From the NCBI GenBank assembly GCA_047973205.1, contig JBKEBO010000058.1, positions 5,750-69,749 on the forward strand: a stretch of 64,000 bases of DNA, given 5' to 3'. Shown one piece after another: positions 1 through 64,000 of the stretch. The notes below the pieces were generated by a model, which made no database searches, was not told the origin of the DNA, and worked only from the letters and a program-made list of their open reading frames with translations. The DNA comes from Alphaproteobacteria bacterium (GTDB taxonomy: Bacteria > Pseudomonadota > Alphaproteobacteria > JBKEAR01). The translations under genes and the position numbers were made by a program. How positions within the stretch are numbered: position 1 is the first letter of the stretch; every line of letters starts with the position of its first letter.

Positions 1-1810
1 CTTGCTCATTTTGCCAATTGGGGGCTGCAACTGTACCACAAGCATGCTCATTGAGCATATCACCATATTGGCTTCCACCCATTTGTCCAAGGTTATCACC
101 AACTAAGTAAACAATATCACCCTCATTCATTTGCCATTCGCTTAAAGAAGGCTTGGCAAGAGGTTTTATACCTGTTGTTACAATCACAGGGCTAGGATAG
201 ATACGCCCATGAGGGCTTTCGTTGTAAAGGCTCACATTACCCGAAACCACAGGGCATTTAAGAGCCTCGCAAGCTTCGACCATGCCTGCAATATTTTGTG
301 AAAGCTCCCAAAATTGCTCAGGTTTTTCAGGGCTTGGATGATTAATGCCATCAGTAATGGCCATAGCATCAAAACCTGCAATAGCTAAAGCTCGGATGGT
401 TGAAGCAATGAGGTTAGCTGCACCATTTTTTGGGTGGATGTAGCATTTTAAGGGGTCAGCCTCCATCACAAAACCAACACTCACATCAGCCTCAGCTACA
501 CGAATTTCAGCCACTTGATTATCAGGGCCTTTAATTGTGTTGCATTGCACCATAGCATCATATTGTTCATAGAGGCTCTTATGGCTCTTAAGGCTTGGCT
601 TGGTTAAAAGTTCAAGCAAAGTTTTTTGCCAATCGGCAGGAGCAACAACATTTTGAGGAAGCTTTTGACGAAAGCTATAATCTTTAGGCTCTACGGAATC
701 CCATGGAATAATTGGGGCATTACCACCGATAATATCAGGAGCGACATCTGCAACAAGTTTGCCATCTTCGTAAAGCTCAAACTTATCATCATCAAAACAT
801 TCACCAATAACTGAGCAGTTAAGCTCCCACTTATGAGCAAGTTCTGTAATAGCATCAATATTTTTTGGCTCAACAATGAGCAAAAAGCGTTCTTGGCTTT
901 CCGAAAGGGCAATTTCCCAACCTGTCATATTGGCTTCTCGAGTATGAACATCTTTAAGTTCAATCTTCATGCCAATTTGTGAACCTGCAGCAACTTCAGA
1001 ACTTGAAGAAATAACACCTGCAGCTCCCATATCCTGAGCTGAGGCAATCAGCCCTTTGGCATTAATCTCTAAAAAGCATTCAATCAGTTGTTTTTCAGCA
1101 AAAGGATCGCCAATTTGCACCCTTGGACGAGCCGCTTCATTATCTTGGTCAAGTTCAACCGAAGCAAAAGCAGCCCCTGCAATGCCGTCACGGCCTGTAG
1201 CTGCTCCTAAAACCATAATCTTATGACCTGCTTTAGCAGTTTTAGAGCTGACAAGCTCATCAAGTTTGACCACACCCGCACAAAAGGCATTCACTAATGG
1301 ATTATAAGTATAGCTATGATGATGAATAGTTTTGCCACCAATATTTGGTACACCGACACAGTTGCCATAGCCACCAACGCCATGGATAACACCAGGTTTT
1401 ATCCGCTGGGTTTCGTTATGCTCAGGCTCACCAAAAAATAAGCCATCCATTACGGCAACAGGGCGAGCTCCCATGGCCAAAATATCACGGATAATACCAC
1501 CGACGCCTGTAGCTGCTCCTTGATAAGGTTCAACAGCTGAGGGATGATTATGGCTCTCTACTTTAAAGGCAAGCCCATAACCATTGCCAAGGTCAACCAC
1601 ACCTGCATTCTCGCCCTCGCCACCTAGGACATATTGACCATCTTTAGGAAATTGCTTAAGAAGCGGGCGAGTAGACTTATAAGAACAATGTTCTGACCAC
1701 ATCACACCTGCTAAATAAAGCTCAGTTTCTGAGGGTTCACGCTTTAAATGATCTTTAAGGGCATGATATTCATGTTCAAAAAGTCCGACATCTTTATAAG
1801 TAATTGTCAT
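1..1810 (-). CDS. purL: Phosphoribosylformylglycinamidine synthase subunit PurL (FGAM synthase II). The N-terminal ~600 aa lie in the window and the 3' end runs past the window start.
   Basis: The minus-strand ORF is open to position 1, with ATG (plus-strand CAT) at 1808-1810. The translation begins MTITYKDVGLFEHEYHALKDHLK and continues through AIR-synthase-like repeats typical of PurL. It lies directly downstream of purQ and purS. Confidence 0.9.
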   Translation of the reverse strand, partial: MTITYKDVGLFEHEYHALKDHLKREPSETELYLAGVMWSEHCSYKSTRPLLKQFPKDGQYVLGGEGENAGVVDLGNGYGLAFKVESHNHPSAVEPYQGAATGVGGIIRDILAMGARPVAVMDGLFFGEPEHNETQRIKPGVIHGVGGYGNCVGVPNIGGKTIHHHSYTYNPLVNAFCAGVVKLDELVSSKTAKAGHKIMVLGAATGRDGIAGAAFASVELDQDNEAARPRVQIGDPFAEKQLIECFLEINAKGLIASAQDMGAAGVISSSSEVAAGSQIGMKIELKDVHTREANMTGWEIALSESQERFLLIVEPKNIDAITELAHKWELNCSVIGECFDDDKFELYEDGKLVADVAPDIIGGNAPIIPWDSVEPKDYSFRQKLPQNVVAPADWQKTLLELLTKPSLKSHKSLYEQYDAMVQCNTIKGPDNQVAEIRVAEADVSVGFVMEADPLKCYIHPKNGAANLIASTIRALAIAGFDAMAITDGINHPSPEKPEQFWELSQNIAGMVEACEALKCPVVSGNVSLYNESPHGRIYPSPVIVTTGIKPLAKPSLSEWQMNEGDIVYLVGDNLGQMGGSQYGDMLNEHACGTVAAPNWQNEQ

Positions 1811-1813
1811 ATC

Positions 1814-2509
1814 TTAACCCTCCATAATGCTTTGAAATAAAGGCTTGCCTGAGCCTGCTAAAATACCCCAAGAGATTAGAGTATCCACATTGCGTTCAGG
1901 GTGAGGCATCATACCAACCACATTACCTGCTTTATTACATATACCTGCAATATTATTAATAGAACCATTAGGATTTGTTGCATCATTAATGTTTCCATCT
2001 GCATCGCAATAGCGGAGCATAACTTGGTTATTTTGTTCAATCTCTTCAATAATATGCTCATCAGCCCAAAAGCAACCATCATGATGGGCTATGGGGAAAT
2101 TAACAATACTATCTTTAGGATATTTTACTAGCCATTTTGAGCTATTATCCTGAACTTTAAGATAGCAAGGATGAGCAATGAAATCTTGTCCTTTATTTTG
2201 GAGTAAAGCTCCAGGGAGTAAGCCAGATTCGCATAAAATTTGAAAGCCATTACAAATACCTAGAACATAACCACCCTTGTGAGCATAATCTTTAAGGGCT
2301 TCAATAATAGGGGCTCGAGCACTGATAGCACCAGTACGAAGATAATCGCCCCAACTAAAGCCACCAGGAATGATTACAAGCTTAGCATCGGAAGGAATTT
2401 GGGTTTCTTGATGCCATAAAAGATGGGCATTATAGCCTAGAAACTGAGCAGCCTTTATTGCATCTTTATCGCAATTAGAGCCAGGGAAGGTGAGAACATA
2501 TATACTCAT
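1814..2509 (-). CDS. purQ: Phosphoribosylformylglycinamidine synthase, glutamine amidotransferase subunit PurQ
   Basis: The 231 aa product is a class I GATase with a GICNGFQIL catalytic-Cys motif. It sits at the conserved purS-purQ-purL position. Confidence 0.92.
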   Translation of the reverse strand: MSIYVLTFPGSNCDKDAIKAAQFLGYNAHLLWHQETQIPSDAKLVIIPGGFSWGDYLRTGAISARAPIIEALKDYAHKGGYVLGICNGFQILCESGLLPGALLQNKGQDFIAHPCYLKVQDNSSKWLVKYPKDSIVNFPIAHHDGCFWADEHIIEEIEQNNQVMLRYCDADGNINDATNPNGSINNIAGICNKAGNVVGMMPHPERNVDTLISWGILAGSGKPLFQSIMEG

Positions 2510-2514
2510 AGCAT

Positions 2515-2769
2515 TTAAGCCTCTTCAATAAAGAATTGATATTGCTCGATAACAGGATTAGCCAAAAGTTTATGGCAAATCTCTTCTGTTTTTTGTTCAG
2601 CAGCTTTAATATTTTCTTCATCTAATTGAAGTTTTATAATCTTGCCAATGCGAATAGAGCGGTCTATATGCTCATAACCTAAATGGCTTAATGACTTAGA
2701 AACAGCTTTTCCTGCGGTATCAAGTACCCCATCTTTGAGTTCAACATGAACCTTAACATCAAATAGCAT
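2515..2769 (-). CDS. purS: Phosphoribosylformylglycinamidine synthase subunit PurS
   Basis: The 84 aa protein lies between purC and purQ, with PurS size and position. Confidence 0.85.
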   Translation of the reverse strand: MLFDVKVHVELKDGVLDTAGKAVSKSLSHLGYEHIDRSIRIGKIIKLQLDEENIKAAEQKTEEICHKLLANPVIEQYQFFIEEA

Positions 2770-2830
2770 AATAAATTTTCCTATGATTAGTTAATAAAAT
2801 AGAGATAAAAAAAGCCGAAATGACCTATTA

Positions 2831-3541
2831 TCATTTCAGCTTTTCAATGCGAGCAAAAATCTCTTCATAACCCTTCATCACATCACCTAAATCGAAGCGG
2901 AAGCGGTCTTTATCAAGAGATTCCATCGTCTCTAAATCCCAAAAGCGACAAGTATCAGGAGAAATCTCATCGGCCAAAACAATTTGACCCTTAGGAGTAA
3001 CCCCAAATTCAATTTTAAAGTCGACTAAGTAAATACCCATTTTTTTACAAAGCTCAGTAAGATGCTCATCAACCTTAAGAGCTGTTTTCCGCATAAAAGC
3101 AATTTGCTCATCGGTTGCCCAATTAAAAGCTCTAACATGTTCATCGGCAATTACAGGGTCGCCATGCTCATCGCTTTTATAGCAAAACTCCACAAGTGGT
3201 GGATTAAGCTCCATTTTTTCAGCTACACCTAAACGGCGGCAAATAGATCCTGCAGTCAGATTGCGAACAATAACTTCTACAGGGAGAATCGTTACCTTAA
3301 GAGCCTTATGGTGATTATCATCAACAAGCTCAACAAAATGTGTAGGAATATCAAACTGAGATAAATACTGGAAAAGTGCAGCAGAAATTAAGTTGTTTAA
3401 ACGCCCTTTACCTTGGGCTGTACCTGTTTTTTCGGCATTAAAAGCGGTAAGGTCATCTTTATATTCTACAAGAACAATATTAGGGTCTTCGGTATTGTAA
3501 AGACGCTTCGCCTTACCTTCGTAAAGAAAGTCGGTTTTCAT
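2831..3541 (-). CDS. purC: Phosphoribosylaminoimidazole-succinocarboxamide (SAICAR) synthase PurC
   Basis: The 236 aa product begins MKTDFLYEGKAKRLY and has the SAICAR-synthetase fold signature. It is the first gene of the purC-S-Q-L operon. Confidence 0.92.
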   Translation of the reverse strand: MKTDFLYEGKAKRLYNTEDPNIVLVEYKDDLTAFNAEKTGTAQGKGRLNNLISAALFQYLSQFDIPTHFVELVDDNHHKALKVTILPVEVIVRNLTAGSICRRLGVAEKMELNPPLVEFCYKSDEHGDPVIADEHVRAFNWATDEQIAFMRKTALKVDEHLTELCKKMGIYLVDFKIEFGVTPKGQIVLADEISPDTCRFWDLETMESLDKDRFRFDLGDVMKGYEEIFARIEKLK

Positions 3542-3811
3542 AGCAACGCTCCTTTGTGTTTGCGTTTGTGTTTTTATGTTCTAATGACTAAAAAGGTCTA
3601 AGTTTCTTGGTTTTAGGAAAACTTTTGCTTCCAAAGAAATCTTAAACGAGTTTTACGATTTAGTCATCTGTCTTTTAAAATATAAAAAAAAAATATTTTA
3701 GCAAGCTTTTTTTATCCTAAAATCAAAGTTCATTTTTTAGGGTATTTTTACACCCACAATAAAGTTTGGAGAATTAGGCAAAACATTTGTATATATGGGC
3801 AAGTATATTAA

Positions 3812-4849
<1,038 letters not shown>

Positions 4850-4861
4850 AGGAGATAAAAT

Positions 4862-5902
4862 ATGTTACTAAAGAAATATGTAGCCATTTTTACCAGCATG
4901 TTTGCTTTTTCGCAAGGTGGTATTGCGGGTGCAAATGTGCAAACACAAAAATTAGATAGCCTTGAAGATAAAGAAAAAAGCATTGCCCTTATAGCCTCCT
5001 ATGGAGCAACAGGCTCTATTGAGCCTTTAAAAGATGCGATTAAGCAAGGCTTGGATAATGAGTTAAGCATTAATCAAATAAAGGAAGTTTTGGTACAGCT
5101 ATACGCCTATGCAGGTTTTCCCCGTAGTCTTAATGCTTTAGGGGTGCTTATGGAAGTATCAAAGCAAAATCCAGAAGCTAAAATGGGTAAAGAAGGCAAA
5201 GCCTTACCTGCAGATACTGATAAATGGGCTTATGGAAATAATGTGCAAATAGAGCTAACTGGGAGCGAAGTTAAGGGCGGACTTATGGATTTTTCTCCTG
5301 CTATTGATACTTTTTTAAAGGAGCATCTATTTGCAGATATCTTTGGCCGTGATGTTCTTTCGTATAAGGAGCGAGAAATTGCCACTCTAGCTATTTTAGC
5401 AAGTATTGATGGCCTGCAATCACAATTACAATCCCATGTTAATATCTCTAAGCATATTGGCATAGATGAAGCCAAGATTAATGATATTATTACTTTAGCC
5501 AAAGAGCAAAGCTTTGATAGCATATTTCCTAAAGGAGAGATTAATCCTTATGGTGAATTTTTTACAGGAATAACCTATCTAACCATGTTAAGTGATGATA
5601 GCGATATGTTTAATGAACCCATAGGTCATGTAACTTTTGAGCCTTTGGCAAGAACCCATTGGCATAAACATTCAGGCGGGCAAATATTACTAGTAACTGG
5701 TGGTGAGGGTCGTTATCAGCCCCGTGGAGGCAAGGTGCAGATTTTACATAAAGGTGATGTGGTGCGGATTGAGCCTAATATCGAGCATTGGCATGGAGCT
5801 GCTCCCAATAGCTGGTTTGCCCATATTGCAACGACTCCCAATGCAGCTTTGGGTAATCAGGTTACATGGCTTGAGGCAGTAAGTGACGAACAATATCATT
5901 AA
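4862..5902 (+). CDS. Secreted fusion of a carboxymuconolactone decarboxylase (CMD/AhpD-like) domain and a cupin domain
   Basis: The 346 aa product has an N-terminal signal peptide (hydrophobic core, AGA|NV). A CMD-like middle domain follows, and a C-terminal cupin with HWHKH...G..........H-type metal ligands. A strong AAGGAG RBS precedes the start. Confidence 0.6.
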   Translation: MLLKKYVAIFTSMFAFSQGGIAGANVQTQKLDSLEDKEKSIALIASYGATGSIEPLKDAIKQGLDNELSINQIKEVLVQLYAYAGFPRSLNALGVLMEVSKQNPEAKMGKEGKALPADTDKWAYGNNVQIELTGSEVKGGLMDFSPAIDTFLKEHLFADIFGRDVLSYKEREIATLAILASIDGLQSQLQSHVNISKHIGIDEAKINDIITLAKEQSFDSIFPKGEINPYGEFFTGITYLTMLSDDSDMFNEPIGHVTFEPLARTHWHKHSGGQILLVTGGEGRYQPRGGKVQILHKGDVVRIEPNIEHWHGAAPNSWFAHIATTPNAALGNQVTWLEAVSDEQYH

Positions 5903-5928
5903 GTAAGAGTATTTAAAGGAGAAATAAT

Positions 5929-6978
5929 ATGCAAGCACATGGATATGCAACATATGGCTCAACAGAAGAGCTAAAACCCTATACATTTGAACGACGTGAA
6001 CCCTTAGCCGATGATGTGGTGATTGATATTTTATATTGTGGTGTCTGTCATTCGGATATTCATAGTGTACGGGGTGATTGGGGTGAAGCAAATTATCCTT
6101 TTGTTCCAGGTCATGAGGTTGTTGGTCGTGTTAAACAAGTGGGTGATAAGGTCAATAAGTTCAAAATAGGTGATCTAGTTGGTGTCGGTTGCCTTGTTGA
6201 TAGCTGTGGTCATTGTACAAGTTGTGAAGATGATTTAGAACAATATTGTGAAAATGGCTTTACAGGAACTTATAATAGTCATGATAAAATTGGTGGAACG
6301 CCCCATAGCTATACTTTTGGAGGTTATTCAGATATTATCACCGTTAAGGAAGGCTTTGTTGTTCGCATCCCCGAAAATCTTGATGCAGCGGCTGCTGCTC
6401 CTTTGCTATGTGCAGGAATTACAACCTATTCTCCTTTACGCCATTGGAATATTCAAGAAGGGCAAAAGGTTGGTGTGATAGGCTTAGGTGGTTTAGGGCA
6501 TATGGGGATAAAGTTTGCCCATGCCATGGGTGCTAAGGTTACAATGATTACTACATCACCTAAAAAAGGGGCTGATGCTCAAAAACTTGGTGCTGATAAT
6601 GTGCTTATCTCAACCGATAGCGAAGCCATGGCAAAAGCAGCAAATAGCTTTGATTTCTTATTAAATACAATTCCTGTTGGTCATGATACAGACCCCTATA
6701 TGAACTTACTTAAGCGTGATGGTACAATGACAATTGTTGGAGCTGTGGAAGCACTTAAACATGTGAGTGGTATTCCTTTTATCTTTAAGCGTCGCCAGAT
6801 GGCGGGCTCACTTATAGGAGGGTTGGCTGAAACCCAAGAAATGCTTGATTTTTGCGGCGAGCATAACATTAGCTGTGATATTGAACTGATTGATATAAAA
6901 GATATTAATAAAGCTTATGACCGCACTGTAGCTGGTGATGTGAAATATCGTTTTGTTATTGATATGGCAACTTTATAG
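5929..6978 (+). CDS. Zn-dependent NAD(P)-alcohol dehydrogenase (YahK/cinnamyl-alcohol-DH-like MDR family)
   Basis: The 349 aa product has GVCHSD and GHEVVG zinc motifs, a CxxCxxC structural-Zn cluster and a GLGGLGH Rossmann motif. Confidence 0.85.
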   Translation: MQAHGYATYGSTEELKPYTFERREPLADDVVIDILYCGVCHSDIHSVRGDWGEANYPFVPGHEVVGRVKQVGDKVNKFKIGDLVGVGCLVDSCGHCTSCEDDLEQYCENGFTGTYNSHDKIGGTPHSYTFGGYSDIITVKEGFVVRIPENLDAAAAAPLLCAGITTYSPLRHWNIQEGQKVGVIGLGGLGHMGIKFAHAMGAKVTMITTSPKKGADAQKLGADNVLISTDSEAMAKAANSFDFLLNTIPVGHDTDPYMNLLKRDGTMTIVGAVEALKHVSGIPFIFKRRQMAGSLIGGLAETQEMLDFCGEHNISCDIELIDIKDINKAYDRTVAGDVKYRFVIDMATL

Positions 6979-7062
6979 TTGGTAAAGGAAAATGCCTTGC
7001 ATTTTCTATGCTTTATTTTGGAAGATTTGTGCTATAAATAACTTAAGAAAGGAGTAGCCCTT

Positions 7063-7953
7063 ATGGATGAGAATAAAGAGGCTGGAGACTTAAAGAAACT
7101 AGCAACACTTATCGAAAAATATACTCCCCATGATGGCTATTTTAATCTTCCTGTCAATGACTTATGGGTGATTAAAATTAGTAAAATAGCCGATAGCTCA
7201 TGCTCAGTCTCACAATGTGGAATGGCTATTGTTGTTCAGGGTGAAAAGCAAGTCTTTTTAGGACAAAAGCAGTTTACTTACGACCATAATAACATGGTGG
7301 TTTATGGGGCAAATCTTCCTGTAACAACAAAAATCACTAAGGCAAGTCAGAGTGAGCCTTACTTATGCTTAGTAATAGGTTTTGAGCTTAAAAAGCTTTC
7401 GGGGCTGATTGATAAGGCTTTCCCCCATGGTGTTCCGCAAACATCAAAAACACGCAGTATTTATATCGATAAAAGCAACCCTCAGGTTATAGCTTCAGCC
7501 ATTCGGCTTATGGAAGTTATGGCTCAAGAGGATGCAGATTTACTTGCTCCTTTGGTGGTGGATGAGATTCTTATTCGTCTGCTCAGAAGTTCCTTTGGGC
7601 CTGCTATTGCTCAGATTGGTTTAGCTGATTCTCATGTGCAAAGAGTGATGCGAGTCCTTACATGGCTGGAAGAAAATTTTGCTCAAGCGGTTAAAGTGGA
7701 TGACTTAGCAGAGATGGCAGCGATGAGTCTTTCATCTTTTCATAACCATTTTAAAAATGTAACCTCGATGAGTCCTTTGCAATATCAAAAGACAATGCGT
7801 CTTTATGCGGCTCGAAACTTAATGACGACACAAATGTATGATGTAAGCCAAGCAAGCTTAGAGGTTGGCTATGGAAGCCTTTCGCAATTTAGCCGAGAAT
7901 ATAGCCGAGAGTTTGGCATATCCCCAAGCAAGGATATAGCTCAATATCACTGA
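7063..7953 (+). CDS. AraC-family transcriptional regulator (AraC_N effector domain plus C-terminal HTH)
   Basis: The 296 aa product ends in an AraC-type HTH (SLSSFHNHFKNVTSMSPLQYQKTMRL). It follows the AKR/CMD/ADH trio. Confidence 0.8.
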   Translation: MDENKEAGDLKKLATLIEKYTPHDGYFNLPVNDLWVIKISKIADSSCSVSQCGMAIVVQGEKQVFLGQKQFTYDHNNMVVYGANLPVTTKITKASQSEPYLCLVIGFELKKLSGLIDKAFPHGVPQTSKTRSIYIDKSNPQVIASAIRLMEVMAQEDADLLAPLVVDEILIRLLRSSFGPAIAQIGLADSHVQRVMRVLTWLEENFAQAVKVDDLAEMAAMSLSSFHNHFKNVTSMSPLQYQKTMRLYAARNLMTTQMYDVSQASLEVGYGSLSQFSREYSREFGISPSKDIAQYH

Positions 7954-8171
7954 TAATAAATTATAAATTATAAATTTCTAAAATTTTCTAAATGATTTTA
8001 AAGGATAAAGAACCTTTAATAATTTAACCTATAAAAATAGCTGATGGTGTAGATATAACTAATGATACAATATGGCTTATTTGGGGAAAAAACATTTTAC
8101 ATTGTTTGGTTTTTTTATTACCATACTAGCACAAGGGAATGACCCAAATATTGAAACAGGGAGAAAAATTT

Positions 8172-9149
8172 ATGCTAAAAAAAATTCTAGTTACAGCGGC
8201 GATGTTTGCCGCAATTAATGCCTATGCCAAAGATATTACTATTAAATTTTCGCATGTGGTTGCGGAAAGCACCCCCAAAGGCCAAATGGCTCTGAAGTTT
8301 AAGGAGCTTGCAGAAAGTCGCTCAAATGGCTCACTTAAGGTTGAAGTCTTTCCAAACTCGCAATTATTCACTGATAACAAAGTGTTAGAGGCTATGTTAT
8401 TGGGTGATGTTCAGATTGCAGCTCCATCGCTTTCTAAATTTGACCGTTATACAAAAAAACTTCAAATCTTTGATTTACCGTTCTTATTTGAAGATATGGA
8501 AGCAGTTGATAAATTTCAAAATAGTCAAAAAGGCCAAGAGCTTTTAGACTCTCTACAAAAAAAAGGGCTCGTTGGTTTGGGCTATTTACATAATGGGCTT
8601 AAGCAAATGTCGATGAATGGTGGTGAAATCCGTGTACCTGCTGATTTAAAAGGCAAAAAAATGCGAATTCAGGCATCGGATGTTTTACAAGAACAGTTCA
8701 AAGCCGTTGGAGCTATTCCTCTTAAAAAGCCGTTCTCTGAGGTTTTCACTTTGCTACAAACTAAGGCAATTGATGGTACAGAAAATCCATGGTCTAATAC
8801 TTATTCGAAAAAATTCTATGAAGTTCAAGATAGCATTACCGAAACGGACCATGGCTTATTGGACTATATGATTGTAACTTCTAAAGAATTTATGGCAACA
8901 CTCGATGATGAACAAAAGAAAGTTTTTAATGAGGCCATGAAAGAAGCCATTGCTTATGGTAATAAGCTTTCGACAGAATTGGCAATGTCTGATCGTCAAA
9001 AAGTGATAGATTCTGGTAAGGTGAAAGTTCTACAAATCACACCAGAAGAGCGGGCTCAATGGGTTGAGGTTATGAAGCCTGTTTGGAAAAAATTTGAAGG
9101 CGATATCGGAGCAGACTTAATTGAAGCTGCTTATGAGAGTAACAATTAG
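8172..9149 (+). CDS. dctP: TRAP transporter substrate-binding protein (DctP family)
   Basis: The protein has DctP-family homology and a signal peptide beginning MLKKILVTAAMFAAINAYA. The ORF track starts at 8139, but the ATG at 8172 is preceded by a GGGAGA RBS. Confidence 0.85.
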   Translation: MLKKILVTAAMFAAINAYAKDITIKFSHVVAESTPKGQMALKFKELAESRSNGSLKVEVFPNSQLFTDNKVLEAMLLGDVQIAAPSLSKFDRYTKKLQIFDLPFLFEDMEAVDKFQNSQKGQELLDSLQKKGLVGLGYLHNGLKQMSMNGGEIRVPADLKGKKMRIQASDVLQEQFKAVGAIPLKKPFSEVFTLLQTKAIDGTENPWSNTYSKKFYEVQDSITETDHGLLDYMIVTSKEFMATLDDEQKKVFNEAMKEAIAYGNKLSTELAMSDRQKVIDSGKVKVLQITPEERAQWVEVMKPVWKKFEGDIGADLIEAAYESNN

Positions 9150-9230
9150 GAACATAAACTTTTAAAAGCCTCATCTCTTGGAGTATGGGGCTTTCTTCTT
9201 AAAAAAATAATAGTTAAAATAGAGGTGTTT

Positions 9231-9767
9231 ATGATGAAGCTATTTAACCAAATTGAGGAAGGCTTCCTCTCCTTTTTATTGCTTTGTATGGTTGTGATTA
9301 TTTTTGTTGAGGTTGTCTTACGATTTGTTTTTAATCAAGGGCTTGATTGGGCTCAGGAGGCAACCTTAATCATTAATGCATGGATGGTTCTTTTAGGCGC
9401 TTCTTATTGCGTAAGAGAACGGGCGCATATTAGCATTGACTTTTTTACACGGAAACTCAAAGGAAATACAGCAATAACAGTTGCTTGCTTGGCCTTAATC
9501 GCTTGTATGACTTATTGTGTTATCTTCTTTTTAGGGGCTTATCGTTATGTTAGCAAAATGAAGCTTATTGGTATTGACCTTCAAGATATTCCCATGCAAC
9601 GCTGGGTAGCAACATTATGCTTACTTTTTGGCTTTGGCCTTTTATTTTTACGATTTTTAGAGGTTTTTATTAAAGTAATTTATCATAAGGATACCAATAT
9701 CTTACGCCATGTTGGTGAGGCTGAAGAGTCTATGGAACTTGCCAAAAGCATAGAGGAGGCAAAATAA
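9231..9767 (+). CDS. dctQ: TRAP transporter small permease (DctQ family)
   Basis: The ~178 aa product has 4 TM segments. An AGAGGTG RBS precedes the start, and the stop overlaps the dctM start (ATGA). Confidence 0.8.
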   Translation: MMKLFNQIEEGFLSFLLLCMVVIIFVEVVLRFVFNQGLDWAQEATLIINAWMVLLGASYCVRERAHISIDFFTRKLKGNTAITVACLALIACMTYCVIFFLGAYRYVSKMKLIGIDLQDIPMQRWVATLCLLFGFGLLFLRFLEVFIKVIYHKDTNILRHVGEAEESMELAKSIEEAK

Positions 9768-11152
9768 TGACCGTTTTTGTTCTTTTCTTTTTACTCTTTT
9801 TATTTATGTTTTTAGAAGTTCCTGTTGCATTTGCTTTAGGACTTTCAAGCATTATTACAATCCTTTTATTTTCAGATGATTCTGTAGCTTCGGTTGCCTT
9901 AAAATTCTTTGAGGCCACAACCGAACATTATACCCTATTGGCCATTCCTTTCTTTATTTTATCATCATCCTTTTTATCGACGGGCGGGGTTGCTAGACGC
10001 ATCATTGATTTTGCTACAGCAATCATTGGCCATGTTCGTGGTGGTTTGGCTATGGCTTCCGTATTGGCATGTATGATTTTTGCGGCTATTTCAGGCTCTA
10101 GCCCCGCAACAGTTGCAGCTATTGGTACAATTGTTATCGGGGGCATGGTACGTGTTGGCTATACAAAAGCCTTTGCTACAGGGGTTATTGCTAATGCAGG
10201 AACGTTGGGCATTCTTATTCCGCCTTCGATTGTGATGCTGGTTTATTCGGCAGCAACAGAAGAATCACCTGCTGAGATGTTCATGGCGGGTGTTATTCCT
10301 GGAATTATGATGGGTGGACTTTTGATGCTCGCTATCTATATTGTTGCAATTATTAAGAAATTCCCAACCCAACCCTTTGCAGGGTTTAGTCGTGTTTGGA
10401 TAACATTTACCCATGCTTTTGCAGGGATTTTGCTTATTCTTTTAGTCTTAGGTTCTATTTATTTAGGTGTGGCTTCACCCACCGAAGCTGCGGCTCTTGC
10501 TGCGGTATACGGTTATTTTGTTGTAGTGTTTGGTTACCGAGATCTTGGTCCTCTTAAGGGTAAGCCATGGCGTAAGCAGGGCGAAAATTTAGGTGTTTCA
10601 GTTATACGCAATATTACGGATATAGCTTTGGCCTTTCCGAAAAGTTTCTTTAACAAAGAGGTAAGAGAAGTCTTTGTAAACTCTATGAGAGTTTCGGTTA
10701 TGCTGCTATTCATCATTGCCAATGCGATGATTTTTGCCCATGTTTTAACAACCGAGCAAATACCTCATAAAATTGCAGCGGCAATTATGTCTATTAACCT
10801 ATCTCCTTGGTTATTCTTGATTATTGTGAATGTGTTATTGCTGATTGCAGGGAACTTTATGGAGCCTTCCGCCATTATTTTAATCATGGCACCTATCTTA
10901 CTTCCCATTGCGGTTCAGCTAGGCATTGACCCAATTCATCTTGGGATTGTGATGGTTGTGAATATGGAAATTGGTATGTTAACACCACCTGTGGGGCTTA
11001 ATCTTTTTGTGGCTTCAGGTATTACAGGGGAATCTATGGGCTGGGTGATAAAGGCTTGTTTACCTTGGCTATTATTGCTTCTCTTCTTCCTTCTTCTGAT
11101 TACTTATATTCCGCAAATCTCCTTATGGCTACCCAATACAATGGGCTATTAA
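9767..11152 (+). CDS. dctM: TRAP transporter large permease (DctM family)
   Basis: The 461 aa product is polytopic, with DctM-family conservation. It is translationally coupled to dctQ. Confidence 0.9.
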   Translation: MTVFVLFFLLFLFMFLEVPVAFALGLSSIITILLFSDDSVASVALKFFEATTEHYTLLAIPFFILSSSFLSTGGVARRIIDFATAIIGHVRGGLAMASVLACMIFAAISGSSPATVAAIGTIVIGGMVRVGYTKAFATGVIANAGTLGILIPPSIVMLVYSAATEESPAEMFMAGVIPGIMMGGLLMLAIYIVAIIKKFPTQPFAGFSRVWITFTHAFAGILLILLVLGSIYLGVASPTEAAALAAVYGYFVVVFGYRDLGPLKGKPWRKQGENLGVSVIRNITDIALAFPKSFFNKEVREVFVNSMRVSVMLLFIIANAMIFAHVLTTEQIPHKIAAAIMSINLSPWLFLIIVNVLLLIAGNFMEPSAIILIMAPILLPIAVQLGIDPIHLGIVMVVNMEIGMLTPPVGLNLFVASGITGESMGWVIKACLPWLLLLLFFLLLITYIPQISLWLPNTMGY

Positions 11153-11277
11153 GATTTTATAATTGGTTTAAGCTTGCCAAAATATCGGCAAGCTTGGCTT
11201 GATATAATATCTTGAAATATCTTAGATTTTATAGTATTGACTATTGTTAATAATACAGTAAATGAAAGGCTATACGA

Positions 11278-11613
11278 ATGAGTGAACTCCCCCCATGTCC
11301 CAAATGTCAATCCACTTACGTTTATGAGGATGGTGAGCTACTCATATGCCCAGAATGTGCCCATGAGTGGGGTAAGAATGCATCGGGTAATGATAGCGAA
11401 AATATAGTTCGAGATGCCAATGGTGCAGAGCTGAAAGACGGCGATACCGTAAGTGTTATCAAGGACTTAAAAGTTAAAGGCTCATCTTCGGTTGTTAAAG
11501 TGGGTACTAAAGTCAAAAATATTCGCCTTGTTGATGGTGACCATGATATTGACTGTAAAATTCCAGGCATTGGAGCAATGGGACTAAAATCTGAATTTGT
11601 AAAAAAAGTATAG
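11278..11613 (+). CDS. phnA: PhnA/YjdC-family zinc-ribbon protein
   Basis: The 111 aa product has an N-terminal CPKC...CPEC zinc ribbon and a conserved C-terminal block ([10 protein letters not shown]...[20 protein letters not shown]) as in E. coli PhnA. It stands alone, without other phn genes. Confidence 0.85.
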
Positions 11614-11619
11614 AGTATA

Positions 11620-11860
11620 AAAGTACAGATTTTTGTCCAAATTTATCCATAAAAAACCTGTTTCTGTCCATTTTTGTCCATTTTTTATCCCATCATAGCC
11701 AAAAAATTCCTGATAATGTCCATGCCTCTATAAAAGTTTCCCTTTTAAAGAGTGACAGTTTTGTGTCGATTCCTGTAAAAATTTGGATATAAATGGGTAA
11801 AAAATGGCAAATATGGGCAAATATGGGCAAATATGGGTAAAATCCTATTTAAGTCATATA
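11620..11860. repeat. Intergenic repetitive element, copy 1. On the left are 10-bp-phased (T)TGTCCA/TATCCA words. On the right are five tandem 10-mers aAATGGGyAA at 11791-11840.
   Basis: Read directly from the sequence. GTCCA/ATCCA words recur about every 10 bp across 11631-11690. The right-hand 10-mers are aaatgggtaa/aaaatggcaa/atatgggcaa/atatgggcaa/atatgggtaa. The architecture matches 27290-27500. Confidence 0.5.
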
Positions 11861-12667
11861 TTACAAATATTCAAAATGGCTGATAGGGCCATGGCCTTTG
11901 CCCATCTGCCAATGTTGTGAGGTTTGAATGGCATGGCTGATATACTGCTTAGCCTCTTTAACAGCGGTACGGATATCCTTACCAAGAGCCATTTGTGCAG
12001 CAATGGCTGAGGAAAGTGAGCAACCTGTACCATGGGTATTTTTGCTATTGATTCGCTTTTGTTCAAAAGAGTGAATATGACCATCGGCTAAGTATAAGTA
12101 ATCAATAGACTTTTCACCTTTTTGGTGACCACCTTTAATGAGAATATTTAGGCTTTTTCCAATATTTTTTGCTAAGATTTCAGCATCTTCCTCATCTTCT
12201 AAATCAGCTAAAATTTGAGCCTCAGGCAGGTTGGGGGTGACGAGGGTTGCTAGGGGGAGCAGCTGCTCCTTAAGGCTTGTAATTGCATCCATTTCTAGTA
12301 AAGGAGCCCCTGCTTTAGAAACCATTACAGGGTCTAAAATAATGGGGGGAAGTTTGGGTTGAGCCTTTAAGAAGCTAGCGACAGTTTGCACCATATCCTT
12401 ATCACCAAGCATGCCGATTTTAATGGCATCAATGGGCATATCTTCAAAAACGGCTTTTAGTTGTGAAGTTATTGTTTCTAAAGGAGTTTTATGAATATCT
12501 GTGACAGCATAAGAATTTTGTGCCGTAATGGCGGTAATGACCGATAAGCCATAACAACCATTGGCCGATATGCTCTTAAGGTCGGCTTGTATGCCTGCTC
12601 CACCACCAGAATCTGAGCCTGCAATACTCAGAACACAGCAGGGTCGGTTGCCTTTAATGAGTGCCAT
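11861..12667 (-). CDS. thiD: Hydroxymethylpyrimidine/phosphomethylpyrimidine kinase ThiD
   Basis: The 268 aa product has VLSIAGSDSGGGAGIQADLK and GTGC motifs of the PfkB/ThiD family. Confidence 0.9.
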   Translation of the reverse strand: MALIKGNRPCCVLSIAGSDSGGGAGIQADLKSISANGCYGLSVITAITAQNSYAVTDIHKTPLETITSQLKAVFEDMPIDAIKIGMLGDKDMVQTVASFLKAQPKLPPIILDPVMVSKAGAPLLEMDAITSLKEQLLPLATLVTPNLPEAQILADLEDEEDAEILAKNIGKSLNILIKGGHQKGEKSIDYLYLADGHIHSFEQKRINSKNTHGTGCSLSSAIAAQMALGKDIRTAVKEAKQYISHAIQTSQHWQMGKGHGPISHFEYL

Positions 12668-13287
12668 TTGCTAATCTCCTGTTTTAGATTTTGTGTGCTT
12701 TGAATAATATCTTTTGCATCAGATATGGCGGATATAACGGCGATACCTTGGCCTCCATGTTGGAAAACATCTTGAATATGCTCACTTTTTATACCGCCAA
12801 TGGCAATGATGGGCTTATGGATATGCTGAGATGCTTTGGCAATTCCTTGAAAGCCTAAAGGTGTTTGAGTATCGACTTTAGAAGGGGTTGCAAAAACGGG
12901 GCTTATGGCCACATAGTCGGCATATTGGATTTTTGGGTCATGGATTTGCTCTAAGCTTTCGATAGAAAGGCCAATAATGGCTTCATTACCCAAAATTTGC
13001 CGTGCAATATCAATGGGCATATCCGATTGGCCTAAGTGAATGCCATCGGCCTTAACAGCGAGGGCAACATCAATACAATCGTTAATTATCAAAGGGATAT
13101 GGTACTTGTAGCATATTTCTTTAAGGCGAAAGGCCGCATCTAAAAAGGGGCGTATCTGTGGCTTCTTATAACGAAGCTGAATAACATCCACACCGCCTTG
13201 TGCAGCCTTAAGGCATATATCTTCAAGTTGGGCTATATCCTCAGTTTGAGGTGTAACAAAGTAAAGGTTGTAATTAATGTTCTTCAA
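12628..13287 (-). CDS. thiE: Thiamine-phosphate synthase ThiE
   Basis: The 219 aa product is a TMP-synthase TIM barrel. It overlaps thiD by 40 nt and thiM by 14 nt. Confidence 0.88.
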   Translation of the reverse strand: MKNINYNLYFVTPQTEDIAQLEDICLKAAQGGVDVIQLRYKKPQIRPFLDAAFRLKEICYKYHIPLIINDCIDVALAVKADGIHLGQSDMPIDIARQILGNEAIIGLSIESLEQIHDPKIQYADYVAISPVFATPSKVDTQTPLGFQGIAKASQHIHKPIIAIGGIKSEHIQDVFQHGGQGIAVISAISDAKDIIQSTQNLKQEISKWHSLKATDPAVF

Positions 13288-14104
13288 TAAAAACTCCGCT
13301 CATATTCATCACCATTTCGGGGGTGATTTGTGATAGCCCATCAATAAAAGCCGTGGCAAAACTCCCTGGAGCTTTTGTTTGTTTTTGAGCCTCATTGCCA
13401 ACGAGAGACATGGTAAAGAGAGTCGAAAAAGCAGCCACAAAAGCATCATCATCGCAGCTTGAAAAAGCACCACAAAGAGCCGCCGCCGTACAACCAGTTC
13501 CTGTAACTTTGGTCATCATAGGAACATTAAGATCAATATAACCAATATATTGCTCGTTTACAACAACATCTGTTGGCCCTGTGATTGCCACGCAAATTTT
13601 ATATTTTTTTGCGATTTCTATAGCAGAAGCAATGGCTTCGTCTGTGCTATGGCTACTATCAACCCCCTTACTTGTGGCGGGAGATGTTAAGTTACCAATA
13701 GCAATAACCTCAGAGGCATTGCCTTTGAGTAGAGTAACGGCACCAGTCTCTAATATATCTTGAACGGCTTGACTCCGAAGCTGGGATGCACCGACACCAA
13801 CAGGATCTAAAATAACAGGTTTTTTGTATTTTATGGCTGCTTTAGCGGCCTCAAAACTACATTCTAAAAAGCAGCTATTAAGAGTTCCAATATTAATAAC
13901 AACAGCATGGCTAATGTTTACAAGCTCATCCATTTCATCAGCAGCAAGGCTCATCAAAGGAGAAGCCCCAATAGAAAGCAAGGCATTAGCGGTGAAGTTC
14001 ATCACAACATGATTGGTTAAACTCAAAACCAAGGGGTTAGATTTTTCAATTTTTTGGATGGACTGAAGAACTTTACTATGATTAATAAGATGATTTGGCT
14101 GCAT
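13274..14104 (-). CDS. thiM: Hydroxyethylthiazole kinase ThiM
   Basis: The 276 aa product has ThiM-family conservation and is the first gene of thiM-thiE-thiD. Confidence 0.88.
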   Translation of the reverse strand: MQPNHLINHSKVLQSIQKIEKSNPLVLSLTNHVVMNFTANALLSIGASPLMSLAADEMDELVNISHAVVINIGTLNSCFLECSFEAAKAAIKYKKPVILDPVGVGASQLRSQAVQDILETGAVTLLKGNASEVIAIGNLTSPATSKGVDSSHSTDEAIASAIEIAKKYKICVAITGPTDVVVNEQYIGYIDLNVPMMTKVTGTGCTAAALCGAFSSCDDDAFVAAFSTLFTMSLVGNEAQKQTKAPGSFATAFIDGLSQITPEMVMNMSGVFIEEH

Positions 14105-14261
14105 ATTTATAAGACTCCCATAAATTTATATATTTTAAATATCTAATATACCAACTTTAAACTTATATTCAAGGAAGTATTTGATGATTTTTATAGGAAT
14201 TTAGCCGTTTATACACGTATTCAGGGTATTCGTATCTTAAGATAAATCTATGATTTTAAGT

Positions 14262-14298
14262 ATAAAAAATGAGAAACCGCCCTTTGAGAGAAGGGCGG
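14262..14298 (-). terminator. Rho-independent terminator candidate on the minus strand (8-bp GC-rich stem, then T-rich tract)
   Basis: The stem is ccgccctt/aagggcgg at 14277-14298, followed on the minus strand by gtttctcatttttta. It lies downstream of the ATP12-family gene and upstream of thiM. Confidence 0.5.
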
Positions 14299-14397
14299 TA
14301 TATTATATGAAAAAGAGAGTTATAACAGAGGAGATAAGAGATGAGAGTTTAAAAATTGCTAAAAGTTCTGCTCTGTATAACTTTAATATAGGTAAAG

Positions 14398-14540
14398 TTT
14401 GTAACAGCTTTGCTACAAAAAATGCTTTTATTGTAACAGATTGTAACAAAGCGATTTTATGTATTATTTTCAGTGATATATTCTCTAAATATTTCTCAAA
14501 AAGTTGATAAAAGCAGCAATTTCAAACTCTTTGTTACAAA
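14398..14540. repeat. Cluster of TTGTAACA words: three direct copies (14400, 14432, 14442) and an 11-bp inverted partner
   Basis: ttgtaacaaag at 14441-14451 is the perfect reverse complement of ctttgttacaa at 14529-14539. ttgtaacag occurs twice upstream. Confidence 0.4.
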
Positions 14541-15255
14541 TTTGAGCCGTAAGTTCAGCATCTTCACCCCACTGATTCTGCTGGTAATATTCATGAATAA
14601 GTGCAGCTTGTTGAGCTTTTTTAACATCAATATGGTTTTCAGCCGCCGCAAAAGCGATAATAGCAGAACCTGTACTTTGGGTAAGAAGACTAAAAGCAGC
14701 CTGTTGCCAAATATTATAACTGTCTGTTTTTTCAGACAACTTTTTTATTGCAGGGGCTTGGTTAGCAATAGATAAACCTTGGTTGGGTTGAATATCATGG
14801 CCTAAAGTAGCACTTGCCCAACCCAATAAAGGTTGCCAGTGATGTTGTTCCTTAAGACATAATTCTTTAGGTGATGGTGAGGGAAATAAAATAAGGTCGG
14901 TTTCTAAAAATTTTATAGATGTATGAAGCCAATTTTGCCGTTTATTTTCATCCTCTTGGAGCTGGTCAATAACCGTCATTACAAGGCGAGATATGGGCAT
15001 GCTGCGAGGCTTGATATGGTCTTGCTGACTTTGCCATTCTTGAACAACTTGCATAGCGGCGGCAGGATTCGGCAGGCAGACATCCTTTTTTTGTGGAGTC
15101 TTTAAGCGGCGATTATCTAATAAGATATAAAAGTTTGAAGCATCTTCTTGAACCTCAGCCTTATGCCAAAACTTTTTTGGAGCGGTGGTTTTAAAGGCAT
15201 CATTTTGGAGTTTATTGTTAAACTCTTTATAAAAATCTTGCTCGCTTTTACTCAT
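14485..15255 (-). CDS. ATP12-family chaperone (F1-ATPase assembly factor homologue)
   Basis: The 256 aa product has a PKKFWHKAEV...LLDNRRLKTPQKKDVCLP block typical of ATP12/Atp12p homologues in alphaproteobacteria. Confidence 0.75.
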   Translation of the reverse strand: MSKSEQDFYKEFNNKLQNDAFKTTAPKKFWHKAEVQEDASNFYILLDNRRLKTPQKKDVCLPNPAAAMQVVQEWQSQQDHIKPRSMPISRLVMTVIDQLQEDENKRQNWLHTSIKFLETDLILFPSPSPKELCLKEQHHWQPLLGWASATLGHDIQPNQGLSIANQAPAIKKLSEKTDSYNIWQQAAFSLLTQSTGSAIIAFAAAENHIDVKKAQQAALIHEYYQQNQWGEDAELTAQICNKEFEIAAFINFLRNI

Positions 15256-15919
15256 GAATAAGCCTTTCTAAACTTTCGAAAAGTTGCTCTGGACTGTCAA
15301 TAATCTCATTAGCTCCTGCTGCAATAAGCTGCTCTTTTTTGTGATATCCCCATGAAACACCAATAGATTTTACATTAATTTTATGAGCCATTCCAATATC
15401 GTAGCTTGTATCTCCAATCATAATTGCGTGTTTAAGATTACCGCCACATTCGGCAATAGCCGTGCGTAATATCTCAGGGTCTGGCTTTGGAGGAAAACCA
15501 TCAGAAGCGGTCTTTAAGCTAACAAAATATTTGCGAATCCGATTCTCTTCAAGATTATTCTCGCAACTTTTGCGTTCAGCTCCCGTACAAATTGCCATAA
15601 TCCATCCAGCGTCATTTAATTTTTTTAATTGTTCTTCAACATAGGGATAGCATATTATATGATGATTTTTTGCAGTTGCTTCTTGGTACTTATGGTGGAA
15701 AAGATTTTGGCATTCCTCATAAAAATCTAAGCTTTCATTCGGCAAAATAGTCTGGATGATTTTTCCGAGGGGCAAGCTGATAAGTTGTTGAATTATATTG
15801 ATTTTTACAGATTTTTTACCAAGCTCATTTAAGGATTCGTTTAATAATGTATAAATAATGCTATCTGAGGAAATAAGTGTTCCATCTAAATCAAATACTG
15901 CAACTTTTAAGTTTTTCAT
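15248..15919 (-). CDS. HAD-superfamily hydrolase (phosphoglycolate-phosphatase-like)
   Basis: The 223 aa product has the VFDLDGTL motif I and the GDTSYD motif IV. Confidence 0.8.
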   Translation of the reverse strand: MKNLKVAVFDLDGTLISSDSIIYTLLNESLNELGKKSVKINIIQQLISLPLGKIIQTILPNESLDFYEECQNLFHHKYQEATAKNHHIICYPYVEEQLKKLNDAGWIMAICTGAERKSCENNLEENRIRKYFVSLKTASDGFPPKPDPEILRTAIAECGGNLKHAIMIGDTSYDIGMAHKINVKSIGVSWGYHKKEQLIAAGANEIIDSPEQLFESLERLIHE

Positions 15920-16089
15920 ATAACCTCTTTCTTCACTATCAAGCCATTGTTTTTGTGTGGTAAAATTACAACATACACGGCAAAGGCTTGAGACACTAAG
16001 TTTTTATTAATATCTTTTCTGTAAAAAATTTTCTATACATTAGTATATTATATAACTAAAATCTTAAAAGGAAAAAAAAGAGGTTTGTG

Positions 16090-16899
16090 ATGAGTAGTAA
16101 GTTTGTAAAAGCATGTTTGGGCATTCTCATGTTTCTTTCGGCTCCGAGTTTTGCTTCTGGTTTAGACGATGATCGTCTAGCAGGTAAGGACTTCTTGGAT
16201 CATTTGGCACGTGAGTATCGTAGCTGCGGTAATGCAGAGGCTCGTGAGCGAGATATGAAGGACGCAAGATATTTTCGTAATCTAGCAGCTAAGGCTGAAA
16301 AAGGTCAGATGGTTCTACCTGCAGCCGTTAGTAGTCGTATTATTCCATCAGATTATTTATCGGAATTAAATACGGCAAAAGAAAAGCTTGATTATCATTT
16401 AGGTTTAGGGGCAAGAGACAATACTCCAGCGGCAGCGGCAGCGGCTCAGGCATCTTATGAATGCTGGTTGCAAGAAGCTGAAGAAAATAAGCTGGATGGT
16501 GATATTGATAAAGAGAAAGCAAAGTTTTATGCAAATCTTTCTGCTTTAACAAGCCCATTAACAACAACAGTGATTTACTTCCCTGTGGATAGTGCAACAC
16601 TAACATCTTCGGCACGTTCTAAACTCAATGCAATGGTTCGTCAAATGAAGGCGAATGGTATTAGAGACGTTGCTATGGGAACATATGCTTCTTCAACAGC
16701 TTCTTATACCCATAACTTGGCCTTAACAAAATTTAGAGCCGATGCCGTGAAAAACTACTTAAGAGCTCGTGGTATTCGCGAAGCGAGTGTTATCTTAAGA
16801 ACATATGGCGAGGGCGACTTAGCCGTACCTACAGGTAACAACAGAGAGAATAAGCTTAATCGTCGTGCGGTTTTATCTTTAGTGAAAAAGCGTCCATAA
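16090..16899 (+). CDS. OmpA-family periplasmic/outer-membrane protein
   Basis: The product has a signal peptide (…LSAPSFA|SG) and a C-terminal OmpA_C peptidoglycan-binding domain (NLALTKFRADAVKNYL…NRRAV). An AAGAGG RBS precedes the start, and the ORF track begins at the GTG at 16087. Confidence 0.85.
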   Translation: MSSKFVKACLGILMFLSAPSFASGLDDDRLAGKDFLDHLAREYRSCGNAEARERDMKDARYFRNLAAKAEKGQMVLPAAVSSRIIPSDYLSELNTAKEKLDYHLGLGARDNTPAAAAAAQASYECWLQEAEENKLDGDIDKEKAKFYANLSALTSPLTTTVIYFPVDSATLTSSARSKLNAMVRQMKANGIRDVAMGTYASSTASYTHNLALTKFRADAVKNYLRARGIREASVILRTYGEGDLAVPTGNNRENKLNRRAVLSLVKKRP

Positions 16900-16925
16900 T
16901 TTAAGCATTCTTAATATTCAGTATA

Positions 16926-16964
16926 AAAGAGCCGCCTTTTTATTAAGGCGGTCTTTTGTTTTTT
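16926..16964. terminator. Bidirectional rho-independent terminator between the convergent OmpA-family gene and hemG
   Basis: The stem is gccgcc/ggcggt with T-rich runs on both sides. Confidence 0.5.
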
Positions 16965-16971
16965 AGCGGCT

Positions 16972-17484
16972 CTAAACAAGGCTCTTTGCAAAGCTACGAA
17001 CCTGATCCCAATCGGTAAATTCAATATCAGTGCTTGTATCGGTTGGCCCTTTGGTCATAATCATAATAAATTGGATGATTTTGGTTTGCCAAAAATTATA
17101 TTTTGACCATGAGCAAGCCCCTGCAAAAACAGCCGCTTTTTTAGGTGTCCATTTAATTTTTTGTAGGAGTTTTTTGGTATAAATATTTGTTTCTGGTGTA
17201 TTTTTGCCCATCTTACGAGCCACTAGATTAATACCAAAAAAGTAAGAGGGCATATTATTTAGAGCCTCATGATGTGTTTCGATAAATGCATATAAATTCT
17301 TATGATAATGACCATAGCGAATAGAAGCTCCAATCACAACCATATCATAGGCTTGCCAGTCAATTTGAGGGTTTGTATGAATATCGATAATATCATAATT
17401 ATCACAAAGCATCTCGGAGGCAATCAGTCGCATGATTTTTACGCTATGGCCATCAGTTGAAGCAGTAAGTAGTAGGGCTTTCAT
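16972..17484 (-). CDS. hemG: Menaquinone-dependent protoporphyrinogen IX dehydrogenase HemG (flavodoxin-like)
   Basis: The 170 aa product matches the HemG family pattern, with VVIGASIRYGHYH in the long loop. Confidence 0.85.
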   Translation of the reverse strand: MKALLLTASTDGHSVKIMRLIASEMLCDNYDIIDIHTNPQIDWQAYDMVVIGASIRYGHYHKNLYAFIETHHEALNNMPSYFFGINLVARKMGKNTPETNIYTKKLLQKIKWTPKKAAVFAGACSWSKYNFWQTKIIQFIMIMTKGPTDTSTDIEFTDWDQVRSFAKSLV

Positions 17485-17512
17485 TTAAATCTCTTTCTTT
17501 TTTATTATGTTA

Positions 17513-18295
17513 TTATAGGGCTAAAACTTCTTTTATGGTGGCATTGAGCCTTTTTAGGTCTCGAATGGTTGAGAGCCGATGATTGCCATCTTTAGGAAGC
17601 CAAAGCTCCACATCATTACCATTGAGCCATTGAGCAATTTTTACAGAGCGTTGCCAAGGAACAACATCATCTGCTAAACCATGAAGCAAACGAACTTTTA
17701 TGTGAGGCAAGCCAAAATCTTCACTCATAACATGTTGGCTTAAACCATCTTCATAAAGCTTTTTTGTCCATGGAACATGACCATCTTCGGCCCATTCATT
17801 AGGTTCATAAATAACGCCATCTTTCATTAAGGTTTCCATACCCTCATGGCCTAAGGCTTCAGGCATAATATCTGCCGTAAAATCAGGAGCAGGGGCAATG
17901 CCGATAAAAGCCGCAACACGCTCTTTAAGACGTTTAGCAAGCCAAAGAGAAATCCATCCACCCATGGAAGAGCCAATAAGAACAAGCCTTCCTGTGGTTT
18001 TTTGCTCAATGAGTTCTAAGGCATCATTTGCCCAACAGCTAATAGAGCCATCTTGAATAAAATCGCCCTCAGATTGCCCATTACCCGTATATTCTAGAGC
18101 CAAAAATCCTAAGTTTTTCTCTTGGGCTAGCCCATAAATTGCAGCCGATTTATCGCCATACATATCAGACATATAACCATGGAGGAAGACTAAAGTCATC
18201 TCGCTATTTTCTTGCTGAATATAAGCAAGTTTATAGCCATTACGGTTGGTAAAAAATGATGGTTGAGGTAGGGGGGTAAGGTTTTCGTAATCCAT
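17513..18295 (-). CDS. Alpha/beta-fold hydrolase
   Basis: The 260 aa product has a GSSMGG nucleophile elbow and a late His. Confidence 0.8.
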   Translation of the reverse strand: MDYENLTPLPQPSFFTNRNGYKLAYIQQENSEMTLVFLHGYMSDMYGDKSAAIYGLAQEKNLGFLALEYTGNGQSEGDFIQDGSISCWANDALELIEQKTTGRLVLIGSSMGGWISLWLAKRLKERVAAFIGIAPAPDFTADIMPEALGHEGMETLMKDGVIYEPNEWAEDGHVPWTKKLYEDGLSQHVMSEDFGLPHIKVRLLHGLADDVVPWQRSVKIAQWLNGNDVELWLPKDGNHRLSTIRDLKRLNATIKEVLAL

Positions 18296-18375
18296 ATCAA
18301 TATCTTTACTATCTTGTCAAAAAATTAATCTTTTGAGCGTATTATATAATGATTATGCAACAAGGTAAATGATTT

Positions 18376-18747
18376 ATGATGAAAAGAAGTTTTCCTTTTA
18401 TGGCTCTTTTGGGCTTGTCTTTTCTTACCGCCTGTACTTCAGTGCTAGACTTTAATAAAAAAGAAGAGCCTGTGCATCCTGTAGTTGGCAAATGGGCTGA
18501 GGCAGGTAAGTGTGATTCTATGCCTTGGATTTTTGGGCCAAAATCTGTCCGCTGGGGTAATAATGGCGGCCATTGGGTCGATATGGGTAGCAAGATTAAG
18601 GTTGTCAGTTATATTGCCCAAGAGCAAGCAACTATGACCCTTTACTTCACAAGGCCACAAAATAATGTGATGCGAACTCTCTCGTTAAATTATGGGGGAA
18701 CATCTATGTCTAATCGAGGAGGCAAGCTAACAAGATGTTCAAATTAA
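18376..18747 (+). CDS. Small lipoprotein, paralogue 1 of a 4-gene array (conserved Cys pair)
   Basis: The product has a lipobox at LTAC, a VGKW…C block and a C-terminal Cys (TRCSN). The next gene overlaps by 13 nt. Confidence 0.7.
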   Translation: MMKRSFPFMALLGLSFLTACTSVLDFNKKEEPVHPVVGKWAEAGKCDSMPWIFGPKSVRWGNNGGHWVDMGSKIKVVSYIAQEQATMTLYFTRPQNNVMRTLSLNYGGTSMSNRGGKLTRCSN

Positions 18748-19091
18748 AATTATTGATTATGTTTTTGCTCAGCTTATCTCTTGGGGCATGTGTTCATACT
18801 CAAAAGTCAAAGAATCCAATTGTCGGAAAATGGACAACATCATCTTGCAGCAATGCAATAACTCTACAAAGTAATCATCAAGTTCAAGGAAGTGTTTATG
18901 GCAATTGGGAGGAGCGAGAGCATATTGTTGAGCTTAATCTAGCCAAAAATATTAAAGGACAACGGCAATATATTCAAGTGCTACTTGCTAAGCCAAACCA
19001 AGAGAAAGTCAAGGTCTTACGCGTGATTTATCCCTTTGGAACATGGCAAGGCGGTTATAAATCAGGCGATATTCTTCGGAAATGTCGCTAG
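18735..19091 (+). CDS. Small lipoprotein, paralogue 2
   Basis: The product has a lipobox at LGAC, VGKWTTSSCS, and a C-terminal RKCR. Confidence 0.7.
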   Translation: MFKLKLLIMFLLSLSLGACVHTQKSKNPIVGKWTTSSCSNAITLQSNHQVQGSVYGNWEEREHIVELNLAKNIKGQRQYIQVLLAKPNQEKVKVLRVIYPFGTWQGGYKSGDILRKCR

Positions 19092-19254
19092 TATTTTAGC
19101 TATTGTAAAAAAGTAACACCCATCATAATAGATAATATATTTATCGATATTTTTTCTGTTTCTTTTTGATTTTTCTCTTTTTTTATGTAAAATATTTTTA
19201 CTCACACAAGGGAGACTTAAAAAAATTAACGATAAGGTTTGGAGAATATTTATT

Positions 19255-19635
19255 ATGAAAAAATTATTAGCATTATCAGCTATTGCAGGAATGATTGTTG
19301 TTTCAGGATGTACATCGGAGTTCGGTGGCTCATCATCATCTGGAATAGTCGGTACATATTCCGATAGTTGCTCAGCACCACAGTCAAGCTTCATCTTTAG
19401 AAATGGCGGCTCAGGAACCATTCAGGCTCGTGGTATGACACGCAATTTCACATGGACTCAAAATGGCCGTACGGCTTATGTGTCTGTACCAACATCAGGC
19501 GGTACTCCTGCCCAAACTTATGTGCTTAGCCGTACACAAAGCGGTGTTTATCTTTCTGGACTTACCGTTAATGGCAAACAACAGAATTTAACCGCTGTTC
19601 CTGCAAGTGAAAGAACAAAGACAAAATGTTCATAA
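19255..19635 (+). CDS. Small lipoprotein, paralogue 3
   Basis: The product has a lipobox at VSGC, VGTYSDSCS, and a C-terminal TKCS. A GGAGAA RBS precedes the start. Confidence 0.7.
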   Translation: MKKLLALSAIAGMIVVSGCTSEFGGSSSSGIVGTYSDSCSAPQSSFIFRNGGSGTIQARGMTRNFTWTQNGRTAYVSVPTSGGTPAQTYVLSRTQSGVYLSGLTVNGKQQNLTAVPASERTKTKCS

Positions 19636-20003
19636 AAAAGCATTTTGCTTTACTTTTTATTGTAAGCTTTTTAAGCGGGTGTACTCTTATGGGTACACCT
19701 TCTTTTTTAGAAGATACTTCCGTATCGGTAAAAACTGCTCAGGGGCGTTATGCCAATGATTGTTCCAATCCAAGAGAAGTCATAATTCTTAAAAAAGATG
19801 GGACGGCAATAGCCAAATATAAGAACCAAGTGAAGACTTTTTCTTGGCAACAAAAGGGAAGCGAAGTCATCTTCACCCATAGCGACCAAGGACATGTGGT
19901 AAGCCGCATTGATGAGCATGGTAATTTGAACTTATATCAACATCCCAGAGCCAAAGGACATTTCATCCCCCCCAAAGACCTTATACGTTATAAATGTTTG
20001 TAA
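19626..20003 (+). CDS. Small lipoprotein, paralogue 4
   Basis: The product has a lipobox at LSGC, GRYANDCS, and a C-terminal YKCL. It overlaps paralogue 3 by 10 nt. Confidence 0.7.
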   Translation: MFIKKHFALLFIVSFLSGCTLMGTPSFLEDTSVSVKTAQGRYANDCSNPREVIILKKDGTAIAKYKNQVKTFSWQQKGSEVIFTHSDQGHVVSRIDEHGNLNLYQHPRAKGHFIPPKDLIRYKCL

Positions 20004-20102
20004 AATTTGCCTCTTTTAAGGCTACACCTTAGCAATATAAATGGGGCTTTGAGCCTAAAGAGAATATCTTTGTTCCCACTCCCTTAAGCCTTACAACCAA
20101 AA

Positions 20103-20117
20103 TGTAGCTAAATTACA
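20103..20117. promoter_or_regulatory. Degenerate copy of the island palindrome (TGTAG-ctaaa-TTACA)
   Basis: It has one mismatch against TGTAG-N5-CTACA and lies about 290 nt upstream of the SDR/ABC operon. Confidence 0.3.
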
Positions 20118-20312
20118 TAAATAGGATAATTTGACTATAAAAATTTAAAAATACCCCTAATATTTTAAAGAAAAAATCTACTTAAATCATAAAAATAATT
20201 ATTTTTACTAAGTATTAATACCCTCAAAATCCTCAGTAAATCAGGAGTTTTTATAGGTAGAATAGAATCTTATTCAAATTTTTCTATTAAAAGGTTTGCA
20301 AAATATAAAAAA

Positions 20313-20327
20313 TGTAGTTAAACTACA
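20313..20327. promoter_or_regulatory. Candidate operator TGTAG-ttaaa-CTACA, 72 nt upstream of the SDR-SDR-ABC operon
   Basis: This is a perfect 5+5 palindrome. The same TGTAG-N5-CTACA word recurs upstream of three other operons of the island. Confidence 0.45.
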
Positions 20328-20398
20328 AAATATGATAAATTTCTACTTATTAAGATGTTAGAATAAATATCCGCAAAAGTAAAAGAAAGGATGGGGCA

Positions 20399-21172
20399 AT
20401 GTATCTTGAAAAGTTAAGCTTAAAAGGAAAACGTGCGGTTATCACAGGAGCTGCTCGTGGTATTGGGCTTGCAATTTCAGAAGCTTTAGCCGAAGCAGGG
20501 GCTGAGGTTATTTTAACCGATATGCATAAAGAAGCCCTTAAAGAGGCAAAAGATTTACTTGCTCAAAAAGGCTATGAAACACAAACATTTGTGCTTGATG
20601 TTACCAATGTTGACCAAGTGAATAAAGCGGCAGAGCATATCGAAAGCCATATTGGTCCAGTCAATATTTTGGTAAATAATGCAGGAATTGCTATATCAAA
20701 CCATCCTGCAGAAGATATGAGTGATGAGGTTTGGAATAAGGTTATTGATGTTAATCTGAATGGTGTTTTTTGGTGCTGTAGGGCTTTTGGTAAGTCTATG
20801 GTACTAAGGGAGGAGGGGGCGATTGTCAATGTTGGTTCAATGTCAGCCAATATTGTCAATCGTCCACAGGAACAAGCCAATTATAATGCTTCTAAAGCAG
20901 GGGTGCATCATCTCACACGTTCACTTGCAGCCGAATGGGCCTCCAAAGGTGTACGTGTTAATGTGGTTGCTCCTACCTATATTGATACCGAGATGAATGC
21001 CTATGTTTATGAAGATAAAGAAATGTATCGCTATTGGGTGGGAGGAACACCCATGGGGCGTTTAGGGCGTACGGATGAAGTTGCCTCAGTCGTCCATTTT
21101 TTAGTGAGTGATGCAGCAAGCCTTATGACAGGCTCAATTGTCCTTGCTGATGGTGGTTATTGCTGCTGGTAA
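20399..21172 (+). CDS. Short-chain dehydrogenase/reductase (SDR) family oxidoreductase
   Basis: The 257 aa product has a TGAARGIG cofactor motif and a YxxxK active site. It is a paralogue of the SDR at 32607-33404; both end in an unusual GG.CC(W/E) C-terminus. Confidence 0.88.
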   Translation: MYLEKLSLKGKRAVITGAARGIGLAISEALAEAGAEVILTDMHKEALKEAKDLLAQKGYETQTFVLDVTNVDQVNKAAEHIESHIGPVNILVNNAGIAISNHPAEDMSDEVWNKVIDVNLNGVFWCCRAFGKSMVLREEGAIVNVGSMSANIVNRPQEQANYNASKAGVHHLTRSLAAEWASKGVRVNVVAPTYIDTEMNAYVYEDKEMYRYWVGGTPMGRLGRTDEVASVVHFLVSDAASLMTGSIVLADGGYCCW

Positions 21173-21194
21173 GATAAAATTAAGGAGAGTAATT

Positions 21195-21944
21195 GTGCGT
21201 ATTGAAGAGACATTTCCAAATGATTTATTTAAAGGTCAAACAATATTTATATCAGGAGGTTCAAGCGGTATTGGCCAAACAGTTGCCCAAGGCTTTGCTC
21301 ATACAGGAGCAAAAGTGATTGCTACAGGAAGTTCCGCTACTAAAGTCGAAAAAGCCAATCAGGAAAATAATCTAGAAAATATCCAGTATGAGGTTTTAGA
21401 TGTTCGGAATTATGAAGCCGTTAAAGCACGTTTTGCCTCACTTGATGAGCTGCATGTTTTATTTAATTGCCAAGGTGTTGCACGCCCTGAAAGCGAATGG
21501 ACAGAAGAAGAGTTTTTAAATGTAATGGATATTAATTTAAATAGTGCGATGAGGCTTAGTCGTGAGGCCTTCCCTCATCTTAAAAAAACCAAAGGAAGTA
21601 TTGTTAATGTGGCATCAATGCTCAGCTATTTAGCCGATGCAGATGTACCTTCTTATACGGCTTCAAAAACAGGGATTGTTGGGCTTACGAGAGTTTTGGC
21701 TCATAAATATGGCATTGATGGTGTTCGGGTGAATGCTATTGCTCCAGGCTATCATAAAACCAATATGACCAAGCCTTTATGGAGTGTTGAAGAAAGTGCA
21801 GAAAAAATAGCAAACCGCTCGGCTCTTAAACGTTGGGGGACAACAGATGATCTTGTAGGCCCAGTTTTGTTTTTAGCATCACCAGCCGCAAGCTTTGTTA
21901 CAGGTATTACTCTAGCTGTTGATGGAGGATATCATATAGGGTAA
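21195..21944 (+). CDS. SDR-family oxidoreductase
   Basis: The product has an ISGGSSGIG motif. A GTG start with an AAGGAGAG RBS is preferred over the track's 21138 ATG, which overlaps the previous gene by 35 nt. Confidence 0.85.
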   Translation: MRIEETFPNDLFKGQTIFISGGSSGIGQTVAQGFAHTGAKVIATGSSATKVEKANQENNLENIQYEVLDVRNYEAVKARFASLDELHVLFNCQGVARPESEWTEEEFLNVMDINLNSAMRLSREAFPHLKKTKGSIVNVASMLSYLADADVPSYTASKTGIVGLTRVLAHKYGIDGVRVNAIAPGYHKTNMTKPLWSVEESAEKIANRSALKRWGTTDDLVGPVLFLASPAASFVTGITLAVDGGYHIG

Positions 21945-21991
21945 GGCAATAAAGCCTTACCAAAAATTTAAAAATAACATGGAGGTATAAA

Positions 21992-23023
21992 ATGAATAAC
22001 TTTAAAACAAAAATTTTAAGTACATGTATTATTGCAACGGCAATTATAGGTACAACGGCCTATGCAAAAGATAAAGAAATTAGTGCATGTATTATTACCA
22101 AAACAGATGCCAATCCATTTTTTGCAAAAATGCGTGAAGGTGCTGAACAACGTTCAAAAGAGCTTGGTATTAAGCTGAAATCTTTTGCGGGTAAATATGA
22201 TGGCGATAACCAAGCTCAGGTTGATGCGATTGAAACTTGTATTTTGGACGGGGTGGATGGTATTTTGATGTCTCCTAATGACTCAAAAGCCATTGTACCA
22301 AAAGTTAAAGAAGCTCGTGATGCAGGGATTTTATTTATTACTGTTGACTCTCCCTTAGACCCTCTTGATGCAGCCGATGCAACTTTTGGTACAGATAATT
22401 ACAAGGCGGGTGTTCTGATTGGTCAATGGGCAAAAGCAAAAATGGGAGCTGATGCGGCCAAAGCTCGTATTGGATTTTTAGATATCAATGCAAGCCAAGT
22501 AGCGGTGGATGTTCTTCGTGATCAAGGCTTTATGGAAGGTTTTGGTATTGACGTTAAAGATGCAAATTATATTGGTGATGAAGATGATCCTCGTATAATT
22601 GGTCATGCCTATTCTAATGGTGCCGAAGAAGGTGGTTATAAAGCCATGGAAACCATTTTGCAGATGGACCCTAATGTGAATATAATTCATACAATTAACG
22701 AGCCTGCAGCAGCAGGAGCCTACGAAGCATTAAAAGCCGTTGGTAAACAAGATGATGTGATTATTGTTTCGGTTGATGGTGGTTGCCCTGGTGTGCAAAA
22801 TGTTAAGGAAGGTATTATTGGTGCAACATCGCAGCAATATCCATTACGGATGACAATATTGGGCATTGATGCTATTAAAGAATATGCTGAAACAGGCAAA
22901 AAACCTGAGCCAACACCAGGAAAAGACTTCTTTGATACAGGAGTTAAATTGATTACGGATCAACCTGTAGATGGCGTTGATTCCATTGATTCTAAAGAAG
23001 GTGCTAGTCTTTGCTGGGGTTAA
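21992..23023 (+). CDS. Sugar ABC transporter periplasmic substrate-binding protein (type I PBP, ribose/fructose-binding-like)
   Basis: The 343 aa product has a signal peptide and PBP-1 fold conservation. Confidence 0.88.
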
Positions 23024-23128
23024 ACTAAAATGCATAGGAAAGCCTTTAAAAAATAGAGGCTTTCCAATATATTTTCATGAAATATTAATGAGCTTATCCA
23101 TATGAATATGGATATAAGGGAGAGCTTT

Positions 23129-24202
23129 ATGGAAGATAAGAATAACACAAAGCCAGAATATGAAAAAATAGTCACACAAGCTGCAGGAAATATTGCCGCA
23201 TTTGAAGATGAAAAAGACTCACTTGGCAAAAAGTTTTTTAGTCTTTTACATGCCAATCCTGCTTTAGCTCCTTTTTTGGTGCTTTGTACTTCTGTGATTG
23301 TTTTTGGATTGCTGCTTGGCTCAAAATTCTTTTCGCCTTTTGCTCTTACACTTATTTTGCAGCAAGTGGCTATTGTAGGTATTGTGGGTTGTGCTCAATC
23401 TTTGGTGATTTTAACCGCTGGTATCGACTTAAGTGTTGGAGCGATTATGGTTTTAAGCTCGGTAATTATGGGGCAATTTACCTTTCGCTATGGCTTACCT
23501 GTTGAATTGTCAGTTATTTGTGGTTTAGCCTTTGGTACATTAGCAGGAGCAATTAACGGCATTTTGGTGGCTATTGCTAAGCTTCCTCCTTTTATTGTAA
23601 CTTTAGGAAGTTGGCAAGTGCTTCTGGCAGCAAATTTTCTTTACTCCCATAATGAGACAATCAGAGCCCAAGATATCGCTTCTCAAGCTCCTCTTTTACA
23701 TTTTTTTGGTATTAAATTTAAAATGATGGGAGCTGTATTTACTTTAGGCACAATGATGATGTTGGGGCTTGTTTTTTTGTTGGCTTATATATTAAAGCAA
23801 ACGGCATGGGGGCGGCATGTTTATGCGGTGGGTGATGACCCACAAGCAGCTGAACTTGCAGGTATTAATGTGAAGCATCAATTGATTTCCGTTTATGCAT
23901 TATCAGGATTTATTTGTGCTTTAGCAGGTTGGGTTATGGCGGGGCGTATAGGCTCAATCTCGCCAAACTCAGGCCAGTTCACTAATATAGAGAGTGTTAC
24001 AGCTGTTGTGATTGGAGGTATATCACTCTTTGGTGGACGCGGCAATATTGCAGGCATGCTCTTTGGAGCATTAATCGTGGGAGTTTTTTCCTTAGGTTTA
24101 AGGCTTTTAGGCACCGATGCTCAATGGACAAACCTACTTATTGGTGTGTTGATTATTGCTGCAGTGAGTGTTGACCAATGGATAAGAAAGGTATCAGCAT
24201 AA
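23129..24202 (+). CDS. Sugar ABC transporter permease (CUT2/RbsC-like)
   Basis: The product is polytopic with RbsC/FrcC-like conservation. The ATG at 23129 follows an AAGGGAGAG RBS, while the track starts at 23102. Confidence 0.88.
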   Translation: MEDKNNTKPEYEKIVTQAAGNIAAFEDEKDSLGKKFFSLLHANPALAPFLVLCTSVIVFGLLLGSKFFSPFALTLILQQVAIVGIVGCAQSLVILTAGIDLSVGAIMVLSSVIMGQFTFRYGLPVELSVICGLAFGTLAGAINGILVAIAKLPPFIVTLGSWQVLLAANFLYSHNETIRAQDIASQAPLLHFFGIKFKMMGAVFTLGTMMMLGLVFLLAYILKQTAWGRHVYAVGDDPQAAELAGINVKHQLISVYALSGFICALAGWVMAGRIGSISPNSGQFTNIESVTAVVIGGISLFGGRGNIAGMLFGALIVGVFSLGLRLLGTDAQWTNLLIGVLIIAAVSVDQWIRKVSA

Positions 24203-24957
24203 TGTCGACAATTTTATATGCACGAAATTTAGTGAAACGTTATGGCCGTGTCGTTGCTCTTGACCATTGTGATGTAGACTTAAAGCGAGGGGAAATTTTA
24301 GCAATTATTGGTGATAATGGAGCAGGAAAATCTACCTTAATTAAAGCATTGTCAGGAGCAGTTATCCCTGACCAAGGTGAGATTTATCTTGATGATAAAA
24401 AAGTAAAATTCCATAACCCGATAGAGGCTCGCCACGAGGGAATCGAGACAGTTTATCAAACCTTGGCCATGTGTCCAGCCCTTTCTATTGCGGATAATAT
24501 GTTCATGGGGCGAGAGCTTCGTAAGGCGGGCATTTTAGGTAAGGTTTTTCGTCGGTTAGACCGCCAAAAAATGGAGGATATAGCAAGAGAAAAACTTAAT
24601 GAGCTTGGCTTGATGACTATCCAAAATATCAATCAGATGGTCGAAACACTCTCAGGCGGCCAAAGACAAGGCGTTGCGGTAGCTCGTGCAGCAACTTTTG
24701 GCTCTAAGGTAGTGATTTTAGATGAACCAACTGCAGCTCTTGGGGTTAAAGAAAGCCGCCGTGTGCTGGAGCTGATTAACGATGTTCGCTCCCGTGGTAT
24801 ATCCATTATCCTAATTAGCCATAATATGCCCCATGTATTTGAACTCGCTGACCGTATTCATATTCACCGTTTAGGCAAAAGGTTATGTGTGGTTGATCCC
24901 AAACAGGTTTCTATGTCTGATGCAGTCGGCCTTATGACAGGAGCTATTGAGCCTTGA
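24202..24957 (+). CDS. Sugar ABC transporter ATP-binding protein (single ABC domain, FrcA-like)
   Basis: The product has a GDNGAGKST Walker A, an LSGGQRQ signature and Walker B. Its ATG overlaps the permease stop (TAATG). Confidence 0.88.
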   Translation: MSTILYARNLVKRYGRVVALDHCDVDLKRGEILAIIGDNGAGKSTLIKALSGAVIPDQGEIYLDDKKVKFHNPIEARHEGIETVYQTLAMCPALSIADNMFMGRELRKAGILGKVFRRLDRQKMEDIAREKLNELGLMTIQNINQMVETLSGGQRQGVAVARAATFGSKVVILDEPTAALGVKESRRVLELINDVRSRGISIILISHNMPHVFELADRIHIHRLGKRLCVVDPKQVSMSDAVGLMTGAIEP

Positions 24958-25097
24958 CTCTCTTGCAGCCTCTTAATAGAGGCAAAGCCCCATTAATATT
25001 GCTAAGATTTGGTTGCAAAAGAGTAAGAGGAATACTCTTATTTATCTAGGTTTTTATGATAGTTACATCATTTTTTTATATTTTTTTTCACTTACCC

Positions 25098-25126
25098 CTT
25101 GCTCTTGGTAAAAAATCACCTTAAAT
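25098..25126 (+). promoter_or_regulatory. Possible sigma-32 (RpoH)-type promoter of groESL: CTTG-N17-CCTTAAAT
   Basis: It resembles the alphaproteobacterial RpoH consensus CTTG-N17-CYTATNT. No CIRCE (TTAGCACTC-N9-GAGTGCTAA) is seen upstream of groES. Confidence 0.3.
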
Positions 25127-25221
25127 TCTTTGTTAATGGAAAAGTATCTACTGCTTCTCTTAAGGGTAGATGCTTTGATTTTGTTAGAAAATAAAAGAAA
25201 AAATGAACGGAGTTATAAAAA

Positions 25222-25509
25222 ATGGCATTACGTCCACTTTATGATCGAGTTTTGGTTAAACGCATAGAAGCTGAGCAAAAAACAGCTGGCGGCATTATTT
25301 TACCAGATTCGGCTCAAGAAAAACCACAAGAAGGTGAAATTATTGCTGCAGGTCAAGGCGTTAGAGGTGATAATGGTGAATTTGTTGCTTTAGACGTTAA
25401 AGTTGGCGATCGTGTTTTATTTGCCAAATGGGGCGGCACTGAAGTTAAGATTGACGGCCAAGACCTCATTATCATGAAAGAATCTGATATTTTAGGCGTG
25501 CTTTCGTAA
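25222..25509 (+). CDS. groES: Co-chaperonin GroES
   Basis: The 95 aa product has canonical GroES sequence ([11 protein letters not shown]…[23 protein letters not shown]). Confidence 0.95.
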
Positions 25510-25572
25510 ATAAAGGCGTCTTCAACTAAGATAAATTAGCTTTAAAAATCAAAGTATAGATAAGGAATTTAA

Positions 25573-27210
<1,638 letters not shown>

Positions 27211-27244
27211 GCTTTCCCACACATATAACCTTATACATAAAAAA

Positions 27245-27271
27245 CCTCTCCTATTTTGGAGAGGTTTTTTT
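27245..27271 (+). terminator. Rho-independent terminator of groESL
   Basis: The stem is cctctcc-tatttt-ggagagg, followed by 7 T's. Confidence 0.8.
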
Positions 27272-27289
27272 GTGGTTCTTATAACCTCA

Positions 27290-27500
27290 ATTTGGCAAAT
27301 TCTGGCAAGATTTGTCCATAAATATCCATTTTTGTCCATAAATTTTCAAACCACAACCAAAATAAGCCAAAATAAGCCAACCTAAAAGCCCTCCACCCTT
27401 GCCTAGGAGGATGGATAAAGATGGACAAAGATGGATGAGAGTGGATAAACTTTGCCAAAATTTGGATAAAAATGGATATTTATGGACAAGTTCGGACATA
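27290..27500. repeat. Intergenic repetitive element, copy 2. It holds three 10-bp-phased TTTGTCCATA/AATATCCATT words, two tandem aataagccaa units, and at least seven 10-bp-phased ATGGA(T/C)AAAG-type words in the opposite orientation.
   Basis: Read directly from the sequence. TCCAT starts at 27315/27325/27335. ATGGA or GTGGA starts at 27411/27421/27431/27441/27472/27482. Outer ttggcaaat…tttgccaaaa words form an imperfect palindrome of about 190 bp. Confidence 0.5.
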
Positions 27501-27534
27501 AAAAAAGCCCCTAAAATATTTTAAAAGGGGCTCT
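27499..27534 (-). terminator. Rho-independent terminator of aspA (minus strand)
   Basis: The stem is agcccct/aggggct with a 13-nt loop, followed on the minus strand by a T7 run. Confidence 0.7.
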
Positions 27535-27551
27535 TTTGGATTATCTTATTC

Positions 27552-28985
27552 TTACTTCTTTTTTGCTATTTTAATATCTGTGTGGGCATGGGGAGCAAGC
27601 ATTTTCTCGGGCTGGAGAATATCATCCACCTGCTCTTGGGTCAAAAGTCCACGTTCTAACACAAGGTCAACAACTTTTTGCCCTGTCTTTAATGATGTTT
27701 TCGCAATATCTGCAGCCGCCTCATAACCGATATAAGGATTAAGAGCTGTAGCCAAACCTGTTGAATTTTCGATATATTCTCGGCATACATCCTCATTAGC
27801 CGTAATCCCACGAATACAGTTATCCACCAAAGTACGACACCCTCTGTTAATACCATTCATCGAACTTAAAATTGAATATAAAATCACAGGCTCCATGGCA
27901 TTAAGTTCCAGCTGACCCGCCTCTGCAGCCATGGTTACAGTAATATCACGACCAATAACCGTAAAGGCTATTTGGTTCATCAATTCAGGAATAACAGGGT
28001 TCACTTTGCCTGGCATAATCGAAGAGCCTGGAAGCATGGGTGGAAGGTTAATCTCGTTCAGCCCTGTACGTGGCCCCATGGATAACAGACGGAGATCATT
28101 GGATATTTTAGAAAGCTTAACGGCTAATCGTTTAAGCACACCCGAAAGGGTTACATAAGCCCCTGTATCTTGTGTGGCTTCGACCAAGTTACCTGCTAAA
28201 GTGAGGGGTAAGCTTGAGATAAGTGCAAGCTCGCTAATGGCTTTTTGGGCATATTCTGGATGGGTGTTAATACCTGTACCAATGGCAGTTGCCCCAAGGT
28301 TCATCTCTCGCATAAGGCGGAAAGACGATTTTAGCCTTGCGATTTCTTCAGCCAAGGTTGTTGACCATGCCATAAATTCTTGGCCCAAAGTCATGGGTAC
28401 GGCATCTTGTAGCTGAGTTCGTCCCATCTTAAGAACATGCTTAAACTCCTCGCCTTTATCATATAAAGCACTGGAGATATACTCCACATCATCTTGAGAA
28501 CGTTTAAGCATAGTCATCATGGCAATCCGCATGGCAGTGGGGTAAACATCGTTGGTTGACTGGCTCATATTCACATCGTTATTGGGGTGGCAATATTGAT
28601 ATTCACCCTTTTTATGACCTAAGATTTCAAGGGCACGATTCGCAATGACTTCATTGGCATTCATATTAGTCGAAGTTCCTGCTCCGCCTTGGATTGCATC
28701 AACCACAAATTGGTCATTCCATTTACCATCGGCAACCTCTAAAGAGGCCTCTAAAATGGCCTTGCCTCTTTCTTCATCAAGCCCACCAACGGCCATATTC
28801 GCTTTAGTACAGGCATATTTTACCCAGCCTAAAGCACGAACCAAATCACGGTAATGCCCAATAGGCACACCTGAGACATGGTAGATATTTTTTGCCCTTT
28901 GGGTTTGTACGCCCCAATAGGCATCTGCAGGAACATCAATGGTTCCTAGGCTATCTTTTTCTGTACGAAATTCTTGTTTTGACAT
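27552..28985 (-). CDS. aspA: Aspartate ammonia-lyase
   Basis: The 477 aa product has the fumarate-lyase signature GSSIMPGKVNP. AspA-type blocks (GEYQY.HPNNDVN.SQSTNDVYPTA) distinguish it from FumC. Confidence 0.9.
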   Translation of the reverse strand: MSKQEFRTEKDSLGTIDVPADAYWGVQTQRAKNIYHVSGVPIGHYRDLVRALGWVKYACTKANMAVGGLDEERGKAILEASLEVADGKWNDQFVVDAIQGGAGTSTNMNANEVIANRALEILGHKKGEYQYCHPNNDVNMSQSTNDVYPTAMRIAMMTMLKRSQDDVEYISSALYDKGEEFKHVLKMGRTQLQDAVPMTLGQEFMAWSTTLAEEIARLKSSFRLMREMNLGATAIGTGINTHPEYAQKAISELALISSLPLTLAGNLVEATQDTGAYVTLSGVLKRLAVKLSKISNDLRLLSMGPRTGLNEINLPPMLPGSSIMPGKVNPVIPELMNQIAFTVIGRDITVTMAAEAGQLELNAMEPVILYSILSSMNGINRGCRTLVDNCIRGITANEDVCREYIENSTGLATALNPYIGYEAAADIAKTSLKTGQKVVDLVLERGLLTQEQVDDILQPEKMLAPHAHTDIKIAKKK

Positions 28986-29200
28986 GTTGCATCCCTTATT
29001 TAAAAAAATTGATATAAAAACATTATTTCATCTCACAATAAAGTCAAACAAATTCCGCTAGAGTTACATTATTCTTTATAGAAAATATCTCTTTAAAGTT
29101 TATGGATTAAAAACATAATTCACCAATCTGTAGTTTTATGAAAAATATACACTAAATATTTTAGAAAAATTATAGATATTATTTGTTTTTCCCTTTTTTA

Positions 29201-29215
29201 TGTAGTATAACTACA
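29201..29215. promoter_or_regulatory. Candidate operator TGTAG-tataa-CTACA in the aspA/cupin-isomerase divergent region
   Basis: This is a perfect palindrome of the same family as 20313, 29224, 37737 and 37761. Confidence 0.45.
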
Positions 29216-29223
29216 ATATAGCT

Positions 29224-29238
29224 TGTAGTTTTGCTACA
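29224..29238. promoter_or_regulatory. Candidate operator TGTAG-ttttg-CTACA, 46 nt upstream of the cupin-isomerase start
   Basis: This is the second copy, 8 bp after the first, so the two sites are 23 bp apart centre to centre. Confidence 0.45.
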
Positions 29239-29283
29239 TCGCAATTGACATATTTTAAAAATATGCGGAGGAAAGAGGATAAT

Positions 29284-29910
29284 ATGATTTTTGAACCAAC
29301 AGCTCATCTCATAAACCCAGATACTGGCTCGCTTGATGGCCATACAGGAAGCTATATCAAAACACTCTTGCAACTTGAGGGCATTTATTCTGATACACAA
29401 GCCTTTGATGAAGCTTGCAAAACCCATGGAGATACAGTGGTTTATCGTGTGGAGGATGTTCGCCCTGATACGGATCATGGTAACTTAATTTTTGGTACAA
29501 CCTTTATGGAAGCAGGTGATATTGGTGGCGAATTTTATTTAACTCGAGGCCATATTCATGGCTTTGGTAATCGCCCCGAGACTTACTATGGCGAGTCAGG
29601 CCGTGGAGTTATGCTACTGGAATCTCCCGAAGGTGAGAGTCGTATTTTAGAAATAGCTCCTAAGGTGATGGTTTTTGTACCTCCCTATTGGATACATCGC
29701 TCTGTTAATATTGGCAATGAGCCTTTAGTGATGAGCTTTTGCTACCCAGCAGATTCAGGGCAAGATTATGATGTAATTGCCCAAACTTGTGGTATGGCAA
29801 AACGCATTATGAAGGATGGTATGGGCTGGAAAGCCATTGATAATATTCGCTATCAGCCCCGAACTGCGGAACAAATTAAGAGAATTTATGCCACAGGAGA
29901 CGAGAGATGA
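29284..29910 (+). CDS. Cupin-type sugar-phosphate isomerase (archaeal cPGI / glucose-6-phosphate-isomerase family)
   Basis: The product carries T.GH.H….E.YY….G.G.MLL and FVPPYWIHRSVNIG blocks that match Pyrococcus-type cupin PGIs. The ATG at 29284 follows a GGAGGAAAGAGG RBS, and the track's 29245 start lacks an RBS. Confidence 0.7.
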   Translation: MIFEPTAHLINPDTGSLDGHTGSYIKTLLQLEGIYSDTQAFDEACKTHGDTVVYRVEDVRPDTDHGNLIFGTTFMEAGDIGGEFYLTRGHIHGFGNRPETYYGESGRGVMLLESPEGESRILEIAPKVMVFVPPYWIHRSVNIGNEPLVMSFCYPADSGQDYDVIAQTCGMAKRIMKDGMGWKAIDNIRYQPRTAEQIKRIYATGDER

Positions 29911-30860
29911 ATTATCAACCTGCTGACAAACGCACATTCTATTTTATAGGGGTAACCACGGCACAATCATCTATTATGAAGGTTTTTCCTGCATGGGCTG
30001 AGTATTTAGAACTGGGTGATGTTACCATGAAGGGCATGGATTTTGTTCCCCATGATAAGCCTGAACATTACCGTAAGGCGGTAGATTTTCTCAAATCTGA
30101 CCCCCTCTCTTTGGGAGCATTAGTAACAACTCATAAGCTTGATTTATTTGATGCCTGTAAGGATATGTTCGATGAAGTTCGCCCTCTTGCTCAGCTTATG
30201 GCCGAAACAAGTAGCCTTTCTAAGGAGGGCGATAAGTTCGTCTGTGATGCTAAAGACCCCATAACCTCAGGGCTTTCCATGGATGGCTTTTTACCCAAAA
30301 ATCATTTTACCCAAACACAAGCCGAATTATTTTGTATGGGAGCTGGTGGTTCAACCATTGCCATAACATGGCATTTGCTCCAAAGCATAAGGGGAGCTAA
30401 CAGACCCTCTCGTATTATAGTTTCTAACCGCTCTCAACCACGGCTTGACCACCTAAAAGCTATTCATAAACAAATGGCTGTAGATATTCCCATTGAGTAT
30501 CATTTGGCTCCAAAGCCTGAAGATAATGATGCTCTTTTAGCCAATATGAAGCCCCATAGCTTGGTTGTTAATGCAACAGGCCTTGGCAAGGATGCCCCTG
30601 GCTCTCCTTTATCCGATAAAGCAAGCTTTCCTAAAAATTCTATTATTTGGGAGCTAAACTATCGAGGTAATCTTATCTTTTTAGACCAAGCTTACCGTCA
30701 AGAAAAAGTAAAAAACCTTCAGATAGAAGATGGTTGGACATATTTTATCTATGGCTGGACAAGGGTTATTGCAGAGGTTTTTCATATTGATATACCAACA
30801 AGCGGACCAAAATTTGATGAGATTGCTCGTATTGCAGCTGAAGTAACGAGGCAAAAATGA
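29907..30860 (+). CDS. Shikimate/quinate-dehydrogenase-family NAD(P)-dependent dehydrogenase
   Basis: The 317 aa product has an N-terminal SDH substrate domain pattern and a MGAGGS Rossmann motif. It overlaps its neighbours by 4 nt, indicating an operon. Confidence 0.7.
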   Translation: MNYQPADKRTFYFIGVTTAQSSIMKVFPAWAEYLELGDVTMKGMDFVPHDKPEHYRKAVDFLKSDPLSLGALVTTHKLDLFDACKDMFDEVRPLAQLMAETSSLSKEGDKFVCDAKDPITSGLSMDGFLPKNHFTQTQAELFCMGAGGSTIAITWHLLQSIRGANRPSRIIVSNRSQPRLDHLKAIHKQMAVDIPIEYHLAPKPEDNDALLANMKPHSLVVNATGLGKDAPGSPLSDKASFPKNSIIWELNYRGNLIFLDQAYRQEKVKNLQIEDGWTYFIYGWTRVIAEVFHIDIPTSGPKFDEIARIAAEVTRQK

Positions 30861-31780
30861 GTAAAAATATTTTAGTTACCCCTCGCTCTCTTTCTCAAGG
30901 AGAACATGTTGAGTTTGAGCCTCTTATTCAGGCAGGGTTTAAACTTATCACCCCCACACCAGGGCTTATGCCAAGTGAGGCTGATTTATTGGATGTTATT
31001 GGTGATTGTGTGGGCTGGCTAGCTGGCGTAGAACCCATAAGCGATGCGGTTATTCATAAGGCTCAGTATTTAAAGGTCATTAGCCGCAATGGTACAGGTA
31101 TCGATAATCTTCCTATGGAGCTATTAAAAGAGCATAACATTGCCATTGAACGAGCCATTGGTACAAATGCCCGTGGTGTAGCAGAGCTTGCTTTGGCCTT
31201 TATCGTCTCGGGGCTTCGCTATATTATCCCTACCCATGAAGGTATCCGAAATGGTGAGTGGCCACGGATGCGAGGTCGTGAAATTTGCGATAGTACTATT
31301 GGCATTATTGGCCTTGGCTCTATTGGTAAAATCGTTGGTGAGCTTTGTTTAGCCTTAGGGGCTAAAGTTATTGGCTACGACCCTTATGTTCACCATGTGA
31401 TTAACCATGCAAGCTTTGAGCAGGTGGATTTTATGGATGCGATTAAATGCTCGGATATTATCAGTCTGCATTGCCCCATGGCCGAAGATGGTAGGCCGAT
31501 TATCACAAAAGAGGTTTTAGCTATGGCTCGCCCTGAGCTTATTATTGTCAATACCGCACGGGCTGGACTTGTTGACGAGGAGGCTTTACTGGAGGCCTTA
31601 AATAAGCGTAGTGTAAGCAATTATATGGCGGATGTTTTTCATGAAGAGCCTCCCAAATCTAGTTTACTCACGCAAAATCCTTTTGTTGCCATGACAAGCC
31701 ATATTGGTGGTTTTACAGACTCAAGCGTCTCTCGCTCCACCAAGGTTGCTGTTGCTAATATATTAAAGCATTTCTCATGA
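30857..31780 (+). CDS. D-isomer-specific 2-hydroxyacid dehydrogenase family protein
   Basis: The 307 aa product has a GIIGLGSIG Rossmann motif, a catalytic His in the HIGGFT context, and a RAGLVDEEAL block. Confidence 0.85.
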   Translation: MSKNILVTPRSLSQGEHVEFEPLIQAGFKLITPTPGLMPSEADLLDVIGDCVGWLAGVEPISDAVIHKAQYLKVISRNGTGIDNLPMELLKEHNIAIERAIGTNARGVAELALAFIVSGLRYIIPTHEGIRNGEWPRMRGREICDSTIGIIGLGSIGKIVGELCLALGAKVIGYDPYVHHVINHASFEQVDFMDAIKCSDIISLHCPMAEDGRPIITKEVLAMARPELIIVNTARAGLVDEEALLEALNKRSVSNYMADVFHEEPPKSSLLTQNPFVAMTSHIGGFTDSSVSRSTKVAVANILKHFS

Positions 31781-32592
31781 AGATAATCCATCAACAAGGT
31801 TGGCTCAAACAAGGGCAAAAAGGAATGGTTTGGCTTGGCCAAGCAGGCTTTTGGATAAATACAGGGCGGCATAAAATACTTATCGACCCTTATCTTTCGG
31901 ATAGTTTAGCCAAAAAATATGAGGGTGAAATTTATGACCATCAACGCATGGTGGATATTCCTATTGGCCCCACAGATTTACCTAAACCTGACCTTGTGCT
32001 TATTAGTCATGCTCATACGGATCATATGGATGGAGAAACACTTGCCCCTTTAGCTCAAAAATATCCTAACTTACCTTTTTTTGTTCCCCAAGCCTCCATG
32101 GATATTGCCAAAGAACGTATTGGTGTAGATACTTACCTGATAGGGCTAAATGCTGATCAGACTTACAATTTTGATAACTATTTGAATATCCGTACATTTC
32201 CTGCAGCCCATGAGAGCTTAGAAACAGACGATTATGGTCATCATCTTTTTTTAGGCTATGGCATTGAAGATGCAGGCTTAAGGATTTATCACTCAGGTGA
32301 TTGTATTCCTTATGATGGGCTTAAAGAGCGTGTGGATGCTTTTGCTGCTCATATTGCTCTTATGGCAACTAATGGCCGTGATGAGCAACGTTTAAAGGCA
32401 AATATTGCAGGCAATTTTACTTTAGAAGAAGCCTATGAGCTTTCACAAAATGCCCAGATATTTATTCCTCACCATTGGGGAATGTTTGCCTTTAACACTA
32501 TTGCTAAAGAAAAAATTATGGCCTTTGCCCAAAAAAACACCACCCCTCCAATTATCTTACCTCAACATGGCAACTCTTTAGTTATAGAGTAG
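31777..32592 (+). CDS. MBL-fold metallo-hydrolase
   Basis: The 271 aa product has an HAHTDH metal-binding motif. It is the last gene of the cupin operon. Confidence 0.75.
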   Translation: MKIIHQQGWLKQGQKGMVWLGQAGFWINTGRHKILIDPYLSDSLAKKYEGEIYDHQRMVDIPIGPTDLPKPDLVLISHAHTDHMDGETLAPLAQKYPNLPFFVPQASMDIAKERIGVDTYLIGLNADQTYNFDNYLNIRTFPAAHESLETDDYGHHLFLGYGIEDAGLRIYHSGDCIPYDGLKERVDAFAAHIALMATNGRDEQRLKANIAGNFTLEEAYELSQNAQIFIPHHWGMFAFNTIAKEKIMAFAQKNTTPPIILPQHGNSLVIE

Positions 32593-32606
32593 CAAAAACC
32601 AAAAAA

Positions 32607-33404
32607 TTATTCACAACAAGCTCCTCCTTCAGTTAGAACAACTGAGCCTGTCATAAAGCCTGAGGCTTCACTTGCTAAAAAGTGAACAGCCGAAGCAATT
32701 TCTCCTTCTTGATTACATTGCCCTGTTGTTTTGCTGCCAACCCAGTAGCGATATTTTTCTTCACGGCCACAAACATAGGTATCCATTTCCGTATCCACAT
32801 AAGTGGGGGCAACCACATTTACTCGTACGCCTCGCCAGCCCCATTCATCCGATAAAGCCTGCGACAAATGTTGTACAGCCGCCTTAGCTGCACGAAAACT
32901 CACATGTTTTTCAACACAACTTCCCATATTTGTTGGTGGAGAATTAATATTAATAATAGAGCCAATGCCGCGTCGTAACATTTTTTTACCAAATGCCTGA
33001 CAGCACCAAAAAACCCCATTAAGATTAACATTCATAACGTTAAGCCATGTTTCGCTACTCATGACTTCAGCAGGTTGATCGATAATTTCCATATTGGTAT
33101 TATTAACCAAAATATCCACAGGACCTATCTCATCTTCAATATGCCTTGCAACTTGGCTCGTTGCTTCCATATCCCCAACATCCAATGCTAAAGTATGAAC
33201 CTCAAAGCCTTTTTCTATCAATGGAGCTTGTGCCGTTTTAAGTAATGTCTCGTCAATATCTATCAGAATAACTTTAGCCCCTGCTTTAGCTAAAGCTTCT
33301 GAAATACTCAGCCCAACCCCTTGAGCAGCCCCTGTAATCACCGCTCGCTTTCCTTTTAGGCTTAACTTTTCACCATGCATGGCCACCCCTTTCTTTTGTG
33401 ACAT
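32607..33404 (-). CDS. SDR-family oxidoreductase (paralogue of 20399-21172)
   Basis: The product shares KLSLKGKRAVITGAA…NLNGVFWCC…VRVNVVAPTY…YRYWVG…GG.CC with the first SDR at roughly 50% identity. The true start is probably the Met at 33380. Confidence 0.85.
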   Translation of the reverse strand: MSQKKGVAMHGEKLSLKGKRAVITGAAQGVGLSISEALAKAGAKVILIDIDETLLKTAQAPLIEKGFEVHTLALDVGDMEATSQVARHIEDEIGPVDILVNNTNMEIIDQPAEVMSSETWLNVMNVNLNGVFWCCQAFGKKMLRRGIGSIININSPPTNMGSCVEKHVSFRAAKAAVQHLSQALSDEWGWRGVRVNVVAPTYVDTEMDTYVCGREEKYRYWVGSKTTGQCNQEGEIASAVHFLASEASGFMTGSVVLTEGGACCE

Positions 33405-33716
33405 ATGCTAAGAATATCTTTAACTTATGGTATAATATTTCCTATTATTATCCTTAATATTTAATGATAATAATACTTATTATATAGTTATACATTTTTT
33501 TGATGCAAATTTTTAATTGGTAAAAAAAATTTAATCACCCAAATTAAATTACATAAAATTATAAAAATTTCGGCAAATTGCATACAAGTATAGAAGTGCA
33601 TATAAAGACTATATTAAATAACAAATTTTAATTCTTTACCCTATTTTATGCCATTCTTTGAGTATTTTTAGAACTATTATCTATTTTTTTTATAATTTTA
33701 GATGATTCGTGAATAG

Positions 33717-34595
33717 CTAATCGATTTTTTCATCATCATTTAAACCATAACTACGAACATCTGCAATATATTGTTTCATTGCATCAAGGCGTTCCCGCTG
33801 CTCTATGGGGCGACGAAGAACCGTATAAGTCGATAATATATCGATAATCACTAAGGCGGCCATGCGGGAAATTGTTGGTGTGTATTTATCTGTATTATCT
33901 AAAGATTCAACAATCAGGCTAATATCTGAATGTTCTGTAAGTGGGCTTTTGCTTCCTGTAAGGCCAATGACCTTTGCACCATGGCTGCGAGCCACATCGG
34001 CCGCTCGGATAATCTCTTGGGTTTTTCCTGAATCCGAAATTGCTATAACCACATCGCCTTTTTGCATCATACTCACATTAATCAACATTTGGTGAGTATC
34101 GCTTATGGATTGGCAAGGAATGCCAAAAAGCGGAAATTTTTGTTGAGCATCTTGAGCAACAATGGAAGATGCTCCTAAGCCAAAAAAGTACAAAGATTTT
34201 GCTTCTAATATACAATCAACCGCATCAGCGAGAGCTTTTCTGTCTAGCTTTGTTCGTACCCAATCAAGACTTGTAAGGTTAAAGTCGAAGATTTTGTTAA
34301 TAACTTCATTAAAATCATCTTTATCCGATATAGCCGCATGGGATGTTGAAAGACCAAAAGCAAGGGAGCGAGCGAGCTTAATCTTCATATCTTGAAAGCC
34401 CTCACAACCAATAGAGTTACAAAATCGAATAACTGTTGGCTCACTTACATCTGAGAGTTTAGCGAGCTTAGCAAGCTTCATCTGTGGTACTGATTGAGGA
34501 TTTTCTAATATCTTTTCAGCAACCTTACGATCTGAGCGTCGCAATTTATCTAGTGAGCGTTTAATCTCTTCGATTAAATTGACTGATTCAAGCAT
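33717..34595 (-). CDS. RpiR/MurR-family transcriptional regulator (N-terminal HTH_6 plus C-terminal SIS sugar-phosphate-binding domain)
   Basis: The 292 aa product has an HTH (LAKLAKLSDVSEPTVIRFC) and a SIS domain (GLGASSIVAQD…AISDSGKTQE). It is the last gene of the kinase operon. Confidence 0.88.
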   Translation of the reverse strand: MLESVNLIEEIKRSLDKLRRSDRKVAEKILENPQSVPQMKLAKLAKLSDVSEPTVIRFCNSIGCEGFQDMKIKLARSLAFGLSTSHAAISDKDDFNEVINKIFDFNLTSLDWVRTKLDRKALADAVDCILEAKSLYFFGLGASSIVAQDAQQKFPLFGIPCQSISDTHQMLINVSMMQKGDVVIAISDSGKTQEIIRAADVARSHGAKVIGLTGSKSPLTEHSDISLIVESLDNTDKYTPTISRMAALVIIDILSTYTVLRRPIEQRERLDAMKQYIADVRSYGLNDDEKID

Positions 34596-34612
34596 CTCTT
34601 ATCCTTACATCT

Positions 34613-35209
34613 CTATTGTGCAATATAGCCAACCCAACCAAGGCCATTATGCATTCCATTATGACCTGCCGCCGTAAAAGCTTCAATCATTTTATTATTT
34701 GCCGTAAAAAAGCAAACATTATTATCACCATCAAGCTGATACTCTGCTATTATACGAGCTTCTAAATGAGCAAAATCTTTCTGAGCTTTATCAAGATTTT
34801 GAGTACGAACTCCTAAATGATCAATTCCTTTGGTTGTTGTTGAACCATCTATTTGGGAGCAAAATTCAATGGGGACATTATCAGGACCTTTAAAAAAGAT
34901 AAAGCGAACACCCTCTTGCCAAAATTCTTTAATACTTGTAATGCCATCTGCAGTGTAATTTGCATCAAGCTTTAAGCCTTGCTTTTGTTTTTTTTGAGCA
35001 AAGCTATCTAAATCAATCACCTTAAAGGCAATATGGTCGAAGTGATAAGGTGTTATATTGTGATTGTTTTTCCATATATCTTGCTGCACAAGTAAAATCA
35101 CATCTTCACCATATGCAAGATGGTTCTTGCCAACATCTGCAAATGGGAGTTTTTTTGTAAAAAATGCCTTAGCATCTTCAATAGAAGTCACAGATAGTAC
35201 GGGTATCAT
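34613..35209 (-). CDS. VOC-superfamily (glyoxalase/dioxygenase-fold) protein with two tandem βαβββ modules
   Basis: The 198 aa product has two HF.H/HLG…R-type VOC halves. Its function cannot be told from the sequence. Confidence 0.55.
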   Translation of the reverse strand: MIPVLSVTSIEDAKAFFTKKLPFADVGKNHLAYGEDVILLVQQDIWKNNHNITPYHFDHIAFKVIDLDSFAQKKQKQGLKLDANYTADGITSIKEFWQEGVRFIFFKGPDNVPIEFCSQIDGSTTTKGIDHLGVRTQNLDKAQKDFAHLEARIIAEYQLDGDNNVCFFTANNKMIEAFTAAGHNGMHNGLGWVGYIAQ

Positions 35210-35247
35210 CGCTTTAAACCTTTTCTTCTTATGAATATTAAAATATT

Positions 35248-35901
35248 TTAGCCTTTTAAAAAATTCTCAATATAATCAACAGGTGACTGATTATAGGGAA
35301 TAAAATCAGCTCCTTTGGGTATTAGACTTTCATCTTGCACCTCATGTTGCGGATGATAAAGCACCTGCATTTTAGCATTAATGCCTGCCTGAGCCCCAGG
35401 GAGGCTATCTTCCACGACAAGGCAATCTTTTGGTTCTACTTTGAGATGCTTTGCTCCTAACAAATAGCTATCAGGCTCTGGCTTACCATGGGTAACATCG
35501 TAACGGCAAATATAATTAGGTATCACCTCATCGAGCTTGGTTACCTGCATGCAGCATTCAACTTCTTCTTTAGTTGAGTTAGAAACAACGGCCATTGGTA
35601 CTTTACGTTTAGCAAGCTCCGTAGCTAATGATGCTAAAGGCTCTCTACGGATAACCTCTTGAGCATGTTGTTCATAATAGTACCATTTTTTTGCTTTCCA
35701 TACCTCAAATTCCATATTCGTATTGGCAAGTTTTTGAAAGCGGCTATGTACATTTTCTAAGGTTGTTCCTGTAAGTGAAAGATGAAACTCCTCAGGAACG
35801 ATTATGCCGATTTCAGCGGCGATATTATCAAGGGCAGCATGGTGAGCAGGCTCACTGTCAATCAATGTTCCGTCCATATCCCATAAGATAGCTTTTGTCA
35901 T
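35248..35901 (-). CDS. HAD-superfamily hydrolase, β-phosphoglucomutase/sugar-phosphatase subfamily
   Basis: The 217 aa product has the ILWDMDGTLIDSE motif I and the EDS..G motif IV. Confidence 0.8.
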   Translation of the reverse strand: MTKAILWDMDGTLIDSEPAHHAALDNIAAEIGIIVPEEFHLSLTGTTLENVHSRFQKLANTNMEFEVWKAKKWYYYEQHAQEVIRREPLASLATELAKRKVPMAVVSNSTKEEVECCMQVTKLDEVIPNYICRYDVTHGKPEPDSYLLGAKHLKVEPKDCLVVEDSLPGAQAGINAKMQVLYHPQHEVQDESLIPKGADFIPYNQSPVDYIENFLKG

Positions 35902-37403
35902 GTAAGTTTGTCCAAATCGTGATAAAATTGTTGTGAGTGTTTGTAAAGTCGCTCATAAATAGGCATCATGCGATTATATCGCTCAACCCATTGAGGAGAC
36001 GGCATAATTTCTTCTGAAAAACGTACCATAGATTGGGCTGCATCTTCAACATTATTCTTTGCTCCTGTACTTGTTGCCATAAGCATTGCTGCTCCAACAA
36101 TGCCACATTCAAGCTCTTGGGGTACTCTATAAGCCACATTATACATACTCGCTTTAATCTCAAGCCATAGGTGATTTTTTGCCCCGCCACTGGCTGCAAT
36201 AATTGCTTCAGGCCGTCCATCTTTATCCACCTCATCCAAAACACGACGAACCGAAAAAGCTACCCCTTCTAAAACGGCTCGATGCAAATCTGCCATATTA
36301 TGTTCCGCTGTTAGGCCAAAAAATTGAGCCCGTGAGTTTTTGTAATCCCCAAAACGTTCTCCTGATAAATAAGGCAAAAAGAACAAACCATTAGCTCCCA
36401 CTTCTGAACGGTGAGCATCTTCGGTTATTTCCGCGTAACTTCGTTGATTATCATGAAAAGCTCGCCTTGCCCAACGTGGTGCATCTCCTCCTGCATCCAA
36501 AAGTGTCATGGCTCCCCATACACCATTAGCCGAAAGTACATTAGAGACTTGCGGTTTTAAGATAGGGCCATCATGCATCAATGTAACAATAGTAGATGTA
36601 CCTGTAACATCTGAGCCCATTCCTTGCTTAATCACACCAGAGCCAATTAATGCCATAGGATAATCCCCCGCCCCCACAAGTACAGGAATATCAGCCGAAA
36701 GCCCTATTTTTGCAGCAACTTTAGCGTCAAGCCCACCCAATATGTCTTCAGGAGCATGTAAATCAGGAAGCAAGTCTCTTGAGACCCCTGTAATCTCGCA
36801 CAATTCATCAGACCATTGACGGGTTTGCCAATCCATCAAAAAGCTTAAACTGGCTTCTGTATAATCTTGAGCTCGTTTACCTGTTAGCTTAAAGTTAATC
36901 CAATCTTTCGGCATTAAAAGAGTAGTTGAGCGAGCCAAAGCCTCAGGTTGATTTTCAGCAATCCATGCAACTTTAAGAGCGGGCCATGCAGGCGATGGTG
37001 TATTGGCTGTAAGTTCTAAAATTTTTTTTGTACTCAAAGACTTTGTAAGCTCTTCGACTTGCTTAATATTACGTTTATCATTCCAAAGAGGAACAGCTTC
37101 TAATGCTGGTTTACCACTATCATCAATTAAAACAGAACCATGCATTTGCCCACAACAACATATGGCTGCAATACGATGATGAGCGTTTTCAACCTTAGCC
37201 AAAACATCTTTCATAGTTGTTAATGTACCATGCCACCAATCTTCAGGACGTTGTTCCGACCATCCATATCTAGGAACTATCTGCTCATGTTCCTTATGGC
37301 TAAAAGCTAAGATATGCCCAGCTCCATCCACTATAGCCGAACGAAGCCCGCCTGTACCCACATCAATCGCTAAATATAAATCCCTAACCTGCTGCTTTTG
37401 CAT
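35898..37403 (-). CDS. FGGY-family carbohydrate kinase (xylulokinase/glycerol-kinase-like)
   Basis: The 501 aa product has LAIDVGTGGLRSAIVD at the N-terminus and FGGY_N/C conservation. It is the first gene of the kinase-HAD-VOC-RpiR operon. Confidence 0.88.
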   Translation of the reverse strand: MQKQQVRDLYLAIDVGTGGLRSAIVDGAGHILAFSHKEHEQIVPRYGWSEQRPEDWWHGTLTTMKDVLAKVENAHHRIAAICCCGQMHGSVLIDDSGKPALEAVPLWNDKRNIKQVEELTKSLSTKKILELTANTPSPAWPALKVAWIAENQPEALARSTTLLMPKDWINFKLTGKRAQDYTEASLSFLMDWQTRQWSDELCEITGVSRDLLPDLHAPEDILGGLDAKVAAKIGLSADIPVLVGAGDYPMALIGSGVIKQGMGSDVTGTSTIVTLMHDGPILKPQVSNVLSANGVWGAMTLLDAGGDAPRWARRAFHDNQRSYAEITEDAHRSEVGANGLFFLPYLSGERFGDYKNSRAQFFGLTAEHNMADLHRAVLEGVAFSVRRVLDEVDKDGRPEAIIAASGGAKNHLWLEIKASMYNVAYRVPQELECGIVGAAMLMATSTGAKNNVEDAAQSMVRFSEEIMPSPQWVERYNRMMPIYERLYKHSQQFYHDLDKLT

Positions 37404-37505
37404 TTTAAGCCCACCATTATTGCCATTTTTATCTAATTTTTTTATATCTTATCAATTATTTATATTACATCAAAACAACTTATTGTCTAGTATATTTTTA
37501 AAAAA

Positions 37506-37520
37506 TATAGTATAACTACA
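37506..37520. promoter_or_regulatory. Near-copy of the island palindrome (TaTAG-tataa-CTACA), about 100 nt upstream of the FGGY kinase operon
   Basis: It has one mismatch in the left half-site. Confidence 0.3.
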
Positions 37521-37736
37521 AATAATAAACTATAGTAAATTATTGATTTATAATGTTTTTTTATAAAAATATTATAAATAACTTTTGATATACAGCTATT
37601 TTCATAGAAGATTATTTTTATTTTTTATAGATTTCTCATAATAAATAATTGTATAAGATATTGATATAAATTAGCTTTATGGAAAAATATCTGTCTGTAT
37701 TTATATAAATCCAACAACTTGACAAAACCCCAAAAA

Positions 37737-37751
37737 TGTAGTTATGCTACA
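37737..37751. promoter_or_regulatory. Candidate operator TGTAG-ttatg-CTACA, copy 1 upstream of the second ABC operon
   Basis: It is part of a perfect 18-bp direct repeat tgtagttatgctacaaat ×2. It is preceded by TTGACA at 37719-37724, so it overlaps a likely -10 region. Confidence 0.5.
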
Positions 37752-37760
37752 AATGCACAT

Positions 37761-37775
37761 TGTAGTTATGCTACA
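37761..37775. promoter_or_regulatory. Candidate operator TGTAG-ttatg-CTACA, copy 2
   Basis: It is identical to copy 1 and lies 24 bp downstream, 34 nt before the SBP start. Confidence 0.5.
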
Positions 37776-37808
37776 AATATATCGACTCACAATAATTCGG
37801 AGGAAATC

Positions 37809-38774
37809 ATGAAACTTAAATCAATGCTTATTTCTACTATCTTATTTTCATCTGTTATAACCCAAGCTTATGCTGCTGATTGCAAGATTGGTATCTCCAT
37901 GAAAACACTTTCAGCTCCTTATTTTGCAGCCCAAGAACAATCCGCACGGCTAAAAGCTGAAAAAATTGGCTGCAAAGTTGTCTCTACCGATGCCAATAAC
38001 GATTTAAATAAACAAATTGCCGATGTGGAAGATATGGTTGCTCAAGGTATTCAAGCTTTAATTATTAATCCAAGAGATAGTCAAGGGCTTGTACCTGCTG
38101 TAAATGCAGCAAGTGGTGCTGGCGTTAAGGTTATTGTTATTGATTCCACTTTAGACCCTACTGCTGATTTTTTAACATTAGTTCAATCATCTAACTTACA
38201 AAATGGTATGCTTGTCGGCCGCTGGATTGCCGATAATACAAAGGGTAAGGATTTAAAAATTGCTCTTTTATCGGGAGCTCAAGGCAACGAGGTTGGCCAA
38301 GAACGCCGCTTGGGGACATTATCAGGCTTATTAGAAGGTCAGCTTAAAAATAAAGGTAACGCTGGTTTTGATGTTGTGGCTCAAGGTTGGGGAAATTGGA
38401 GTTCTGAAGGCGGTCTTACGGCTATGGAAGATATTTTAGTTGCTCATCCTGATATCAATGTGGTTTTAGGCGAAAATGACTCCATGGTTTTAGGAGCTCA
38501 AAAAGCTCTTGAGGCTAATGGCCGTAGTGATGATATTCTCCTAGTAGCTGCTGCTGATGGCCAAAAAGAAGCCCTAGAGTTGATTAAAGAAGGAAAATAT
38601 GGTGCAACAGGGCTTAATGACCCTGCTCTTGTGGCCTCAACCGCTGTAGATATTGCCAAACAAGCTATTGATGGTAAGCTGCCTGAGGGCTTATCAAAGC
38701 TTACCTATACAACTCCAGCGGTAATCTCTAAAAAGAATATTGATAAATATTACAAAGAAGATGCCGTCTTTTAA
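37809..38774 (+). CDS. Sugar ABC transporter substrate-binding protein (ribose/xylose/arabinose-binding-like PBP-1)
   Basis: The product has a signal peptide (MKLKSMLISTILFSSVITQAYA|AD). A GGAGG RBS precedes the start. The track's 37719 start merely translates the operator repeats. Confidence 0.88.
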   Translation: MKLKSMLISTILFSSVITQAYAADCKIGISMKTLSAPYFAAQEQSARLKAEKIGCKVVSTDANNDLNKQIADVEDMVAQGIQALIINPRDSQGLVPAVNAASGAGVKVIVIDSTLDPTADFLTLVQSSNLQNGMLVGRWIADNTKGKDLKIALLSGAQGNEVGQERRLGTLSGLLEGQLKNKGNAGFDVVAQGWGNWSSEGGLTAMEDILVAHPDINVVLGENDSMVLGAQKALEANGRSDDILLVAAADGQKEALELIKEGKYGATGLNDPALVASTAVDIAKQAIDGKLPEGLSKLTYTTPAVISKKNIDKYYKEDAVF

Positions 38775-38799
38775 GCTTTACCTTACAATGAGATAAAAT

Positions 38800-40278
38800 A
38801 TGAACCAAACAATTGTTAAATTATCTAATATTTCTAAATCTTTTGGAGGTGTTCATGCTCTTAAAGATGCTAGTCTTGAACTTAAAGCAGGTGAAGTCCA
38901 TGCTCTTATTGGAGAGAACGGGGCAGGAAAATCAACCCTAATGAATATCTTAGGTGGGCTTTTTGCCCCAAGCAGCGGCCATATTGAGCTTGAAGATAAA
39001 AAAATTAACCTCCATAATCCCCGTGATGCCCAGCTTAAGGGAATATCTATTATTCATCAAGAAATGGCCTTGGCTAACGATTTAACAGTTTCTGAAAATA
39101 TTTTTCTCTCAGAAATACCTACCATAATTAACTGGAAACAACTTAACCAGCGAGCAAGAGAGCTTATCCAGTATTTAGGCTTTGATATATCCCCTAAAGC
39201 TCTTGTGGGTAGTCTCTCTGTAGCTCATCGGCAAATTATTGAAATTGCCAAAGCTCTTTCTCATCGCTCAAAAATTGTTGTTTTTGATGAGCCAACCGCT
39301 GTTCTCTCAACCCGAGATGCTAATCGTCTTATGGAGGTTATTGAAGGGCTTAAGAGTAACGGTGTAGGTGTTATTTATATTTCTCATCGTCTGGATGAGG
39401 TTTTTCATATTGCGGATCGTATCACCATACTCAAGGATGGTCACAGTGTAAATACACTTAATACAAAAGATACAGATATATCTTCAGTTATTGAGCTTAT
39501 GGTTGGACGAAAGCTAGAGGCTATGTTTGGTGACAACATTCCTAAAAGCATTGGCGATATTGCTTTAAGTGTTGATGGAATTCCATATCTTGAGCAAGCC
39601 AAAGATATAAATTTTCAAATCCACCGTGGTGAGATTGTTGGTCTTGGAGGCCTTGTGGGGGCAGGGCGGACAGAACTTATGCGGCAAATTTTTGGTGCTG
39701 AGCCTCACTCTAACATTTCCTTAAATATTAAGAACAAGCCCATATCTATTCACAATCCTTATCAAGGGGTCAAAAATGGTATTGCCCTTGTCCCTGAAAG
39801 TCGTAAAGAACATGGTGTTATTTTAGATATGCCCATTAAATGGAATATCACCATGGCCAAAATGTCTGCTATAACGAATATATTTGGTTTTATTCGCCGT
39901 AAGGTTGAAAAAACTGAAGTCAACCACCTTGTCAAAGCTCTTCAACTTAAGGCTGATTCTATTAACGATGCTGTTTCCAGTCTTTCGGGAGGAAACCAGC
40001 AAAAGGTAGTTTTGGCTAAATGGCTCCATGCTGGTGGTGATATCCTAATATTTGACGAGCCAACAAGAGGTGTAGATGTAGGAGCAAAAGCTGAAATTTA
40101 TACATTGATTAAAAAGTTAGCTGCTGAAGGTAAAGCAATTATTGTTATCTCCTCGGAGCATCTGGAACTTTTTGGTCTTTGTGATCGCATCATTGTTATG
40201 CGAGAAGGTCAACTTGCAGGCGAGCTTAAACCAAAGGAATATTCTGAAACCAATATACTGAACTTCGCCATGGCTTAA
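38800..40278 (+). CDS. Sugar ABC transporter ATP-binding protein (duplicated ABC domains, CUT2/RbsA-like)
   Basis: The 492 aa product has two Walker A/signature/Walker B sets. Confidence 0.9.
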   Translation: MNQTIVKLSNISKSFGGVHALKDASLELKAGEVHALIGENGAGKSTLMNILGGLFAPSSGHIELEDKKINLHNPRDAQLKGISIIHQEMALANDLTVSENIFLSEIPTIINWKQLNQRARELIQYLGFDISPKALVGSLSVAHRQIIEIAKALSHRSKIVVFDEPTAVLSTRDANRLMEVIEGLKSNGVGVIYISHRLDEVFHIADRITILKDGHSVNTLNTKDTDISSVIELMVGRKLEAMFGDNIPKSIGDIALSVDGIPYLEQAKDINFQIHRGEIVGLGGLVGAGRTELMRQIFGAEPHSNISLNIKNKPISIHNPYQGVKNGIALVPESRKEHGVILDMPIKWNITMAKMSAITNIFGFIRRKVEKTEVNHLVKALQLKADSINDAVSSLSGGNQQKVVLAKWLHAGGDILIFDEPTRGVDVGAKAEIYTLIKKLAAEGKAIIVISSEHLELFGLCDRIIVMREGQLAGELKPKEYSETNILNFAMA

Positions 40279-40295
40279 ATAAAGGAGAGGTAACT

Positions 40296-41258
40296 ATGAC
40301 AACATTAACAAAATCTCAGATTAATATCGGTTTTTTATTAAATAAGTATGGTACTTTCATTATTTTAATTGTCTTACTTTTATTGGCTCATTCTATGTCT
40401 GATGTATTTTTGACTAAACGCAATATCTTTAATATTTTACGGCAAATGACAGGAACAGGGCTTATGGCTGTTGGTATGTTATTTGTTATTCTTACAAGAG
40501 GTATTGATCTTTCGGTAGGTTCTATCTCAGCCTTAGGCTCTGTGGTTTCCGCTGTGTTAGTTCAATCTCTCCCTATTCCCTTAAGCCTTGCAGAAACACT
40601 TGCTATTGGCGGAGTATGTGGTCTTATTTCAGGGCTACTCATTGCTTATCTTCGCTTGCCCGCTTTTGTTACGACTTTAGCTCTCATGACCATGGCAAGA
40701 GGAGCGGCTCTTATTGTCTCTAATGGCCAACCTATTCGCATGGGAAGTGCTGGAAGTAGCATTACAAAATTTGGCTCTTCCTATAGCTTTGGTATTCCTC
40801 AACCTGTTATATTACTGATAGCTGTTTTTGTTATTGCAGCTATTATTCTTAATTTTACTCGCTTTGGTCGCATGATTAAAGCCATTGGCTCTAATGAAGA
40901 AGCTGTTCGGCTTTCTGGTGTACGTGTTTCTTTTTATATTGTTTGTGTTTATGTTATTTCTGGTATATTAGCTGCTGCAGCAGGCATAATCTCAACAAGC
41001 CGTACAGGTATTGGCTCAGCCAATATTGGTGTTGGAGCCGAACTTTACGCCATTGCAGCGGTCGTTATTGGCGGAGCGAGCCTTATGGGAGGACGTGGCG
41101 GAGCTTTAAATACCTTTTTTGGAGTATTCATTTTAGGCATTATTGCCAACTTAATGAATCTAGCGGGTGTTCCAGGATTTTACCAGCAAGTCTTTATGGG
41201 GATTATCATTATTAGTGCCATGCTTTTACAATTTAGCTCCACCTTATTTAAACGCTAA
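40296..41258 (+). CDS. Sugar ABC transporter permease (RbsC-like)
   Basis: The 320 aa product has about 9 TM segments and CUT2 permease conservation. An AAGGAGAGG RBS precedes the start. Confidence 0.88.
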   Translation: MTTLTKSQINIGFLLNKYGTFIILIVLLLLAHSMSDVFLTKRNIFNILRQMTGTGLMAVGMLFVILTRGIDLSVGSISALGSVVSAVLVQSLPIPLSLAETLAIGGVCGLISGLLIAYLRLPAFVTTLALMTMARGAALIVSNGQPIRMGSAGSSITKFGSSYSFGIPQPVILLIAVFVIAAIILNFTRFGRMIKAIGSNEEAVRLSGVRVSFYIVCVYVISGILAAAAGIISTSRTGIGSANIGVGAELYAIAAVVIGGASLMGGRGGALNTFFGVFILGIIANLMNLAGVPGFYQQVFMGIIIISAMLLQFSSTLFKR

Positions 41259-41260
41259 CC

Positions 41261-42061
41261 TTATATATTCAAAAAGGATTTTATATATTTGCCAACGCCG
41301 TCTTCACTATTGGGGCGAGCCATATTAGCAAATTGTTTAATGGCTGACTTGCGTCCATTTTCCATCACTACAGGATGACCCACCGCCTTAAGCATAGGAA
41401 CATCATTGGCATTATCACCAAAAGCCATACAATTTTTTAAATTATAGCCATTTTTCTGGGCAATAAAGCGTACAGCAACACCTTTATTTGCATCTTTACT
41501 TAAAATTTCTAAAGAATTATCAAGGGCATATGTTCCCCATAGGTTTAGGCTTGTATCATTTTCTATTTGAGCATAAGCCTTGTTAAGCTCTTCTTCATTA
41601 TGCCAGCGAAATACAATTTTTGTTAATTGTTTTTGAGCAAAATCCTCTAAATTACTTACCTCATGATTAAGCCCACCAATACCAAAGTAACTTTGTGAAA
41701 GCTCATCATCTTTATTAGTATAAACTGTATCGCCACAATACCAAATTACAGTAAATCCGTGGTCTTGAGCAAGACGAATAAGGGCTTGGTTATCTGCAAT
41801 ATCAATACCTATTTGATATAAATATTCACCTGTATCAAAATTTTCGACCTTACAGCCATTAAAGCTACAAACCAAATTACGAGGCTTTAGCCCTTCGACG
41901 GAGCGAATAGATACAGAAGAGCGTCCTGTAACCACATGAAAAGGAATACCTGCATCCCATGCCGCCTGTATAACTTCTTGATTATAAGGGCTAACAACAT
42001 GATGTTCATTCAGTAATGTTCCATCTAAATCGCTAAATATAGCCTCAATTTTATTCATCAA
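41261..42061 (-). CDS. Cof-type HAD-IIB sugar phosphatase
   Basis: The 266 aa product has FSDLDGTLL motif I and a C-terminal GDNANDVPM motif. Confidence 0.8.
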   Translation of the reverse strand: MMNKIEAIFSDLDGTLLNEHHVVSPYNQEVIQAAWDAGIPFHVVTGRSSVSIRSVEGLKPRNLVCSFNGCKVENFDTGEYLYQIGIDIADNQALIRLAQDHGFTVIWYCGDTVYTNKDDELSQSYFGIGGLNHEVSNLEDFAQKQLTKIVFRWHNEEELNKAYAQIENDTSLNLWGTYALDNSLEILSKDANKGVAVRFIAQKNGYNLKNCMAFGDNANDVPMLKAVGHPVVMENGRKSAIKQFANMARPNSEDGVGKYIKSFLNI

Positions 42062-42206
42062 CTTCTCCTTTTAATAATAGTAGATATGATGCTCTTTAAG
42101 TTTATAAAGGTCAAGTCTTTATCTAGGGTCATGTTATTAAAACAAAACCTCTTGCGAAAAAAGGGAAATCGGAGTAAAACTTCTCTATTCTAAAAATAAA
42201 GAAAAG

Positions 42207-43262
42207 ATGATGAAAACCAACTTATTTGACTTCAACCTCCCTGAAAGCTGCATTGCTCAATATCCTGTTGAGCCACGAGACCATGCCAAAATGCTTGTTG
42301 TGAATAATGAGCAGCTTTATGACGATTACGCCTATAATTTAGCCGATTATTTTAAAGCTGGTGATGTGGTTGTTTTTAATAATACAAAAGTTATTCCAAC
42401 GCGTTTATTTGGCTATCGCCCCTCAGGGGGTAAGGTGGAGATTATGCTTCACAAAACCATTTATGGCACTTGTTGGCAAGCCTTTGCCAAGCCAGCTCGT
42501 AAAGCTCCTGAGGGTATGGTGCTGACATTTAACGGTGATGTAAGTGCAAAAGTAACCGAAAAGCTTGAAGGTGGTGAGGTCATTATCGAATTTAACCTTC
42601 CCTTAGCCGAGATGATGCCATGGCTAGAACAATATGCCAACCTCCCTCTGCCTCCCTATATTCGTGGTGGTATAGCCGAAGCTGAAGATAGCCAACGCTA
42701 TCAGACCATTTATGCCAAAGAAAAAGGAGCAGTCGCTGCTCCAACGGCGGGGTTACACTTTACAAAAGAATTAATGCAGTCTCTTAAGGATAAAGGTGTG
42801 ATTTGTAAGGAAGTTACGCTTCATGTGGGTGCAGGAACATTTCTACCTGTTAAAGTAGATGATATAAAAAACCATAAGATGCATAGTGAATGGGGAACGG
42901 TTTCGACAGATACGGTTAATGCTATTCATAAAGCTAAAGAGCAAGGGAATCAGATATATGCCATTGGCACAACCTCTTTACGGCTTTTAGAAACAGCTTT
43001 TGATGAGGAGCAAAAACAAATTATGCCATGGGAAGGCGAAACGGATATATTCATCTATCCAGGTTATGAATTTAAAGTTATTGATAAGCTCTTAACCAAT
43101 TTTCATTTGCCAAATTCCACCCTTTTTATGTTAGTTTCGGCTATAGTAGGTTTAAAAAATATGCAAAAGGCTTATGCCCATGCTATTAAAAATGACTATA
43201 GGTTTTACTCTTATGGTGACTGTTGTTTGCTGAGTGTCAGCCCTCAAGGTAAAGAAATATAA
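42207..43262 (+). CDS. queA: S-adenosylmethionine:tRNA ribosyltransferase-isomerase
   Basis: The 351 aa product has QueA family conservation throughout (FDFNLPES…AAPTAGLHFT…). Confidence 0.9.
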   Translation: MMKTNLFDFNLPESCIAQYPVEPRDHAKMLVVNNEQLYDDYAYNLADYFKAGDVVVFNNTKVIPTRLFGYRPSGGKVEIMLHKTIYGTCWQAFAKPARKAPEGMVLTFNGDVSAKVTEKLEGGEVIIEFNLPLAEMMPWLEQYANLPLPPYIRGGIAEAEDSQRYQTIYAKEKGAVAAPTAGLHFTKELMQSLKDKGVICKEVTLHVGAGTFLPVKVDDIKNHKMHSEWGTVSTDTVNAIHKAKEQGNQIYAIGTTSLRLLETAFDEEQKQIMPWEGETDIFIYPGYEFKVIDKLLTNFHLPNSTLFMLVSAIVGLKNMQKAYAHAIKNDYRFYSYGDCCLLSVSPQGKEI

Positions 43263-43269
43263 AGGATAA

Positions 43270-44400
<1,131 letters not shown>

Positions 44401-44459
44401 TTACGATACTCTGACAAGCTTGAGGAAGTGGGAGCAAAGATGTTTCAGAATAAAGCATA

Positions 44460-44524
44460 GGAAAAGCGTCATGTTGAAAACATGCTTTCAGCATGATGCT
44501 TTTCCCTTTAGAGGGGGTTTTTTA
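44460..44524 (+). terminator. Nested hairpins followed by a T-run downstream of tgt (terminator candidate)
   Basis: A 13-bp imperfect stem ggaaaagcgtcat/atgatgcttttcc encloses an inner hairpin. It is followed by …gagggggtttttt. Confidence 0.45.
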
Positions 44525-44595
44525 AGGGGGCGGGACGCACCCTTAGCATTATATATTACGTGGCAAATCCCCATTAATACATATAAACAAAGGCT

Positions 44596-46689
44596 TTAAA
44601 TCAATGCCGAAAAGTCGGCTACATCGTTAAGGCTTTCGCTAATATGAGCCAAAAGATGCAGGCGGTTGATACGGATATTATTATCATCCACATTGACCAT
44701 CACATTATCCAAAAAGCTATCAATGGGTAAACGTAATTTAGCTACCTCGCCCATAGCTTTGGTATAGTTATGCTCGGCTAAAGCAGGTTTAATTTGCTTT
44801 TGGGCATCATTTAAAGCTTCAAACAGTGATTTTTCAGCTTTATCACTTAAAATATCAGCTTTGATAGCCCCTTTATAGCTTGTTTTATCTTTCTTTTCTT
44901 CGGCTGTAACAATATTTCCTGCACGTTTAAGGCCTGCAAGCATATTGACACCATCATCGGTTTCCAAAAAGGATTGTAAGGCTTTTGCACGCTCATTAAT
45001 GAGCCATGGAGTAAAGCTATGGGAAGCCTTATGGGCATTTGCACCTAATAAGCTGTTGCCAATATGGGCATTAAAGCCCTCATCTTTAAGGGAAACACGC
45101 ATCCGTTCAGCAAAGAATTCGAGGAGTTCATCTGGTACAGATTTGAGCTGTTCAGCAGTTAAAAGTCCTGACTTTTGCCAATTTTTTATAGCTTCTTCAA
45201 TAAACTGTGTAAGGGGTGTCATTTGTTGATGATATAAAAGTAAGCGAATAATACCTAAAGCGGCACGACGCAAAGCAAAAGGGTCACCTGAGCCTGTAGG
45301 CTTTTTGCCAATAGCCCAAAAACCCACAAGAGCATCGAATTTATCAGCCAAGGCAAGAGCCACAGAGATTGGATTTTGCGGAACATCATCATGGCTACCA
45401 GCAGGCTTATAATGTTCTTCAATGGCTAAAGCAACTTGTGCATCTTCGCCATCGTTAAGAGCATAATAATGCCCCATAACACCTTGAACTTCGGGTATCT
45501 CAAAAACCATACCTGTAACTAAATCAGCTTTAGCAAGCAAGCCTGCACGCTCAACCTTAGTCTCATCGGCTTTTAATAAAGGAGCGTATGTTTTACCTAA
45601 TTGGCTTATACGTATGCTGCGGTCATATTGTGAGCCAAGCTCAGCCTGAAATAACATGGACTTAAGCCCATCAAGGCGGCTTTGTAATGTTTGCTTGCGG
45701 TCTTGATCCCAAAAGAATTTGGCATCATAGAGGCGAGCCCTTAATACTCGCTCATTACCTGCACGGATAATCTCAGGCTCCATCGTGACCATATTCGATA
45801 TGGTAATAAAATGTGGAGAGAGCTTGCCTTTGGCATCGCTCAAGGTGAAGTATTTTTGATGGTCACGCAATGTATCTACCAAAACTTCAGGGGGAAGTTC
45901 CATAAACTCAGTATCAATATCACCAAGGATAATATGCGGCCATTCAACAAGCCCTGTAACTTCTTCTAAAAGAGCTTCATCCTTATTAAGGGTTAAATTA
46001 TTGGCTTCGCAAATATCATCTAAGGCCTTTATAATACTGGTCTTACGAGTGTTTCGATTTGTGATAACCATGGCTTCGAATAAGCCTTGCTCGTAAGATT
46101 GAACATCATGGACTTCCAAAGGCTCAGGATGCATAAAACGGTGGCCAAATGTTTGATTATTTGCTTTAACGCCGCCAAATTCAAAATCTAAAACTTGACC
46201 ATCAAAAAGGCATAAAATATTGCGAATAGGGCGTACCCATTTGGTATTATTGCCTTCTTCTAAAAATCGCATACTTTTTTGCCAAGGGAATTTAGCCAAA
46301 ATATCAACAAGTTCTTTTTGTAGAAATGTACTGACTTCTTGGCCTTTAACTTCAGTAGTTGCAAAATAATAGGTTTTGCCCTTAATTTCTCGCTGTTCAG
46401 CTTGGGTAATATCGCTTAAGTTATTGGCTTTCATAAAACCCATAAGAGCTTGTTCAGGAGCATCGATTTGAGGGCCACGCTTTTCTTCATGGCGGTCTTC
46501 TTGTTTAAGGGGAAGCCCCGAAATATGAATGGCAAGGCGGCGAGAAGCACTAAAATTTTGTACCTCATCAAAGGTAATATTGGCTTCTTTAAGCTTGGTA
46601 CAAAGCAGGCGTTCTAGGTCGTTTGATGCTTGCTTTTGCATTCTTGCAGGAATTTCTTCGGATAAAATTTCTAAAAGTAAATCAGCCAT
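44596..46689 (-). CDS. glyS: Glycyl-tRNA synthetase beta subunit
   Basis: The 697 aa product has GlyS family conservation. It lies immediately downstream of glyQ. Confidence 0.92.
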   Translation of the reverse strand: MADLLLEILSEEIPARMQKQASNDLERLLCTKLKEANITFDEVQNFSASRRLAIHISGLPLKQEDRHEEKRGPQIDAPEQALMGFMKANNLSDITQAEQREIKGKTYYFATTEVKGQEVSTFLQKELVDILAKFPWQKSMRFLEEGNNTKWVRPIRNILCLFDGQVLDFEFGGVKANNQTFGHRFMHPEPLEVHDVQSYEQGLFEAMVITNRNTRKTSIIKALDDICEANNLTLNKDEALLEEVTGLVEWPHIILGDIDTEFMELPPEVLVDTLRDHQKYFTLSDAKGKLSPHFITISNMVTMEPEIIRAGNERVLRARLYDAKFFWDQDRKQTLQSRLDGLKSMLFQAELGSQYDRSIRISQLGKTYAPLLKADETKVERAGLLAKADLVTGMVFEIPEVQGVMGHYYALNDGEDAQVALAIEEHYKPAGSHDDVPQNPISVALALADKFDALVGFWAIGKKPTGSGDPFALRRAALGIIRLLLYHQQMTPLTQFIEEAIKNWQKSGLLTAEQLKSVPDELLEFFAERMRVSLKDEGFNAHIGNSLLGANAHKASHSFTPWLINERAKALQSFLETDDGVNMLAGLKRAGNIVTAEEKKDKTSYKGAIKADILSDKAEKSLFEALNDAQKQIKPALAEHNYTKAMGEVAKLRLPIDSFLDNVMVNVDDNNIRINRLHLLAHISESLNDVADFSALI

Positions 46690-46690
46690 T

Positions 46691-47545
46691 TTATTCTTCC
46701 TCCCCTGCTATATAGGCAAGACAACAAGCCTTGGCAAGCTCCCTCACACGGCCAATATAGCCTGCACGTTCCGTGGTGGATATGGCTCCTCTTGCATCGA
46801 GTAAGTTAAAAACATGGCTCGCCTTAATGCAATAGTCATAAGCAGGTAAAGCCAATTTGGCTTCTATGGCTTTTTGGCATTCAGCCTCATAATCCTTAAA
46901 GTGAGCAAAAAGCATATCAGTTGTAGCAACTTCAAAATTATAGGTGGAGAATTCTTTTTCACTACGTAAAAATACATCGCCATAGCTTAAGCCTGCACCG
47001 TTAAAGTCGAGATCGTAAACATTCTCAACCCCTTGAATATACATAATCAGACGCTCTAAACCATAGGTGAGTTCTACCGTTACAGGATTACAATCAATAC
47101 CACCAACTTGCTGAAACCATGTAAATTGCGAAACTTCCATACCATCACACCAGACCTCCCAACCTAAGCCTGCAGCTCCTAAAGTTGGAGATTCCCAGTC
47201 ATCTTCCACAAAGCGGATATCATGTTCCATAGGTTCAATGCCAATATGGCGAAGAGAATTAAGGTAAAGCTCTTGAGCATTAATAGGACCAGGCTTTAAT
47301 ACAACCTGAAACTGATAATAATGCTGCAAACGGTTAGGGTTTTCGCCATAGCGGCCATCGGTTGGACGACGTGAGGGCTGAACATAAGCAGCCTTCCACG
47401 GTTTTTTGCCCAGTGAACGCAATGTTGTTGCAGGGTGGAATGTTCCTGCTCCCATCTCCATATCATAAGGCTGCAAAATAGCACATCCTTGTGTTGCCCA
47501 GTAGCTTTGTAAAGACATAATAAGTGACTGAAAATCCGTCTTCAT
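46691..47545 (-). CDS. glyQ: Glycyl-tRNA synthetase alpha subunit
   Basis: The 284 aa product is highly conserved GlyQ (…[34 protein letters not shown]…). Confidence 0.95.
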
Positions 47546-47625
47546 CTTATTTGTTTTCCTTAAAGTTTATAGTTATATTTATGGCTATTCATTACGATAT
47601 ATTCGGTTGTTTTGCAATTGTTTTT

Positions 47626-50190
47626 CTAATAAACAATATTGACAATACGTCCTGGAACCACAATGATTTTCTTAATTTCTTGCCCTTCAAGTTCTTTTTG
47701 AACATTATCCAAAGCAAGGGCAGCTTTTTCGGTATCGTCCTTAGAGGCATCGGCCGCAACTTCGATTGTACCCCGCATTTTCCCACGAACCTGAACAGCT
47801 AAGGTAATGCTATCTTGCACAAGCCATGCGTCATCGGCCTTTGGCCAATTTTGATGGGCAAGCATATCATCATAACCAAGCTGCGAGTAAATTTCTTCGG
47901 TAATATGGGGAGCATAAGGATTAAGCAGCTGGCAAACAATCTTTAAAACATTTAAGCGTAAGATACTTGCATCATCACCTGCTTGCTTATATTTTTCAAG
48001 GCCATTAAATAGTTCTCGAATGCGGGCAATGGCATTATTGGTGCGAATTTGGCTTAAATCTTCGGTAACTTGGGCAATGGTTTTATGGGTGAGTTGCCAT
48101 AAACTTTTTCCCTCACCTTCGAGATTTTGTACCTCACCTTTTTGAAAATAATCAGTATTTTCAGTAGCAAAGCGGTAAATACGTCCTAAGAACTTCCATG
48201 AGCCCTCAATGCCACCTTCTGTCCAGTCAATATCACGTTCAGGCGGATTATCCGATAAAATAAATAAGCGGGCTGCATCGGCACCATAGGCTGAAAGAAC
48301 AATCTCAGGGTCAACACCATTGAGCTTGGATTTTGACATTTTTTCGGAACGTCCTGCAAAAACAGGGCTTGCATCTGAGATTTTAACAAAGCCATCACCT
48401 TGTTTTTTAACATCATCTAAAGCTACCCAATTATTATCACTATCTTTATAGGTCATGTGATTGACCATTCCTTGGGTGAGTAGGTTCTGAAAAGGCTCAT
48501 CAGGAAGGCTTGGATAGCCAATTTTTTTAAGAGCCTTGGTAAAAAATCTTGCATATAAAAGATGCAGTACAGCATGTTCAACACCACCAATATACTGGTC
48601 TACCGCCATCCAATAAGCAATGTCATCAGCATCATAAACTCCATCGCTTAAGCGAGGGGAGCAGTAACGTAAAAAATACCAGCTTGATTCCATAAATGTA
48701 TCAAAAGTATCGGTTTCTCTTTGAGCATCATGGCCACAATTTGGACATTTGGTGTGCTTCCATGTGGGATGATGTTCTAAAGGATTACCAGGCTTATCAA
48801 AGGTAACATCTTGGGGTAAGGTTACGGGGAGTTGCTCGTCAGGAACAGCGACAACACCGCAATCCTTACAATGGATGATGGGTACTGGGCAACCCCAATA
48901 ACGTTGACGGCTAATGCCCCAATCTCTTAAGCGGAAGTTGACTTGCTTTTCACCCTTATGATTATTTTCTAAATGTTTAAGAGCAGCATCAAAGGCATCT
49001 TGAAAGCCCATACCATTCATAAAGTCGGAGTTTACATGAATGCCATCTTCTGTATAGGCCTCATTGGCAACAACCATATGGGGATTATCTTTAGGAACAA
49101 CAACGGTTGTTACATTAAGGTTATATTTGCGGGCAAAGTCTAAATCTCGTTGGTCATGAGCAGGACAGCCAAAAACAGCTCCTGTACCATATTCCATCAA
49201 TACAAAGTTAGCCACCCAAATGGGTATATTTTTCGTGTTATCAAAAGGATGTATGGCTTTAAGTCCAGTATCAAAACCTCTTTTTTCGGCAGTCTCAATG
49301 GCTTCTTCAGCAGTTCCTAAGGCATCACATTCGGCAATAAAGTCCTGAAGTTCTTTATTTTGTTGAGCAAGCTTTTGGGCAAGAGGATGATGAGCTGCAA
49401 TAGCAATAAAGGAAGCTCCAAATAATGTATCGGGGCGGGTGGTATAAACGCTGATATTATTTATATCGCTTGGGTTATTTTGGGCTAAAATATCCCAATG
49501 AACTAAAGCCCCCTCGGAGCGGCCAATCCAGTTAGATTGCATGGTTTTGACGGCATCAGGCCAGTCAATTTTGTTAAGGTCAGCTAAAAGCTCATCGGCA
49601 AAATCGGTGATTTTAAATGACCAGGTAGCCATTTGCTTGCGTTCGACTTGAGCTCCTGAACGCCAACCTTTGCCATCTACCACTTGCTCATTGGCTAAAA
49701 CTGTATGTTCTACAGGGTCCCAATTGACCCATGCAAATTTACGCTCAACAATGTCTGCTTTCATAAAGTCTAAGAACATTTTTTGCTCATGCTTATAATA
49801 TTCGGGGTGGCATGTGGCGATTTCTCTATCCCAATCAATGGAAAGTCCTATGGATTTGAGCTGAGTTCTCATAGCATCAATATTTTTATAGGTCCAATCG
49901 GCTGGATGAACATTATGTTGCAAGGCAGCATTTTCGGCAGGTAGGCCAAAAGCATCCCAGCCCATAGGGTGTAAGATATTATATCCCATAGCTTTTTTAA
50001 AACGAGCAGTTACATCGCCAATAGCATAGTTACGCAAATGCCCCATATGGAGTTTACCTGATGGGTAGGGGAACATTTCTAAAACATAATATTTAGGCTT
50101 ACTCTTATCTTCGCTTACAGAAAAAACCTTTTGATCGTTCCAGATTTTTTGCCATTTTTGCTCAGTTTCAATAAAATTATAACGGGACAT
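47626..50190 (-). CDS. leuS: Leucyl-tRNA synthetase
   Basis: The 854 aa product is a class I aaRS with HMGH and KMSKS motifs and LeuS-specific CP1/editing blocks. Confidence 0.95.
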   Translation of the reverse strand: MSRYNFIETEQKWQKIWNDQKVFSVSEDKSKPKYYVLEMFPYPSGKLHMGHLRNYAIGDVTARFKKAMGYNILHPMGWDAFGLPAENAALQHNVHPADWTYKNIDAMRTQLKSIGLSIDWDREIATCHPEYYKHEQKMFLDFMKADIVERKFAWVNWDPVEHTVLANEQVVDGKGWRSGAQVERKQMATWSFKITDFADELLADLNKIDWPDAVKTMQSNWIGRSEGALVHWDILAQNNPSDINNISVYTTRPDTLFGASFIAIAAHHPLAQKLAQQNKELQDFIAECDALGTAEEAIETAEKRGFDTGLKAIHPFDNTKNIPIWVANFVLMEYGTGAVFGCPAHDQRDLDFARKYNLNVTTVVVPKDNPHMVVANEAYTEDGIHVNSDFMNGMGFQDAFDAALKHLENNHKGEKQVNFRLRDWGISRQRYWGCPVPIIHCKDCGVVAVPDEQLPVTLPQDVTFDKPGNPLEHHPTWKHTKCPNCGHDAQRETDTFDTFMESSWYFLRYCSPRLSDGVYDADDIAYWMAVDQYIGGVEHAVLHLLYARFFTKALKKIGYPSLPDEPFQNLLTQGMVNHMTYKDSDNNWVALDDVKKQGDGFVKISDASPVFAGRSEKMSKSKLNGVDPEIVLSAYGADAARLFILSDNPPERDIDWTEGGIEGSWKFLGRIYRFATENTDYFQKGEVQNLEGEGKSLWQLTHKTIAQVTEDLSQIRTNNAIARIRELFNGLEKYKQAGDDASILRLNVLKIVCQLLNPYAPHITEEIYSQLGYDDMLAHQNWPKADDAWLVQDSITLAVQVRGKMRGTIEVAADASKDDTEKAALALDNVQKELEGQEIKKIIVVPGRIVNIVY

Positions 50191-50329
50191 TTTAAAACTC
50201 TTAAATTTTCATTATTTTTGTTAGAAAACATAAGATAAACCGCTTAGGGCAAAAAGAAAAGTATTTTTTAAATTTTCTAATGGCATTAGGGCAAATAATA
50301 TTATGTTATCAGAGTTTATTGGTGTAGAA

Positions 50330-52144
50330 TTATCCCTTGGCTTGCCGCAATGCTTTTTTGCGATCATTAGCATCTAAGATAACCTTACGTAAGCGAATAT
50401 TTTGTGGCGTAACTTCAACACATTCATCATCGTTAATATAAGATATAGCTTGCTCTAAACTCATACGACGTGGCGGTGTAAGACGGATGTTTTCGTCTGT
50501 TCCCGAAGCACGAATATTAGTGAGCTGCTTACCTTTTGTTGGATTGACATCAAGGTCATTATCACGGCTGTTTTCACCAATAATCATACCGATATAAAGC
50601 TCTTCACCTGAGCCAATAAACATGGTAGCTCTTTCTTGGAGGTTAAATAGAGCATATCCAACGGATTTCCCTCCACTATTAGAAATATAAACCCCTAAGG
50701 AACGCCCTGCAATATCTCCAGCCCAAGTACGATAGCCCGAAAATAGACGAGCCATAGTACCTGTGCCACGGGTTTCGGTTAAAAATTGCCCCTGATAGCC
50801 AATAAGGCCTCGTGAGGGAATATCAAAAATAAGACGTTGTTTACCACCACTAATTGTATCCATAGATTTTAGCTGAGCCTTACGAGTTGATAGGCTTTCT
50901 ACTACTGTACCCGAATAAAGTTCATCCACATCGACTTGGAGTTCCTCCCAAGGCTCTAAAACACTATTATTAGACTTTTGAAGTAGGACCTTAGGGCGAC
51001 CAATGGTCATCTCAAAGCCTTCTCTTCGCATGGTTTCAATAAGCACACCAAGCTGAAGCTCACCACGGCCTGCAACCTCAAAAGCATTTTCATTTTCTGT
51101 TTCAGAAATTTTAATAGCTACATTGCCTTCAGCCTCACGAAAAAGCCTATCTCGTATCATACGACTGGTGAGCTTTTTACCTTCCCGACCTGCAAGAGGA
51201 GAGTCGTTAATGCCAATGGTCATGCTAATGGTTGGTGGTTCAATAGATGGGGTATCTAAAGGCTCATTCCATTCAATGGAGGCCAATGTATCGCCAACAG
51301 TAGCAGCCTTTAAGCCTGCAATGGCGATAATATCACCAGCTTTTGCCGCATCTGTAGGAGTGCGTTCTAAGCCACGAAAGGTCATGAGTTTCGATACACG
51401 GAACTTTTCTACAACCCCTTCATCTTGACGTAAAGCTTGGATCTGATCTCCCACTTTAATATGGCCTTGTTCAATACGGCCCGTAAGAGTTCGGCCTAAA
51501 AAGTCATCTAAATCAAGTAGGGTTGCAGCCATGGCAAAAGGTTTATTTTCATCAAGCTCAGGGGGGGAGACTTTATCGATGATTGTATCGAATAATGGCT
51601 TTAAATCTGTACCTTTTTCATCTTCATCATAAACGGCCCAACCTTCACGACCCGAAGCATAGATACAAGGAAAGTCTAATTGTTCTGCCGAAGCATCAAG
51701 GGCAACAAATAAGTCAAAAATCTCATCTAAGACTTCATGGGCTCGACCATCAGGGCGGTCAATTTTATTAATGACAACAATGGGTTTTAAACCTAAAGCT
51801 AAAGCTTTTTCGGTTACAAAACGTGTTTGGGGCATAGGGCCTTCAGCCGCATCCACTAGTAAAATCACACCATTAACCATCCCTAAGATACGCTCAACCT
51901 CACCACCAAAATCTGCATGGCCTGGAGTGTCAACAATGTTAATGCGTGTATCGGCATATTCTACAGAGGTACATTTGGCCAAGATGGTAATGCCTCGTTC
52001 TTTTTCTAAATCGTTACGGTCAAGAGCTCGCTCGTCAATTCGTTGATTCTCACGATATACGCCCGATTGACGGAACATACTGTCTACAAGAGTTGTTTTA
52101 CCATGATCCACATGGGCAATGATTGCAATATTTCTGGTTTGCAT
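50330..52144 (-). CDS. typA: Translational GTPase TypA/BipA
   Basis: The 604 aa product has G-domain motifs (AHVDHGKTT, DTPGH, NKID) and EF-G-like domains. Confidence 0.95.
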   Translation of the reverse strand: MQTRNIAIIAHVDHGKTTLVDSMFRQSGVYRENQRIDERALDRNDLEKERGITILAKCTSVEYADTRINIVDTPGHADFGGEVERILGMVNGVILLVDAAEGPMPQTRFVTEKALALGLKPIVVINKIDRPDGRAHEVLDEIFDLFVALDASAEQLDFPCIYASGREGWAVYDEDEKGTDLKPLFDTIIDKVSPPELDENKPFAMAATLLDLDDFLGRTLTGRIEQGHIKVGDQIQALRQDEGVVEKFRVSKLMTFRGLERTPTDAAKAGDIIAIAGLKAATVGDTLASIEWNEPLDTPSIEPPTISMTIGINDSPLAGREGKKLTSRMIRDRLFREAEGNVAIKISETENENAFEVAGRGELQLGVLIETMRREGFEMTIGRPKVLLQKSNNSVLEPWEELQVDVDELYSGTVVESLSTRKAQLKSMDTISGGKQRLIFDIPSRGLIGYQGQFLTETRGTGTMARLFSGYRTWAGDIAGRSLGVYISNSGGKSVGYALFNLQERATMFIGSGEELYIGMIIGENSRDNDLDVNPTKGKQLTNIRASGTDENIRLTPPRRMSLEQAISYINDDECVEVTPQNIRLRKVILDANDRKKALRQAKG

Positions 52145-52333
52145 AAGCTGATGAAGTCCTTGTTTTTAAAATAGCCTATAGAGATTGCAGAATCTAGGGC
52201 AATGGTCAAGCTTTTATTTTAGAGATTTCGCTCTATTTTTCCTTTGCTCTTATATTATTTTGGCTTTTTTATCCTTAATGATTATGGTAGAATATGCAAA
52301 ATATAATTTTTAAGTTGGAGGTAAAAAAATCCC

Positions 52334-53884
52334 ATGGCTGATAACATCAAAAATAACGCAAATCCTAGTAAAAGCACAGATGATAAAAAGGTCAAAGAGG
52401 CTAAGGATAAGGTAGAATCCGATGTAATAAAAAAGGATCAAAAAGATCCAAAATCATCTATAAATGATCCGAAGCCATCTATAAAAGAAGAAAAAAAACC
52501 AGTAAAGGTTGAGTCTTCGAAAGATAAAAAACAGCCTCCTCAGCCAATAAAAAATGAGCAAAAATTACCAAAAGATGAACCTAAAGTGGTGAAAGATGAG
52601 CCGAAACCACCAAAGAATGAGTTGAAGCCACAAAAAAGCGGGCAAAAAAAGTCAATCTCAGGATTTTTATGGCCTGTTGTTTGTTCAGTTGCAACTGCAG
52701 GTGGTTTAGTTGGGACGCAAAGTCTATGGATGAAAGATGTTGCTAGCATTGATAACCCTCAAGTTTCTTCTGAGACAGTTCAAATGGTAGAAACCAACAA
52801 AACAGCCATAGCTCAGCTTGCAGCTCAGTCAGGTGAAATTACCAACTTAAAATCTCAAATAGATGCTCTTACGGCAAAACTCCAAGAAAAAACGGAGGCA
52901 GCGGCGGTTGTAGTTGATACTCCTGAAACAGCCACAACGGTTGCAGAAGGTGCGGAAGATACCACCGAAGTGCCTGCAAAAGAAGTTACGGAAACTGTAG
53001 CAGAGGCAACAGAGGTTATTACTGATACGAGAGAAATAATGGATGCAAAAGTTACGGAAACTGTAGATGATGCAACAAAAATAGTTGATACAGCCACAAC
53101 AAAAACTGTAGATAATGGTGTTGATGATGCCGTTGAAACAGCAGGAATTCCTGAAGATGTATTATCAGCTGAGCCTGCAGTGGTTCAATCACAAGCAACA
53201 GCTGCTTTAGAGGCCAAAATTGCGGAGCTTTCTAAAGAAATTGCAGTCCTTAAAGAGCAACAACCACAGTTTGAAGGCTTTGAGGGAAGAGTGAGCCAAG
53301 TGGAAACACAGCTAGGGACTTTAAGCAGCTCAGTCAGTGATTTGCAATCGGGTATAAGTAGCAATAATACAGATATGGCCAAGCTTGTGGCTCTTGATAA
53401 TATTGCTCGTCAGATTGATTTAGGCCAAGATTATAGCCAGTCGCTGGATAATTTAGCAAGTGAGCTTCCTGAAGAGGCGAGTGGTGCAGTTGCGACATTA
53501 CAACAAAGTACTAAAAAATTAGCTCCTTTATATAAACTTCAGGCAAACTTTAACGATATTTCTCGTGATATTATTATTGCACAACGTAAAGAAAAAGCAG
53601 CTCAATCTGGTGATAAAAAGCAAGGGCTTCTTTCGAGCCTTAATGACCTTGTAACGGTTAGTCGCACTGATGGTGGAACAGAAGGAAGTGCAGATCGCCT
53701 TGTTTATAATATTAAACAGGCTCTACGCTCAGGTGATTTAAATGCTGTAAACCAGCTGCTTTCTTCGGCAAGTCCAGAGGTTCAAAAAGTTGTAGCCCCA
53801 TGGCAAGAACAGCTTAAAGCAAAACTTGATGCAGAGGCGGCCTTAAGTGAAATTCGTCAGCATCTTAGCGGTACAGGAGAGTAA
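52334..53884 (+). CDS. Mitofilin/Mic60-like coiled-coil inner-membrane protein (alphaproteobacterial Mic60/HemX-like homologue)
   Basis: The 516 aa product has a Lys/Pro-rich low-complexity N-terminus, a single TM (FLWPVVCSVATAGGLVG), long coiled-coil regions and a conserved C-terminal domain. It lies immediately upstream of a HemY_N-family gene, as in other alphaproteobacteria. Confidence 0.55.
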   Translation: MADNIKNNANPSKSTDDKKVKEAKDKVESDVIKKDQKDPKSSINDPKPSIKEEKKPVKVESSKDKKQPPQPIKNEQKLPKDEPKVVKDEPKPPKNELKPQKSGQKKSISGFLWPVVCSVATAGGLVGTQSLWMKDVASIDNPQVSSETVQMVETNKTAIAQLAAQSGEITNLKSQIDALTAKLQEKTEAAAVVVDTPETATTVAEGAEDTTEVPAKEVTETVAEATEVITDTREIMDAKVTETVDDATKIVDTATTKTVDNGVDDAVETAGIPEDVLSAEPAVVQSQATAALEAKIAELSKEIAVLKEQQPQFEGFEGRVSQVETQLGTLSSSVSDLQSGISSNNTDMAKLVALDNIARQIDLGQDYSQSLDNLASELPEEASGAVATLQQSTKKLAPLYKLQANFNDISRDIIIAQRKEKAAQSGDKKQGLLSSLNDLVTVSRTDGGTEGSADRLVYNIKQALRSGDLNAVNQLLSSASPEVQKVVAPWQEQLKAKLDAEAALSEIRQHLSGTGE

Positions 53885-53886
53885 TC

Positions 53887-64000: not shown

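What the first reader, a model, noticed from the sequence alone, without database searches (positions are those of the whole stretch)
11620..11860. Novel ~200-bp intergenic element built from 10-bp-phased TCCAT/ATGGA-type words (copy 1 of 2)
After phnA, GTCCA/ATCCA words recur about every 10 bp on the left. Five perfect-register 10-mers aAATGGGyAA run in tandem from 11791 to 11840. The 10-bp (one helical turn) phasing places every word on the same face of the DNA, as in iteron or centromere-like protein-binding arrays or intrinsically bent DNA. Individual words resemble weak DnaA boxes (TTATCCATA versus TTATCCACA). The element lies in a convergent terminator region, not at a promoter.
Basis: seen in the sequence. 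Interest (0 to 1): 0.6.

Follow-up and report, generated by a model that had tools for sequence, protein, structure and literature searches.

The report
Palindromic decamer-repeat intergenic DNA element
Two spacers between convergent housekeeping genes of an uncultured alphaproteobacterium each hold a ~220-bp palindrome whose arms are rows of 10-bp-spaced TGGRYA words, a layout used by MraZ/AbrB-type DNA-binding proteins; it is real and unusual, but its binder and function are unproven.

Summary
At 11614-11860 (copy 1) and about 27285-27505 (copy 2), an unrelated 50-100-bp centre is flanked by two oppositely oriented arrays of 3-9 words (logo WWATGGRYAAAWW) spaced 10 bp apart. Word density, lag-10 periodicity, hairpin potential and predicted curvature are all window extremes.

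Same-species contigs keep the element, and one strain lacks one 10-bp unit. About 72 kb from the nearest relatives has none, and synteny is not conserved. Rfam, plasmid and phage searches find nothing.

The DnaA-box reading fails, because such boxes are not enriched. A reverse search with the word grammar retrieved 14 genuine mraZ promoters among 110 hits. The published AbrB consensus (TGGNA, 4-5-bp AT spacer, any orientation) follows the same grammar.

Copy 2 lies between two intrinsic terminators, which argues for action on DNA rather than RNA. Similar palindromic ATGGAC/GTCCAT decamer arrays are multi-copy in Parachlamydiaceae MAGs and occur in other phyla.

Best reading (confidence about 0.4): a lineage-specific dispersed palindromic repeat whose curved arms are cooperative binding platforms for an oligomeric AbrB/MraZ-type protein. 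Rivals are a selfish foldback-like MITE and bidirectional RNA termination. Binder, genome-wide copy number and function are untested.

The parts
11614..11860 (.). Copy 1, the whole phnA/yjdM-thiD spacer. The palindromic core is about 11628-11845.
   Evidence: Both strands fold as long hairpins (-62.7 and -59.6 kcal/mol, z about -4.9). The outermost matching ends are GATTTTTGTCCA (left) and the reverse complement GGATTTTACCCA (right), read from the sequence.
11626..11727 (-). Copy 1 left arm: about 7-9 words that read TGGAC/TGGAT/GGGAT on the - strand, with a mean period of 10.4 bp.
   Evidence: Lag-10 identity is 0.47. The predicted 63-bp bend is the largest of the window (about 126 degrees, centre 11660).
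11726..11768 (.). Copy 1 centre: two small local hairpins (11726-11752 and 11753-11768), with no similarity to the copy 2 centre.
   Evidence: Helix table derived from the fold. The copy 1 versus copy 2 alignment covers only the arms.
11779..11846 (+). Copy 1 right arm: six words (TGGAT, TGGGT, TGGC, TGGGC, TGGGC, TGGGT) at spacings of 10, 11, 9, 10 and 10 bp.
   Evidence: Lag-10 identity is 0.71, the window maximum.
11806..11841 (+). Near-perfect tandem decamers (GGCAAATATG x3.6) whose unit number differs between strains.
   Evidence: Tandem Repeats Finder. Contig L118 of the same species lacks exactly one 10-bp unit.
27285..27505 (.). Copy 2, between the groEL and aspA terminators.
   Evidence: Its inverted repeats are the longest in the window (44 nt at 77% and 39 nt at 85% complementarity). 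Contig L128 of the same species is identical over the part it covers.
27289..27345 (-). Copy 2 left arm: three TGGAC/TGGAT words (reading on the - strand) plus two outer GGCAA words that read on the + strand.
   Evidence: Lag-10 identity is 0.60.
27346..27405 (.). Copy 2 centre: CCAAAATAAG x2.4 and a CCTCC...GGAGG hairpin, unrelated to the copy 1 centre.
27406..27502 (+). Copy 2 right arm: eight TGGAT/TGGAC/CGGAC words at spacings of 10, 10, 10, 21, 10, 10 and 10 bp, plus one inverted TTGCC word in the 21-bp gap.
   Evidence: The predicted 63-bp bend is the second largest of the window (about 122 degrees, centre 27472).
27239..27270 (+). Context: the groEL intrinsic terminator, immediately outside the copy 2 left arm. 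It has U runs on both strands.
   Evidence: 13-pair stem followed by a T run; sequence.
27500..27540 (-). Context: a terminator-like hairpin for aspA (GCCCCT 27507-27512 pairs with AGGGGC 27526-27531, followed by T7 on the - strand), immediately outside the copy 2 right arm.
   Evidence: Read from the sequence. The consensus scan did not list it because its loop exceeds 8 nt.

Best explanation
The element acts as DNA, not as an RNA gene. It is one member of a lineage-specific, dispersed, palindromic repeat family.

Each arm is an array of 3-9 copies of the word WWATGGRYAAAWW, set one helical turn apart on intrinsically curved, AT-rich DNA. The two arms point away from a variable centre.

The most likely mechanism is cooperative, same-face binding of an oligomeric DNA-binding protein along each arm. 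The best candidate class is the swapped-hairpin SpoVT/AbrB superfamily (MraZ, AbrB-like proteins). Its characterised members read TGG-core words separated by AT-rich spacers at a 9-10-bp period, and they polymerise along multi-box DNA.

Because the arrays sit in non-promoter spacers between convergent genes, they would act as a high-capacity binding or architectural site, or a sink for the protein, rather than as an operator. The arrays grow and shrink by replication slippage, and the arms arose by inverted duplication.

Shown here: the anatomy, phasing, palindromy, position-specific conservation of the word, unit-number polymorphism, the non-promoter context, and the match of the grammar to MraZ boxes. 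Inferred: that a protein binds at all, which protein it is, and what binding achieves.
For: 1. The word is conserved position by position across 24 words in four arms at two loci whose centres and flanks are unrelated. TGG is essentially invariant (T 23/24, both G 24/24). The next base is A or G in 22/24, the next is C or T in 22/24, then A in 22/24. The spacer is A/T, where transversions are tolerated.
2. The period is 10 bp over as many as nine units, and the arms are outliers for lag-10 identity.
In 14 of them the array lies within about 100 bp upstream of an mraZ-like ORF, detected by its DxKGR motif. Six of these ORFs were confirmed as Pfam MraZ, and one is followed by mraW.
4. Two of the 14 loci, a Sphingomonadales MAG (alphaproteobacterial) and a closely similar Pseudomonadota MAG, have boxes that read NTGGGYAAA, like the copy 1 right arm.
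5. Published data agree. MraZ boxes are GTG(G/T) plus a 6-nt spacer, and MraZ subunits polymerise along four boxes (PMC12957436). AbrB binds TGGNA pairs with 4-5-bp AT-rich spacers in direct, inverted or everted orientation, and its long sites hold many motifs (PMC3738160).
6. Copy 2 is bracketed by intrinsic terminators on both sides, so it should rarely be transcribed, yet it has the most regular arrays.
7. The arms give the top two predicted 63-bp bends of the window.
8. The element is kept in same-species contigs from other sequencing runs.
Against: - No binder is identified. There is no mraZ, and no AbrB-type, rep, par or transposase family among the annotated ORFs of at least 150 aa in the window. 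ORFs of 50-150 aa were inspected only by eye.
- The genome outside the window could not be reached.
- The base before TGG is A in 18/24 words, whereas canonical MraZ boxes have G there (39/50). The fifth base is Y, not the A of the AbrB TGGNA motif.
- Known MraZ arrays have 3-4 boxes in one orientation, at PmraZ only. The triple repeat is unique in B. subtilis (bioRxiv 10.1101/2022.02.09.479790).
- About 72 kb from the nearest relatives has no such array. That pattern fits a recent selfish spread as well as a function.
- The search pattern was derived from the element, so the mraZ enrichment shows that the grammars match. It does not show binding.
- The curvature estimate uses a wedge table recalled from memory and a vector-sum approximation.
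Confidence: 0.4

Rival explanations
1. Selfish foldback-type MITE. This would be a non-autonomous mobile or slippage-driven palindrome. Its arms are tandem short repeats, as in eukaryotic Foldback elements, or are subterminal transposase-binding repeats. It persists in convergent spacers because insertions there are harmless, and it has no host function.
For: - Two copies lie in 64 kb, and both are in convergent spacers.
- The arms are true inverted duplicates that include their spacers (39 nt at 85% complementarity).
- Unit number differs between strains.
- About 72 kb of relatives has none.
- Analogous multi-copy palindromic ATGGAC arrays in Parachlamydiaceae MAGs have conserved outer inverted repeats.
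Against: - No target-site duplication is visible at either copy (sequence reading).
- The two copies share only about 70% identity, confined to the arms, and their centres are unrelated. This is unlike recent transposition.
- No transposase lies in the window or next to the analogues.
- The TGG core stays intact while the spacers have drifted, which suggests constraint.
Confidence: 0.25
2. RNA-level bidirectional terminator or 3'-end element. Each incoming convergent transcript first copies a C-rich, G-poor arm with YCC every 10 nt, which resembles a Rho loading (rut) site. It then copies the complementary arm, which closes a hairpin with a stem of about 90 bp. That hairpin could act as a pause site, an RNase III target or a barrier to 3' exonucleases.
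For: - C/G is 2.2-3.9 on the sense strand of all four arms for the incoming transcript.
- Both strands of both copies fold far better than shuffles (z from -3.9 to -4.9).
- Copy 1 has no other recognisable terminator for phnA or thiD.
- Four of four palindromes found between convergent genes have this orientation: both window copies, L031 and L111.
Against: - Copy 2 lies outside the intrinsic terminators of both neighbouring genes.
- Rut sites need no conserved word or strict 10-nt register.
- The orientation rule fails elsewhere. L027 lies between divergent genes, and the family-B palindromes place ATGGAC in the mRNA sense at a gene start.
- Neither fold shows a consistent strand preference.
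Confidence: 0.12
3. A sequence-unspecific architectural site. Phased A-tracts make curved DNA, which attracts nucleoid proteins or DNA gyrase where positive supercoils build up between convergent genes, much as BIME-2 and strong gyrase sites do. On this view the words matter only for shape.
For: - The top two predicted 63-bp bends of the window lie in the arms.
- The setting is between convergent genes, and copy 2 follows the highly expressed groESL operon.
- The architecture is symmetric.
Against: - The invariant TGG and the R/Y-restricted positions are more specific than curvature requires.
- GC-rich palindromes with the same GTCCAT word have no A-tracts.
- Other convergent junctions in the window lack the element.
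- The curvature model is approximate.
Confidence: 0.1
4. A DnaA-titrating or replication-linked cluster of weak DnaA boxes, like datA, DARS or the low-affinity arrays of oriC.
For: - One word in copy 1 (TTATCCATA) and two in copy 2 (TTATCCACT, TTATCCAAA) are one mismatch from TTATNCACA.
- The oppositely oriented arrays recall the low-affinity DnaA arrays of E. coli oriC (own knowledge).
Against: - The window shows no enrichment (86 matches against 83.6 expected) and no perfect box in either copy.
- Most words differ from the box at two or more positions.
- There is no GC-skew switch.
- The period is 10 bp rather than the 11 bp of oriC arrays.
Confidence: 0.04
5. Divergent small RNAs that sponge a GGA-binding protein of the CsrA/RsmA type. 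Each arm would be transcribed outward from the centre and would carry AUGGA motifs every 10 nt.
For: - The copy 2 right arm has nine GGA motifs followed by a terminator-like hairpin.
- The copy 1 left arm, read on the - strand, has seven.
Against: - No Rfam family matches at gathering or permissive thresholds.
- No promoter-like site lies in either centre.
- The copy 1 right arm reads GGG or GGC, not GGA.
- The motifs are not presented in hairpin loops.
Confidence: 0.03
6. A chance pattern in AT-rich intergenic DNA.
For: None beyond the AT-richness of the spacers.
Against: Shuffle controls gave zero matches. The arms are window-wide extremes for word density, periodicity and inverted repeats. 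There are two independent loci, and the element is conserved across strains.
Confidence: 0.01

Closest known systems
MraZ boxes (operator of the dcw/mra operon)
   Same: A TGG-core word followed by an A-rich spacer is repeated head-to-tail with a 10-bp period. The protein polymerises along the boxes (PMC12957436). Boxes recovered here upstream of 14 mraZ genes read AAGTGGGTAAAA. Those of a Sphingomonadales MAG and a closely similar Pseudomonadota MAG read NTGGGYAAA.
   Different: Known arrays have 3-4 boxes in one orientation and overlap the mraZ promoter. Here there are 3-9 words per arm in two opposed arms, at two loci between convergent genes with no mraZ nearby. The base before TGG is mostly A, not G, and the fourth base is mostly A, not G.
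AbrB/Abh binding sites (bipartite TGGNA)
   Same: TGG-core pentamers are separated by 4-5 bp of AT-rich spacer. Direct, inverted and everted arrangements are all used. Long sites consist of many motifs, and the TNCCA...TGGNA order equals the left-arm/right-arm order here (PMC3738160).
   Different: AbrB is a Firmicutes regulator that acts at promoters. The fifth base here is C/T followed by A, rather than A. The arrays here are longer and more regular.
REP/BIME elements, including the IHF-binding RIB/RIP class, of enterobacteria
   Same: They are dispersed, non-coding, imperfect palindromes that sit at 3' ends and between convergent genes, and they serve as protein-binding sites (gyrase, IHF, Pol I). 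This comparison rests on my own knowledge.
   Different: REP units are GC-rich stem-loops of about 35 bp with a RAYT transposase partner. They have no 10-bp word arrays. Copy number could not be counted here.
Foldback (FB) transposons and MITEs with subterminal repeat arrays
   Same: Long inverted arms are built from short tandem repeats around a variable centre, the unit number is unstable, and there is no coding capacity. This comparison rests on my own knowledge of Drosophila FB and of Ac/Ds and En/Spm subterminal motifs.
   Different: Those are eukaryotic, or when bacterial they show target-site duplications and near-identical copies. Neither feature is seen here.
Plasmid iterons and centromeres (for example R1 parC and R388 stbDRs)
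   Same: Two blocks of helically phased short repeats are bound cooperatively on one face of the DNA (own knowledge).
   Different: Those blocks are direct repeats flanking a promoter, next to rep or par genes on plasmids. Here the blocks are inverted, chromosomal and far from any such gene. There is no blastn match in 72,556 plasmids (copy 2 as query) or 50,697 phages (copy 1 as query).
Palindromic ATGGAC/GTCCAT decamer arrays in Parachlamydiaceae MAGs (not described in the literature, as far as I could find)
   Same: The architecture is the same (GTCCAT words on the left, ATGGAC words on the right, period 9-10 bp). They are multi-copy and intergenic, and two of them lie between convergent genes.
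   Different: In the divergent-type copies the arms nearly abut (5-9 bp between them). Units are near-perfect and number up to 13. Conserved outer inverted repeats are present. Only the core word resembles the window element, and my search pattern selected for that word.

Membership tests
MraZ-box array | Boxes repeated head-to-tail with a 10-bp period (4-nt core plus 6-nt spacer) | tested here: met
   Word spacings are 10 bp (occasionally 9, 11, 12 or 21) in all four arms. The reference definition comes from PMC12957436.
MraZ-box array | Core GTG(G/T), or TGGGN in E. coli | tested here: inconclusive
   TGG is invariant, but the preceding base is A in 18/24 words (G in 1/24) and the following base is A in 17/24. 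Boxes upstream of 14 mraZ genes have G at both positions, in 39/50 and 36/50. The two alphaproteobacterial-type promoters also lack the leading G.
MraZ-box array | Three to four boxes in one orientation | tested here: not met
   There are 3-9 words per arm, and the two arms have opposite orientation.
MraZ-box array | Lies directly upstream of mraZ and overlaps its promoter | tested here: not met
   No MraZ motif appears in any frame of the window. Both copies lie between convergent genes.
MraZ-box array | Bound by MraZ | not testable with these tools
   This needs EMSA, footprinting or DAP-seq. Whether the MAG encodes MraZ could not be determined.
AbrB-type TGGNA site | TGGNA motifs separated by 4-5 bp of AT-rich spacer, in any relative orientation | tested here: inconclusive
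   The words are TGG-R-Y-A followed by a 4-bp A/T spacer. The fifth base is C/T in 22/24 words, not A. The definition comes from PMC3738160.
AbrB-type TGGNA site | An AbrB/SpoVT-domain protein is encoded by the organism | not testable with these tools
   No such family was found among the window ORFs that were scanned. Smaller ORFs were inspected only by eye.
REP/BIME | Extragenic, at 3' ends or between convergent genes | tested here: met
   Both copies lie between convergent genes.
REP/BIME | GC-rich palindromic units of about 35 bp with a conserved 5' tetranucleotide and a RAYT partner | tested here: not met
   The arms are AT-rich decamer arrays. No transposase family was found in the window.
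REP/BIME | Tens to hundreds of copies per genome | not testable with these tools
   Only 64 kb of the genome is available, and it holds 2 copies.
MITE / foldback element | Terminal inverted repeats, no coding capacity, under about 600 bp | tested here: met
   The arms are 77-85% complementary. The elements are 220-247 bp long. The only ORFs are short ones spanning the repeats.
MITE / foldback element | Target-site duplication at the ends | tested here: not met
   Inspection of the flanks found no direct repeat at either copy. The AT-rich flanks make this test weak.
MITE / foldback element | Near-identical copies, and filled versus empty sites among relatives | tested here: inconclusive
   The copies share about 70% identity in the arms only. 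Synteny at both loci is lost in relatives, so no empty site could be examined.
Iteron origin / plasmid centromere | Adjacent rep or par genes, or a plasmid or phage context | tested here: not met
   The neighbours are housekeeping genes. There is no blastn match in plasmids (copy 2 as query) or phages (copy 1 as query).
DnaA-box cluster (oriC, datA, DARS) | Several boxes at or within one mismatch of TTATNCACA | tested here: not met
   The window has 86 matches against 83.6 expected. Copy 1 has one, and neither copy has a perfect box.
CsrB/Rsm-type sponge RNA | Match to a described RNA family, own promoter, GGA in every repeat | tested here: not met
   Rfam gives no hit. No promoter-like site lies in the centres. 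The copy 1 right arm reads GGG or GGC.
Rho-dependent terminator (rut site) | A C-rich, G-poor stretch of about 80 nt on the transcript | tested here: met
   C/G is 2.2-3.9 for the incoming transcript in all four arms. This is composition only.
Rho-dependent terminator (rut site) | Termination depends on Rho | not testable with these tools
   This needs transcript 3'-end mapping with and without Rho inhibition.

The most novel reading that the evidence does not exclude
The arms are a second, high-capacity class of genomic targets for an MraZ/AbrB-superfamily protein, lying outside any promoter. They would be chromosomal decoy or architectural arrays that titrate or organise the protein. The palindromic GTCCAT/ATGGAC decamer arrays seen in Parachlamydiaceae, Bacteroidales and GC-rich metagenome lineages would belong to the same undescribed class of prokaryotic foldback elements, built from binding words for this fold.
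Probability: 0.15. Interest if true: 0.75.

Novelty: new variant of a known kind. Interest (0 to 1): 0.45.

Why it matters
If a protein does polymerise on these arms, the element would be a chromosomal, non-promoter array of up to nine phased sites for a swapped-hairpin regulator.

MraZ is nearly universal, yet its role beyond repressing its own operon is still debated. Known genomes have a single 3-4-box target. Extra high-capacity arrays would provide a natural titration system, and a direct test of how MraZ/AbrB filaments read long DNA.

If instead it is a selfish foldback element, it documents a bacterial counterpart of eukaryotic Foldback-type repeats. The recurrence of such arrays in unrelated phyla would then need a mechanistic explanation.

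Either way, the element is a ready-made, strongly curved, 10-bp-phased natural DNA for binding and bending studies.

Tried and rejected
- **Rfam.** Gathering thresholds on the whole window and permissive thresholds on both copies gave only sub-threshold plant-miRNA-like hairpin noise.
- **tRNA/tmRNA scan.** None found.
- **Promoter and terminator scans.** No promoter-like site lies in either centre.
- **DnaA boxes.** Not enriched. There is no GC-skew switch.
- **Uptake-signal and Chi words.** Absent or uninformative.
- **Orthologous-locus comparison.** This failed. Relatives with ThiD at 71% identity and AspA at 72-89% have different neighbours at both loci. The GroEL search was swamped by alphaproteobacterial sequences at about 78% identity. 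An exact GroES look-up gave a contig too short to reach copy 2.
- **Metagenome scan for the palindromic frame.** It was dominated by an unrelated ATCCATGGAT 10-bp satellite, because that unit contains both words. This was a flaw in my pattern.
- **Literature search for the words.** It returned only primers.
- **blastn.** Copy 2 against plasmids and copy 1 against phages gave no match.
- **A home-made dinucleotide-shuffle fold script.** It timed out and was replaced by the fold tool.
- **An RNA-sense orientation rule (GUCCAU always in the transcript).** It looked promising at 5 of 6 cases, but other families contradicted it.
- **Target-site duplications.** Sought by eye at both copies; none found.
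Full report
**Observation**

After the stop codon of a YjdM/PhnA zinc-ribbon gene (11278-11613, + strand; Pfam families), GTCCA/ATCCA words recur at 11635, 11645, 11666, 11676, 11688, 11697 and 11718. From 11791 to 11840 five in-register decamers follow: AAATGGGTAA, AAAATGGCAA, ATATGGGCAA twice, and ATATGGGTAA. The spacer ends at the stop codon of thiD (11861-12667, - strand), so the two genes converge.

The element is therefore a long imperfect palindrome. The promised second copy lies at about 27285-27505, between groEL (25576-27210, + strand) and an aspartate ammonia-lyase gene (27552-28985, - strand).

**Is it more than chance?**

- TGGRYA words on either strand occur 176 times in 64 kb. 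The two copies hold 10 and 9 per 250 bp, and the next-best place holds 4.
- A three-word pattern with up to two mismatches matches four times, against none in 100 dinucleotide-preserving shuffles.
- Self-identity at a lag of 10 bp is 0.47-0.71 in the four arms, against 0.26 +/- 0.07 for the window. The copy-1 right arm is the window maximum.
- The two copies hold the four longest local inverted repeats of the window.
- Both strands of both copies fold as hairpins with stems of about 90 bp and z-scores of -3.9 to -4.9.
- A vector-sum curvature estimate puts the largest and second-largest 63-bp bends of the window in the copy-1 left arm and the copy-2 right arm, at about 126 and 122 degrees. I recalled the Bolshoy wedge angles from memory, so this is indicative only.

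**Anatomy**

Each copy has a centre of 50-100 bp flanked by arms of 3-9 words. Read outward from the centre, 24 words give the logo W W A T G G R Y A A A W W:

- TGG is essentially invariant (T in 23/24, both G in 24/24).
- The next position is A or G in 22/24.
- The next is C or T in 22/24.
- Then comes A in 22/24.
- The spacer is A/T, and transversions are tolerated there.

The two copies align only in their arms, at about 70% identity, with a shared block AAAATTTGGATAWAAATGGRTA. The alignment scores 33-34 against 18.5 +/- 2.6 for shuffles. The centres are unrelated. Within copy 2, a three-word block including its spacers is duplicated in inverted orientation (39 nt at 85% complementarity). 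The arms are therefore inverted duplicates by descent, later modified by slippage.

**Source and comparative evidence**

ThiD, AspA and GroEL are 100% identical to proteins of an NCBI record named 'MAG: Alphaproteobacteria bacterium', on a contig of 76,906 bp. GroEL is at most about 80% identical to any other listed hit, so the lineage is deep. The window carries ordinary metabolic and housekeeping genes. Among the ORFs scanned there is no transposase, integrase, rep, par or AbrB-type family.

Contigs of the same species from four sequencing runs keep both copies:

- L001 and L002 differ by a few substitutions, some inside words (GTCCA to ATCCA; GGGAT to GGAAT or GAGAT).
- L118 lacks exactly one decamer of the near-perfect tandem at 11806-11841.
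- L128 is identical over the part of copy 2 it covers.

The nearest relatives available have different neighbours at both loci, so no orthologous spacer exists to align. They are L117 (ThiD 71% identical) and L119-L126 (AspA 72-89%). About 72 kb of their DNA contains no word cluster, no lag-10 array and only one ordinary hairpin. Other convergent junctions in the window carry ordinary hairpins, not the element.

**What the words resemble**

The DnaA-box lead does not hold. TTATNCACA with at most one mismatch occurs 86 times, against 83.6 expected. Copy 1 has a single such word, neither copy has a perfect box, and there is no origin-like skew switch.

A reverse search was more informative. I scanned one genome per GTDB species for TGGRYAAANNTGGRYAAANNTGGRY. 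In 14 of them the array lies within about 100 bp upstream of an ORF carrying the MraZ DxKGR motif. Six of these ORFs were confirmed as Pfam MraZ, and the one tested for its neighbour is followed by mraW.

The logo of 50 such boxes is AAGTGGGTAAAA. Two of the loci, a Sphingomonadales MAG and a closely similar Pseudomonadota MAG, lack the leading G and read NTGGGYAAA, like the copy-1 right arm.

Published work fits this:

- MraZ boxes are described as GTG(G/T) plus six spacer bases. There are three in most bacteria and four in Mycoplasma, with one MraZ subunit per box in an opened ring (PMC12957436).
- In B. subtilis the triple repeat is unique to the mra promoter (bioRxiv 10.1101/2022.02.09.479790).
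- AbrB carries the same swapped-hairpin DNA-binding fold. It binds TGGNA motifs separated by 4-5 bp of AT-rich spacer in direct, inverted or everted orientation, and its long sites are tiled with motifs (PMC3738160).

The grammar of the element is therefore the grammar of this protein superfamily: a TGG core, an AT-rich spacer and a 9-10-bp period. Membership in the MraZ-box family fails on location, box number, orientation and the leading G.

**Similar architectures elsewhere**

Among the same 110 loci, seven come from two Parachlamydiaceae MAGs (L027, L031, L035, L044, L060, L111 and L107). They show GTCCAT decamers on one side and ATGGAC decamers on the other, often as near-perfect tandems of up to 13 units. 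In the divergent-type copies only 5-9 bp separate the arms. Several have a conserved outer inverted repeat, CCCTCACAGnAAAnCGTnTT. No transposase-like ORF was evident by eye among the adjacent ORFs. Bacteroidales MAGs show CTGGACA and GTGGACA versions.

Most hits are an unrelated ATCCATGGAT satellite that my pattern failed to exclude. A minority are true palindromes, including GC-rich families built on ATCCCCGTCC or ATCCGTGTCC. The latter abut the start codon of GxxExxY genes. In viral contigs such arrays sit next to integrases, tRNA ends or HTH genes, like arm-type sites or operators.

Because my patterns fixed the word, these hits show that the architecture recurs. They do not show that the word is special.

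**RNA-level readings**

No Rfam family matches, and no promoter-like site lies in either centre. The copy-1 right arm reads GGG or GGC, not the GGA needed for a CsrA-type sponge.

Each arm is C-rich and G-poor on the strand copied by the incoming convergent transcript (C/G 2.2-3.9). A Rho-loading or hairpin-terminator role is therefore compositionally possible, and copy 1 has no other terminator. All four palindromes found between convergent genes share this orientation.

Three things argue against it. Copy 2 lies outside the intrinsic terminators of both neighbours (the groEL terminator; the aspA hairpin read from the sequence), yet it has the most regular arrays. The orientation rule breaks in other families. 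Rut sites need neither a conserved word nor a strict register.

**Synthesis**

The best-supported reading is that the element acts as DNA. It is a lineage-specific, dispersed palindromic repeat, and its curved arms are platforms for cooperative, same-face binding of an oligomeric protein. An MraZ/AbrB-type protein is the best candidate class. The arrays change by slippage and sit where they cannot disturb promoters.

Shown here:
- the anatomy, phasing and palindromy;
- the position-specific conservation of the word;
- the strain polymorphism in unit number;
- the non-promoter, terminator-insulated context;
- the match of the grammar to MraZ boxes.

Inferred:
- that a protein binds at all;
- which protein it is;
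- that binding has a consequence (a sink or an architectural site).

The main rival is a selfish foldback-type MITE without host function. It is compatible with the restricted distribution and the polymorphism. It is weakened by the lack of target-site duplications, by the divergence of the copies, and by the intact TGG cores. The two readings are not exclusive, since one concerns origin and the other concerns interaction.

**Novelty and limits**

I found no description of such an element. There is no Rfam family, no blastn match in plasmids (copy 2 as query) or phages (copy 1 as query), and no literature hit for the words. As a dispersed intergenic palindrome it is a new variant of a known kind, not a new category.

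The decisive unknowns could not be addressed with the sequence reachable here:
- the genome-wide copy number;
- the organism's own mraZ promoter and its AbrB-domain genes;
- protein occupancy;
- transcription across the element.

Noticed in passing
window 18376-20003: Four tandem, same-strand genes encode paralogous small putative lipoproteins (118-126 aa, each with a signal peptide and a lipobox-like Cys). Two were scanned against Pfam, and the only hit was a faint DUF5640 match for one of them.
   Followed up: partly
window 52441-52635, inside ORF 52334-53884: Two blocks of 21-bp tandem repeats (AAAAGATCCAAAACCATCTAT and a variant) lie in the 5' part of a 516-aa ORF with no significant Pfam family. 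The ORF sits directly upstream of a HemY_N/TPR gene. The region is also among the most curved in the window by my estimate. The position next to hemY recalls alphaproteobacterial Mic60-like genes; that link is my own knowledge and was not tested.
   Followed up: partly
L027, L031, L035, L044, L060, L111 (Parachlamydiaceae MAG MGR_bin366); L107 (MGR_bin127): These MAGs hold a multi-copy family of palindromes made of GTCCAT/ATGGAC decamers, with up to 13 near-perfect units. Several have a conserved outer inverted repeat, CCCTCACAGnAAAnCGTnTT. One lies upstream of clpB. Another adjoins a truncated paralogue whose ATG sits inside a word.
   Followed up: partly
L162, L165, L170, L188 (family ATCCGTGTCC); L168, L200, L232-L234 (family ATCCCCGTCC); L250; L195/L226: These are GC-rich metagenome palindromes with two or three GTCCAT decamers per arm around a central GC-rich hairpin. 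In L165, L170 and L188 the palindrome abuts a GxxExxY gene (TIGR04256, confirmed for L165) whose start codon lies in or next to the last ATGGAC word. The L044 array abuts a four-helix-bundle gene (TIGR02436 plus TIGR04258).
   Followed up: partly
L132-L136, L138, L154 and many other loci from Ga0114995, Ga0114997 and Ga0115000: These short metagenome contigs carry an abundant 10-bp satellite, ATCCATGGAT, whose unit is itself a palindrome. It is probably eukaryotic. It swamped my palindromic search pattern.
   Followed up: no
L098 about 5128-5155 (Mongoliitalea lutea): Three TGTGGATAA words lie at 10-bp spacing, with further TTATCCAC-like words upstream. They equal perfect DnaA boxes and also fit the MraZ-box grammar, which shows how alike the two motifs are. 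No mraZ motif lies within 600 bp.
   Followed up: no
L057 196-330 (Rhodospirillales MAG, 66% GC): About eight TGGAC/TGGAT words, all in one orientation, lie just upstream of an ORF that looks like an NAD kinase by eye (no family scan was run). An AT-rich, promoter-like island precedes them in an otherwise GC-rich contig.
   Followed up: partly
L005, L006, L129, L130 (IMG/VR contigs): GTCCAT/ATGGAC decamer arrays lie next to integrase-like ORFs, a tRNA-like 3' end, or between an HTH-like ORF and its neighbour (all judged by eye). The placement looks like integrase arm-type sites or operators.
   Followed up: partly
window 25576-27210 (GroEL): GroEL of the source MAG is at most about 80% identical to any other listed GroEL, which points to a deep, poorly sampled alphaproteobacterial lineage with 39% GC.
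   Followed up: no
L036 2546-2570 (Rickettsiales MAG): Three phased ACCCA/ATCCA words fill the short spacer between what look, by eye, like ybaB- and recR-like genes. This may be chance or a small array.
   Followed up: no

What the first reader, a model, noticed from the sequence alone, without database searches (positions are those of the whole stretch)
18376..20003. Tandem array of four paralogous ~120-aa lipoproteins with a conserved Cys pair
Each of the four consecutive genes encodes a lipobox signal peptide (LTAC/LGAC/VSGC/LSGC), an N-proximal (V/Q)G(K/T/R)(W/Y)…(D/S)C(S/D) block and a C-terminal Cys 1-3 residues from the end (TRCSN, RKCR, TKCS, YKCL). They are arranged as two translationally overlapping pairs. 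Sequence divergence between copies is high, which suggests diversifying selection. The Cys pair and small β-rich composition recall periplasmic lipocalin- or MliC-like inhibitor folds. A surface-exposed, host-interaction role is plausible for a host-associated alphaproteobacterium.
Basis: partly seen in the sequence, partly recalled or inferred. Interest (0 to 1): 0.6.

Follow-up and report, generated by a model that had tools for sequence, protein, structure and literature searches.

The report
Four small beta-barrel lipoproteins, two coupled pairs
Four adjacent genes in an uncultured alphaproteobacterium, whose relatives were assembled from land-crab gut samples, encode small membrane-anchored lipocalin-like barrel proteins of unknown role; they are real and conserved but belong to an ordinary kind.

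Summary
Window 18376-20003 carries four real genes, here called LpA to LpD. Each encodes a lipoprotein signal peptide and exactly two further cysteines, one 4-6 residues after a G-x-W/Y motif and one 1-3 residues from the C-terminus. The genes form two overlapping pairs.

The same quartet, in the same order and with the same overlaps, occurs in four other related genomes. It is under purifying selection (dN/dS 0.06-0.24), not diversifying selection.

By sequence these are two families (A~B and C~D), not one four-member family. Cross-pair similarity is not significant.

Both families are very rare; an exhaustive search of 1.84 billion representatives with the A/B profile found about seven. Copy number is 1, 2 or 4 across relatives, always beside the same cytoplasmic alpha/beta hydrolase gene.

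In every pair the downstream ATG is built from the upstream gene's C-terminal Cys codon.

Function is inferred only: a non-enzymatic envelope binding module. This is a new member of a known kind, of modest interest.

The parts
17513..18295 (-). Cytoplasmic alpha/beta hydrolase (Hydrolase_4 / Abhydrolase type, 260 aa, GSSMGG nucleophile elbow, no signal peptide). It is the only neighbour that stays constant next to the lipoprotein genes, and it is transcribed divergently from them.
   Evidence: ORF. Only generic sub-threshold alpha/beta hydrolase hits in NCBIfam. Divergent from the first lipoprotein gene in L001, L004, L005-L008, L009 and L010, while the other flanks change.
18296..18375 (.). 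80-nt divergent intergenic region between the hydrolase and LpA. It is the presumed promoter region for the A/B unit.
   Evidence: Sequence. A promoter-like site was found on the minus strand only. The LpA promoter is inferred, not shown.
18376..18747 (+). LpA: a 123-aa lipoprotein precursor with lipobox LTAC (Cys20), motif VGKW-x5-C46 and C-terminal Cys121. The mature protein is 104 aa, pI 9.5.
   Evidence: Orthologues share 43-66% identity in four other genomes. Homologous to LpB (hhalign E 7e-7).
18735..18747 (+). A/B overlap junction (ATGTTCAAATTAA). The LpB start codon consists of the last base of LpA's Arg codon plus the TG of LpA's C-terminal Cys codon.
   Evidence: The same construction is present in all five genomes.
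18735..19091 (+). LpB: a 118-aa lipoprotein precursor with lipobox LGAC (Cys19), motif VGKW-x4-C38 and C-terminal Cys117. The mature protein is 100 aa and is modelled as an eight-stranded beta-barrel. A strong GAGGAGG Shine-Dalgarno sequence lies inside the 3' end of LpA.
19092..19254 (+). 163-nt AT-rich spacer containing promoter-like hexamers and a conserved GGAGAA Shine-Dalgarno sequence in front of LpC. It makes C/D a likely second transcription unit.
   Evidence: Promoter-like sites at 19113-19141 and 19166-19193. The T-rich/TATAAAAT-like block and T-GGAGAA are conserved in five loci. A weak terminator-like hairpin at 19065-19089 is not well conserved.
19255..19635 (+). LpC: a 126-aa lipoprotein precursor with lipobox VSGC (Cys19), motif VGTY-x3-C39 and C-terminal Cys125. 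The mature protein is 108 aa. It is the most conserved of the four and carries an invariant loop VP-x-SGGTPAQTY.
19626..19635 (+). C/D overlap junction (ATGTTCATAA). The LpD start codon consists of the last base of LpC's Lys codon plus the TG of LpC's C-terminal Cys codon. It is identical to the A/B junction of L003 and L005.
19626..20003 (+). LpD: a 125-aa lipoprotein precursor with lipobox LSGC (Cys19), motif GRY-x3-C46 and C-terminal Cys124. The database annotation starts it at an internal Met (104 aa), which removes the signal peptide.
   Evidence: The short form is P0019. The lipobox-bearing N-terminus and the 10-nt overlap are conserved in all five genomes. Homologous to LpC (hhalign E 3e-8).

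Best explanation
The locus encodes two bicistronic pairs (A-B and C-D) of small, basic lipoproteins whose mature forms are about 11-12 kDa.

Export and anchoring. Each protein is exported by Sec, lipidated at the lipobox Cys and cleaved by signal peptidase II. Because residue +2 is never Asp, each is most likely passed by Lol to the outer membrane. The lipid anchor carries an 11-21-residue flexible tether.

Fold. The tether leads to a compact eight-stranded up-and-down barrel of calycin type (lipocalin / avidin / Tp17-like). The barrel carries the calycin latch: an aromatic residue of G-x-W/Y in strand 1 and a Lys or Arg in the last strand. The two invariant Cys lie just after strand 1 and just after the latch Lys/Arg. 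They most likely form a DsbA-made disulfide that covalently reinforces this latch.

Expression. The second gene of each pair is translationally coupled to the first, because its ATG is built from the first gene's C-terminal Cys codon. The partners should therefore be made in fixed ratio and may act as heterodimers.

Function. The barrel is too small for a lipocalin calyx, so the proteins most likely act as non-enzymatic protein-binding or surface-binding modules of the cell envelope, Tp17 / NlpE-N-like, rather than as carriers or enzymes.

Shown: the genes, lipoboxes, Cys conservation, overlaps, purifying selection and fold class.
Inferred: outer-membrane sorting, the disulfide, heterodimers and the binding role.
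For: - Genes, lipoboxes and exactly three Cys in all 20 orthologues from five genomes. The more distant homologues P0024 (no lipobox Cys) and P0025 keep both other Cys.
- Residue +2 is T, Q, V, F or G, never D.
- Purifying selection: omega 0.06-0.24, against 0.09 for the neighbouring hydrolase.
- AF2 models: LpB pLDDT 88.5 and LpC 85.3, each with eight strands. The N-terminal 5-9 residues fall below pLDDT 50, consistent with a tether.
- Pfam GH43_C lipocalin-like domain hits 7 of 10 A/B-family members, the best at 23.6 bits against a cut-off of 23.4.
- The A/B profile also weakly hits repeated 'NPIIGTW' lipocalin-like modules.
- The calycin latch (Trp in the first strand, Lys/Arg in the last strand) is described in PMC2954199. 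G-x-W/Y is present in 18 of 20 orthologues, and K/R immediately precedes the C-terminal Cys in 19 of 20.
- The overlap and the ATG-in-Cys-codon junction are conserved in both pairs in all genomes.
- No enzyme family hits.
Against: - The Cys-Cys distance could not be measured. In a simple eight-strand meander, the loop after strand 1 and the end of strand 8 lie at opposite barrel ends. An intramolecular disulfide is therefore not self-evident. It rests on strands 1 and 8 being short (4-5 residues) and on the latch analogy.
- Only LpB and LpC were modelled. LpA and LpD are covered by homology to their partners.
- A/B and C/D show no significant sequence similarity, so the shared fold may reflect convergence within a very common fold.
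- There is no expression data, no partner gene, and no evidence for dimers.
- The +2 sorting rule is an E. coli rule.
Confidence: 0.55

Rival explanations
1. They are proteinaceous inhibitors or immunity proteins. In this reading they are periplasmic shields against host or competitor enzymes, such as lysozyme inhibitors of MliC/PliC type, protease inhibitors of potempin or Inh type, or type VI secretion immunity proteins. The four diverged copies would then cover different targets in the crab gut.
For: - They are small, disulfide-containing barrel lipoproteins in a gut-associated lineage.
- Copy number varies among relatives, at 1, 2 or 4.
Against: - The inhibitor hits rank below avidins, Tp17 and lipocalin-like proteins.
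- No effector or protease gene lies next to the array. The neighbours are a cytoplasmic hydrolase, HemG and SDRs.
- The one NCBIfam 'T6SS immunity lipoprotein' hit covers only the signal peptide.
- The orthologous quartets are stable and under purifying selection, not in an arms-race pattern.
Confidence: 0.17
2. They are surface-exposed adhesins or host-interaction lipoproteins, working like Treponema pallidum Tp17 (TP0435), which has been reported to mediate adherence.
For: - Tp17 was reported as an adhesin when expressed in Borrelia (PMC4861935).
- The proteins are basic, with pI 8.5-9.8.
- Related genomes come from a land-crab gut metagenome project.
Against: - There is no evidence of surface exposure. 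Most proteobacterial lipoproteins face the periplasm.
- No surface-lipoprotein export gene (Slam-type) was seen next to the locus.
- Tp17 itself is described as mostly periplasmic (PMC12417408).
- The similarity is at fold level only. Pfam NlpE gave no hit.
Confidence: 0.12
3. They are true lipocalin-like carriers that bind a small hydrophobic or cofactor ligand (lipid, isoprenoid or a vitamin such as biotin) in the barrel and shuttle it within the envelope.
For: - The fold is calycin-type with a G-x-W motif.
Against: - The barrel part has only about 85-90 residues, whereas lipocalins have about 160-180.
- The closest solved relative, Tp17, is described as having no central channel, with side chains filling the interior (PMC12417408).
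- There are no Pfam hits to avidin, lipocalin or Blc, and identity to avidins is 5-20%.
Confidence: 0.12
4. The ORFs are chance open frames or decaying pseudogenes, not functional genes.
For: - No curated family matches above threshold apart from one borderline hit.
- The families are extremely rare.
Against: - Four orthologous sets are conserved in five genomes with intact frames, lipoboxes and Cys.
- dN/dS is 0.06-0.24.
- The AF2 folds are confident.
- Shine-Dalgarno sequences are conserved.
Confidence: 0.02

Closest known systems
Treponema pallidum Tp17 (TP0435, PDB 4u3q) and the related N-terminal domain of E. coli NlpE (PDB 2z4h)
   Same: - Both are small lipoproteins with a tether and an eight-stranded barrel of about 100 residues.
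- A Cys sits a few residues after the aromatic residue of strand 1, at roughly the place of the NlpE/Tp17 'ADC' motif. This point is recalled from memory and is a lead only.
   Different: - No sequence-level relationship was found. Pfam NlpE gave no hit, PDB profile searches found nothing, and identity is 13-22%.
- There is no CXXC motif.
- The invariant C-terminal Cys and the paired-gene organisation are not features of Tp17 or NlpE.
Bacterial 'lipocalin-like domain' proteins: Bacteroides BT_0869 (PDB 3hty) and Pfam GH43_C (PF16369), Lipocalin_3 and DUF5640
   Same: - They share the N-terminal (I/V)-G-x-W start and an eight-stranded barrel of about 90-100 residues.
- Mature LpB scores 23.6 bits against GH43_C, whose cut-off is 23.4, and 7 of 10 A/B members hit it.
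- LpC orthologues hit DUF5640 at E of about 3e-4.
   Different: - All hits are at or below threshold.
- LpA and LpD do not hit these families.
- GH43_C is a domain of secreted arabinanases, not a stand-alone lipoprotein.
- The Cys pair is specific to the present families.
Avidin / streptavidin family
   Different: There is no Pfam avidin hit and identity is only 5-20%. The present proteins have few Trp in C/D, are lipid-anchored, and nothing suggests biotin binding.
MliC / PliC lysozyme inhibitors
   Same: They are small periplasmic or lipoprotein eight-stranded barrels with a disulfide. This is general knowledge.

Membership tests
Bacterial lipoproteins (signal peptidase II substrates) | N-terminal signal peptide with a positively charged n-region, a hydrophobic h-region and a lipobox [LVI][ASTVI][GAS]C | tested here: met
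   LTAC, LGAC, VSGC and LSGC end at residue 19/20 and are preceded by K/R and a hydrophobic run. A lipobox-like tetrapeptide ending in Cys is conserved in all 20 orthologues, with variants such as LMAC, TSAC, ITAC and AVGC. No dedicated predictor such as SignalP or LipoP was available.
Bacterial lipoproteins (signal peptidase II substrates) | Actual lipidation and cleavage; outer-membrane sorting (no Asp at +2) | not testable with these tools
   Residue +2 is T, Q, V, F or G, never Asp. The sorting inference uses the E. coli rule. It needs globomycin or palmitate labelling and membrane fractionation.
Calycin superfamily (lipocalin / avidin-like barrels) | Eight-stranded antiparallel up-and-down beta-barrel | tested here: met
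Calycin superfamily (lipocalin / avidin-like barrels) | Latch signature: G-x-W in the first strand packing on a Lys/Arg of the last strand, with a 3-10 helix cap (PMC2954199) | tested here: inconclusive
   At sequence level, G-x-W is present in all A and B orthologues. G-x-Y/F is present in all C and in 3 of 5 D orthologues. K/R sits directly before the C-terminal Cys in 19 of 20. DSSP shows no 3-10 helix before strand 1. Spatial packing could not be checked without coordinates.
Lipocalin family proper (Pfam Lipocalin, bacterial Blc) | About 160-180 residues, three structurally conserved regions, a C-terminal helix and a ligand calyx; Pfam hit above threshold | tested here: not met
   There are no Pfam Lipocalin or Blc hits. 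The only one is Lipocalin_3 at E 0.12-0.17 for LpD. The mature proteins are 100-108 aa.
Pfam GH43_C lipocalin-like domain (PF16369) | Score at or above the gathering cut-off of 23.4 bits | tested here: inconclusive
   Mature LpB scores 23.6 bits and full-length LpB 23.2 bits. 7 of 10 A/B members hit at E <= 1. LpA, LpC and LpD do not hit.
MliC / PliC lysozyme inhibitors | Pfam MliC match and closest structural similarity to MliC or PliC chains | tested here: not met
NlpE N-terminal domain / Tp17 family | Pfam NlpE match; CXXC (or ADC) motif in the loop after strand 1; the same barrel | tested here: inconclusive
Avidin family | Pfam avidin match and the biotin-binding Trp/Tyr/Ser/Asn set | tested here: not met
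Effector-immunity or protease-inhibitor gene pairs | A cognate effector or protease gene adjacent to the small lipoprotein gene | tested here: not met
   The neighbours are a cytoplasmic alpha/beta hydrolase, HemG, an OmpA-family protein and SDRs. There are no PADLOC hits. In the distant relative L009 a DegP-like protease follows the single gene, but not in the window.

The most novel reading that the evidence does not exclude
The two invariant cysteines may lie at opposite ends of the barrel and form intermolecular rather than intramolecular disulfides. Each translationally coupled pair (A-B, C-D) would then be an obligate, covalently cross-linked heterodimer or head-to-tail chain on the inner face of the outer membrane. 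Its stoichiometry would be hard-wired by placing the partner's start codon inside the Cys codon. Such a pair could serve as a lineage-specific shield or inhibitor against host (crab gut) enzymes.
Probability: 0.1. Interest if true: 0.55.

Novelty: new member of a known kind. Interest (0 to 1): 0.3.

Why it matters
If the reading is right, these are two previously unnamed, very narrowly distributed sequence families of calycin-type barrel lipoproteins. They come from an uncultured alphaproteobacterial lineage, and relatives of it were assembled from a land-crab gut metagenome project.

They add to the catalogue of small lipocalin-like envelope proteins of unknown role, alongside Tp17 and the NlpE N-terminal domain.

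They also offer a tidy example of gene-pair evolution. Relatives carry 1, 2 or 4 genes. The overlap junction is reused, and in it the downstream start codon is made from the upstream gene's structurally essential Cys codon.

Nothing here bears on a long-standing open question. The practical value lies in annotation, including correcting the truncated LpD start, and in supplying candidates for host-interaction or inhibitor screens in crab-gut symbionts.

Tried and rejected
1. One four-member paralogous family. Full-length profile comparison of A/B against C/D gave E 2e-5, but only over the signal peptide plus the VGKW..C motif. With the signal peptides removed, nothing remains: E 0.24 and all cross pairs E > 0.1. 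The single family is rejected at sequence level and kept only as 'same fold and same architecture'.

2. Diversifying selection. Rejected on dN/dS of 0.06-0.24. Distant pairs are saturated at synonymous sites and were not used.

4. Defence system or phage origin. There are no PADLOC hits.

5. Functional link to the neighbours. The hydrolase is a generic cytoplasmic alpha/beta hydrolase, not a Tle-like lipase effector, and the other neighbours are housekeeping genes.

6. Sequence relatives with solved structures. None were found, either by single sequence or by profile.

7. Wider distribution. Only 3-11 clusters per query were found among 5.8 billion. About 7 of 1.84 billion representatives matched the A/B profile. 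Only one GTDB species representative carries a relative of LpC (the query used). JGI metagenomes gave none in two scans.

8. RNA features. There are no Rfam hits anywhere in the window.

9. Taxon below class. Cluster look-ups return only 'Alphaproteobacteria bacterium'.

10. The Tp17 structure paper (PMC4282407) is not held, so the positions of the Tp17 disulfide and dimer could not be compared.

11. Cys-Cys distance. Model coordinates are not written to /data, so it could not be measured.
Full report
**1. What is in the sequence**

Window 18376-20003 holds four consecutive + strand ORFs. I call them LpA to LpD:
- LpA, 18376-18747, 123 aa
- LpB, 18735-19091, 118 aa
- LpC, 19255-19635, 126 aa
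- LpD, 19626-20003, 125 aa

Each begins with a K/R-containing n-region, a hydrophobic run and a lipobox (LTAC, LGAC, VSGC, LSGC). Each contains exactly three cysteines: the lipobox Cys, one N-proximal Cys and one Cys 1-3 residues from the C-terminus.

The mature proteins are 100-108 aa, 11-12 kDa and basic, with pI 9.2-9.8 in the window and 8.5-9.8 across orthologues.

A/B overlap by 13 nt and C/D by 10 nt. The one detail to correct is that LpA has K, not D/S, before the N-proximal Cys.

**2. The genes are real**

The window matches a 76.9-kb contig of a MAG labelled only 'Alphaproteobacteria bacterium'. LpA to LpC are annotated there as hypothetical proteins ACK5MJ_06860-06870.

Searches of 5.8 billion protein clusters found only a handful of relatives. 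Their contigs show the same four genes in the same order in four further genomes: L001/L002, L003, L004 and L005-L008. In all 20 orthologues the lipobox Cys and the two other Cys are the only cysteines. The A/B overlap (7-13 nt) and the C/D overlap (10 nt) are conserved.

Nei-Gojobori dN/dS for the least saturated genome pairs:

| Genome pair | A | B | C | D | Adjacent hydrolase |
|---|---|---|---|---|---|
| L001-L004 | 0.06 | 0.14 | 0.08 | 0.195 | 0.094 |
| L003-L005 | 0.235 | 0.16 | 0.15 | 0.17 | not available |

This is purifying selection on all four genes. The large divergence between copies is old and predates the split of these genomes.

**3. One family or two**

Pairwise BLASTP of the mature parts gives C-D 2e-8 and A-B 0.008, and nothing significant for the other pairs (best A-C, E 0.22).

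Profile-profile comparison of five-genome orthologue alignments, mature parts only, gives A-B 92% probability (E 7e-7, 90 columns) and C-D 95% (E 3e-8, 49 columns). All four cross comparisons give E > 0.1. An apparent cross-match with full-length profiles (E 2e-5) covers only the signal peptide and the VGKW..C motif.

HMMs of each group find only the partner gene among all 321 ORFs of the window.

By sequence, then, there are two families. What unites the four is architecture: lipobox, tether, G-x-W/Y followed 4-6 residues later by Cys, K/R-Cys at the C-terminus, similar size, and fold.

**4. Fold**

AlphaFold2 with small family alignments gave confident models:
- Mature LpB: pLDDT 88.5, pTM 0.78
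- Mature LpC: pLDDT 85.3, pTM 0.74

Both are all-beta with eight strands. Their N-terminal 5-9 residues have low confidence, consistent with a flexible tether.

| Hit | LpC | LpB |
|---|---|---|

Forty-three of the top 60 hits and 12 of the top 20 are shared, so the two families have the same fold class. Foldseek for LpB gave only weak hits of the same kinds.

At sequence level the only near-threshold family is Pfam GH43_C, 'C-terminal lipocalin-like domain'. Mature LpB scores 23.6 bits against a cut-off of 23.4, and 7 of 10 A/B members match. LpC orthologues give sub-threshold DUF5640 hits.

An exhaustive HMMER search of 1.84 billion representatives with the A/B profile found about seven true members. 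Beyond these it found only weak hits to repeated 'NPIIGTW...' lipocalin-like modules.

The calycin superfamily is defined by a barrel latched by a Trp of the first strand and a Lys/Arg of the last strand (PMC2954199). Here G-x-W/Y is present in 18 of 20 orthologues. K/R directly precedes the C-terminal Cys in 19 of 20.

**5. The cysteines**

Their strict co-conservation suggests a disulfide. They are conserved in all four groups, in a homologue that has lost the lipobox Cys (P0024) and in a distant single-copy homologue (P0025). The location is also extracytoplasmic.

The N-proximal Cys follows the latch aromatic residue, and the C-terminal Cys follows the latch K/R. A bond between them would therefore staple the barrel closure.

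I could not test this. In a plain eight-strand meander, the loop after strand 1 and the end of strand 8 point to opposite ends of the barrel. The inference leans on strands 1 and 8 being only 4-5 residues long. This is the main open point and the first thing to check.

**6. Gene organisation**

In both pairs and in all five genomes, the downstream ATG consists of the last base of the K/R codon plus the TG of the upstream gene's C-terminal Cys codon. The junction aaATGTTCATAAaaa is identical in A/B of L003 and L005 and in C/D of the window.

LpB has a strong GAGGAGG Shine-Dalgarno sequence inside LpA. LpC has a conserved GGAGAA. Its upstream spacer contains conserved promoter-like T-rich and TATAAAAT-like elements.

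The simplest reading is two transcription units (A-B and C-D). Within each unit the second gene would be translationally coupled to the first. This is inferred from the overlaps and was not measured.

The database annotation of LpD starts at an internal Met, giving 104 aa and no signal peptide (P0019). The conserved lipobox-bearing extension argues for the 125-aa form.

**7. Context and distribution**

The only constant neighbour is a divergently transcribed cytoplasmic alpha/beta hydrolase (17513-18295). It gives only generic family hits. The other flanks differ between genomes.

Copy number varies among relatives:
- A distant relative (L009) has a single A-like gene in the same position beside the hydrolase, followed by a DegP-like protease and a lytic transglycosylase.
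- Another relative (L010/L011) has only the A-B pair.
- The window and four other genomes have four genes.

No relative was found in JGI metagenomes. Only one was found among the GTDB species representatives scanned.

Contigs L001 and L002 (SRR30067259 and SRR30067261) fall inside the accession ranges of a land-crab gut metagenome project, as does the MAG behind L004 (JBKEAR). That project reports 'novel Alphaproteobacteria' enriched in more terrestrial crabs. The window's own MAG has a neighbouring locus-tag prefix, but I could not confirm its sample.

**8. Mechanism**

Shown: the proteins are lipoprotein precursors with a calycin-type barrel, an invariant Cys pair, conserved pairwise overlap, and purifying selection.

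Inferred:
- Lol-dependent outer-membrane anchoring, because there is no Asp at +2
- a latch-stapling disulfide
- fixed-ratio co-production and possible heterodimers
- a non-enzymatic binding role

The barrel has only about 85-90 residues. Its closest solved relative, Tp17, is described as having its interior filled with side chains. I therefore favour surface- or loop-mediated protein binding over carriage of a ligand in a calyx. The invariant LpC loop VP-x-SGGTPAQTY is a candidate interaction site.

The rivals are inhibitor or immunity proteins, surface adhesins and small-ligand carriers. They remain possible and are listed in the rival explanations with their tests.

**9. Verdict**

The evolutionary claim of diversifying selection and the specific MliC analogy are not supported. 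Function remains inferred.

These are new, very narrow sequence families of a well-known kind of protein. Interest is modest (0.3). The reused overlap junction, with a start codon inside the Cys codon, and the 1, 2 or 4 gene series are the most distinctive features.

Noticed in passing
window 19626-19688 (N-terminus of LpD): Gene callers and the NCBI record start LpD at an internal Met (P0019, 104 aa, 'MGTPSF...'), which cuts off the signal peptide and lipobox. The longer ORF, with its lipobox and 10-nt overlap, is conserved in all five genomes, so the annotated start is probably wrong. The same truncation affects the orthologues P0017, P0020 and P0021.
   Followed up: yes
L009 2577-8172 (GCA_040777385.1 contig JBEVUN010566105.1): A distant relative carries a single A-like lipoprotein gene (P0025) in the same position beside the alpha/beta hydrolase. 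A DegP/HtrA-like protease and an SLT lytic transglycosylase follow it 59 nt downstream, and a CueP-family gene lies nearby. This envelope quality-control neighbourhood is not seen in the window.
   Followed up: partly
L010 2670-3373 and L011 1-1657 (SRR26065833): This relative has only the A-B pair. After LpB there is a gap of about 450 nt and then the 3' end of an rpoC-like gene on the other strand. The C-D pair is therefore absent at this site, and copy number among relatives is 1, 2 or 4.
   Followed up: partly
P0024 (119 aa, from the representative search): A B-like homologue has an ordinary signal peptide ('...NTVVQAKVN') without a lipobox Cys, yet keeps both other Cys. It looks like a soluble periplasmic version of the same barrel.
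   Followed up: no
P0026 (3901 aa), P0027 (2569 aa), P0028 (324 aa): The A/B profile weakly matches 3-10 repeated stretches in very large proteins and in a 324-aa lipoprotein containing three 'NPIIGTWK...GTWE' modules. These look like tandem lipocalin-like domains and show how generic the G-x-W start is.
   Followed up: partly
window 16972-17484 (-) and 16087-16899 (+): Upstream genes. The first is a menaquinone-dependent protoporphyrinogen IX dehydrogenase (HemG; NCBIfam 207 bits against a cut-off of 142). The second is a secreted OmpA/Pal-like peptidoglycan-binding protein. Both are syntenic in L001 (and HemG also in L004), but in L005 the hydrolase's outer neighbour is an SMC_N/AAA protein gene instead.
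   Followed up: partly
window 20399-21172 and 21138-21944 (+): Two adjacent SDR-family oxidoreductase ORFs overlap by 35 nt as listed, and the second has a TTG start. The overlap may come from the mechanical ORF start. A sugar ABC substrate-binding protein gene follows at 21992.
   Followed up: no
window 1-64000: No Rfam family reaches its gathering score anywhere in the 64-kb window. That means no tRNA, rRNA, riboswitch or known sRNA in the whole window.
   Followed up: no
window 19062-19421 (-): A 119-aa antisense ORF spans the B-C spacer and the start of LpC. It is low-complexity and AT-rich, and is probably spurious given the purifying selection on the + strand frames.
   Followed up: no
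L001, L002, L004 (SRR30067259, SRR30067261; MAG VLC_093, JBKEAR01): These related contigs fall within the accession ranges of BioProject PRJNA1141481, land-crab gut metagenomes (bioRxiv 10.64898/2026.04.24.720673). That study notes 'novel Alphaproteobacteria' that are more abundant in more terrestrial crabs. The window's own MAG (locus tags ACK5MJ) was not traced to a sample.
   Followed up: partly

Follow-up and report, generated by a model that had tools for sequence, protein, structure and literature searches.

A 15-bp palindrome ahead of four operons suggests a local RpiR-type sugar regulon in an alphaproteobacterium

Gene organization of the locus

The window, a 64-kb stretch of alphaproteobacterial DNA, contains four operons preceded by copies of a 15-bp palindrome (Table 1). 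Together they encode an FGGY kinase, a HAD protein, a cupin PGI-like isomerase, a shikimate-dehydrogenase-family enzyme, a 2-hydroxyacid dehydrogenase and a lactonase-like hydrolase of the metallo-beta-lactamase (MBL) fold, accompanied by transport and short-chain dehydrogenase (SDR) genes. The FGGY, HAD and VOC genes are treated as one transcription unit with rpiR, since the genes overlap or are separated by gaps of at most 38 bp. Between 16972 and 46689, the genes scanned against Pfam include no regulator besides the RpiR protein, which is also the only RpiR-like open reading frame in the 64 kb, in line with the original prediction of a sole local regulator. The sugar island described there is not contiguous, as groES/groEL and aspA separate operon 1 from the remainder. 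Searches of the literature, NCBIfam and PDB sequences named no substrate for the cluster.

Table 1 Genes, predicted promoter elements and candidate operators in the window
Feature	Position	Strand	Remarks
Distal, weaker operator TGTAGCTAAATTACA	20103..20117	.	One mismatch; 210 bp upstream of proximal site
-35-like hexamer TTTGCA (predicted)	20295..20300	+	12 nt upstream of 20313 operator
Proximal operator TGTAGTTAAACTACA	20313..20327	.	Perfect match; PWM 25.6 bits; 72 bp upstream of SDR1 ATG (20399)
Operon 1 (SDR1, SDR2, CUT2 sugar ABC transporter ABC1)	20399..24957	+	Pfam; SDR1 20399-21172, SDR2 to 21944; ABC1: SBP 21992-23023, permease 23102-24202, ATPase 24178-24957
Weak -35-like TTGTTT (predicted)	29183..29188	+	12 nt upstream of 29201 operator
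Operator TGTAGTATAACTACA, first of pair	29201..29215	.	Perfect match; PWM 24.0 bits
Operator TGTAGTTTTGCTACA, second of pair	29224..29238	.	Perfect match; 46 bp upstream of cupin ATG (29284)
Operon 2 (four genes)	29284..32592	+	Pfam, NCBIfam; in order: cupin-type sugar-phosphate isomerase (PF06560), 317-aa shikimate-dehydrogenase-family protein, D-2-hydroxyacid dehydrogenase, metallo-beta-lactamase-fold hydrolase (UlaG-like)
RpiR/MurR-family regulator, last gene of operon 3, proposed operator binder	33717..34595	-	Pfam HTH_6 + SIS
Rest of operon 3 (FGGY, HAD, VOC)	34613..37403	-	Domain/profile searches including NCBIfam; FGGY sugar kinase 35898-37403, HAD phosphatase/mutase 35248-35901, VOC/glyoxalase-fold protein 34613-35209
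Operator, reads TGTAGTTATACTATA on - strand	37506..37520	-	One mismatch; PWM 21.8 bits; 103 bp upstream of FGGY ATG
-35 hexamer TTGACA of SBP2 promoter (predicted)	37719..37724	+	TTGACA-18-TATGCT, 10 of 12
Operator TGTAGTTATGCTACA, first of pair	37737..37751	.	Perfect match; overlaps SBP2 promoter -10 region
Operator TGTAGTTATGCTACA, second of pair	37761..37775	.	Perfect match; 34 bp upstream of SBP2 ATG (37809)
Operon 4 (second CUT2 ABC transporter: SBP2, double ATPase, permease)	37809..41258	+	Pfam

Distribution of the palindrome in the window

The full consensus of the motif is TGTAGT-W3-RCTACA, a 15-bp palindrome of 6-3-6 architecture. Its core, TGTAG-N5-CTACA, occurs perfectly five times in the window against 0.03 expected from the shuffled sequence, and none of 100 shuffles reached five. 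When the count is restricted to intergenic DNA (AT-rich, 9.4 kb in total), the seven sites compare with 0.27 expected and a maximum of three in 500 shuffles. All seven are confined to 3 of the 37 intergenic segments, ahead of the four operons. A position weight matrix (PWM) trained on 19 sites scores them at 17–25.6 bits and everything else in the window at no more than 13.4 bits; the 20103 site reaches 18.5 bits although it lies outside the training set.

The motif scan recovered the predicted perfect copies (20313, 29201, 29224, 37737 and 37761) as well as the one-mismatch copies at 20103 and 37506. That the 64 kb hold no other copy is true of perfect matches, whereas a third one-mismatch match, at 8543, had been overlooked. 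As about 1.15 such matches are expected in the window by chance, it is at chance level. Its PWM score is under 8 bits, the T/A positions of the extended motif are not matched and it falls within a TRAP DctP gene, and we discarded it as intragenic noise. Every copy had further been assigned to a promoter region. All seven are indeed intergenic and ahead of the four operons, but aspA does not qualify as a target: the operon 2 sites lie at least 216 bp from its start and 46–83 bp from that of the cupin gene, and aspA adjoins sites in no other locus, which makes it a mere neighbour. The 313-bp spacer upstream of the SDR gene at 32607-33404 carries no site. Long-spacer sites of the 28-bp type (TGTAGT-N10-24-ACTACA) are absent from the window.

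The sites of the two close pairs are 23 and 24 bp apart, centre to centre, as first described, and the 18-bp direct repeat TGTAGTTATGCTACAAAT can be read directly in the sequence at 37737 and 37761. At three promoters the first site begins 12 nt after a predicted -35-like hexamer, so that it would cover the -10 region, an arrangement that fits a repressor. This is clearest ahead of operon 4, where the predicted -10 element TATGCT (37743-37748) of the TTGACA promoter falls inside the 37737 site, as originally proposed. TTTGCA at 20295 has the same geometry as TTGACA at 37719, and the weak TTGTTT at 29183 may be a promoter element as well.

Conservation in related gene clusters

Orthologous loci were gathered by finding contigs that encode related proteins; a search of genome contigs with the regulator yielded no more than two RpiR relatives, both distant and irrelevant. 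Eleven orthologous alphaproteobacterial clusters keep the motif beside the same genes, with regulators 50–82% identical and GC contents of 36–64%. Core genes with the motif in the cluster spacers are found in loci L003, L005, L009, L011, L013, L093, L137, L138, L139 and L140, each with an orthologous rpiR except the L093 fragment. The operon 2 genes form the conserved core of every related locus, and in related clusters the motif always lies 12–50 bp upstream of the cupin-isomerase gene. A further site is located 24 bp upstream of rpiR itself in L009, another in the rpiR/TRAP spacer of L138, and the L140 genome also holds a paralogous RpiR cluster with similar sites. The motif is absent from the Burkholderia cluster L136. 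With this exception, the picture is that by which comparative genomics recognizes a regulon, a shared motif upstream of orthologous operons alongside an orthologous regulator.

In alignments of close relatives, the operators and the -35-like hexamer stand out as invariant blocks amid diverged spacers. The 20313 operator is such a block in L003 and L005, and TTTGCAAA is invariant across the window and both these loci. The 29201 site aligns with sites in L003, L005 and L093, and a TTTGT block is kept at the cupin promoter of the window, L003 and L005. TTGACA at 37719 aligns with TTTGC(A/G/C) in L003 and L005, while the variant right half ACTATA of the 37506 site recurs in L003 (6370) and L005 (7552). 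The distal 20103 site is only partly conserved, as L003 has an analogous site (10337, 181 bp from its proximal site) and L005 has no counterpart.

In L003 an SDR pair immediately follows rpiR, and it shares 82% identity with SDR1 and 74% with SDR2. This pair adjoins rpiR in both L003 and L005; in the window it lies 13 kb away and retains the same operator, which indicates that gene and operator move together. Inverted repeats flank the SDR-ABC operon, which is a displaced cassette. The operon 4 transporter is 76–83% identical to the one beside FGGY in L003 and L005, and cluster transporters are interchangeable, being of either ABC or TRAP type. An Eda-like aldolase is present in the clusters of most related genomes and absent from the window. 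From marine Alphaproteobacteria to Burkholderia, the 317-aa core enzyme retains about 70% identity.

A relaxed paired-motif scan of metagenome contigs was uninformative about specificity: among the matches listed, most were GTAGTAGTACTAC-type low-complexity DNA and unrelated repeats, and L093 was the only true cluster match. A search on the literal half-site sequences gave primer noise only.

The regulator and known RpiR-family systems

An N-terminal HTH_6 domain (PF01418, residues 6–79, 74 bits) and a C-terminal SIS domain (PF01380, residues 129–254, 75 bits), both above their gathering scores, place the regulator in the RpiR/MurR family. Its best NCBIfam match is HexR (NF008451), at 260.2 bits below the curated cut-off of 296, so it is not assigned to the HexR subfamily. 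The protein as a whole is no nearer to P. aeruginosa RccR (PDB 8JU9; 39% identity) than to E. coli HexR (38%). Its DNA-binding domain shares 51% identity with that of RccR, and the recognition helix reads SEPTVIRFC in the window regulator, SEPTIVRFC in RccR and SEPTVNRFC in HexR.

Pseudomonas RccR recognizes a 15-bp operator, TGTAGT-N3-ACTACA (probe ATCTGTAGTAAAACTACAAG), as established by ChIP-seq, footprinting, SPR and EMSA; binding is abolished by half-site mutations, tolerates spacer substitutions and is released by the effector KDPG (PMC5489143, PMC11014249). The half-sites and the 3-bp spacer are identical to those of the window operator. The HexR-type architecture suggested originally was thus a good lead, although the closest match is the RccR operator. 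RccR (P. fluorescens and P. aeruginosa PA5438) shares with the window system the HTH_6 and SIS domains, two operator copies in one promoter (aceEF) and, as we suppose for the window, repression relieved by a phosphosugar in the SIS pocket. In contrast to the local sugar cluster, with its transport and catabolic genes, RccR globally regulates pyruvate dehydrogenase, the glyoxylate shunt and gluconeogenesis (aceEF, aceA, glcB, pckA, pntAA, gap) and has a second, 28-bp binding mode strengthened by KDPG.

The equivalents of RccR R53 and of the phosphate-binding residues S139, S183, S185 and T231 are kept in the window regulator. Since the phosphate contacts of the pocket are retained, a phosphosugar effector is likely. 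In the KDPG-pocket alignment S188 is replaced by T, H164 and K270 are kept and an R aligns with R277; two contacts to the KDPG carboxylate are changed throughout the clade (H148 to Q, R152 to L). KDPG itself would therefore be a doubtful effector, judging from these residues. R56, needed for DNA binding by RccR, is N or T in the clade and N in the window regulator.

HexR (E. coli YebK, Pseudomonas, Shewanella) resembles the window system in its palindromic operator of the TTGT-N7-8-ACAA or TGTA...TACA type (consensus from PMC5489143) and in being a repressor released by a phosphosugar, as we propose for the window regulator. Differences lie in half-site position 5 (G in the window, A in HexR), in the recognition helix (I in place of the HexR N) and in the targets, since none of the HexR-controlled genes zwf, edd, eda, glk and gap comes after a window site. 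RpiR/AlsR, MurR and Vibrio NanR (PDB 4IVN) offer a parallel as pathway-specific regulators encoded within catabolic or transport clusters, sensing a phosphorylated intermediate through the SIS domain as the window regulator may do; their similarity to it is much lower (E-values 1e-25 to 1e-11), and their operators and substrates are different.

Proposed regulation and alternative explanations

From these comparisons we infer, with a probability of roughly 0.8, that all seven sites serve as operators for the RpiR/HexR-like protein encoded at 33717-34595. The recurrence of the motif beside the same genes and an orthologous rpiR in 11 other clusters supports the predicted control of all four operons by this protein. 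The regulator's HTH_6 domain, at the N-terminus, would contact TGTAGT-W3-RCTACA, with a dimer probably bound at each site and a tetramer possibly spanning paired sites. Cooperative binding of dimers, raised in the original prediction, is plausible given that RccR and MurR are tetramers, which fits the paired operators. With the first operator over the -10 region and the second 23–24 bp downstream, binding would block RNA polymerase. The single operator predicted ahead of FGGY-HAD-VOC-rpiR implies negative autoregulation. The repressor would be released when its SIS domain binds a phosphorylated sugar, for which the FGGY kinase product or a phosphorylated compound further along the pathway is the likeliest candidate. 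Release would then induce uptake through the two ABC systems, SDR oxidation and phosphorylation, as well as the subsequent steps of the cupin isomerase and of the dehydrogenase and lactonase-like enzymes.

Because RccR, and apparently also the paralogous RpiR cluster of L140, uses this class of motif, an unseen paralogue could bind the sites too. It is nevertheless improbable that a different HexR/RccR-like protein, such as a global carbon regulator, binds them alone or additionally while the local RpiR recognizes something else. RccR does recognize exactly the window operator sequence, similar matches lie near the clusters of both RpiR paralogues in L140, and paired sites of the same sequence occur beside unrelated genes in other metagenomic contigs (L109). 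Against this, the motif and a local rpiR occur together in every alphaproteobacterial cluster examined across 36–64% GC, the additional sites in L009 and L138 are putatively autoregulatory, and the aligned spacers hold no other conserved palindrome.

Some RpiR-family proteins act as activators. RccR changes targets with its ligand, and a conserved TAAGAT, a possible -10 element, follows the FGGY operator at a distance of about 50 nt, which would place this operator in an upstream position. An activator or a dual regulator of the RccR kind is still an unlikely role for the local RpiR, given the conserved geometry over the -10 at the other three promoters, the presence of a second site further downstream, and the lack of long-spacer sites in the window. 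By far the least probable reading takes the palindromes as RNA hairpins or repetitive extragenic elements. Each can fold into a 6-bp hairpin (-4.3 to -4.6 kcal/mol) and a pair reaches -13.7 kcal/mol, but the individual hairpins are weak and lack a U-tract, and the region from 17 to 46 kb matches no Rfam family. Over more than 30 sites it is the sequence of the stem that is conserved, variants are one-sided and break pairing with no compensatory changes, and the sites precede or overlap predicted promoters. We rejected this reading on the weak folds and the lack of covariation.

Discussion

Binding and repression by the local RpiR would make this a fairly ordinary local regulon, with an operator type already known from Pseudomonas RccR and no new kind of mechanism. 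More tentatively, and with less than even odds, the regulon may mark a widespread, still uncharacterised phosphosugar catabolic pathway in which the operator code has stayed the same in Alpha- and Gammaproteobacteria while the effector pocket was retuned to a new ligand. The regulon provides a testable handle on a conserved cluster found in many marine and soil Proteobacteria, and the operator delimits which genes belong together, including the transporter–dehydrogenase cassette moved 13 kb away. It would also carry the recognition sequence defined for RccR over to a distant branch of HexR-like regulators that is pathway-specific, which is useful for studying the separate evolution of DNA specificity and effector specificity.

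Operator sites and the transcription units behind them

The window (GC 39%) carries five perfect copies of the palindrome TGTAG-N5-CTACA, all at the positions originally predicted; shuffles of the window give an expectation of 0.03 perfect copies, and five were reached in 0 of 100. The one-mismatch copies predicted at 20103 and 37506 were found again, and the spacings of 23 and 24 bp within the paired sites, together with the 18-bp direct repeat, are read directly off the sequence. The claim that no copy lies elsewhere in the 64 kb holds for perfect copies, but it overlooked a third one-mismatch copy at 8543, with 1.15 such copies expected by chance. As this copy lies inside the TRAP dctP gene, lacks the extended positions and is of a number that fits chance, it was discarded as noise. 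The surrounding TRAP transporter (DctP, DctQ, DctM) is adjoined by an AraC-family regulator. When the test was repeated on intergenic DNA alone, an AT-rich 9.4 kb (GC 32%), seven sites were seen against 0.27 expected, confined to 3 of the 37 spacers. Chance as the origin of the sites is thus ruled out by the shuffle statistics. The fuller consensus, TGTAGT-W3-RCTACA, is longer than the pattern first described. With a symmetrised position weight matrix (PWM) of 19 sites, the seven window sites score 17-25.6 bits, and everything else in the window scores at most 13.4 bits.

Annotation with Pfam and NCBIfam places four transcription units downstream of the sites. Because groES/groEL and aspA intervene after the first unit, these do not form the one contiguous sugar island that had been proposed, and aspA, listed among the regulon promoters, is not a target. 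Downstream of rpiR, a 313-bp AT-rich spacer (33405-33716), in which the PWM finds no operator, is followed by a third SDR gene. Its product shares 56% identity with the SDR1 orthologues of the two closest loci from other genomes (L003 and L005), and the gene may lie outside the regulon or be transcribed by read-through from rpiR.

Coordinates of sites, predicted promoter elements and genes in the window
Feature	Position	Strand	Basis or remark
Perfect operators	20313, 29201, 29224, 37737, 37761		TGTAG-N5-CTACA
One-mismatch copies	20103, 37506, 8543		8543 rejected
-35-like hexamer, SDR1 promoter	20295		TTTGCA
-35-like hexamer, cupin promoter	29183		TTGTTT
-35-like hexamer, SBP2 promoter	37719		TTGACA
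AraC-family regulator and TRAP transporter	7063-11152
SDR1-SDR2 and CUT2 ABC transporter	20399-24957	+	Pfam/NCBIfam
groES/groEL	25222-27210		between first unit and other three
aspA	27552-28985		between first unit and other three
Cupin PGI-like isomerase, 317-aa shikimate-dehydrogenase-family protein, D-2-hydroxyacid dehydrogenase, MBL-fold hydrolase	29284-32592	+	Pfam/NCBIfam
317-aa protein	29907-30860
Third SDR	32607-33404
FGGY kinase, HAD, VOC, RpiR	37403-33717	-	Pfam/NCBIfam
Second CUT2 ABC transporter	37809-41258	+	Pfam/NCBIfam
Inverted-repeat arms	20011-20051, 24983-25023		41 nt, 80% complementary

Conservation in related clusters

L003 and L005 contain the same genes, with regulators 82% and 80% identical, and the motif recurs in both at the four places where the window has it: as a pair upstream of the SBP gene, as a pair or a single copy upstream of the cupin gene, as a single copy upstream of SDR1 and, ahead of the FGGY gene, as the variant operator TGTAGTWAWACTATA, whose deviation is identical in all three loci. 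In spacer alignments of the three, the operators and the -35-like hexamer form invariant blocks amid diverged DNA. More distant clusters, with regulators 50-66% identical and GC contents of 52-64% (L009, L011, L013/L014 from Rhizobium, L137 from Kaistia, L138, L139 from Ahrensia marina and L140 from Aliiroseovarius), all retain motif matches in their spacers. In every case, 12-50 bp separate the proximal site from the cupin gene downstream of it, and L009 has an additional site 24 bp upstream of rpiR. A fragment picked up by the motif alone (L093) proved to be another instance of the cluster. The Burkholderia cluster L136 possesses the genes and an RpiR protein and is devoid of TGTAGT sites; its rpiR-side/cupin spacer contains the palindrome GTTTGT-TTT-ACAAAC (2851-2865), which has the same 6-3-6 architecture and may be a diverged operator.

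Across L009, L011, L138, L139 and L140, the catabolic core is constant and the transporter type differs between genomes (CUT2 ABC, CUT1 ABC of the SBP_bac_1/MalK type, and TRAP in L138), each swapped transporter gene still lying behind motif sites. L140 also contains a second cluster (13674-20264; Aldedh-FGGY-HAD-RpiR-RpiA with a CUT2 ABC transporter) with motif matches at 14790 (20.5 bits), 14963 and 20311, and the operator class seems to be common to the paralogous RpiR regulators of this genome.

The regulator and its likeness to RccR and HexR

The window encodes a single RpiR-like ORF, the product of which is the sole regulator among the Pfam-scanned genes (16972-46689). Among proteins of solved structure, this regulator is closest to P. 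aeruginosa RccR (8JU9, E = 7e-57), with 39% identity overall and 51% in the DNA-binding domain, compared to 38% and 46% for E. coli HexR. RccR binds a pseudo-palindrome with the half-sites TGTAGT/ACTACA; the 15-bp form (probe ATCTGTAGTAAAACTACAAG), present in two copies upstream of aceE, is its high-affinity site. Binding is abolished by half-site substitutions and impaired by a 5-bp spacer insertion, spacer substitutions are tolerated, and the protein is released by KDPG (PMC5489143, PMC11014249). By their sequence, the window sites therefore belong to an operator class that experiments have defined for the HexR-like branch of RpiR proteins. The HexR-type operator named in the original prediction was right as to the branch, but the nearest known system is RccR, not HexR proper.

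The recognition helix (SEPTVIRFC) resembles that of RccR (SEPTIVRFC) and differs from that of HexR (SEPTVNRFC), a difference that possibly sets G versus A at half-site position 5. R53 of RccR is conserved in the window regulator, whereas R56 is replaced by N/T in its clade. In the SIS pocket, the phosphate-binding Ser/Thr, H164, K270 and the arginine aligned with R277 are kept, whereas H148 and R152, which contact the KDPG carboxylate in RccR, are Q and L throughout the clade. The effector would be a phosphosugar, but a different one from KDPG, and is probably the compound that the FGGY kinase produces or an intermediate formed after it.

Several metagenomic contigs of ~62% GC (L109 2801-2838; also L024, L074, L079, L084) carry TGTAGTTTTACTACA-N10-TGTAGTTTTGCTACA directly ahead of a gene of the PEP-mutase/isocitrate-lyase superfamily, and probably represent an RccR/HexR-like regulon in another taxon.

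Promoter layout and mode of control

At the SBP2, SDR1 and cupin promoters, exactly 12 nt separate the end of the -35-like hexamer from the first operator, a geometry conserved in L003 and L005. Assuming a 17-18-nt spacer, the -10 hexamer of these predicted promoters falls within the operator; the overlap proposed for the 37737 site and its TTGACA promoter, as for a repressor, is thus predicted at three promoters. An operator over the -10 would correspond to the classical layout for repression by occlusion, and the second operator of each pair would lie over the likely transcription start. As RccR and MurR are tetramers, a single tetramer could plausibly bridge two operators 23-27 bp apart. 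The FGGY-HAD-VOC-rpiR operon carries its own operator, implying autoregulation. Long-spacer (28-bp type) RccR sites do not occur in the window, so simple ligand-released repression is expected and not the dual switch of RccR.

Activation is a possible alternative to repression, mainly at the FGGY promoter, where the location of the operator relative to the transcription start is ambiguous. The palindromes are unlikely to act as RNA hairpins or repeat elements: predicted hairpins have little stability (-4.3 to -4.6 kcal/mol), Rfam gives no match, and the stems keep their sequence and show no compensatory changes. Similar sites at two paralogous RpiR clusters in one genome (L140) lend some weight to binding by a HexR/RccR-like paralogue encoded elsewhere, but the motif is consistently linked to the local regulator, which favours the local protein and makes binding by such a paralogue less probable. 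On sequence grounds, the prediction of four operons as a candidate regulon of the local RpiR protein appears essentially right; the protein would be a HexR/RccR-like repressor specific to one pathway, with a 6-3-6 operator that is conserved.

A displaced SDR1-SDR2 cassette

In L003 and L005, rpiR is followed directly by SDR1 and SDR2, which in the window are 13 kb away from it and joined to a different ABC transporter. The displaced pair retains the operator and the -35 block seen in those loci; the operator has moved together with the gene under its control. An inverted repeat, with 4931 nt between its arms, encloses the SDR1-SDR2-ABC1 operon and both its operators. Its 23-nt core, AAAGCCCCATTWATATTGCTAAG, occurs in the window only at the two arms and is absent from all 140 loci compared, and no transposase is encoded between the arms. 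The repeat looks like a scar left beside groES when a cassette was inserted or translocated. In L003, the orthologous cluster is bordered by IS-type transposase genes (64-1142; HTH_Tnp_1, rve), which hints at a mobile or rearranging region.

A putative catabolic route and its significance

With low confidence, we infer a route in which a polyol or ketose is taken up, oxidised by the SDRs and phosphorylated by the FGGY kinase. The cupin enzyme, a relative of archaeal cupin PGIs (E = 1e-40), would then carry out an aldose-ketose isomerisation, to be followed by oxidation and lactone hydrolysis and, in most of the related clusters, by cleavage through an Eda-like aldolase. An Eda/KDPG-aldolase-family gene (PF01081) lies between the cupin and 317-aa genes in most related clusters (L003 15101-15745; L005 14772-15419). 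In the window (29284-30860), these two genes overlap by 4 bp with the aldolase gene missing between them, and tblastn found no copy of it anywhere in the 64 kb. The 317-aa protein, named 'shikimate dehydrogenase family protein' in sequence sources, has no Pfam match and no PDB relative by sequence. It is unusually conserved (~70% identity from the window to Burkholderia and Caballeronia), and of the 8000 candidates scored in its search only one was not significant. A literature search found no description of this cluster. What gives the finding its value is a pathway that is uncharacterised yet conserved in many genomes, together with an RccR recognition sequence that a distant clade has retained despite a different effector pocket.

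Follow-up and report, generated by a model that had tools for sequence, protein, structure and literature searches.

Four putatively co-regulated operons in an alphaproteobacterial contig carry a widespread cassette that probably converts a sugar alcohol to a phosphorylated sugar acid

Gene content of the span and its operators

The window analysed in this work is a 64,000-nt stretch of contig JBKEBO010000058.1, and the span of interest covers its positions 20399–42061. Most genes of this span would form four operons, viz. operon A (SDR-a, SDR-b and a CUT2 importer), operon D (cupin, SDHL, 2-hydroxyacid dehydrogenase and MBL), operon F (FGGY kinase, HAD, VOC and RpiR) and operon G (the conserved CUT2 importer). 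Operators were searched for across the whole window using the pattern TGTAG-N5-CTACA with at most one mismatch. The features are listed below.

20103..20117, no strand: operator-like site TGTAGCTAAATTACA, 1 mismatch, upstream of operon A
20313..20327, no strand: operator TGTAGTTAAACTACA, perfect RccR-type 15-bp palindrome, 72 bp upstream of SDR1; repeat family D4
20399..21172, +: SDR-a (SDR1), Pfam adh_short_C2 238 bits; orthologue of the cassette SDR
21196..21944, +: SDR-b (SDR2), KduD-like; orthologue of the second conserved SDR
21992..23023, +: CUT2 solute-binding protein A, Peripla_BP_4 151 bits
23102..24202, +: CUT2 permease A, BPD_transp_2 139 bits
24178..24957, +: ABC ATPase A, single-domain, 259 aa, one ABC_tran domain
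25222–25509: groES
25576–27210: groEL
27552–28985, -: aspA
29201..29238, no strand: two operators, TGTAGTATAACTACA and TGTAGTTTTGCTACA, 46–83 bp upstream of the cupin start
29284..29910, +: cPGI-family cupin, PF06560 169 bits
29907..30860, +: SDHL, 317 aa, shikimate-dehydrogenase-fold NAD(P) oxidoreductase, no Pfam family
30857..31780, +: PGDH-like D-2-hydroxyacid dehydrogenase, 2-Hacid_dh_C 153 bits
31777..32592, +: MBL-fold metallo-hydrolase, Lactamase_B_2/B_3
32607..33404, -: SDR3, diverged SDR-a paralogue
33717..34595, -: RpiR-family (HexR/RccR-like) regulator, HTH_6 + SIS
34613..35209, -: VOC-family protein, weak Glyoxalase matches only
35248..35901, -: HAD-IA, beta-phosphoglucomutase-like phosphatase or phosphomutase, HAD_2 97 bits
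35898..37403, -: XylB-like FGGY sugar kinase, FGGY_N/C
37506..37520, no strand: operator-like site TATAGTATAACTACA, upstream of the FGGY operon; repeat family D4
37737..37775, no strand: two operators, TGTAGTTATGCTACA twice, upstream of the SBP_G operon
37809..38774, +: CUT2 solute-binding protein G, Peripla_BP_4 178 bits; the cassette's conserved importer
38800..40278, +: CUT2 ATPase G, tandem-domain, two ABC_tran domains; 50–58% identical in related loci
40296..41258, +: CUT2 permease G, BPD_transp_2 150 bits; 54–60% identical in related loci
41261..42061, -: Cof-type HAD-IIB phosphatase, Hydrolase_3 183 bits

Every gene family named by the initial annotation was recovered at its coordinates by Pfam and NCBIfam, including two CUT2 importers, one of them with the single-domain ATPase, and three SDRs, but groES–groEL and aspA within the span, which have terminators of their own, had been overlooked. 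Three starts in the mechanical ORF list were corrected; the true start of SDR2 is the GTG at 21196, located 3' of the RBS AAGGAG, and that of solute-binding protein G is the ATG at 37809, which is followed by a signal peptide. The G+C content is 0.37–0.43 both within and beyond the span, there are no tRNAs, and no mobility family is represented among the genes scanned in or beside it. The designation of this region as an island thus lacks compositional or mobility evidence. A 41-nt inverted repeat flanks operon A, and SDR1 and SDR3 (55% aa identity) form an inverted duplicate detectable at the DNA level at 73–77% (I1/I2), which together suggest local rearrangement.

The operator search gave eight matches in the window, seven of which fall in three promoter regions serving four operons, compared with 1.15 matches expected by chance. 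A predicted 15-bp operator, TGTAGT-N3-ACTACA, precedes all four operons, and it is this common element that links the first SDR/ABC operon with the others. The promoter of the SBP_G operon reads TTGACA-18-TATGCT, and the first TGTAGTTATGCTACA copy overlaps its -10 box. No operator was found upstream of either SDR3 or the Cof phosphatase gene. The motif equals the published RccR/HexR-type site, the RccR half-sites being TGTAGT and ACTACA (PMC5489143, PMC11014249). In the alphaproteobacterial loci L001–L004, L008, L014, L036, L037, L057 and L058 the cupin is likewise closely preceded by such sites, except that in S. meliloti they stand before the first gene of the cupin's operon. The closest relative, L057, shares both the operator motif and the architecture, as do other alphaproteobacterial loci.

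The RpiR protein is proposed to be the repressor of this regulon. It scores 260 bits against the HexR model (cutoff 296), and its best PDB match is 8k3b/8ju9 (E 6e-57), which, judged by length and residue numbering (PMC11014249), we take to be RccR of P. aeruginosa. Seven of the nine KDPG-contact positions of RccR are kept in it, H148 being Q and R152 being L.

Proteins of the four operons

The putative assignment of the cupin as a sugar-phosphate aldose-ketose isomerase is based upon its similarity to P. furiosus PGI 1x7n (E 7e-40). The metal ligands H88/H90/E97/H136 are kept and H158 is replaced by Q, as read from an alignment with the P. furiosus hexose-6-P isomerase in whose printed form gaps are not visible. 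C-terminal Tyr residues, which we take to be phosphate-binding, are also retained. The characterised cPGIs, including that from E. meliloti, were reportedly found by Hansen in 2005 to be specific for F6P/G6P, and erythrose-4-P inhibits enzymes of this family.

The SDHL protein, proposed to be a sugar-phosphate 1-dehydrogenase, has neither a Pfam match nor a sequence relative in the PDB, and its best NCBIfam score (AroE, 35.9 bits) is far below the cutoff of 413. Its earlier assignment to the shikimate-DH family is instead suggested by the predicted fold, as its AF2 model (pLDDT 96.6) resembles AroE, YdiB, quinate DH and 5-ketofructose reductase in Foldseek (TM up to 0.85), the last of these (7cok/7col) being among the top structural neighbours. 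In SDHL homologues, T74/H76/K77, the NATGxGK motif and several Trp residues are invariant and D117 is nearly so; the conserved Lys and Asp are taken as the catalytic dyad. In protein P0245, SDHL is fused to 2-Hacid_dh.

Among NCBIfam models, PGDH scores highest for the D-2-hydroxyacid dehydrogenase (192 bits, cutoff 454), with PdxB also matched, and its sequence carries GxGxxG, the Arg of NTARAG and the His of TSHIGG. The MBL protein is proposed to be a UlaG-like phospho-aldonolactone lactonase. Its HxHxDH motif and downstream His/Asp ligands are invariant, and JGI names its homologues after UlaG (a COG label). The nearest folds to its AF2 model are NAPE-PLD followed by 2wyl/2wym and 3bv6, and the model is as near to NAPE-PLD, a phosphodiesterase, as to 2wyl/2wym.

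Within operon A, SDR1 is 81% identical to the SDR of L057 and 72% identical to the SDR whose gene separates SDHL from MBL in Caballeronia, and it scores 209 bits with the GolD/DthD family model. SDR2 shows 57–60% identity to the in-cluster SDRs of S. meliloti and Caballeronia. The importer of this operon is specific to the window: solute-binding protein A is only about 26% identical to the SBPs of related loci, and its best PDB matches are weak. ATPase A aligns with only the N-terminal half of tandem CUT2 ATPase models, and has a 44%-identical match over 247 aligned residues in the Aureimonas locus L036. SDR3 occupies the slot where relatives keep SDR-a.

In operon F, the FGGY kinase is related to E. 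coli XylB 2itm (E 3e-58) and scores 360 bits with the xylulokinase equivalog TIGR01312 XylB (cutoff 380). The HAD-IA protein scores 108 bits with the PGMB-YQAB subfamily (cutoff 153), and the 4-bp overlap of its gene with that of the kinase would allow translational coupling. Solute-binding protein G is 57–61% identical to the SBPs of Burkholderiaceae clusters and matches PDB 4ry9 (E 4e-113); the closest solved SBP is presumably a hexitol binder. The VOC gene sits within the regulated kinase operon, but it is absent from L057, whose layout is otherwise identical. As neither VOC nor the Cof phosphatase has a homologue in 58 related loci, their regulon membership is unproven, and inclusion of the Cof phosphatase in the cassette is doubtful.

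Distribution of the cassette

The core cassette consists of the cPGI-type cupin, SDHL, a D-2-hydroxyacid dehydrogenase and the MBL-fold hydrolase, accompanied by two SDRs, a XylB-like FGGY kinase, a HAD protein, an RpiR regulator and an ABC importer. The cassette is found in hundreds of bacterial genomes. Its core, similarly arranged, is seen again at 50–80% identity in Rhizobiales, Rhodobacterales, Burkholderiaceae and further groups, and the span is not a unique mosaic. Likewise, the cPGI-family cupin had been called rare in bacteria, but the search returned 2017 protein clusters for it and at least 8000 for the SDH-like protein, mostly from Alpha- and Betaproteobacteria.

Synteny was counted in 42 proteobacterial loci found via SDHL, with seven loci from other phyla treated apart. 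The cupin adjoins SDHL in all 42 of the former, where RpiR (36), MBL (35), SDR-a (35), SDR-b (28) and FGGY orthologues of 52–66% identity (28) are also common; the HAD gene adjoins that of FGGY in 24. An NAD-type 2-Hacid_dh, counted at ≥40% identity, is present in 9/42 loci and a GlcD-like FAD oxidase in 34/42, together covering 42/42. At this threshold the two types never occur together; a tenth locus has a 32%-identity 2-Hacid_dh match coexisting with the FAD type. Close relatives encode a KDPG-type aldolase between cupin and SDHL, whereas its gene is absent from the window and from all FAD-oxidase-type clusters. The S. meliloti cluster contains a 'glycerol dehydrogenase' and also an SDR annotated by NCBI as D-threitol dehydrogenase; to this SDR those of the window are only 30–35% identical.

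Of the seven loci outside the Proteobacteria, four (from an unclassified bacterial MAG, Bacillota, Eubacteriales and Spirochaetota) have a PF02126 (PTE-family) gene directly upstream of SDHL in place of MBL. The one such protein compared, from L049, has as its best PDB relatives the phosphosugar-lactone lactonases 3pnz and 3msr/3ovg. The latter is presumably Ms0025. Ms0025 is described as a D-xylono-1,4-lactone-5-phosphate lactonase, its cited substrates being D-xylono- and L-arabino-1,4-lactone-5-phosphate (PMC10971088).

Proposed route and alternative explanations

The initial annotation viewed these genes as one catabolic system that oxidises, phosphorylates and isomerises a polyol or rare sugar, and this holds for most of them. 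It had also noted, as borne out here, that the erythritol, ribitol, xylitol and fructose gene sets are not matched. The pathway is seemingly uncharacterised: full-text literature searches turned up no description of the cassette, a curated model of it was not found either, and the cupin, SDH-like, MBL, 2-Hacid_dh, FGGY and SDR proteins all score below the cutoffs of the curated NCBIfam equivalog models. The synteny is with uncharacterised clusters, and the enzymes are not all orthologous to those of any characterised co-localised pathway. Overall, the original observation is partly confirmed and its interpretation partly supported.

Our best model, which we hold tentatively at somewhat less than an even chance, is a single regulon for an oxidative phosphorylated-sugar-acid route. 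The HexR/RccR-type RpiR protein would repress the operons from the TGTAGT-N3-ACTACA promoter operators until a phosphorylated intermediate lifts repression. A polyol or rare ketose, probably hexitol-sized, would be imported; the SDRs would convert polyol to ketose, the XylB-like kinase would phosphorylate its terminal hydroxyl, and the cupin would isomerise the ketose-phosphate to an aldose-phosphate. SDHL would then oxidise C1 to give a phospho-aldonolactone, which MBL would hydrolyse to the phospho-aldonate, and the PGDH-like enzyme would oxidise C2 to form a 2-keto acid that, in close relatives, the KDPG-type aldolase would cleave. As the aldolase gene is missing from the window, cleavage may occur in trans or the product may be used differently. 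We infer the step order, redox directions, phosphorylated substrates and the role of RpiR as repressor, and the roles of SDR-a, SDR-b, HAD, VOC and, in relatives, an Fe-ADH are assigned loosely. Further, KDPG-type aldolases require a 3-deoxy-2-keto acid, which C2 oxidation of an ordinary phospho-aldonate does not yield; hence the substrate must be a 3-deoxy compound from the outset, or else the final steps of the model are incorrect. The five oxidoreductases per cluster also exceed the need of a linear scheme, and the evidence on chain length is divided, the kinase and known PTE-type lactonases pointing to pentose-5-phosphates and the cPGI, aldolase and SBP homologue to hexoses.

Redox isomerisation without a lactone is a possible but unlikely alternative. 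SDHL would in that case reduce keto-sugars or their phosphates in the manner of the SDH-family 5-ketofructose reductase, to which it is structurally close, and the several dehydrogenases, whose number would fit, would convert polyols and ketoses into one another. The kinase and cPGI would feed fructose-6-P/glucose-6-P to central metabolism, consistent with the reported cPGI specificity, and MBL/PTE would be phosphoesterases, as the NAPE-PLD-like model allows, or have another role. However, the PTE-family protein from one MBL-less locus is closest to lactonases and not phosphodiesterases, the aldolase of relatives and the 2-Hacid_dh–SDHL fusion are unexplained, and the strict either/or pattern of the D-2-hydroxyacid dehydrogenase, a pattern implying an acid intermediate, is not accounted for.

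We consider quite improbable a pentitol or L-pentulose route, where the XylB-like kinase would form a pentulose-5-P and the cupin an aldopentose-5-P, leading to the lactones on which Ms0025 and Lmo2620 act. The kinase's near-cutoff xylulokinase score and the pentonolactone phosphates cleaved by relatives of the L049 protein favour it, but the cupin aligns with a hexose-6-P isomerase and keeps its Tyr residues, the aldolase and HexR/RccR-like regulator indicate C6 acids, and xylulose-5-P requires no more oxidation. The prospects are marginally poorer for a tetritol route, in which D-threitol, erythritol or L-threitol would yield erythrulose, followed by FGGY phosphorylation, conversion by the cupin to erythrose-4-P or threose-4-P, oxidation by SDHL to 4-phospho-erythronate or -threonate, and further oxidation by the PdxB/SerA-like 2-hydroxyacid dehydrogenase. 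The S. meliloti annotations, the PGDH and PdxB matches, the inhibition of cPGIs by erythrose-4-P and the GolD/DthD score of SDR1 are in its favour. Nevertheless, no lactone can form from a tetrose-4-phosphate, so that the conserved MBL/PTE lactonase slot would have no explanation; erythrose-4-P already belongs to central metabolism; the EryB/EryC/TpiA2/RpiB and DerK/DerI families are all absent by Pfam/NCBIfam; and the low identity to 'DthD' and the presumed hexitol-binding SBP relative also argue against it. Lastly, that the genes form no single pathway, being a chance juxtaposition or a recently acquired mosaic, could be suggested by the intervening groESL and aspA, the repeats, and the lack of counterparts of VOC, Cof HAD and importer A in related loci, but it is highly implausible and largely refuted by the shared operator and the recurrence of gene set and layout in L057 and dozens of genomes; the uniform G+C and the lack of tRNAs and, among the genes scanned, of mobility families also speak against it.

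The oxidative phosphorylated-sugar-acid route, if correct, would resemble the oxidative branch of an Entner-Doudoroff-like pathway assembled from non-homologous parts, with SDHL standing in for Zwf, MBL for Pgl and the 2-hydroxyacid dehydrogenase at the place of Edd.

Gene Content and Conservation of the Sugar Cassette

The gene families listed in the initial annotation of the span 20399-42061 were all confirmed by Pfam and NCBIfam scans, although that list left out groES, groEL, and aspA, which lie in mid-span. The remaining genes mostly fall into four operons: operon A (the SDR genes SDR1 and SDR2 and the CUT2-type importer A), operon D (a cPGI-type cupin, SDHL, 2-Hacid_dh, and MBL), operon F (FGGY kinase, HAD, VOC, and RpiR), and operon G (a second CUT2 importer with the substrate-binding protein SBP_G). 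SDHL denotes a protein with the shikimate dehydrogenase (SDH) fold. The main features are as follows.

21992-23023, substrate-binding protein (SBP) of importer A
25222-25509, + strand, groES, between two operons of the putative sugar regulon
25576-27210, + strand, groEL, likewise between these operons
27552-28985, - strand, aspA (aspartate ammonia-lyase), likewise between these operons
29284-29910, cPGI-type cupin
29907-30860, SDHL
30857-31780, 2-Hacid_dh (D-2-hydroxyacid dehydrogenase)
31777-32592, MBL-fold hydrolase
32607-33404, - strand, SDR3
33717-37403, - strand, operon F
41261-42061, - strand, Cof-type HAD phosphatase

Three starts in the mechanical ORF list were wrong: the cupin begins at 29284, SDR2 at a GTG at 21196 behind AAGGAG, and SBP_G, which carries a signal peptide, at an ATG at 37809 behind GGAGG, the listed TTG at 37719 being a -35 box. 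The window stems from an alphaproteobacterial MAG contig, and its cupin and SDHL correspond at 100% identity to the NCBI MAG proteins MFV0431888 and MFV0431889.

For the cupin family 2017 clusters at 90% identity were found and for SDHL at least 8000, most of them from the Alpha- and Betaproteobacteria and 60-79% identical; an exhaustive search of 50%-identity representatives gave 1112 relatives of SDHL. When the neighborhoods of SDHL were compared in 42 proteobacterial loci (one genome per species), the cupin gene was found to adjoin SDHL in all of them, while MBL and an SDR of the SDR1 type (SDR-a) were present in 35 loci each, RpiR in 36, and the FGGY kinase in 28; an SBP with 50% or greater identity to SBP_G was present in 31. 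A 2-Hacid_dh of the NAD type occurs in nine of these loci and a FAD-type D-2-hydroxyacid oxidase in 34, which together account for all 42; the two are never found together at 40% or greater identity for the NAD type, and a tenth locus has a 32%-identity NAD-type match beside the FAD type. A natural fusion of 2-Hacid_dh with SDHL is also present (protein P0245).

In Marinovum algicola, Kaistia, a Cohaesibacteraceae MAG, and Sinorhizobium meliloti, the neighborhood contains the cupin, a PF01081 aldolase, SDHL, 2-Hacid_dh, and MBL, together with RpiR, the FGGY kinase, in most cases a HAD gene, and an ABC importer that varies. In the Burkholderiaceae, the genes for RpiR, permease, ATPase, SBP, and a GlcD-like FAD oxidase lie on one strand and those for the cupin, SDHL, SDR, MBL, FGGY, HAD, Fe-ADH, and a further SDR on the diverging strand. 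The closest relative (L057), whose SDHL is 79% identical, has the layout of the window gene for gene with two differences, namely that the aldolase is present and the VOC gene absent. Culturable carriers of the cassette are Sinorhizobium meliloti (the SDHL ortholog of strain 1021 being UniProt Q92K00), Marinovum algicola (strain DG898), Paraburkholderia, and Caballeronia. In S. meliloti Ak57 (locus L058, CP090106.1) the entire cassette forms one long operon with an SDR, a "glycerol dehydrogenase" Fe-ADH, and a "D-threitol dehydrogenase", with DeoC and FGGY downstream; this replicon is labeled "plasmid pSymB" in PLSDB, yet it is of 3.72 Mb and hence appears to be the chromosome.

The description of the region as a mosaic is not borne out, as the same core recurs across many proteobacterial neighborhoods and constitutes a conserved cassette. 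The window is one more member of this widespread cassette. What sets it apart is that the aldolase has been lost and an SDR duplicated, and that it has a further importer and the VOC gene. A KDPG aldolase (PF01081) is absent among the 20 proteins of the span and the 20 flanking proteins scanned, and the cupin stop overlaps the SDHL start; in five related loci (L001, L004, L056, L057, and L058) this aldolase is located between these two genes. For the VOC protein, the Cof phosphatase, and importer A, no counterpart was found among the 58 related loci.

SDR1 is the ortholog of the in-operon SDR of the Burkholderiaceae (72%) and of the SDR of L057 (81%), and SDR2 is orthologous to the other conserved SDR (57-60%). 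SDR3 and SDR1 form an inverted duplicate in which SDR3 has diverged, the two being 73-77% alike at the DNA level over the pairs 20382-20523/33256-33397 and 21077-21165/32614-32702. Judged by identity to relatives, the operon A copy is the conserved ortholog, and the copy at the ancestral site beside the MBL gene is the one that diverged. A further DNA-level likeness (32 nt, 81%) between 21109-21140, in the SDR1 C-terminal motif, and 24918-24949, the last 11 or so codons of ATPase A, is a probable chance match or possibly a recombination scar.

The region had also been termed an island, which is unsupported because the G+C content is low (about 39%) and uniform, with no shift across the span borders, a tRNA check for signs of an island found none, and no mobility families were present among the genes scanned in the span and flanks. 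Local rearrangement is nonetheless likely. Upstream are found a flavodoxin-domain gene, an alpha/beta hydrolase, four small ORFs, and thiamine-related kinase genes, and downstream queA, tgt, and glyS/glyQ. The four tandem small ORFs (118-126 aa; 18376-20003), immediately upstream of operon A, look like a small paralogous family, and two of them have faint lipocalin-like or DUF5640 matches.

Several other features of the window were observed. A 41-nt inverted repeat (80% complementary; 20011-20051/24983-25023) encloses operon A with its promoter and operators and could be an insertion or inversion scar or copies of a short intergenic repeat; its significance is uncertain, as other pairs of similar length from the same analysis look like chance matches. 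An intrinsic-terminator-like hairpin (27239-27270) lies 3' of groEL, and the groEL-aspA spacer contains a 39-nt inverted repeat (85%; 27312-27350/27451-27489), with a further copy at 11667-11704, in an element containing TCCATTTTTGTCCAT. Either a REP/MITE-like element or an array for protein binding could be present here, and the window has more ATGGAYAWA words than expected (11 vs. 3.9). A cluster at 3869-11152 (aldo-keto reductase, CMD+cupin fusion, Zn-dependent alcohol dehydrogenase, AraC regulator, and a complete TRAP transporter, DctPQM) is a second uptake and redox system unrelated to the sugar regulon. Lastly, two repeat copies at 55472-55823 (231-234 nt apart, 75-89% identical), which encode Glu/Lys-rich repeats, are located at the 3' end of a 644-aa ORF (53887-55821).

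A Common Operator and the RpiR Regulator

The pattern TGTAG-N5-CTACA, with at most one mismatch, occurs eight times in the 64 kb as compared to 1.15 expected. Seven of these matches belong to three promoter regions: SDR1 and the cupin each have two matches upstream, and the other three lie in the divergent spacer between the FGGY kinase and SBP_G.

20103, putative operator, one mismatch to the pattern
20313, perfect putative operator, RccR half-site match
29201, perfect putative operator, RccR half-site match
29224, putative operator, one mismatch to the pattern
37506, putative operator, one mismatch to the pattern
37737, putative operator, one mismatch to the pattern
37761, putative operator, one mismatch to the pattern

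The 31 nt around the operator make up a repeat family (D4), and one operator overlaps the -10 box of a TTGACA-18-TATGCT promoter; as the promoter scan as a whole was at chance level (67 sites vs. 58.6 expected), only this operator-overlapping site was used. The same operator arrangement is seen in L057 before the cupin, SDR, FGGY, and SBP genes, and in other alphaproteobacterial loci the operator immediately precedes either the cupin or the leading gene of the cupin operon. No operator was found before groES, aspA, SDR3, or the Cof HAD gene. The common operator ties operon A to operons D, F, and G, and the four operons probably form one regulon.

The RpiR protein contains both an N-terminal HTH_6 and a C-terminal SIS domain and could be aligned over its full length (E 6e-57) with 8k3b/8ju9, which by length and residue numbering we take to be RccR of P. 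aeruginosa. It does not reach the cutoff of the NCBIfam HexR model (260.2 bits vs. 296). RccR is a KDPG-sensing HexR paralog of Pseudomonas that recognizes a 15-bp site with the half-sites TGTAGT/ACTACA and a 3-bp spacer (PMC5489143, PMC11014249), and the half-sites and spacer of the window match this published site exactly. Of the KDPG-binding residues reported for the P. aeruginosa protein (S139, H148, R152, H164, S183, S185, S188, T231, and K270; PMC11014249), seven of nine positions are conserved or conservatively replaced in the RpiR protein, including the Ser/Thr/Lys/His164 set, while H148 is replaced by Q and R152 by L, and R277 is outside the alignment. The effector is thus predicted to be a phosphosugar, though probably not KDPG itself. 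The RpiR protein would repress the regulon, and a phosphorylated intermediate would lift this repression.

Enzymes and Transporters of the Cassette

The cupin scored 169 bits against Pfam PF06560 (cutoff 20.7) and matched the phosphoglucose isomerase (PGI) of P. furiosus (1x7n) with an E value of 7e-40, all four metal ligands (His88, His90, Glu97, and His136 in P. furiosus numbering) being identical in the alignment. The cPGI signature reportedly defined by Hansen et al. in 2005 consists of TX3PX3GXEX3TXGHXHX6-11EXY and PPX3HX3N; the second motif is present in the window cupin and the first is retained except for a Pro to Ala change, and among 120 homologs the first is strictly kept in 108 and the second in 118. 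The cupin shares with archaeal and bacterial cPGIs the family, the metal site, PPX3HX3N, and a close match to the solved enzyme, and satisfies most tests of cPGI membership, with F6P/G6P interconversion as a putative activity. It differs from them in that His158 of the P. furiosus enzyme is Gln in all 120 cassette homologs, a replacement that may alter its specificity, and in the Ala for the signature Pro in the window. Furthermore, since its gene is located in a catabolic cassette and not with glycolysis, its physiological substrate may not be F6P/G6P.

No Pfam family (Shikimate_dh_N and Shikimate_DH were looked for) was detected in SDHL, it has no PDB relative by sequence, and its scores against the two NCBIfam AroE equivalogs (35.9 and 30.1 bits) are below the cutoffs of 413 and 221. 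However, its AF2 model (pLDDT 96.6) has the two-domain SDH fold, and the best 50 Foldseek matches (E down to 2.5e-17) were AroE, YdiB, quinate dehydrogenase, 5-ketofructose reductase, Ael1, and one unassigned SDH-family protein. In 66 diverse homologs K77 is invariant and D117 nearly so; by motif position, rather than residue-level superposition, these probably correspond to the K65/D102 catalytic dyad of AroE. SDHL has in common with shikimate and quinate dehydrogenases the fold (TM 0.63-0.85), the Lys and Asp taken as the dyad, and a glycine-rich NAD(P) motif, and the 5-ketofructose reductase of Gluconobacter (7cok) shows that this fold can work on sugars. It is distinguished from them by low identity (14-20%), about 45 extra residues, its position outside their Pfam and NCBIfam families, invariant motifs of its own (VTTHK, NATGxGK within NATGxGKDxPGSP, NYRG, and several Trp), and a neighborhood that never includes aro genes and has the cupin instead.

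The HxHxDH metal site of MBL is intact. Its JGI COG label is UlaG, and the nearest folds to its model are NAPE-PLD followed by 2wyl/2wym, presumably UlaG of E. coli, and 3bv6 (TM 0.74-0.78 to the latter structures). The UlaG equivalog PRK11709 was not reached (31.7 bits, cutoff 306). Seven loci come from other phyla. In four of these, which belong to Bacillota, Eubacteriales, Spirochaetota, and an unclassified bacterial MAG, MBL is absent and a phosphotriesterase (PTE)-family gene lies directly upstream of SDHL. The best solved relatives of the PTE-family protein of locus L049, the only one tested, are 3pnz, which we take to be the phosphorylated-sugar-lactone lactonase Lmo2620, and 3msr/3ovg, presumably Ms0025. 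Because of this non-orthologous displacement, we argue that at the step beside SDHL a phosphorylated sugar lactone is hydrolyzed. The same exchange of MBL for PTE is found between the ula operon of E. coli and Mycoplasma. The cassette resembles the systems of UlaG and the cog1735 PTE enzymes (Lmo2620, Ms0025) in its COG label, its fold, and the exchange of these families in one slot, but MBL is of 271 aa as compared to about 354 aa for UlaG, the UlaD/E/F partners are absent, and SDHL is proposed to generate the lactone in situ, in place of import by a PTS. Ms0025 is cited as a D-xylono-1,4-lactone-5-phosphate lactonase (PMC10971088). In the Spirochaetota MAG locus (L053, 8972-14744), where a PTE-family lactonase-like gene precedes SDHL, a RuBisCO-like protein (PF00016) and two Zn-dependent alcohol dehydrogenases lie downstream and the cupin and 2-Hacid_dh are absent, which suggests that the presumed phospho-aldonate has another fate there. 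A glyoxalase-type reading, in which VOC, MBL, and a D-lactate dehydrogenase would act on a 2-oxoaldehyde, was rejected as conserved logic because VOC is absent from all relatives and MBL is of the Lactamase_B_2/B_3 and not the GloB type.

The FGGY kinase is xylulokinase-like (360 bits, cutoff 380; E 3e-58 to E. coli XylB), and the HAD protein of its operon may not be a phosphatase but a mutase. Both CUT2 importers are full sets of a Peripla_BP_4 SBP, a BPD_transp_2 permease, and an ABC ATPase, and neither reaches the cutoff of a substrate-specific NCBIfam equivalog. SBP_G is about 60% identical to the cassette SBPs of the Burkholderiaceae; among solved structures it is closest to 4ry9 (E 4e-113), presumably a Verminephrobacter SBP crystallized with D-talitol (i.e., D-altritol), which provides a lead only.

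A Possible Pathway and Its Relation to Known Systems

From the families, synteny, gene fusion, mutual exclusion, lactonase displacement, and match to the published operator that were observed, we infer the order and direction of the steps, the phosphorylated intermediates, and the repression in the following model. The substrate would be imported and, if a polyol, oxidized by the SDRs to a ketose, which the FGGY kinase would phosphorylate at a terminal position. The cupin would convert the ketose phosphate into an aldose phosphate, SDHL would oxidize this at C1 to a phospho-lactone, MBL would hydrolyze the lactone, and the D-2-hydroxyacid dehydrogenase would oxidize C2. Aldol cleavage would complete the route, the aldolase being found in relatives and absent from the window. 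We favor this whole eight-step sequence, from import to aldol cleavage, but consider it slightly less likely than not. A KDPG-type aldolase requires a 3-deoxy acid, and the model would feed such an enzyme only if the sugar is already 3-deoxy. The clusters also encode more oxidoreductases than the model uses, and the indications of chain length conflict: the kinase and the PTE lactonases suggest five carbons, whereas six are suggested by the cPGI and the aldolase as well as by the regulator and the SBP.

Rival readings, all considered less likely than the model, are a redox isomerization based upon ketoreductases, a pentulose route, a tetritol route, and an accidental juxtaposition of the genes. 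Of the erythritol and threitol pathways (EryABCD-HI; Dth/Lth/Elt of M. smegmatis), EryB (GlpD-like), EryC/LerI (TIM-barrel isomerase), TpiA2/RpiB, and a DAK-type kinase were all absent in the family scans; the FGGY fold is the only one in common, and the kinase is XylB-like. Accidental juxtaposition of the genes is the weakest reading in view of the recurrent core.

The initial annotation had stated that the genes match no textbook set for erythritol, ribitol, xylitol, or fructose, and this holds, as the family content does not fit these pathways, nor those for threitol, L-ascorbate (Ula/Yia), D-apiose, D-altritol/galactitol, ketogluconate, or KduI/KduD. Its suggestion that the pathway is undescribed also agrees with our results: no description of the cassette was found in a full-text literature search, and no curated equivalog model in the NCBIfam release of June 2026 reached its cutoff for the core enzymes. 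Work on L-threonate 3-dehydrogenase (PMC12994016, published in 2026) and on a tetrose isolate (PMC12780249) concerns other clusters and not this cassette.

A broader reading is that the cassette encodes an undescribed, widespread oxidative sugar-phosphate pathway, in which SDHL is a sugar-phosphate 1-dehydrogenase and the MBL/PTE lactonase and D-2-hydroxyacid dehydrogenase replace the Pgl and Edd steps; we consider this possible but rather doubtful. The likely substrate would then be a hexitol or a rare ketose (e.g., D-altritol, D-psicose, or D-tagatose), or possibly a 3-deoxy-hexose. If this reading is correct, SDHL would be a convergent analog of glucose-6-phosphate dehydrogenase, and the bacterial cupin-type "phosphoglucose isomerases", to our knowledge hitherto regarded only as laterally acquired curiosities, would gain a physiological role, which under the model would be testable in culturable hosts. 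The model would also mean that thousands of clusters from Alpha- and Betaproteobacteria and other phyla that are named "shikimate dehydrogenase family" or "glucose-6-phosphate isomerase family" are misleadingly labeled, many of them appearing to be part of one carbohydrate pathway. It would provide a second, non-homologous answer to the dehydrogenase/lactonase/2-keto-acid logic of the Entner-Doudoroff pathway, under a HexR/RccR-type regulator and operator, and a new substrate and pathway for genome annotation and for marine and soil carbon-cycle models. Read as an oxidative sugar-phosphate route, the cassette represents a well-defined gap that lends itself to experiment and concerns two mis-annotated families of proteins.

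The polyol pathways identified through SBP-guided work of the Enzyme Function Initiative (D-altritol/galactitol in A. tumefaciens; D- and L-threitol as well as erythritol in M. smegmatis) share with the cassette the succession of CUT2 importer, polyol dehydrogenase, ketose kinase, and sugar-phosphate isomerase or epimerase. However, they employ PF00107 dehydrogenases, a kinase of the PfkB or DAK type, and either an epimerase resembling GatZ or isomerases of the TIM/RpiB kind, they end at fructose-6-P or erythrose-4-P, and they are without the cupin, the SDH-fold enzyme, the lactonase, and the 2-hydroxyacid dehydrogenase.

In function, the cassette comes nearest to the zwf-pgl-(edd)-eda module under HexR control, although no enzyme of the cassette is homologous to its counterpart there; no Zwf, Pgl, or Edd homologs were present among the 20 span and 20 flanking proteins scanned. 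Both would follow the logic of the Entner-Doudoroff pathway, from a sugar-6-P dehydrogenase through a phospholactonase and a 2-keto acid to a pyruvate aldolase (found in relatives of the window), with an SDH-fold protein in place of Zwf, MBL in place of Pgl, and a 2-hydroxyacid dehydrogenase in place of the Edd dehydratase. The regulator is likewise of the RpiR family and encoded beside the genes under its presumed control, as for hexR and zwf-pgl-eda in Pseudomonas (PMC5489143, PMC11014249), and the window operator, like that of RccR, is of 15 bp with identical half-sites. The RpiR protein retains the phosphate-binding Ser/Thr/Lys positions, but it falls below the HexR cutoff and two KDPG-contact residues are changed. 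Lastly, the putative regulon of the cassette serves peripheral sugar uptake, whereas the Pseudomonas module is a part of central metabolism.
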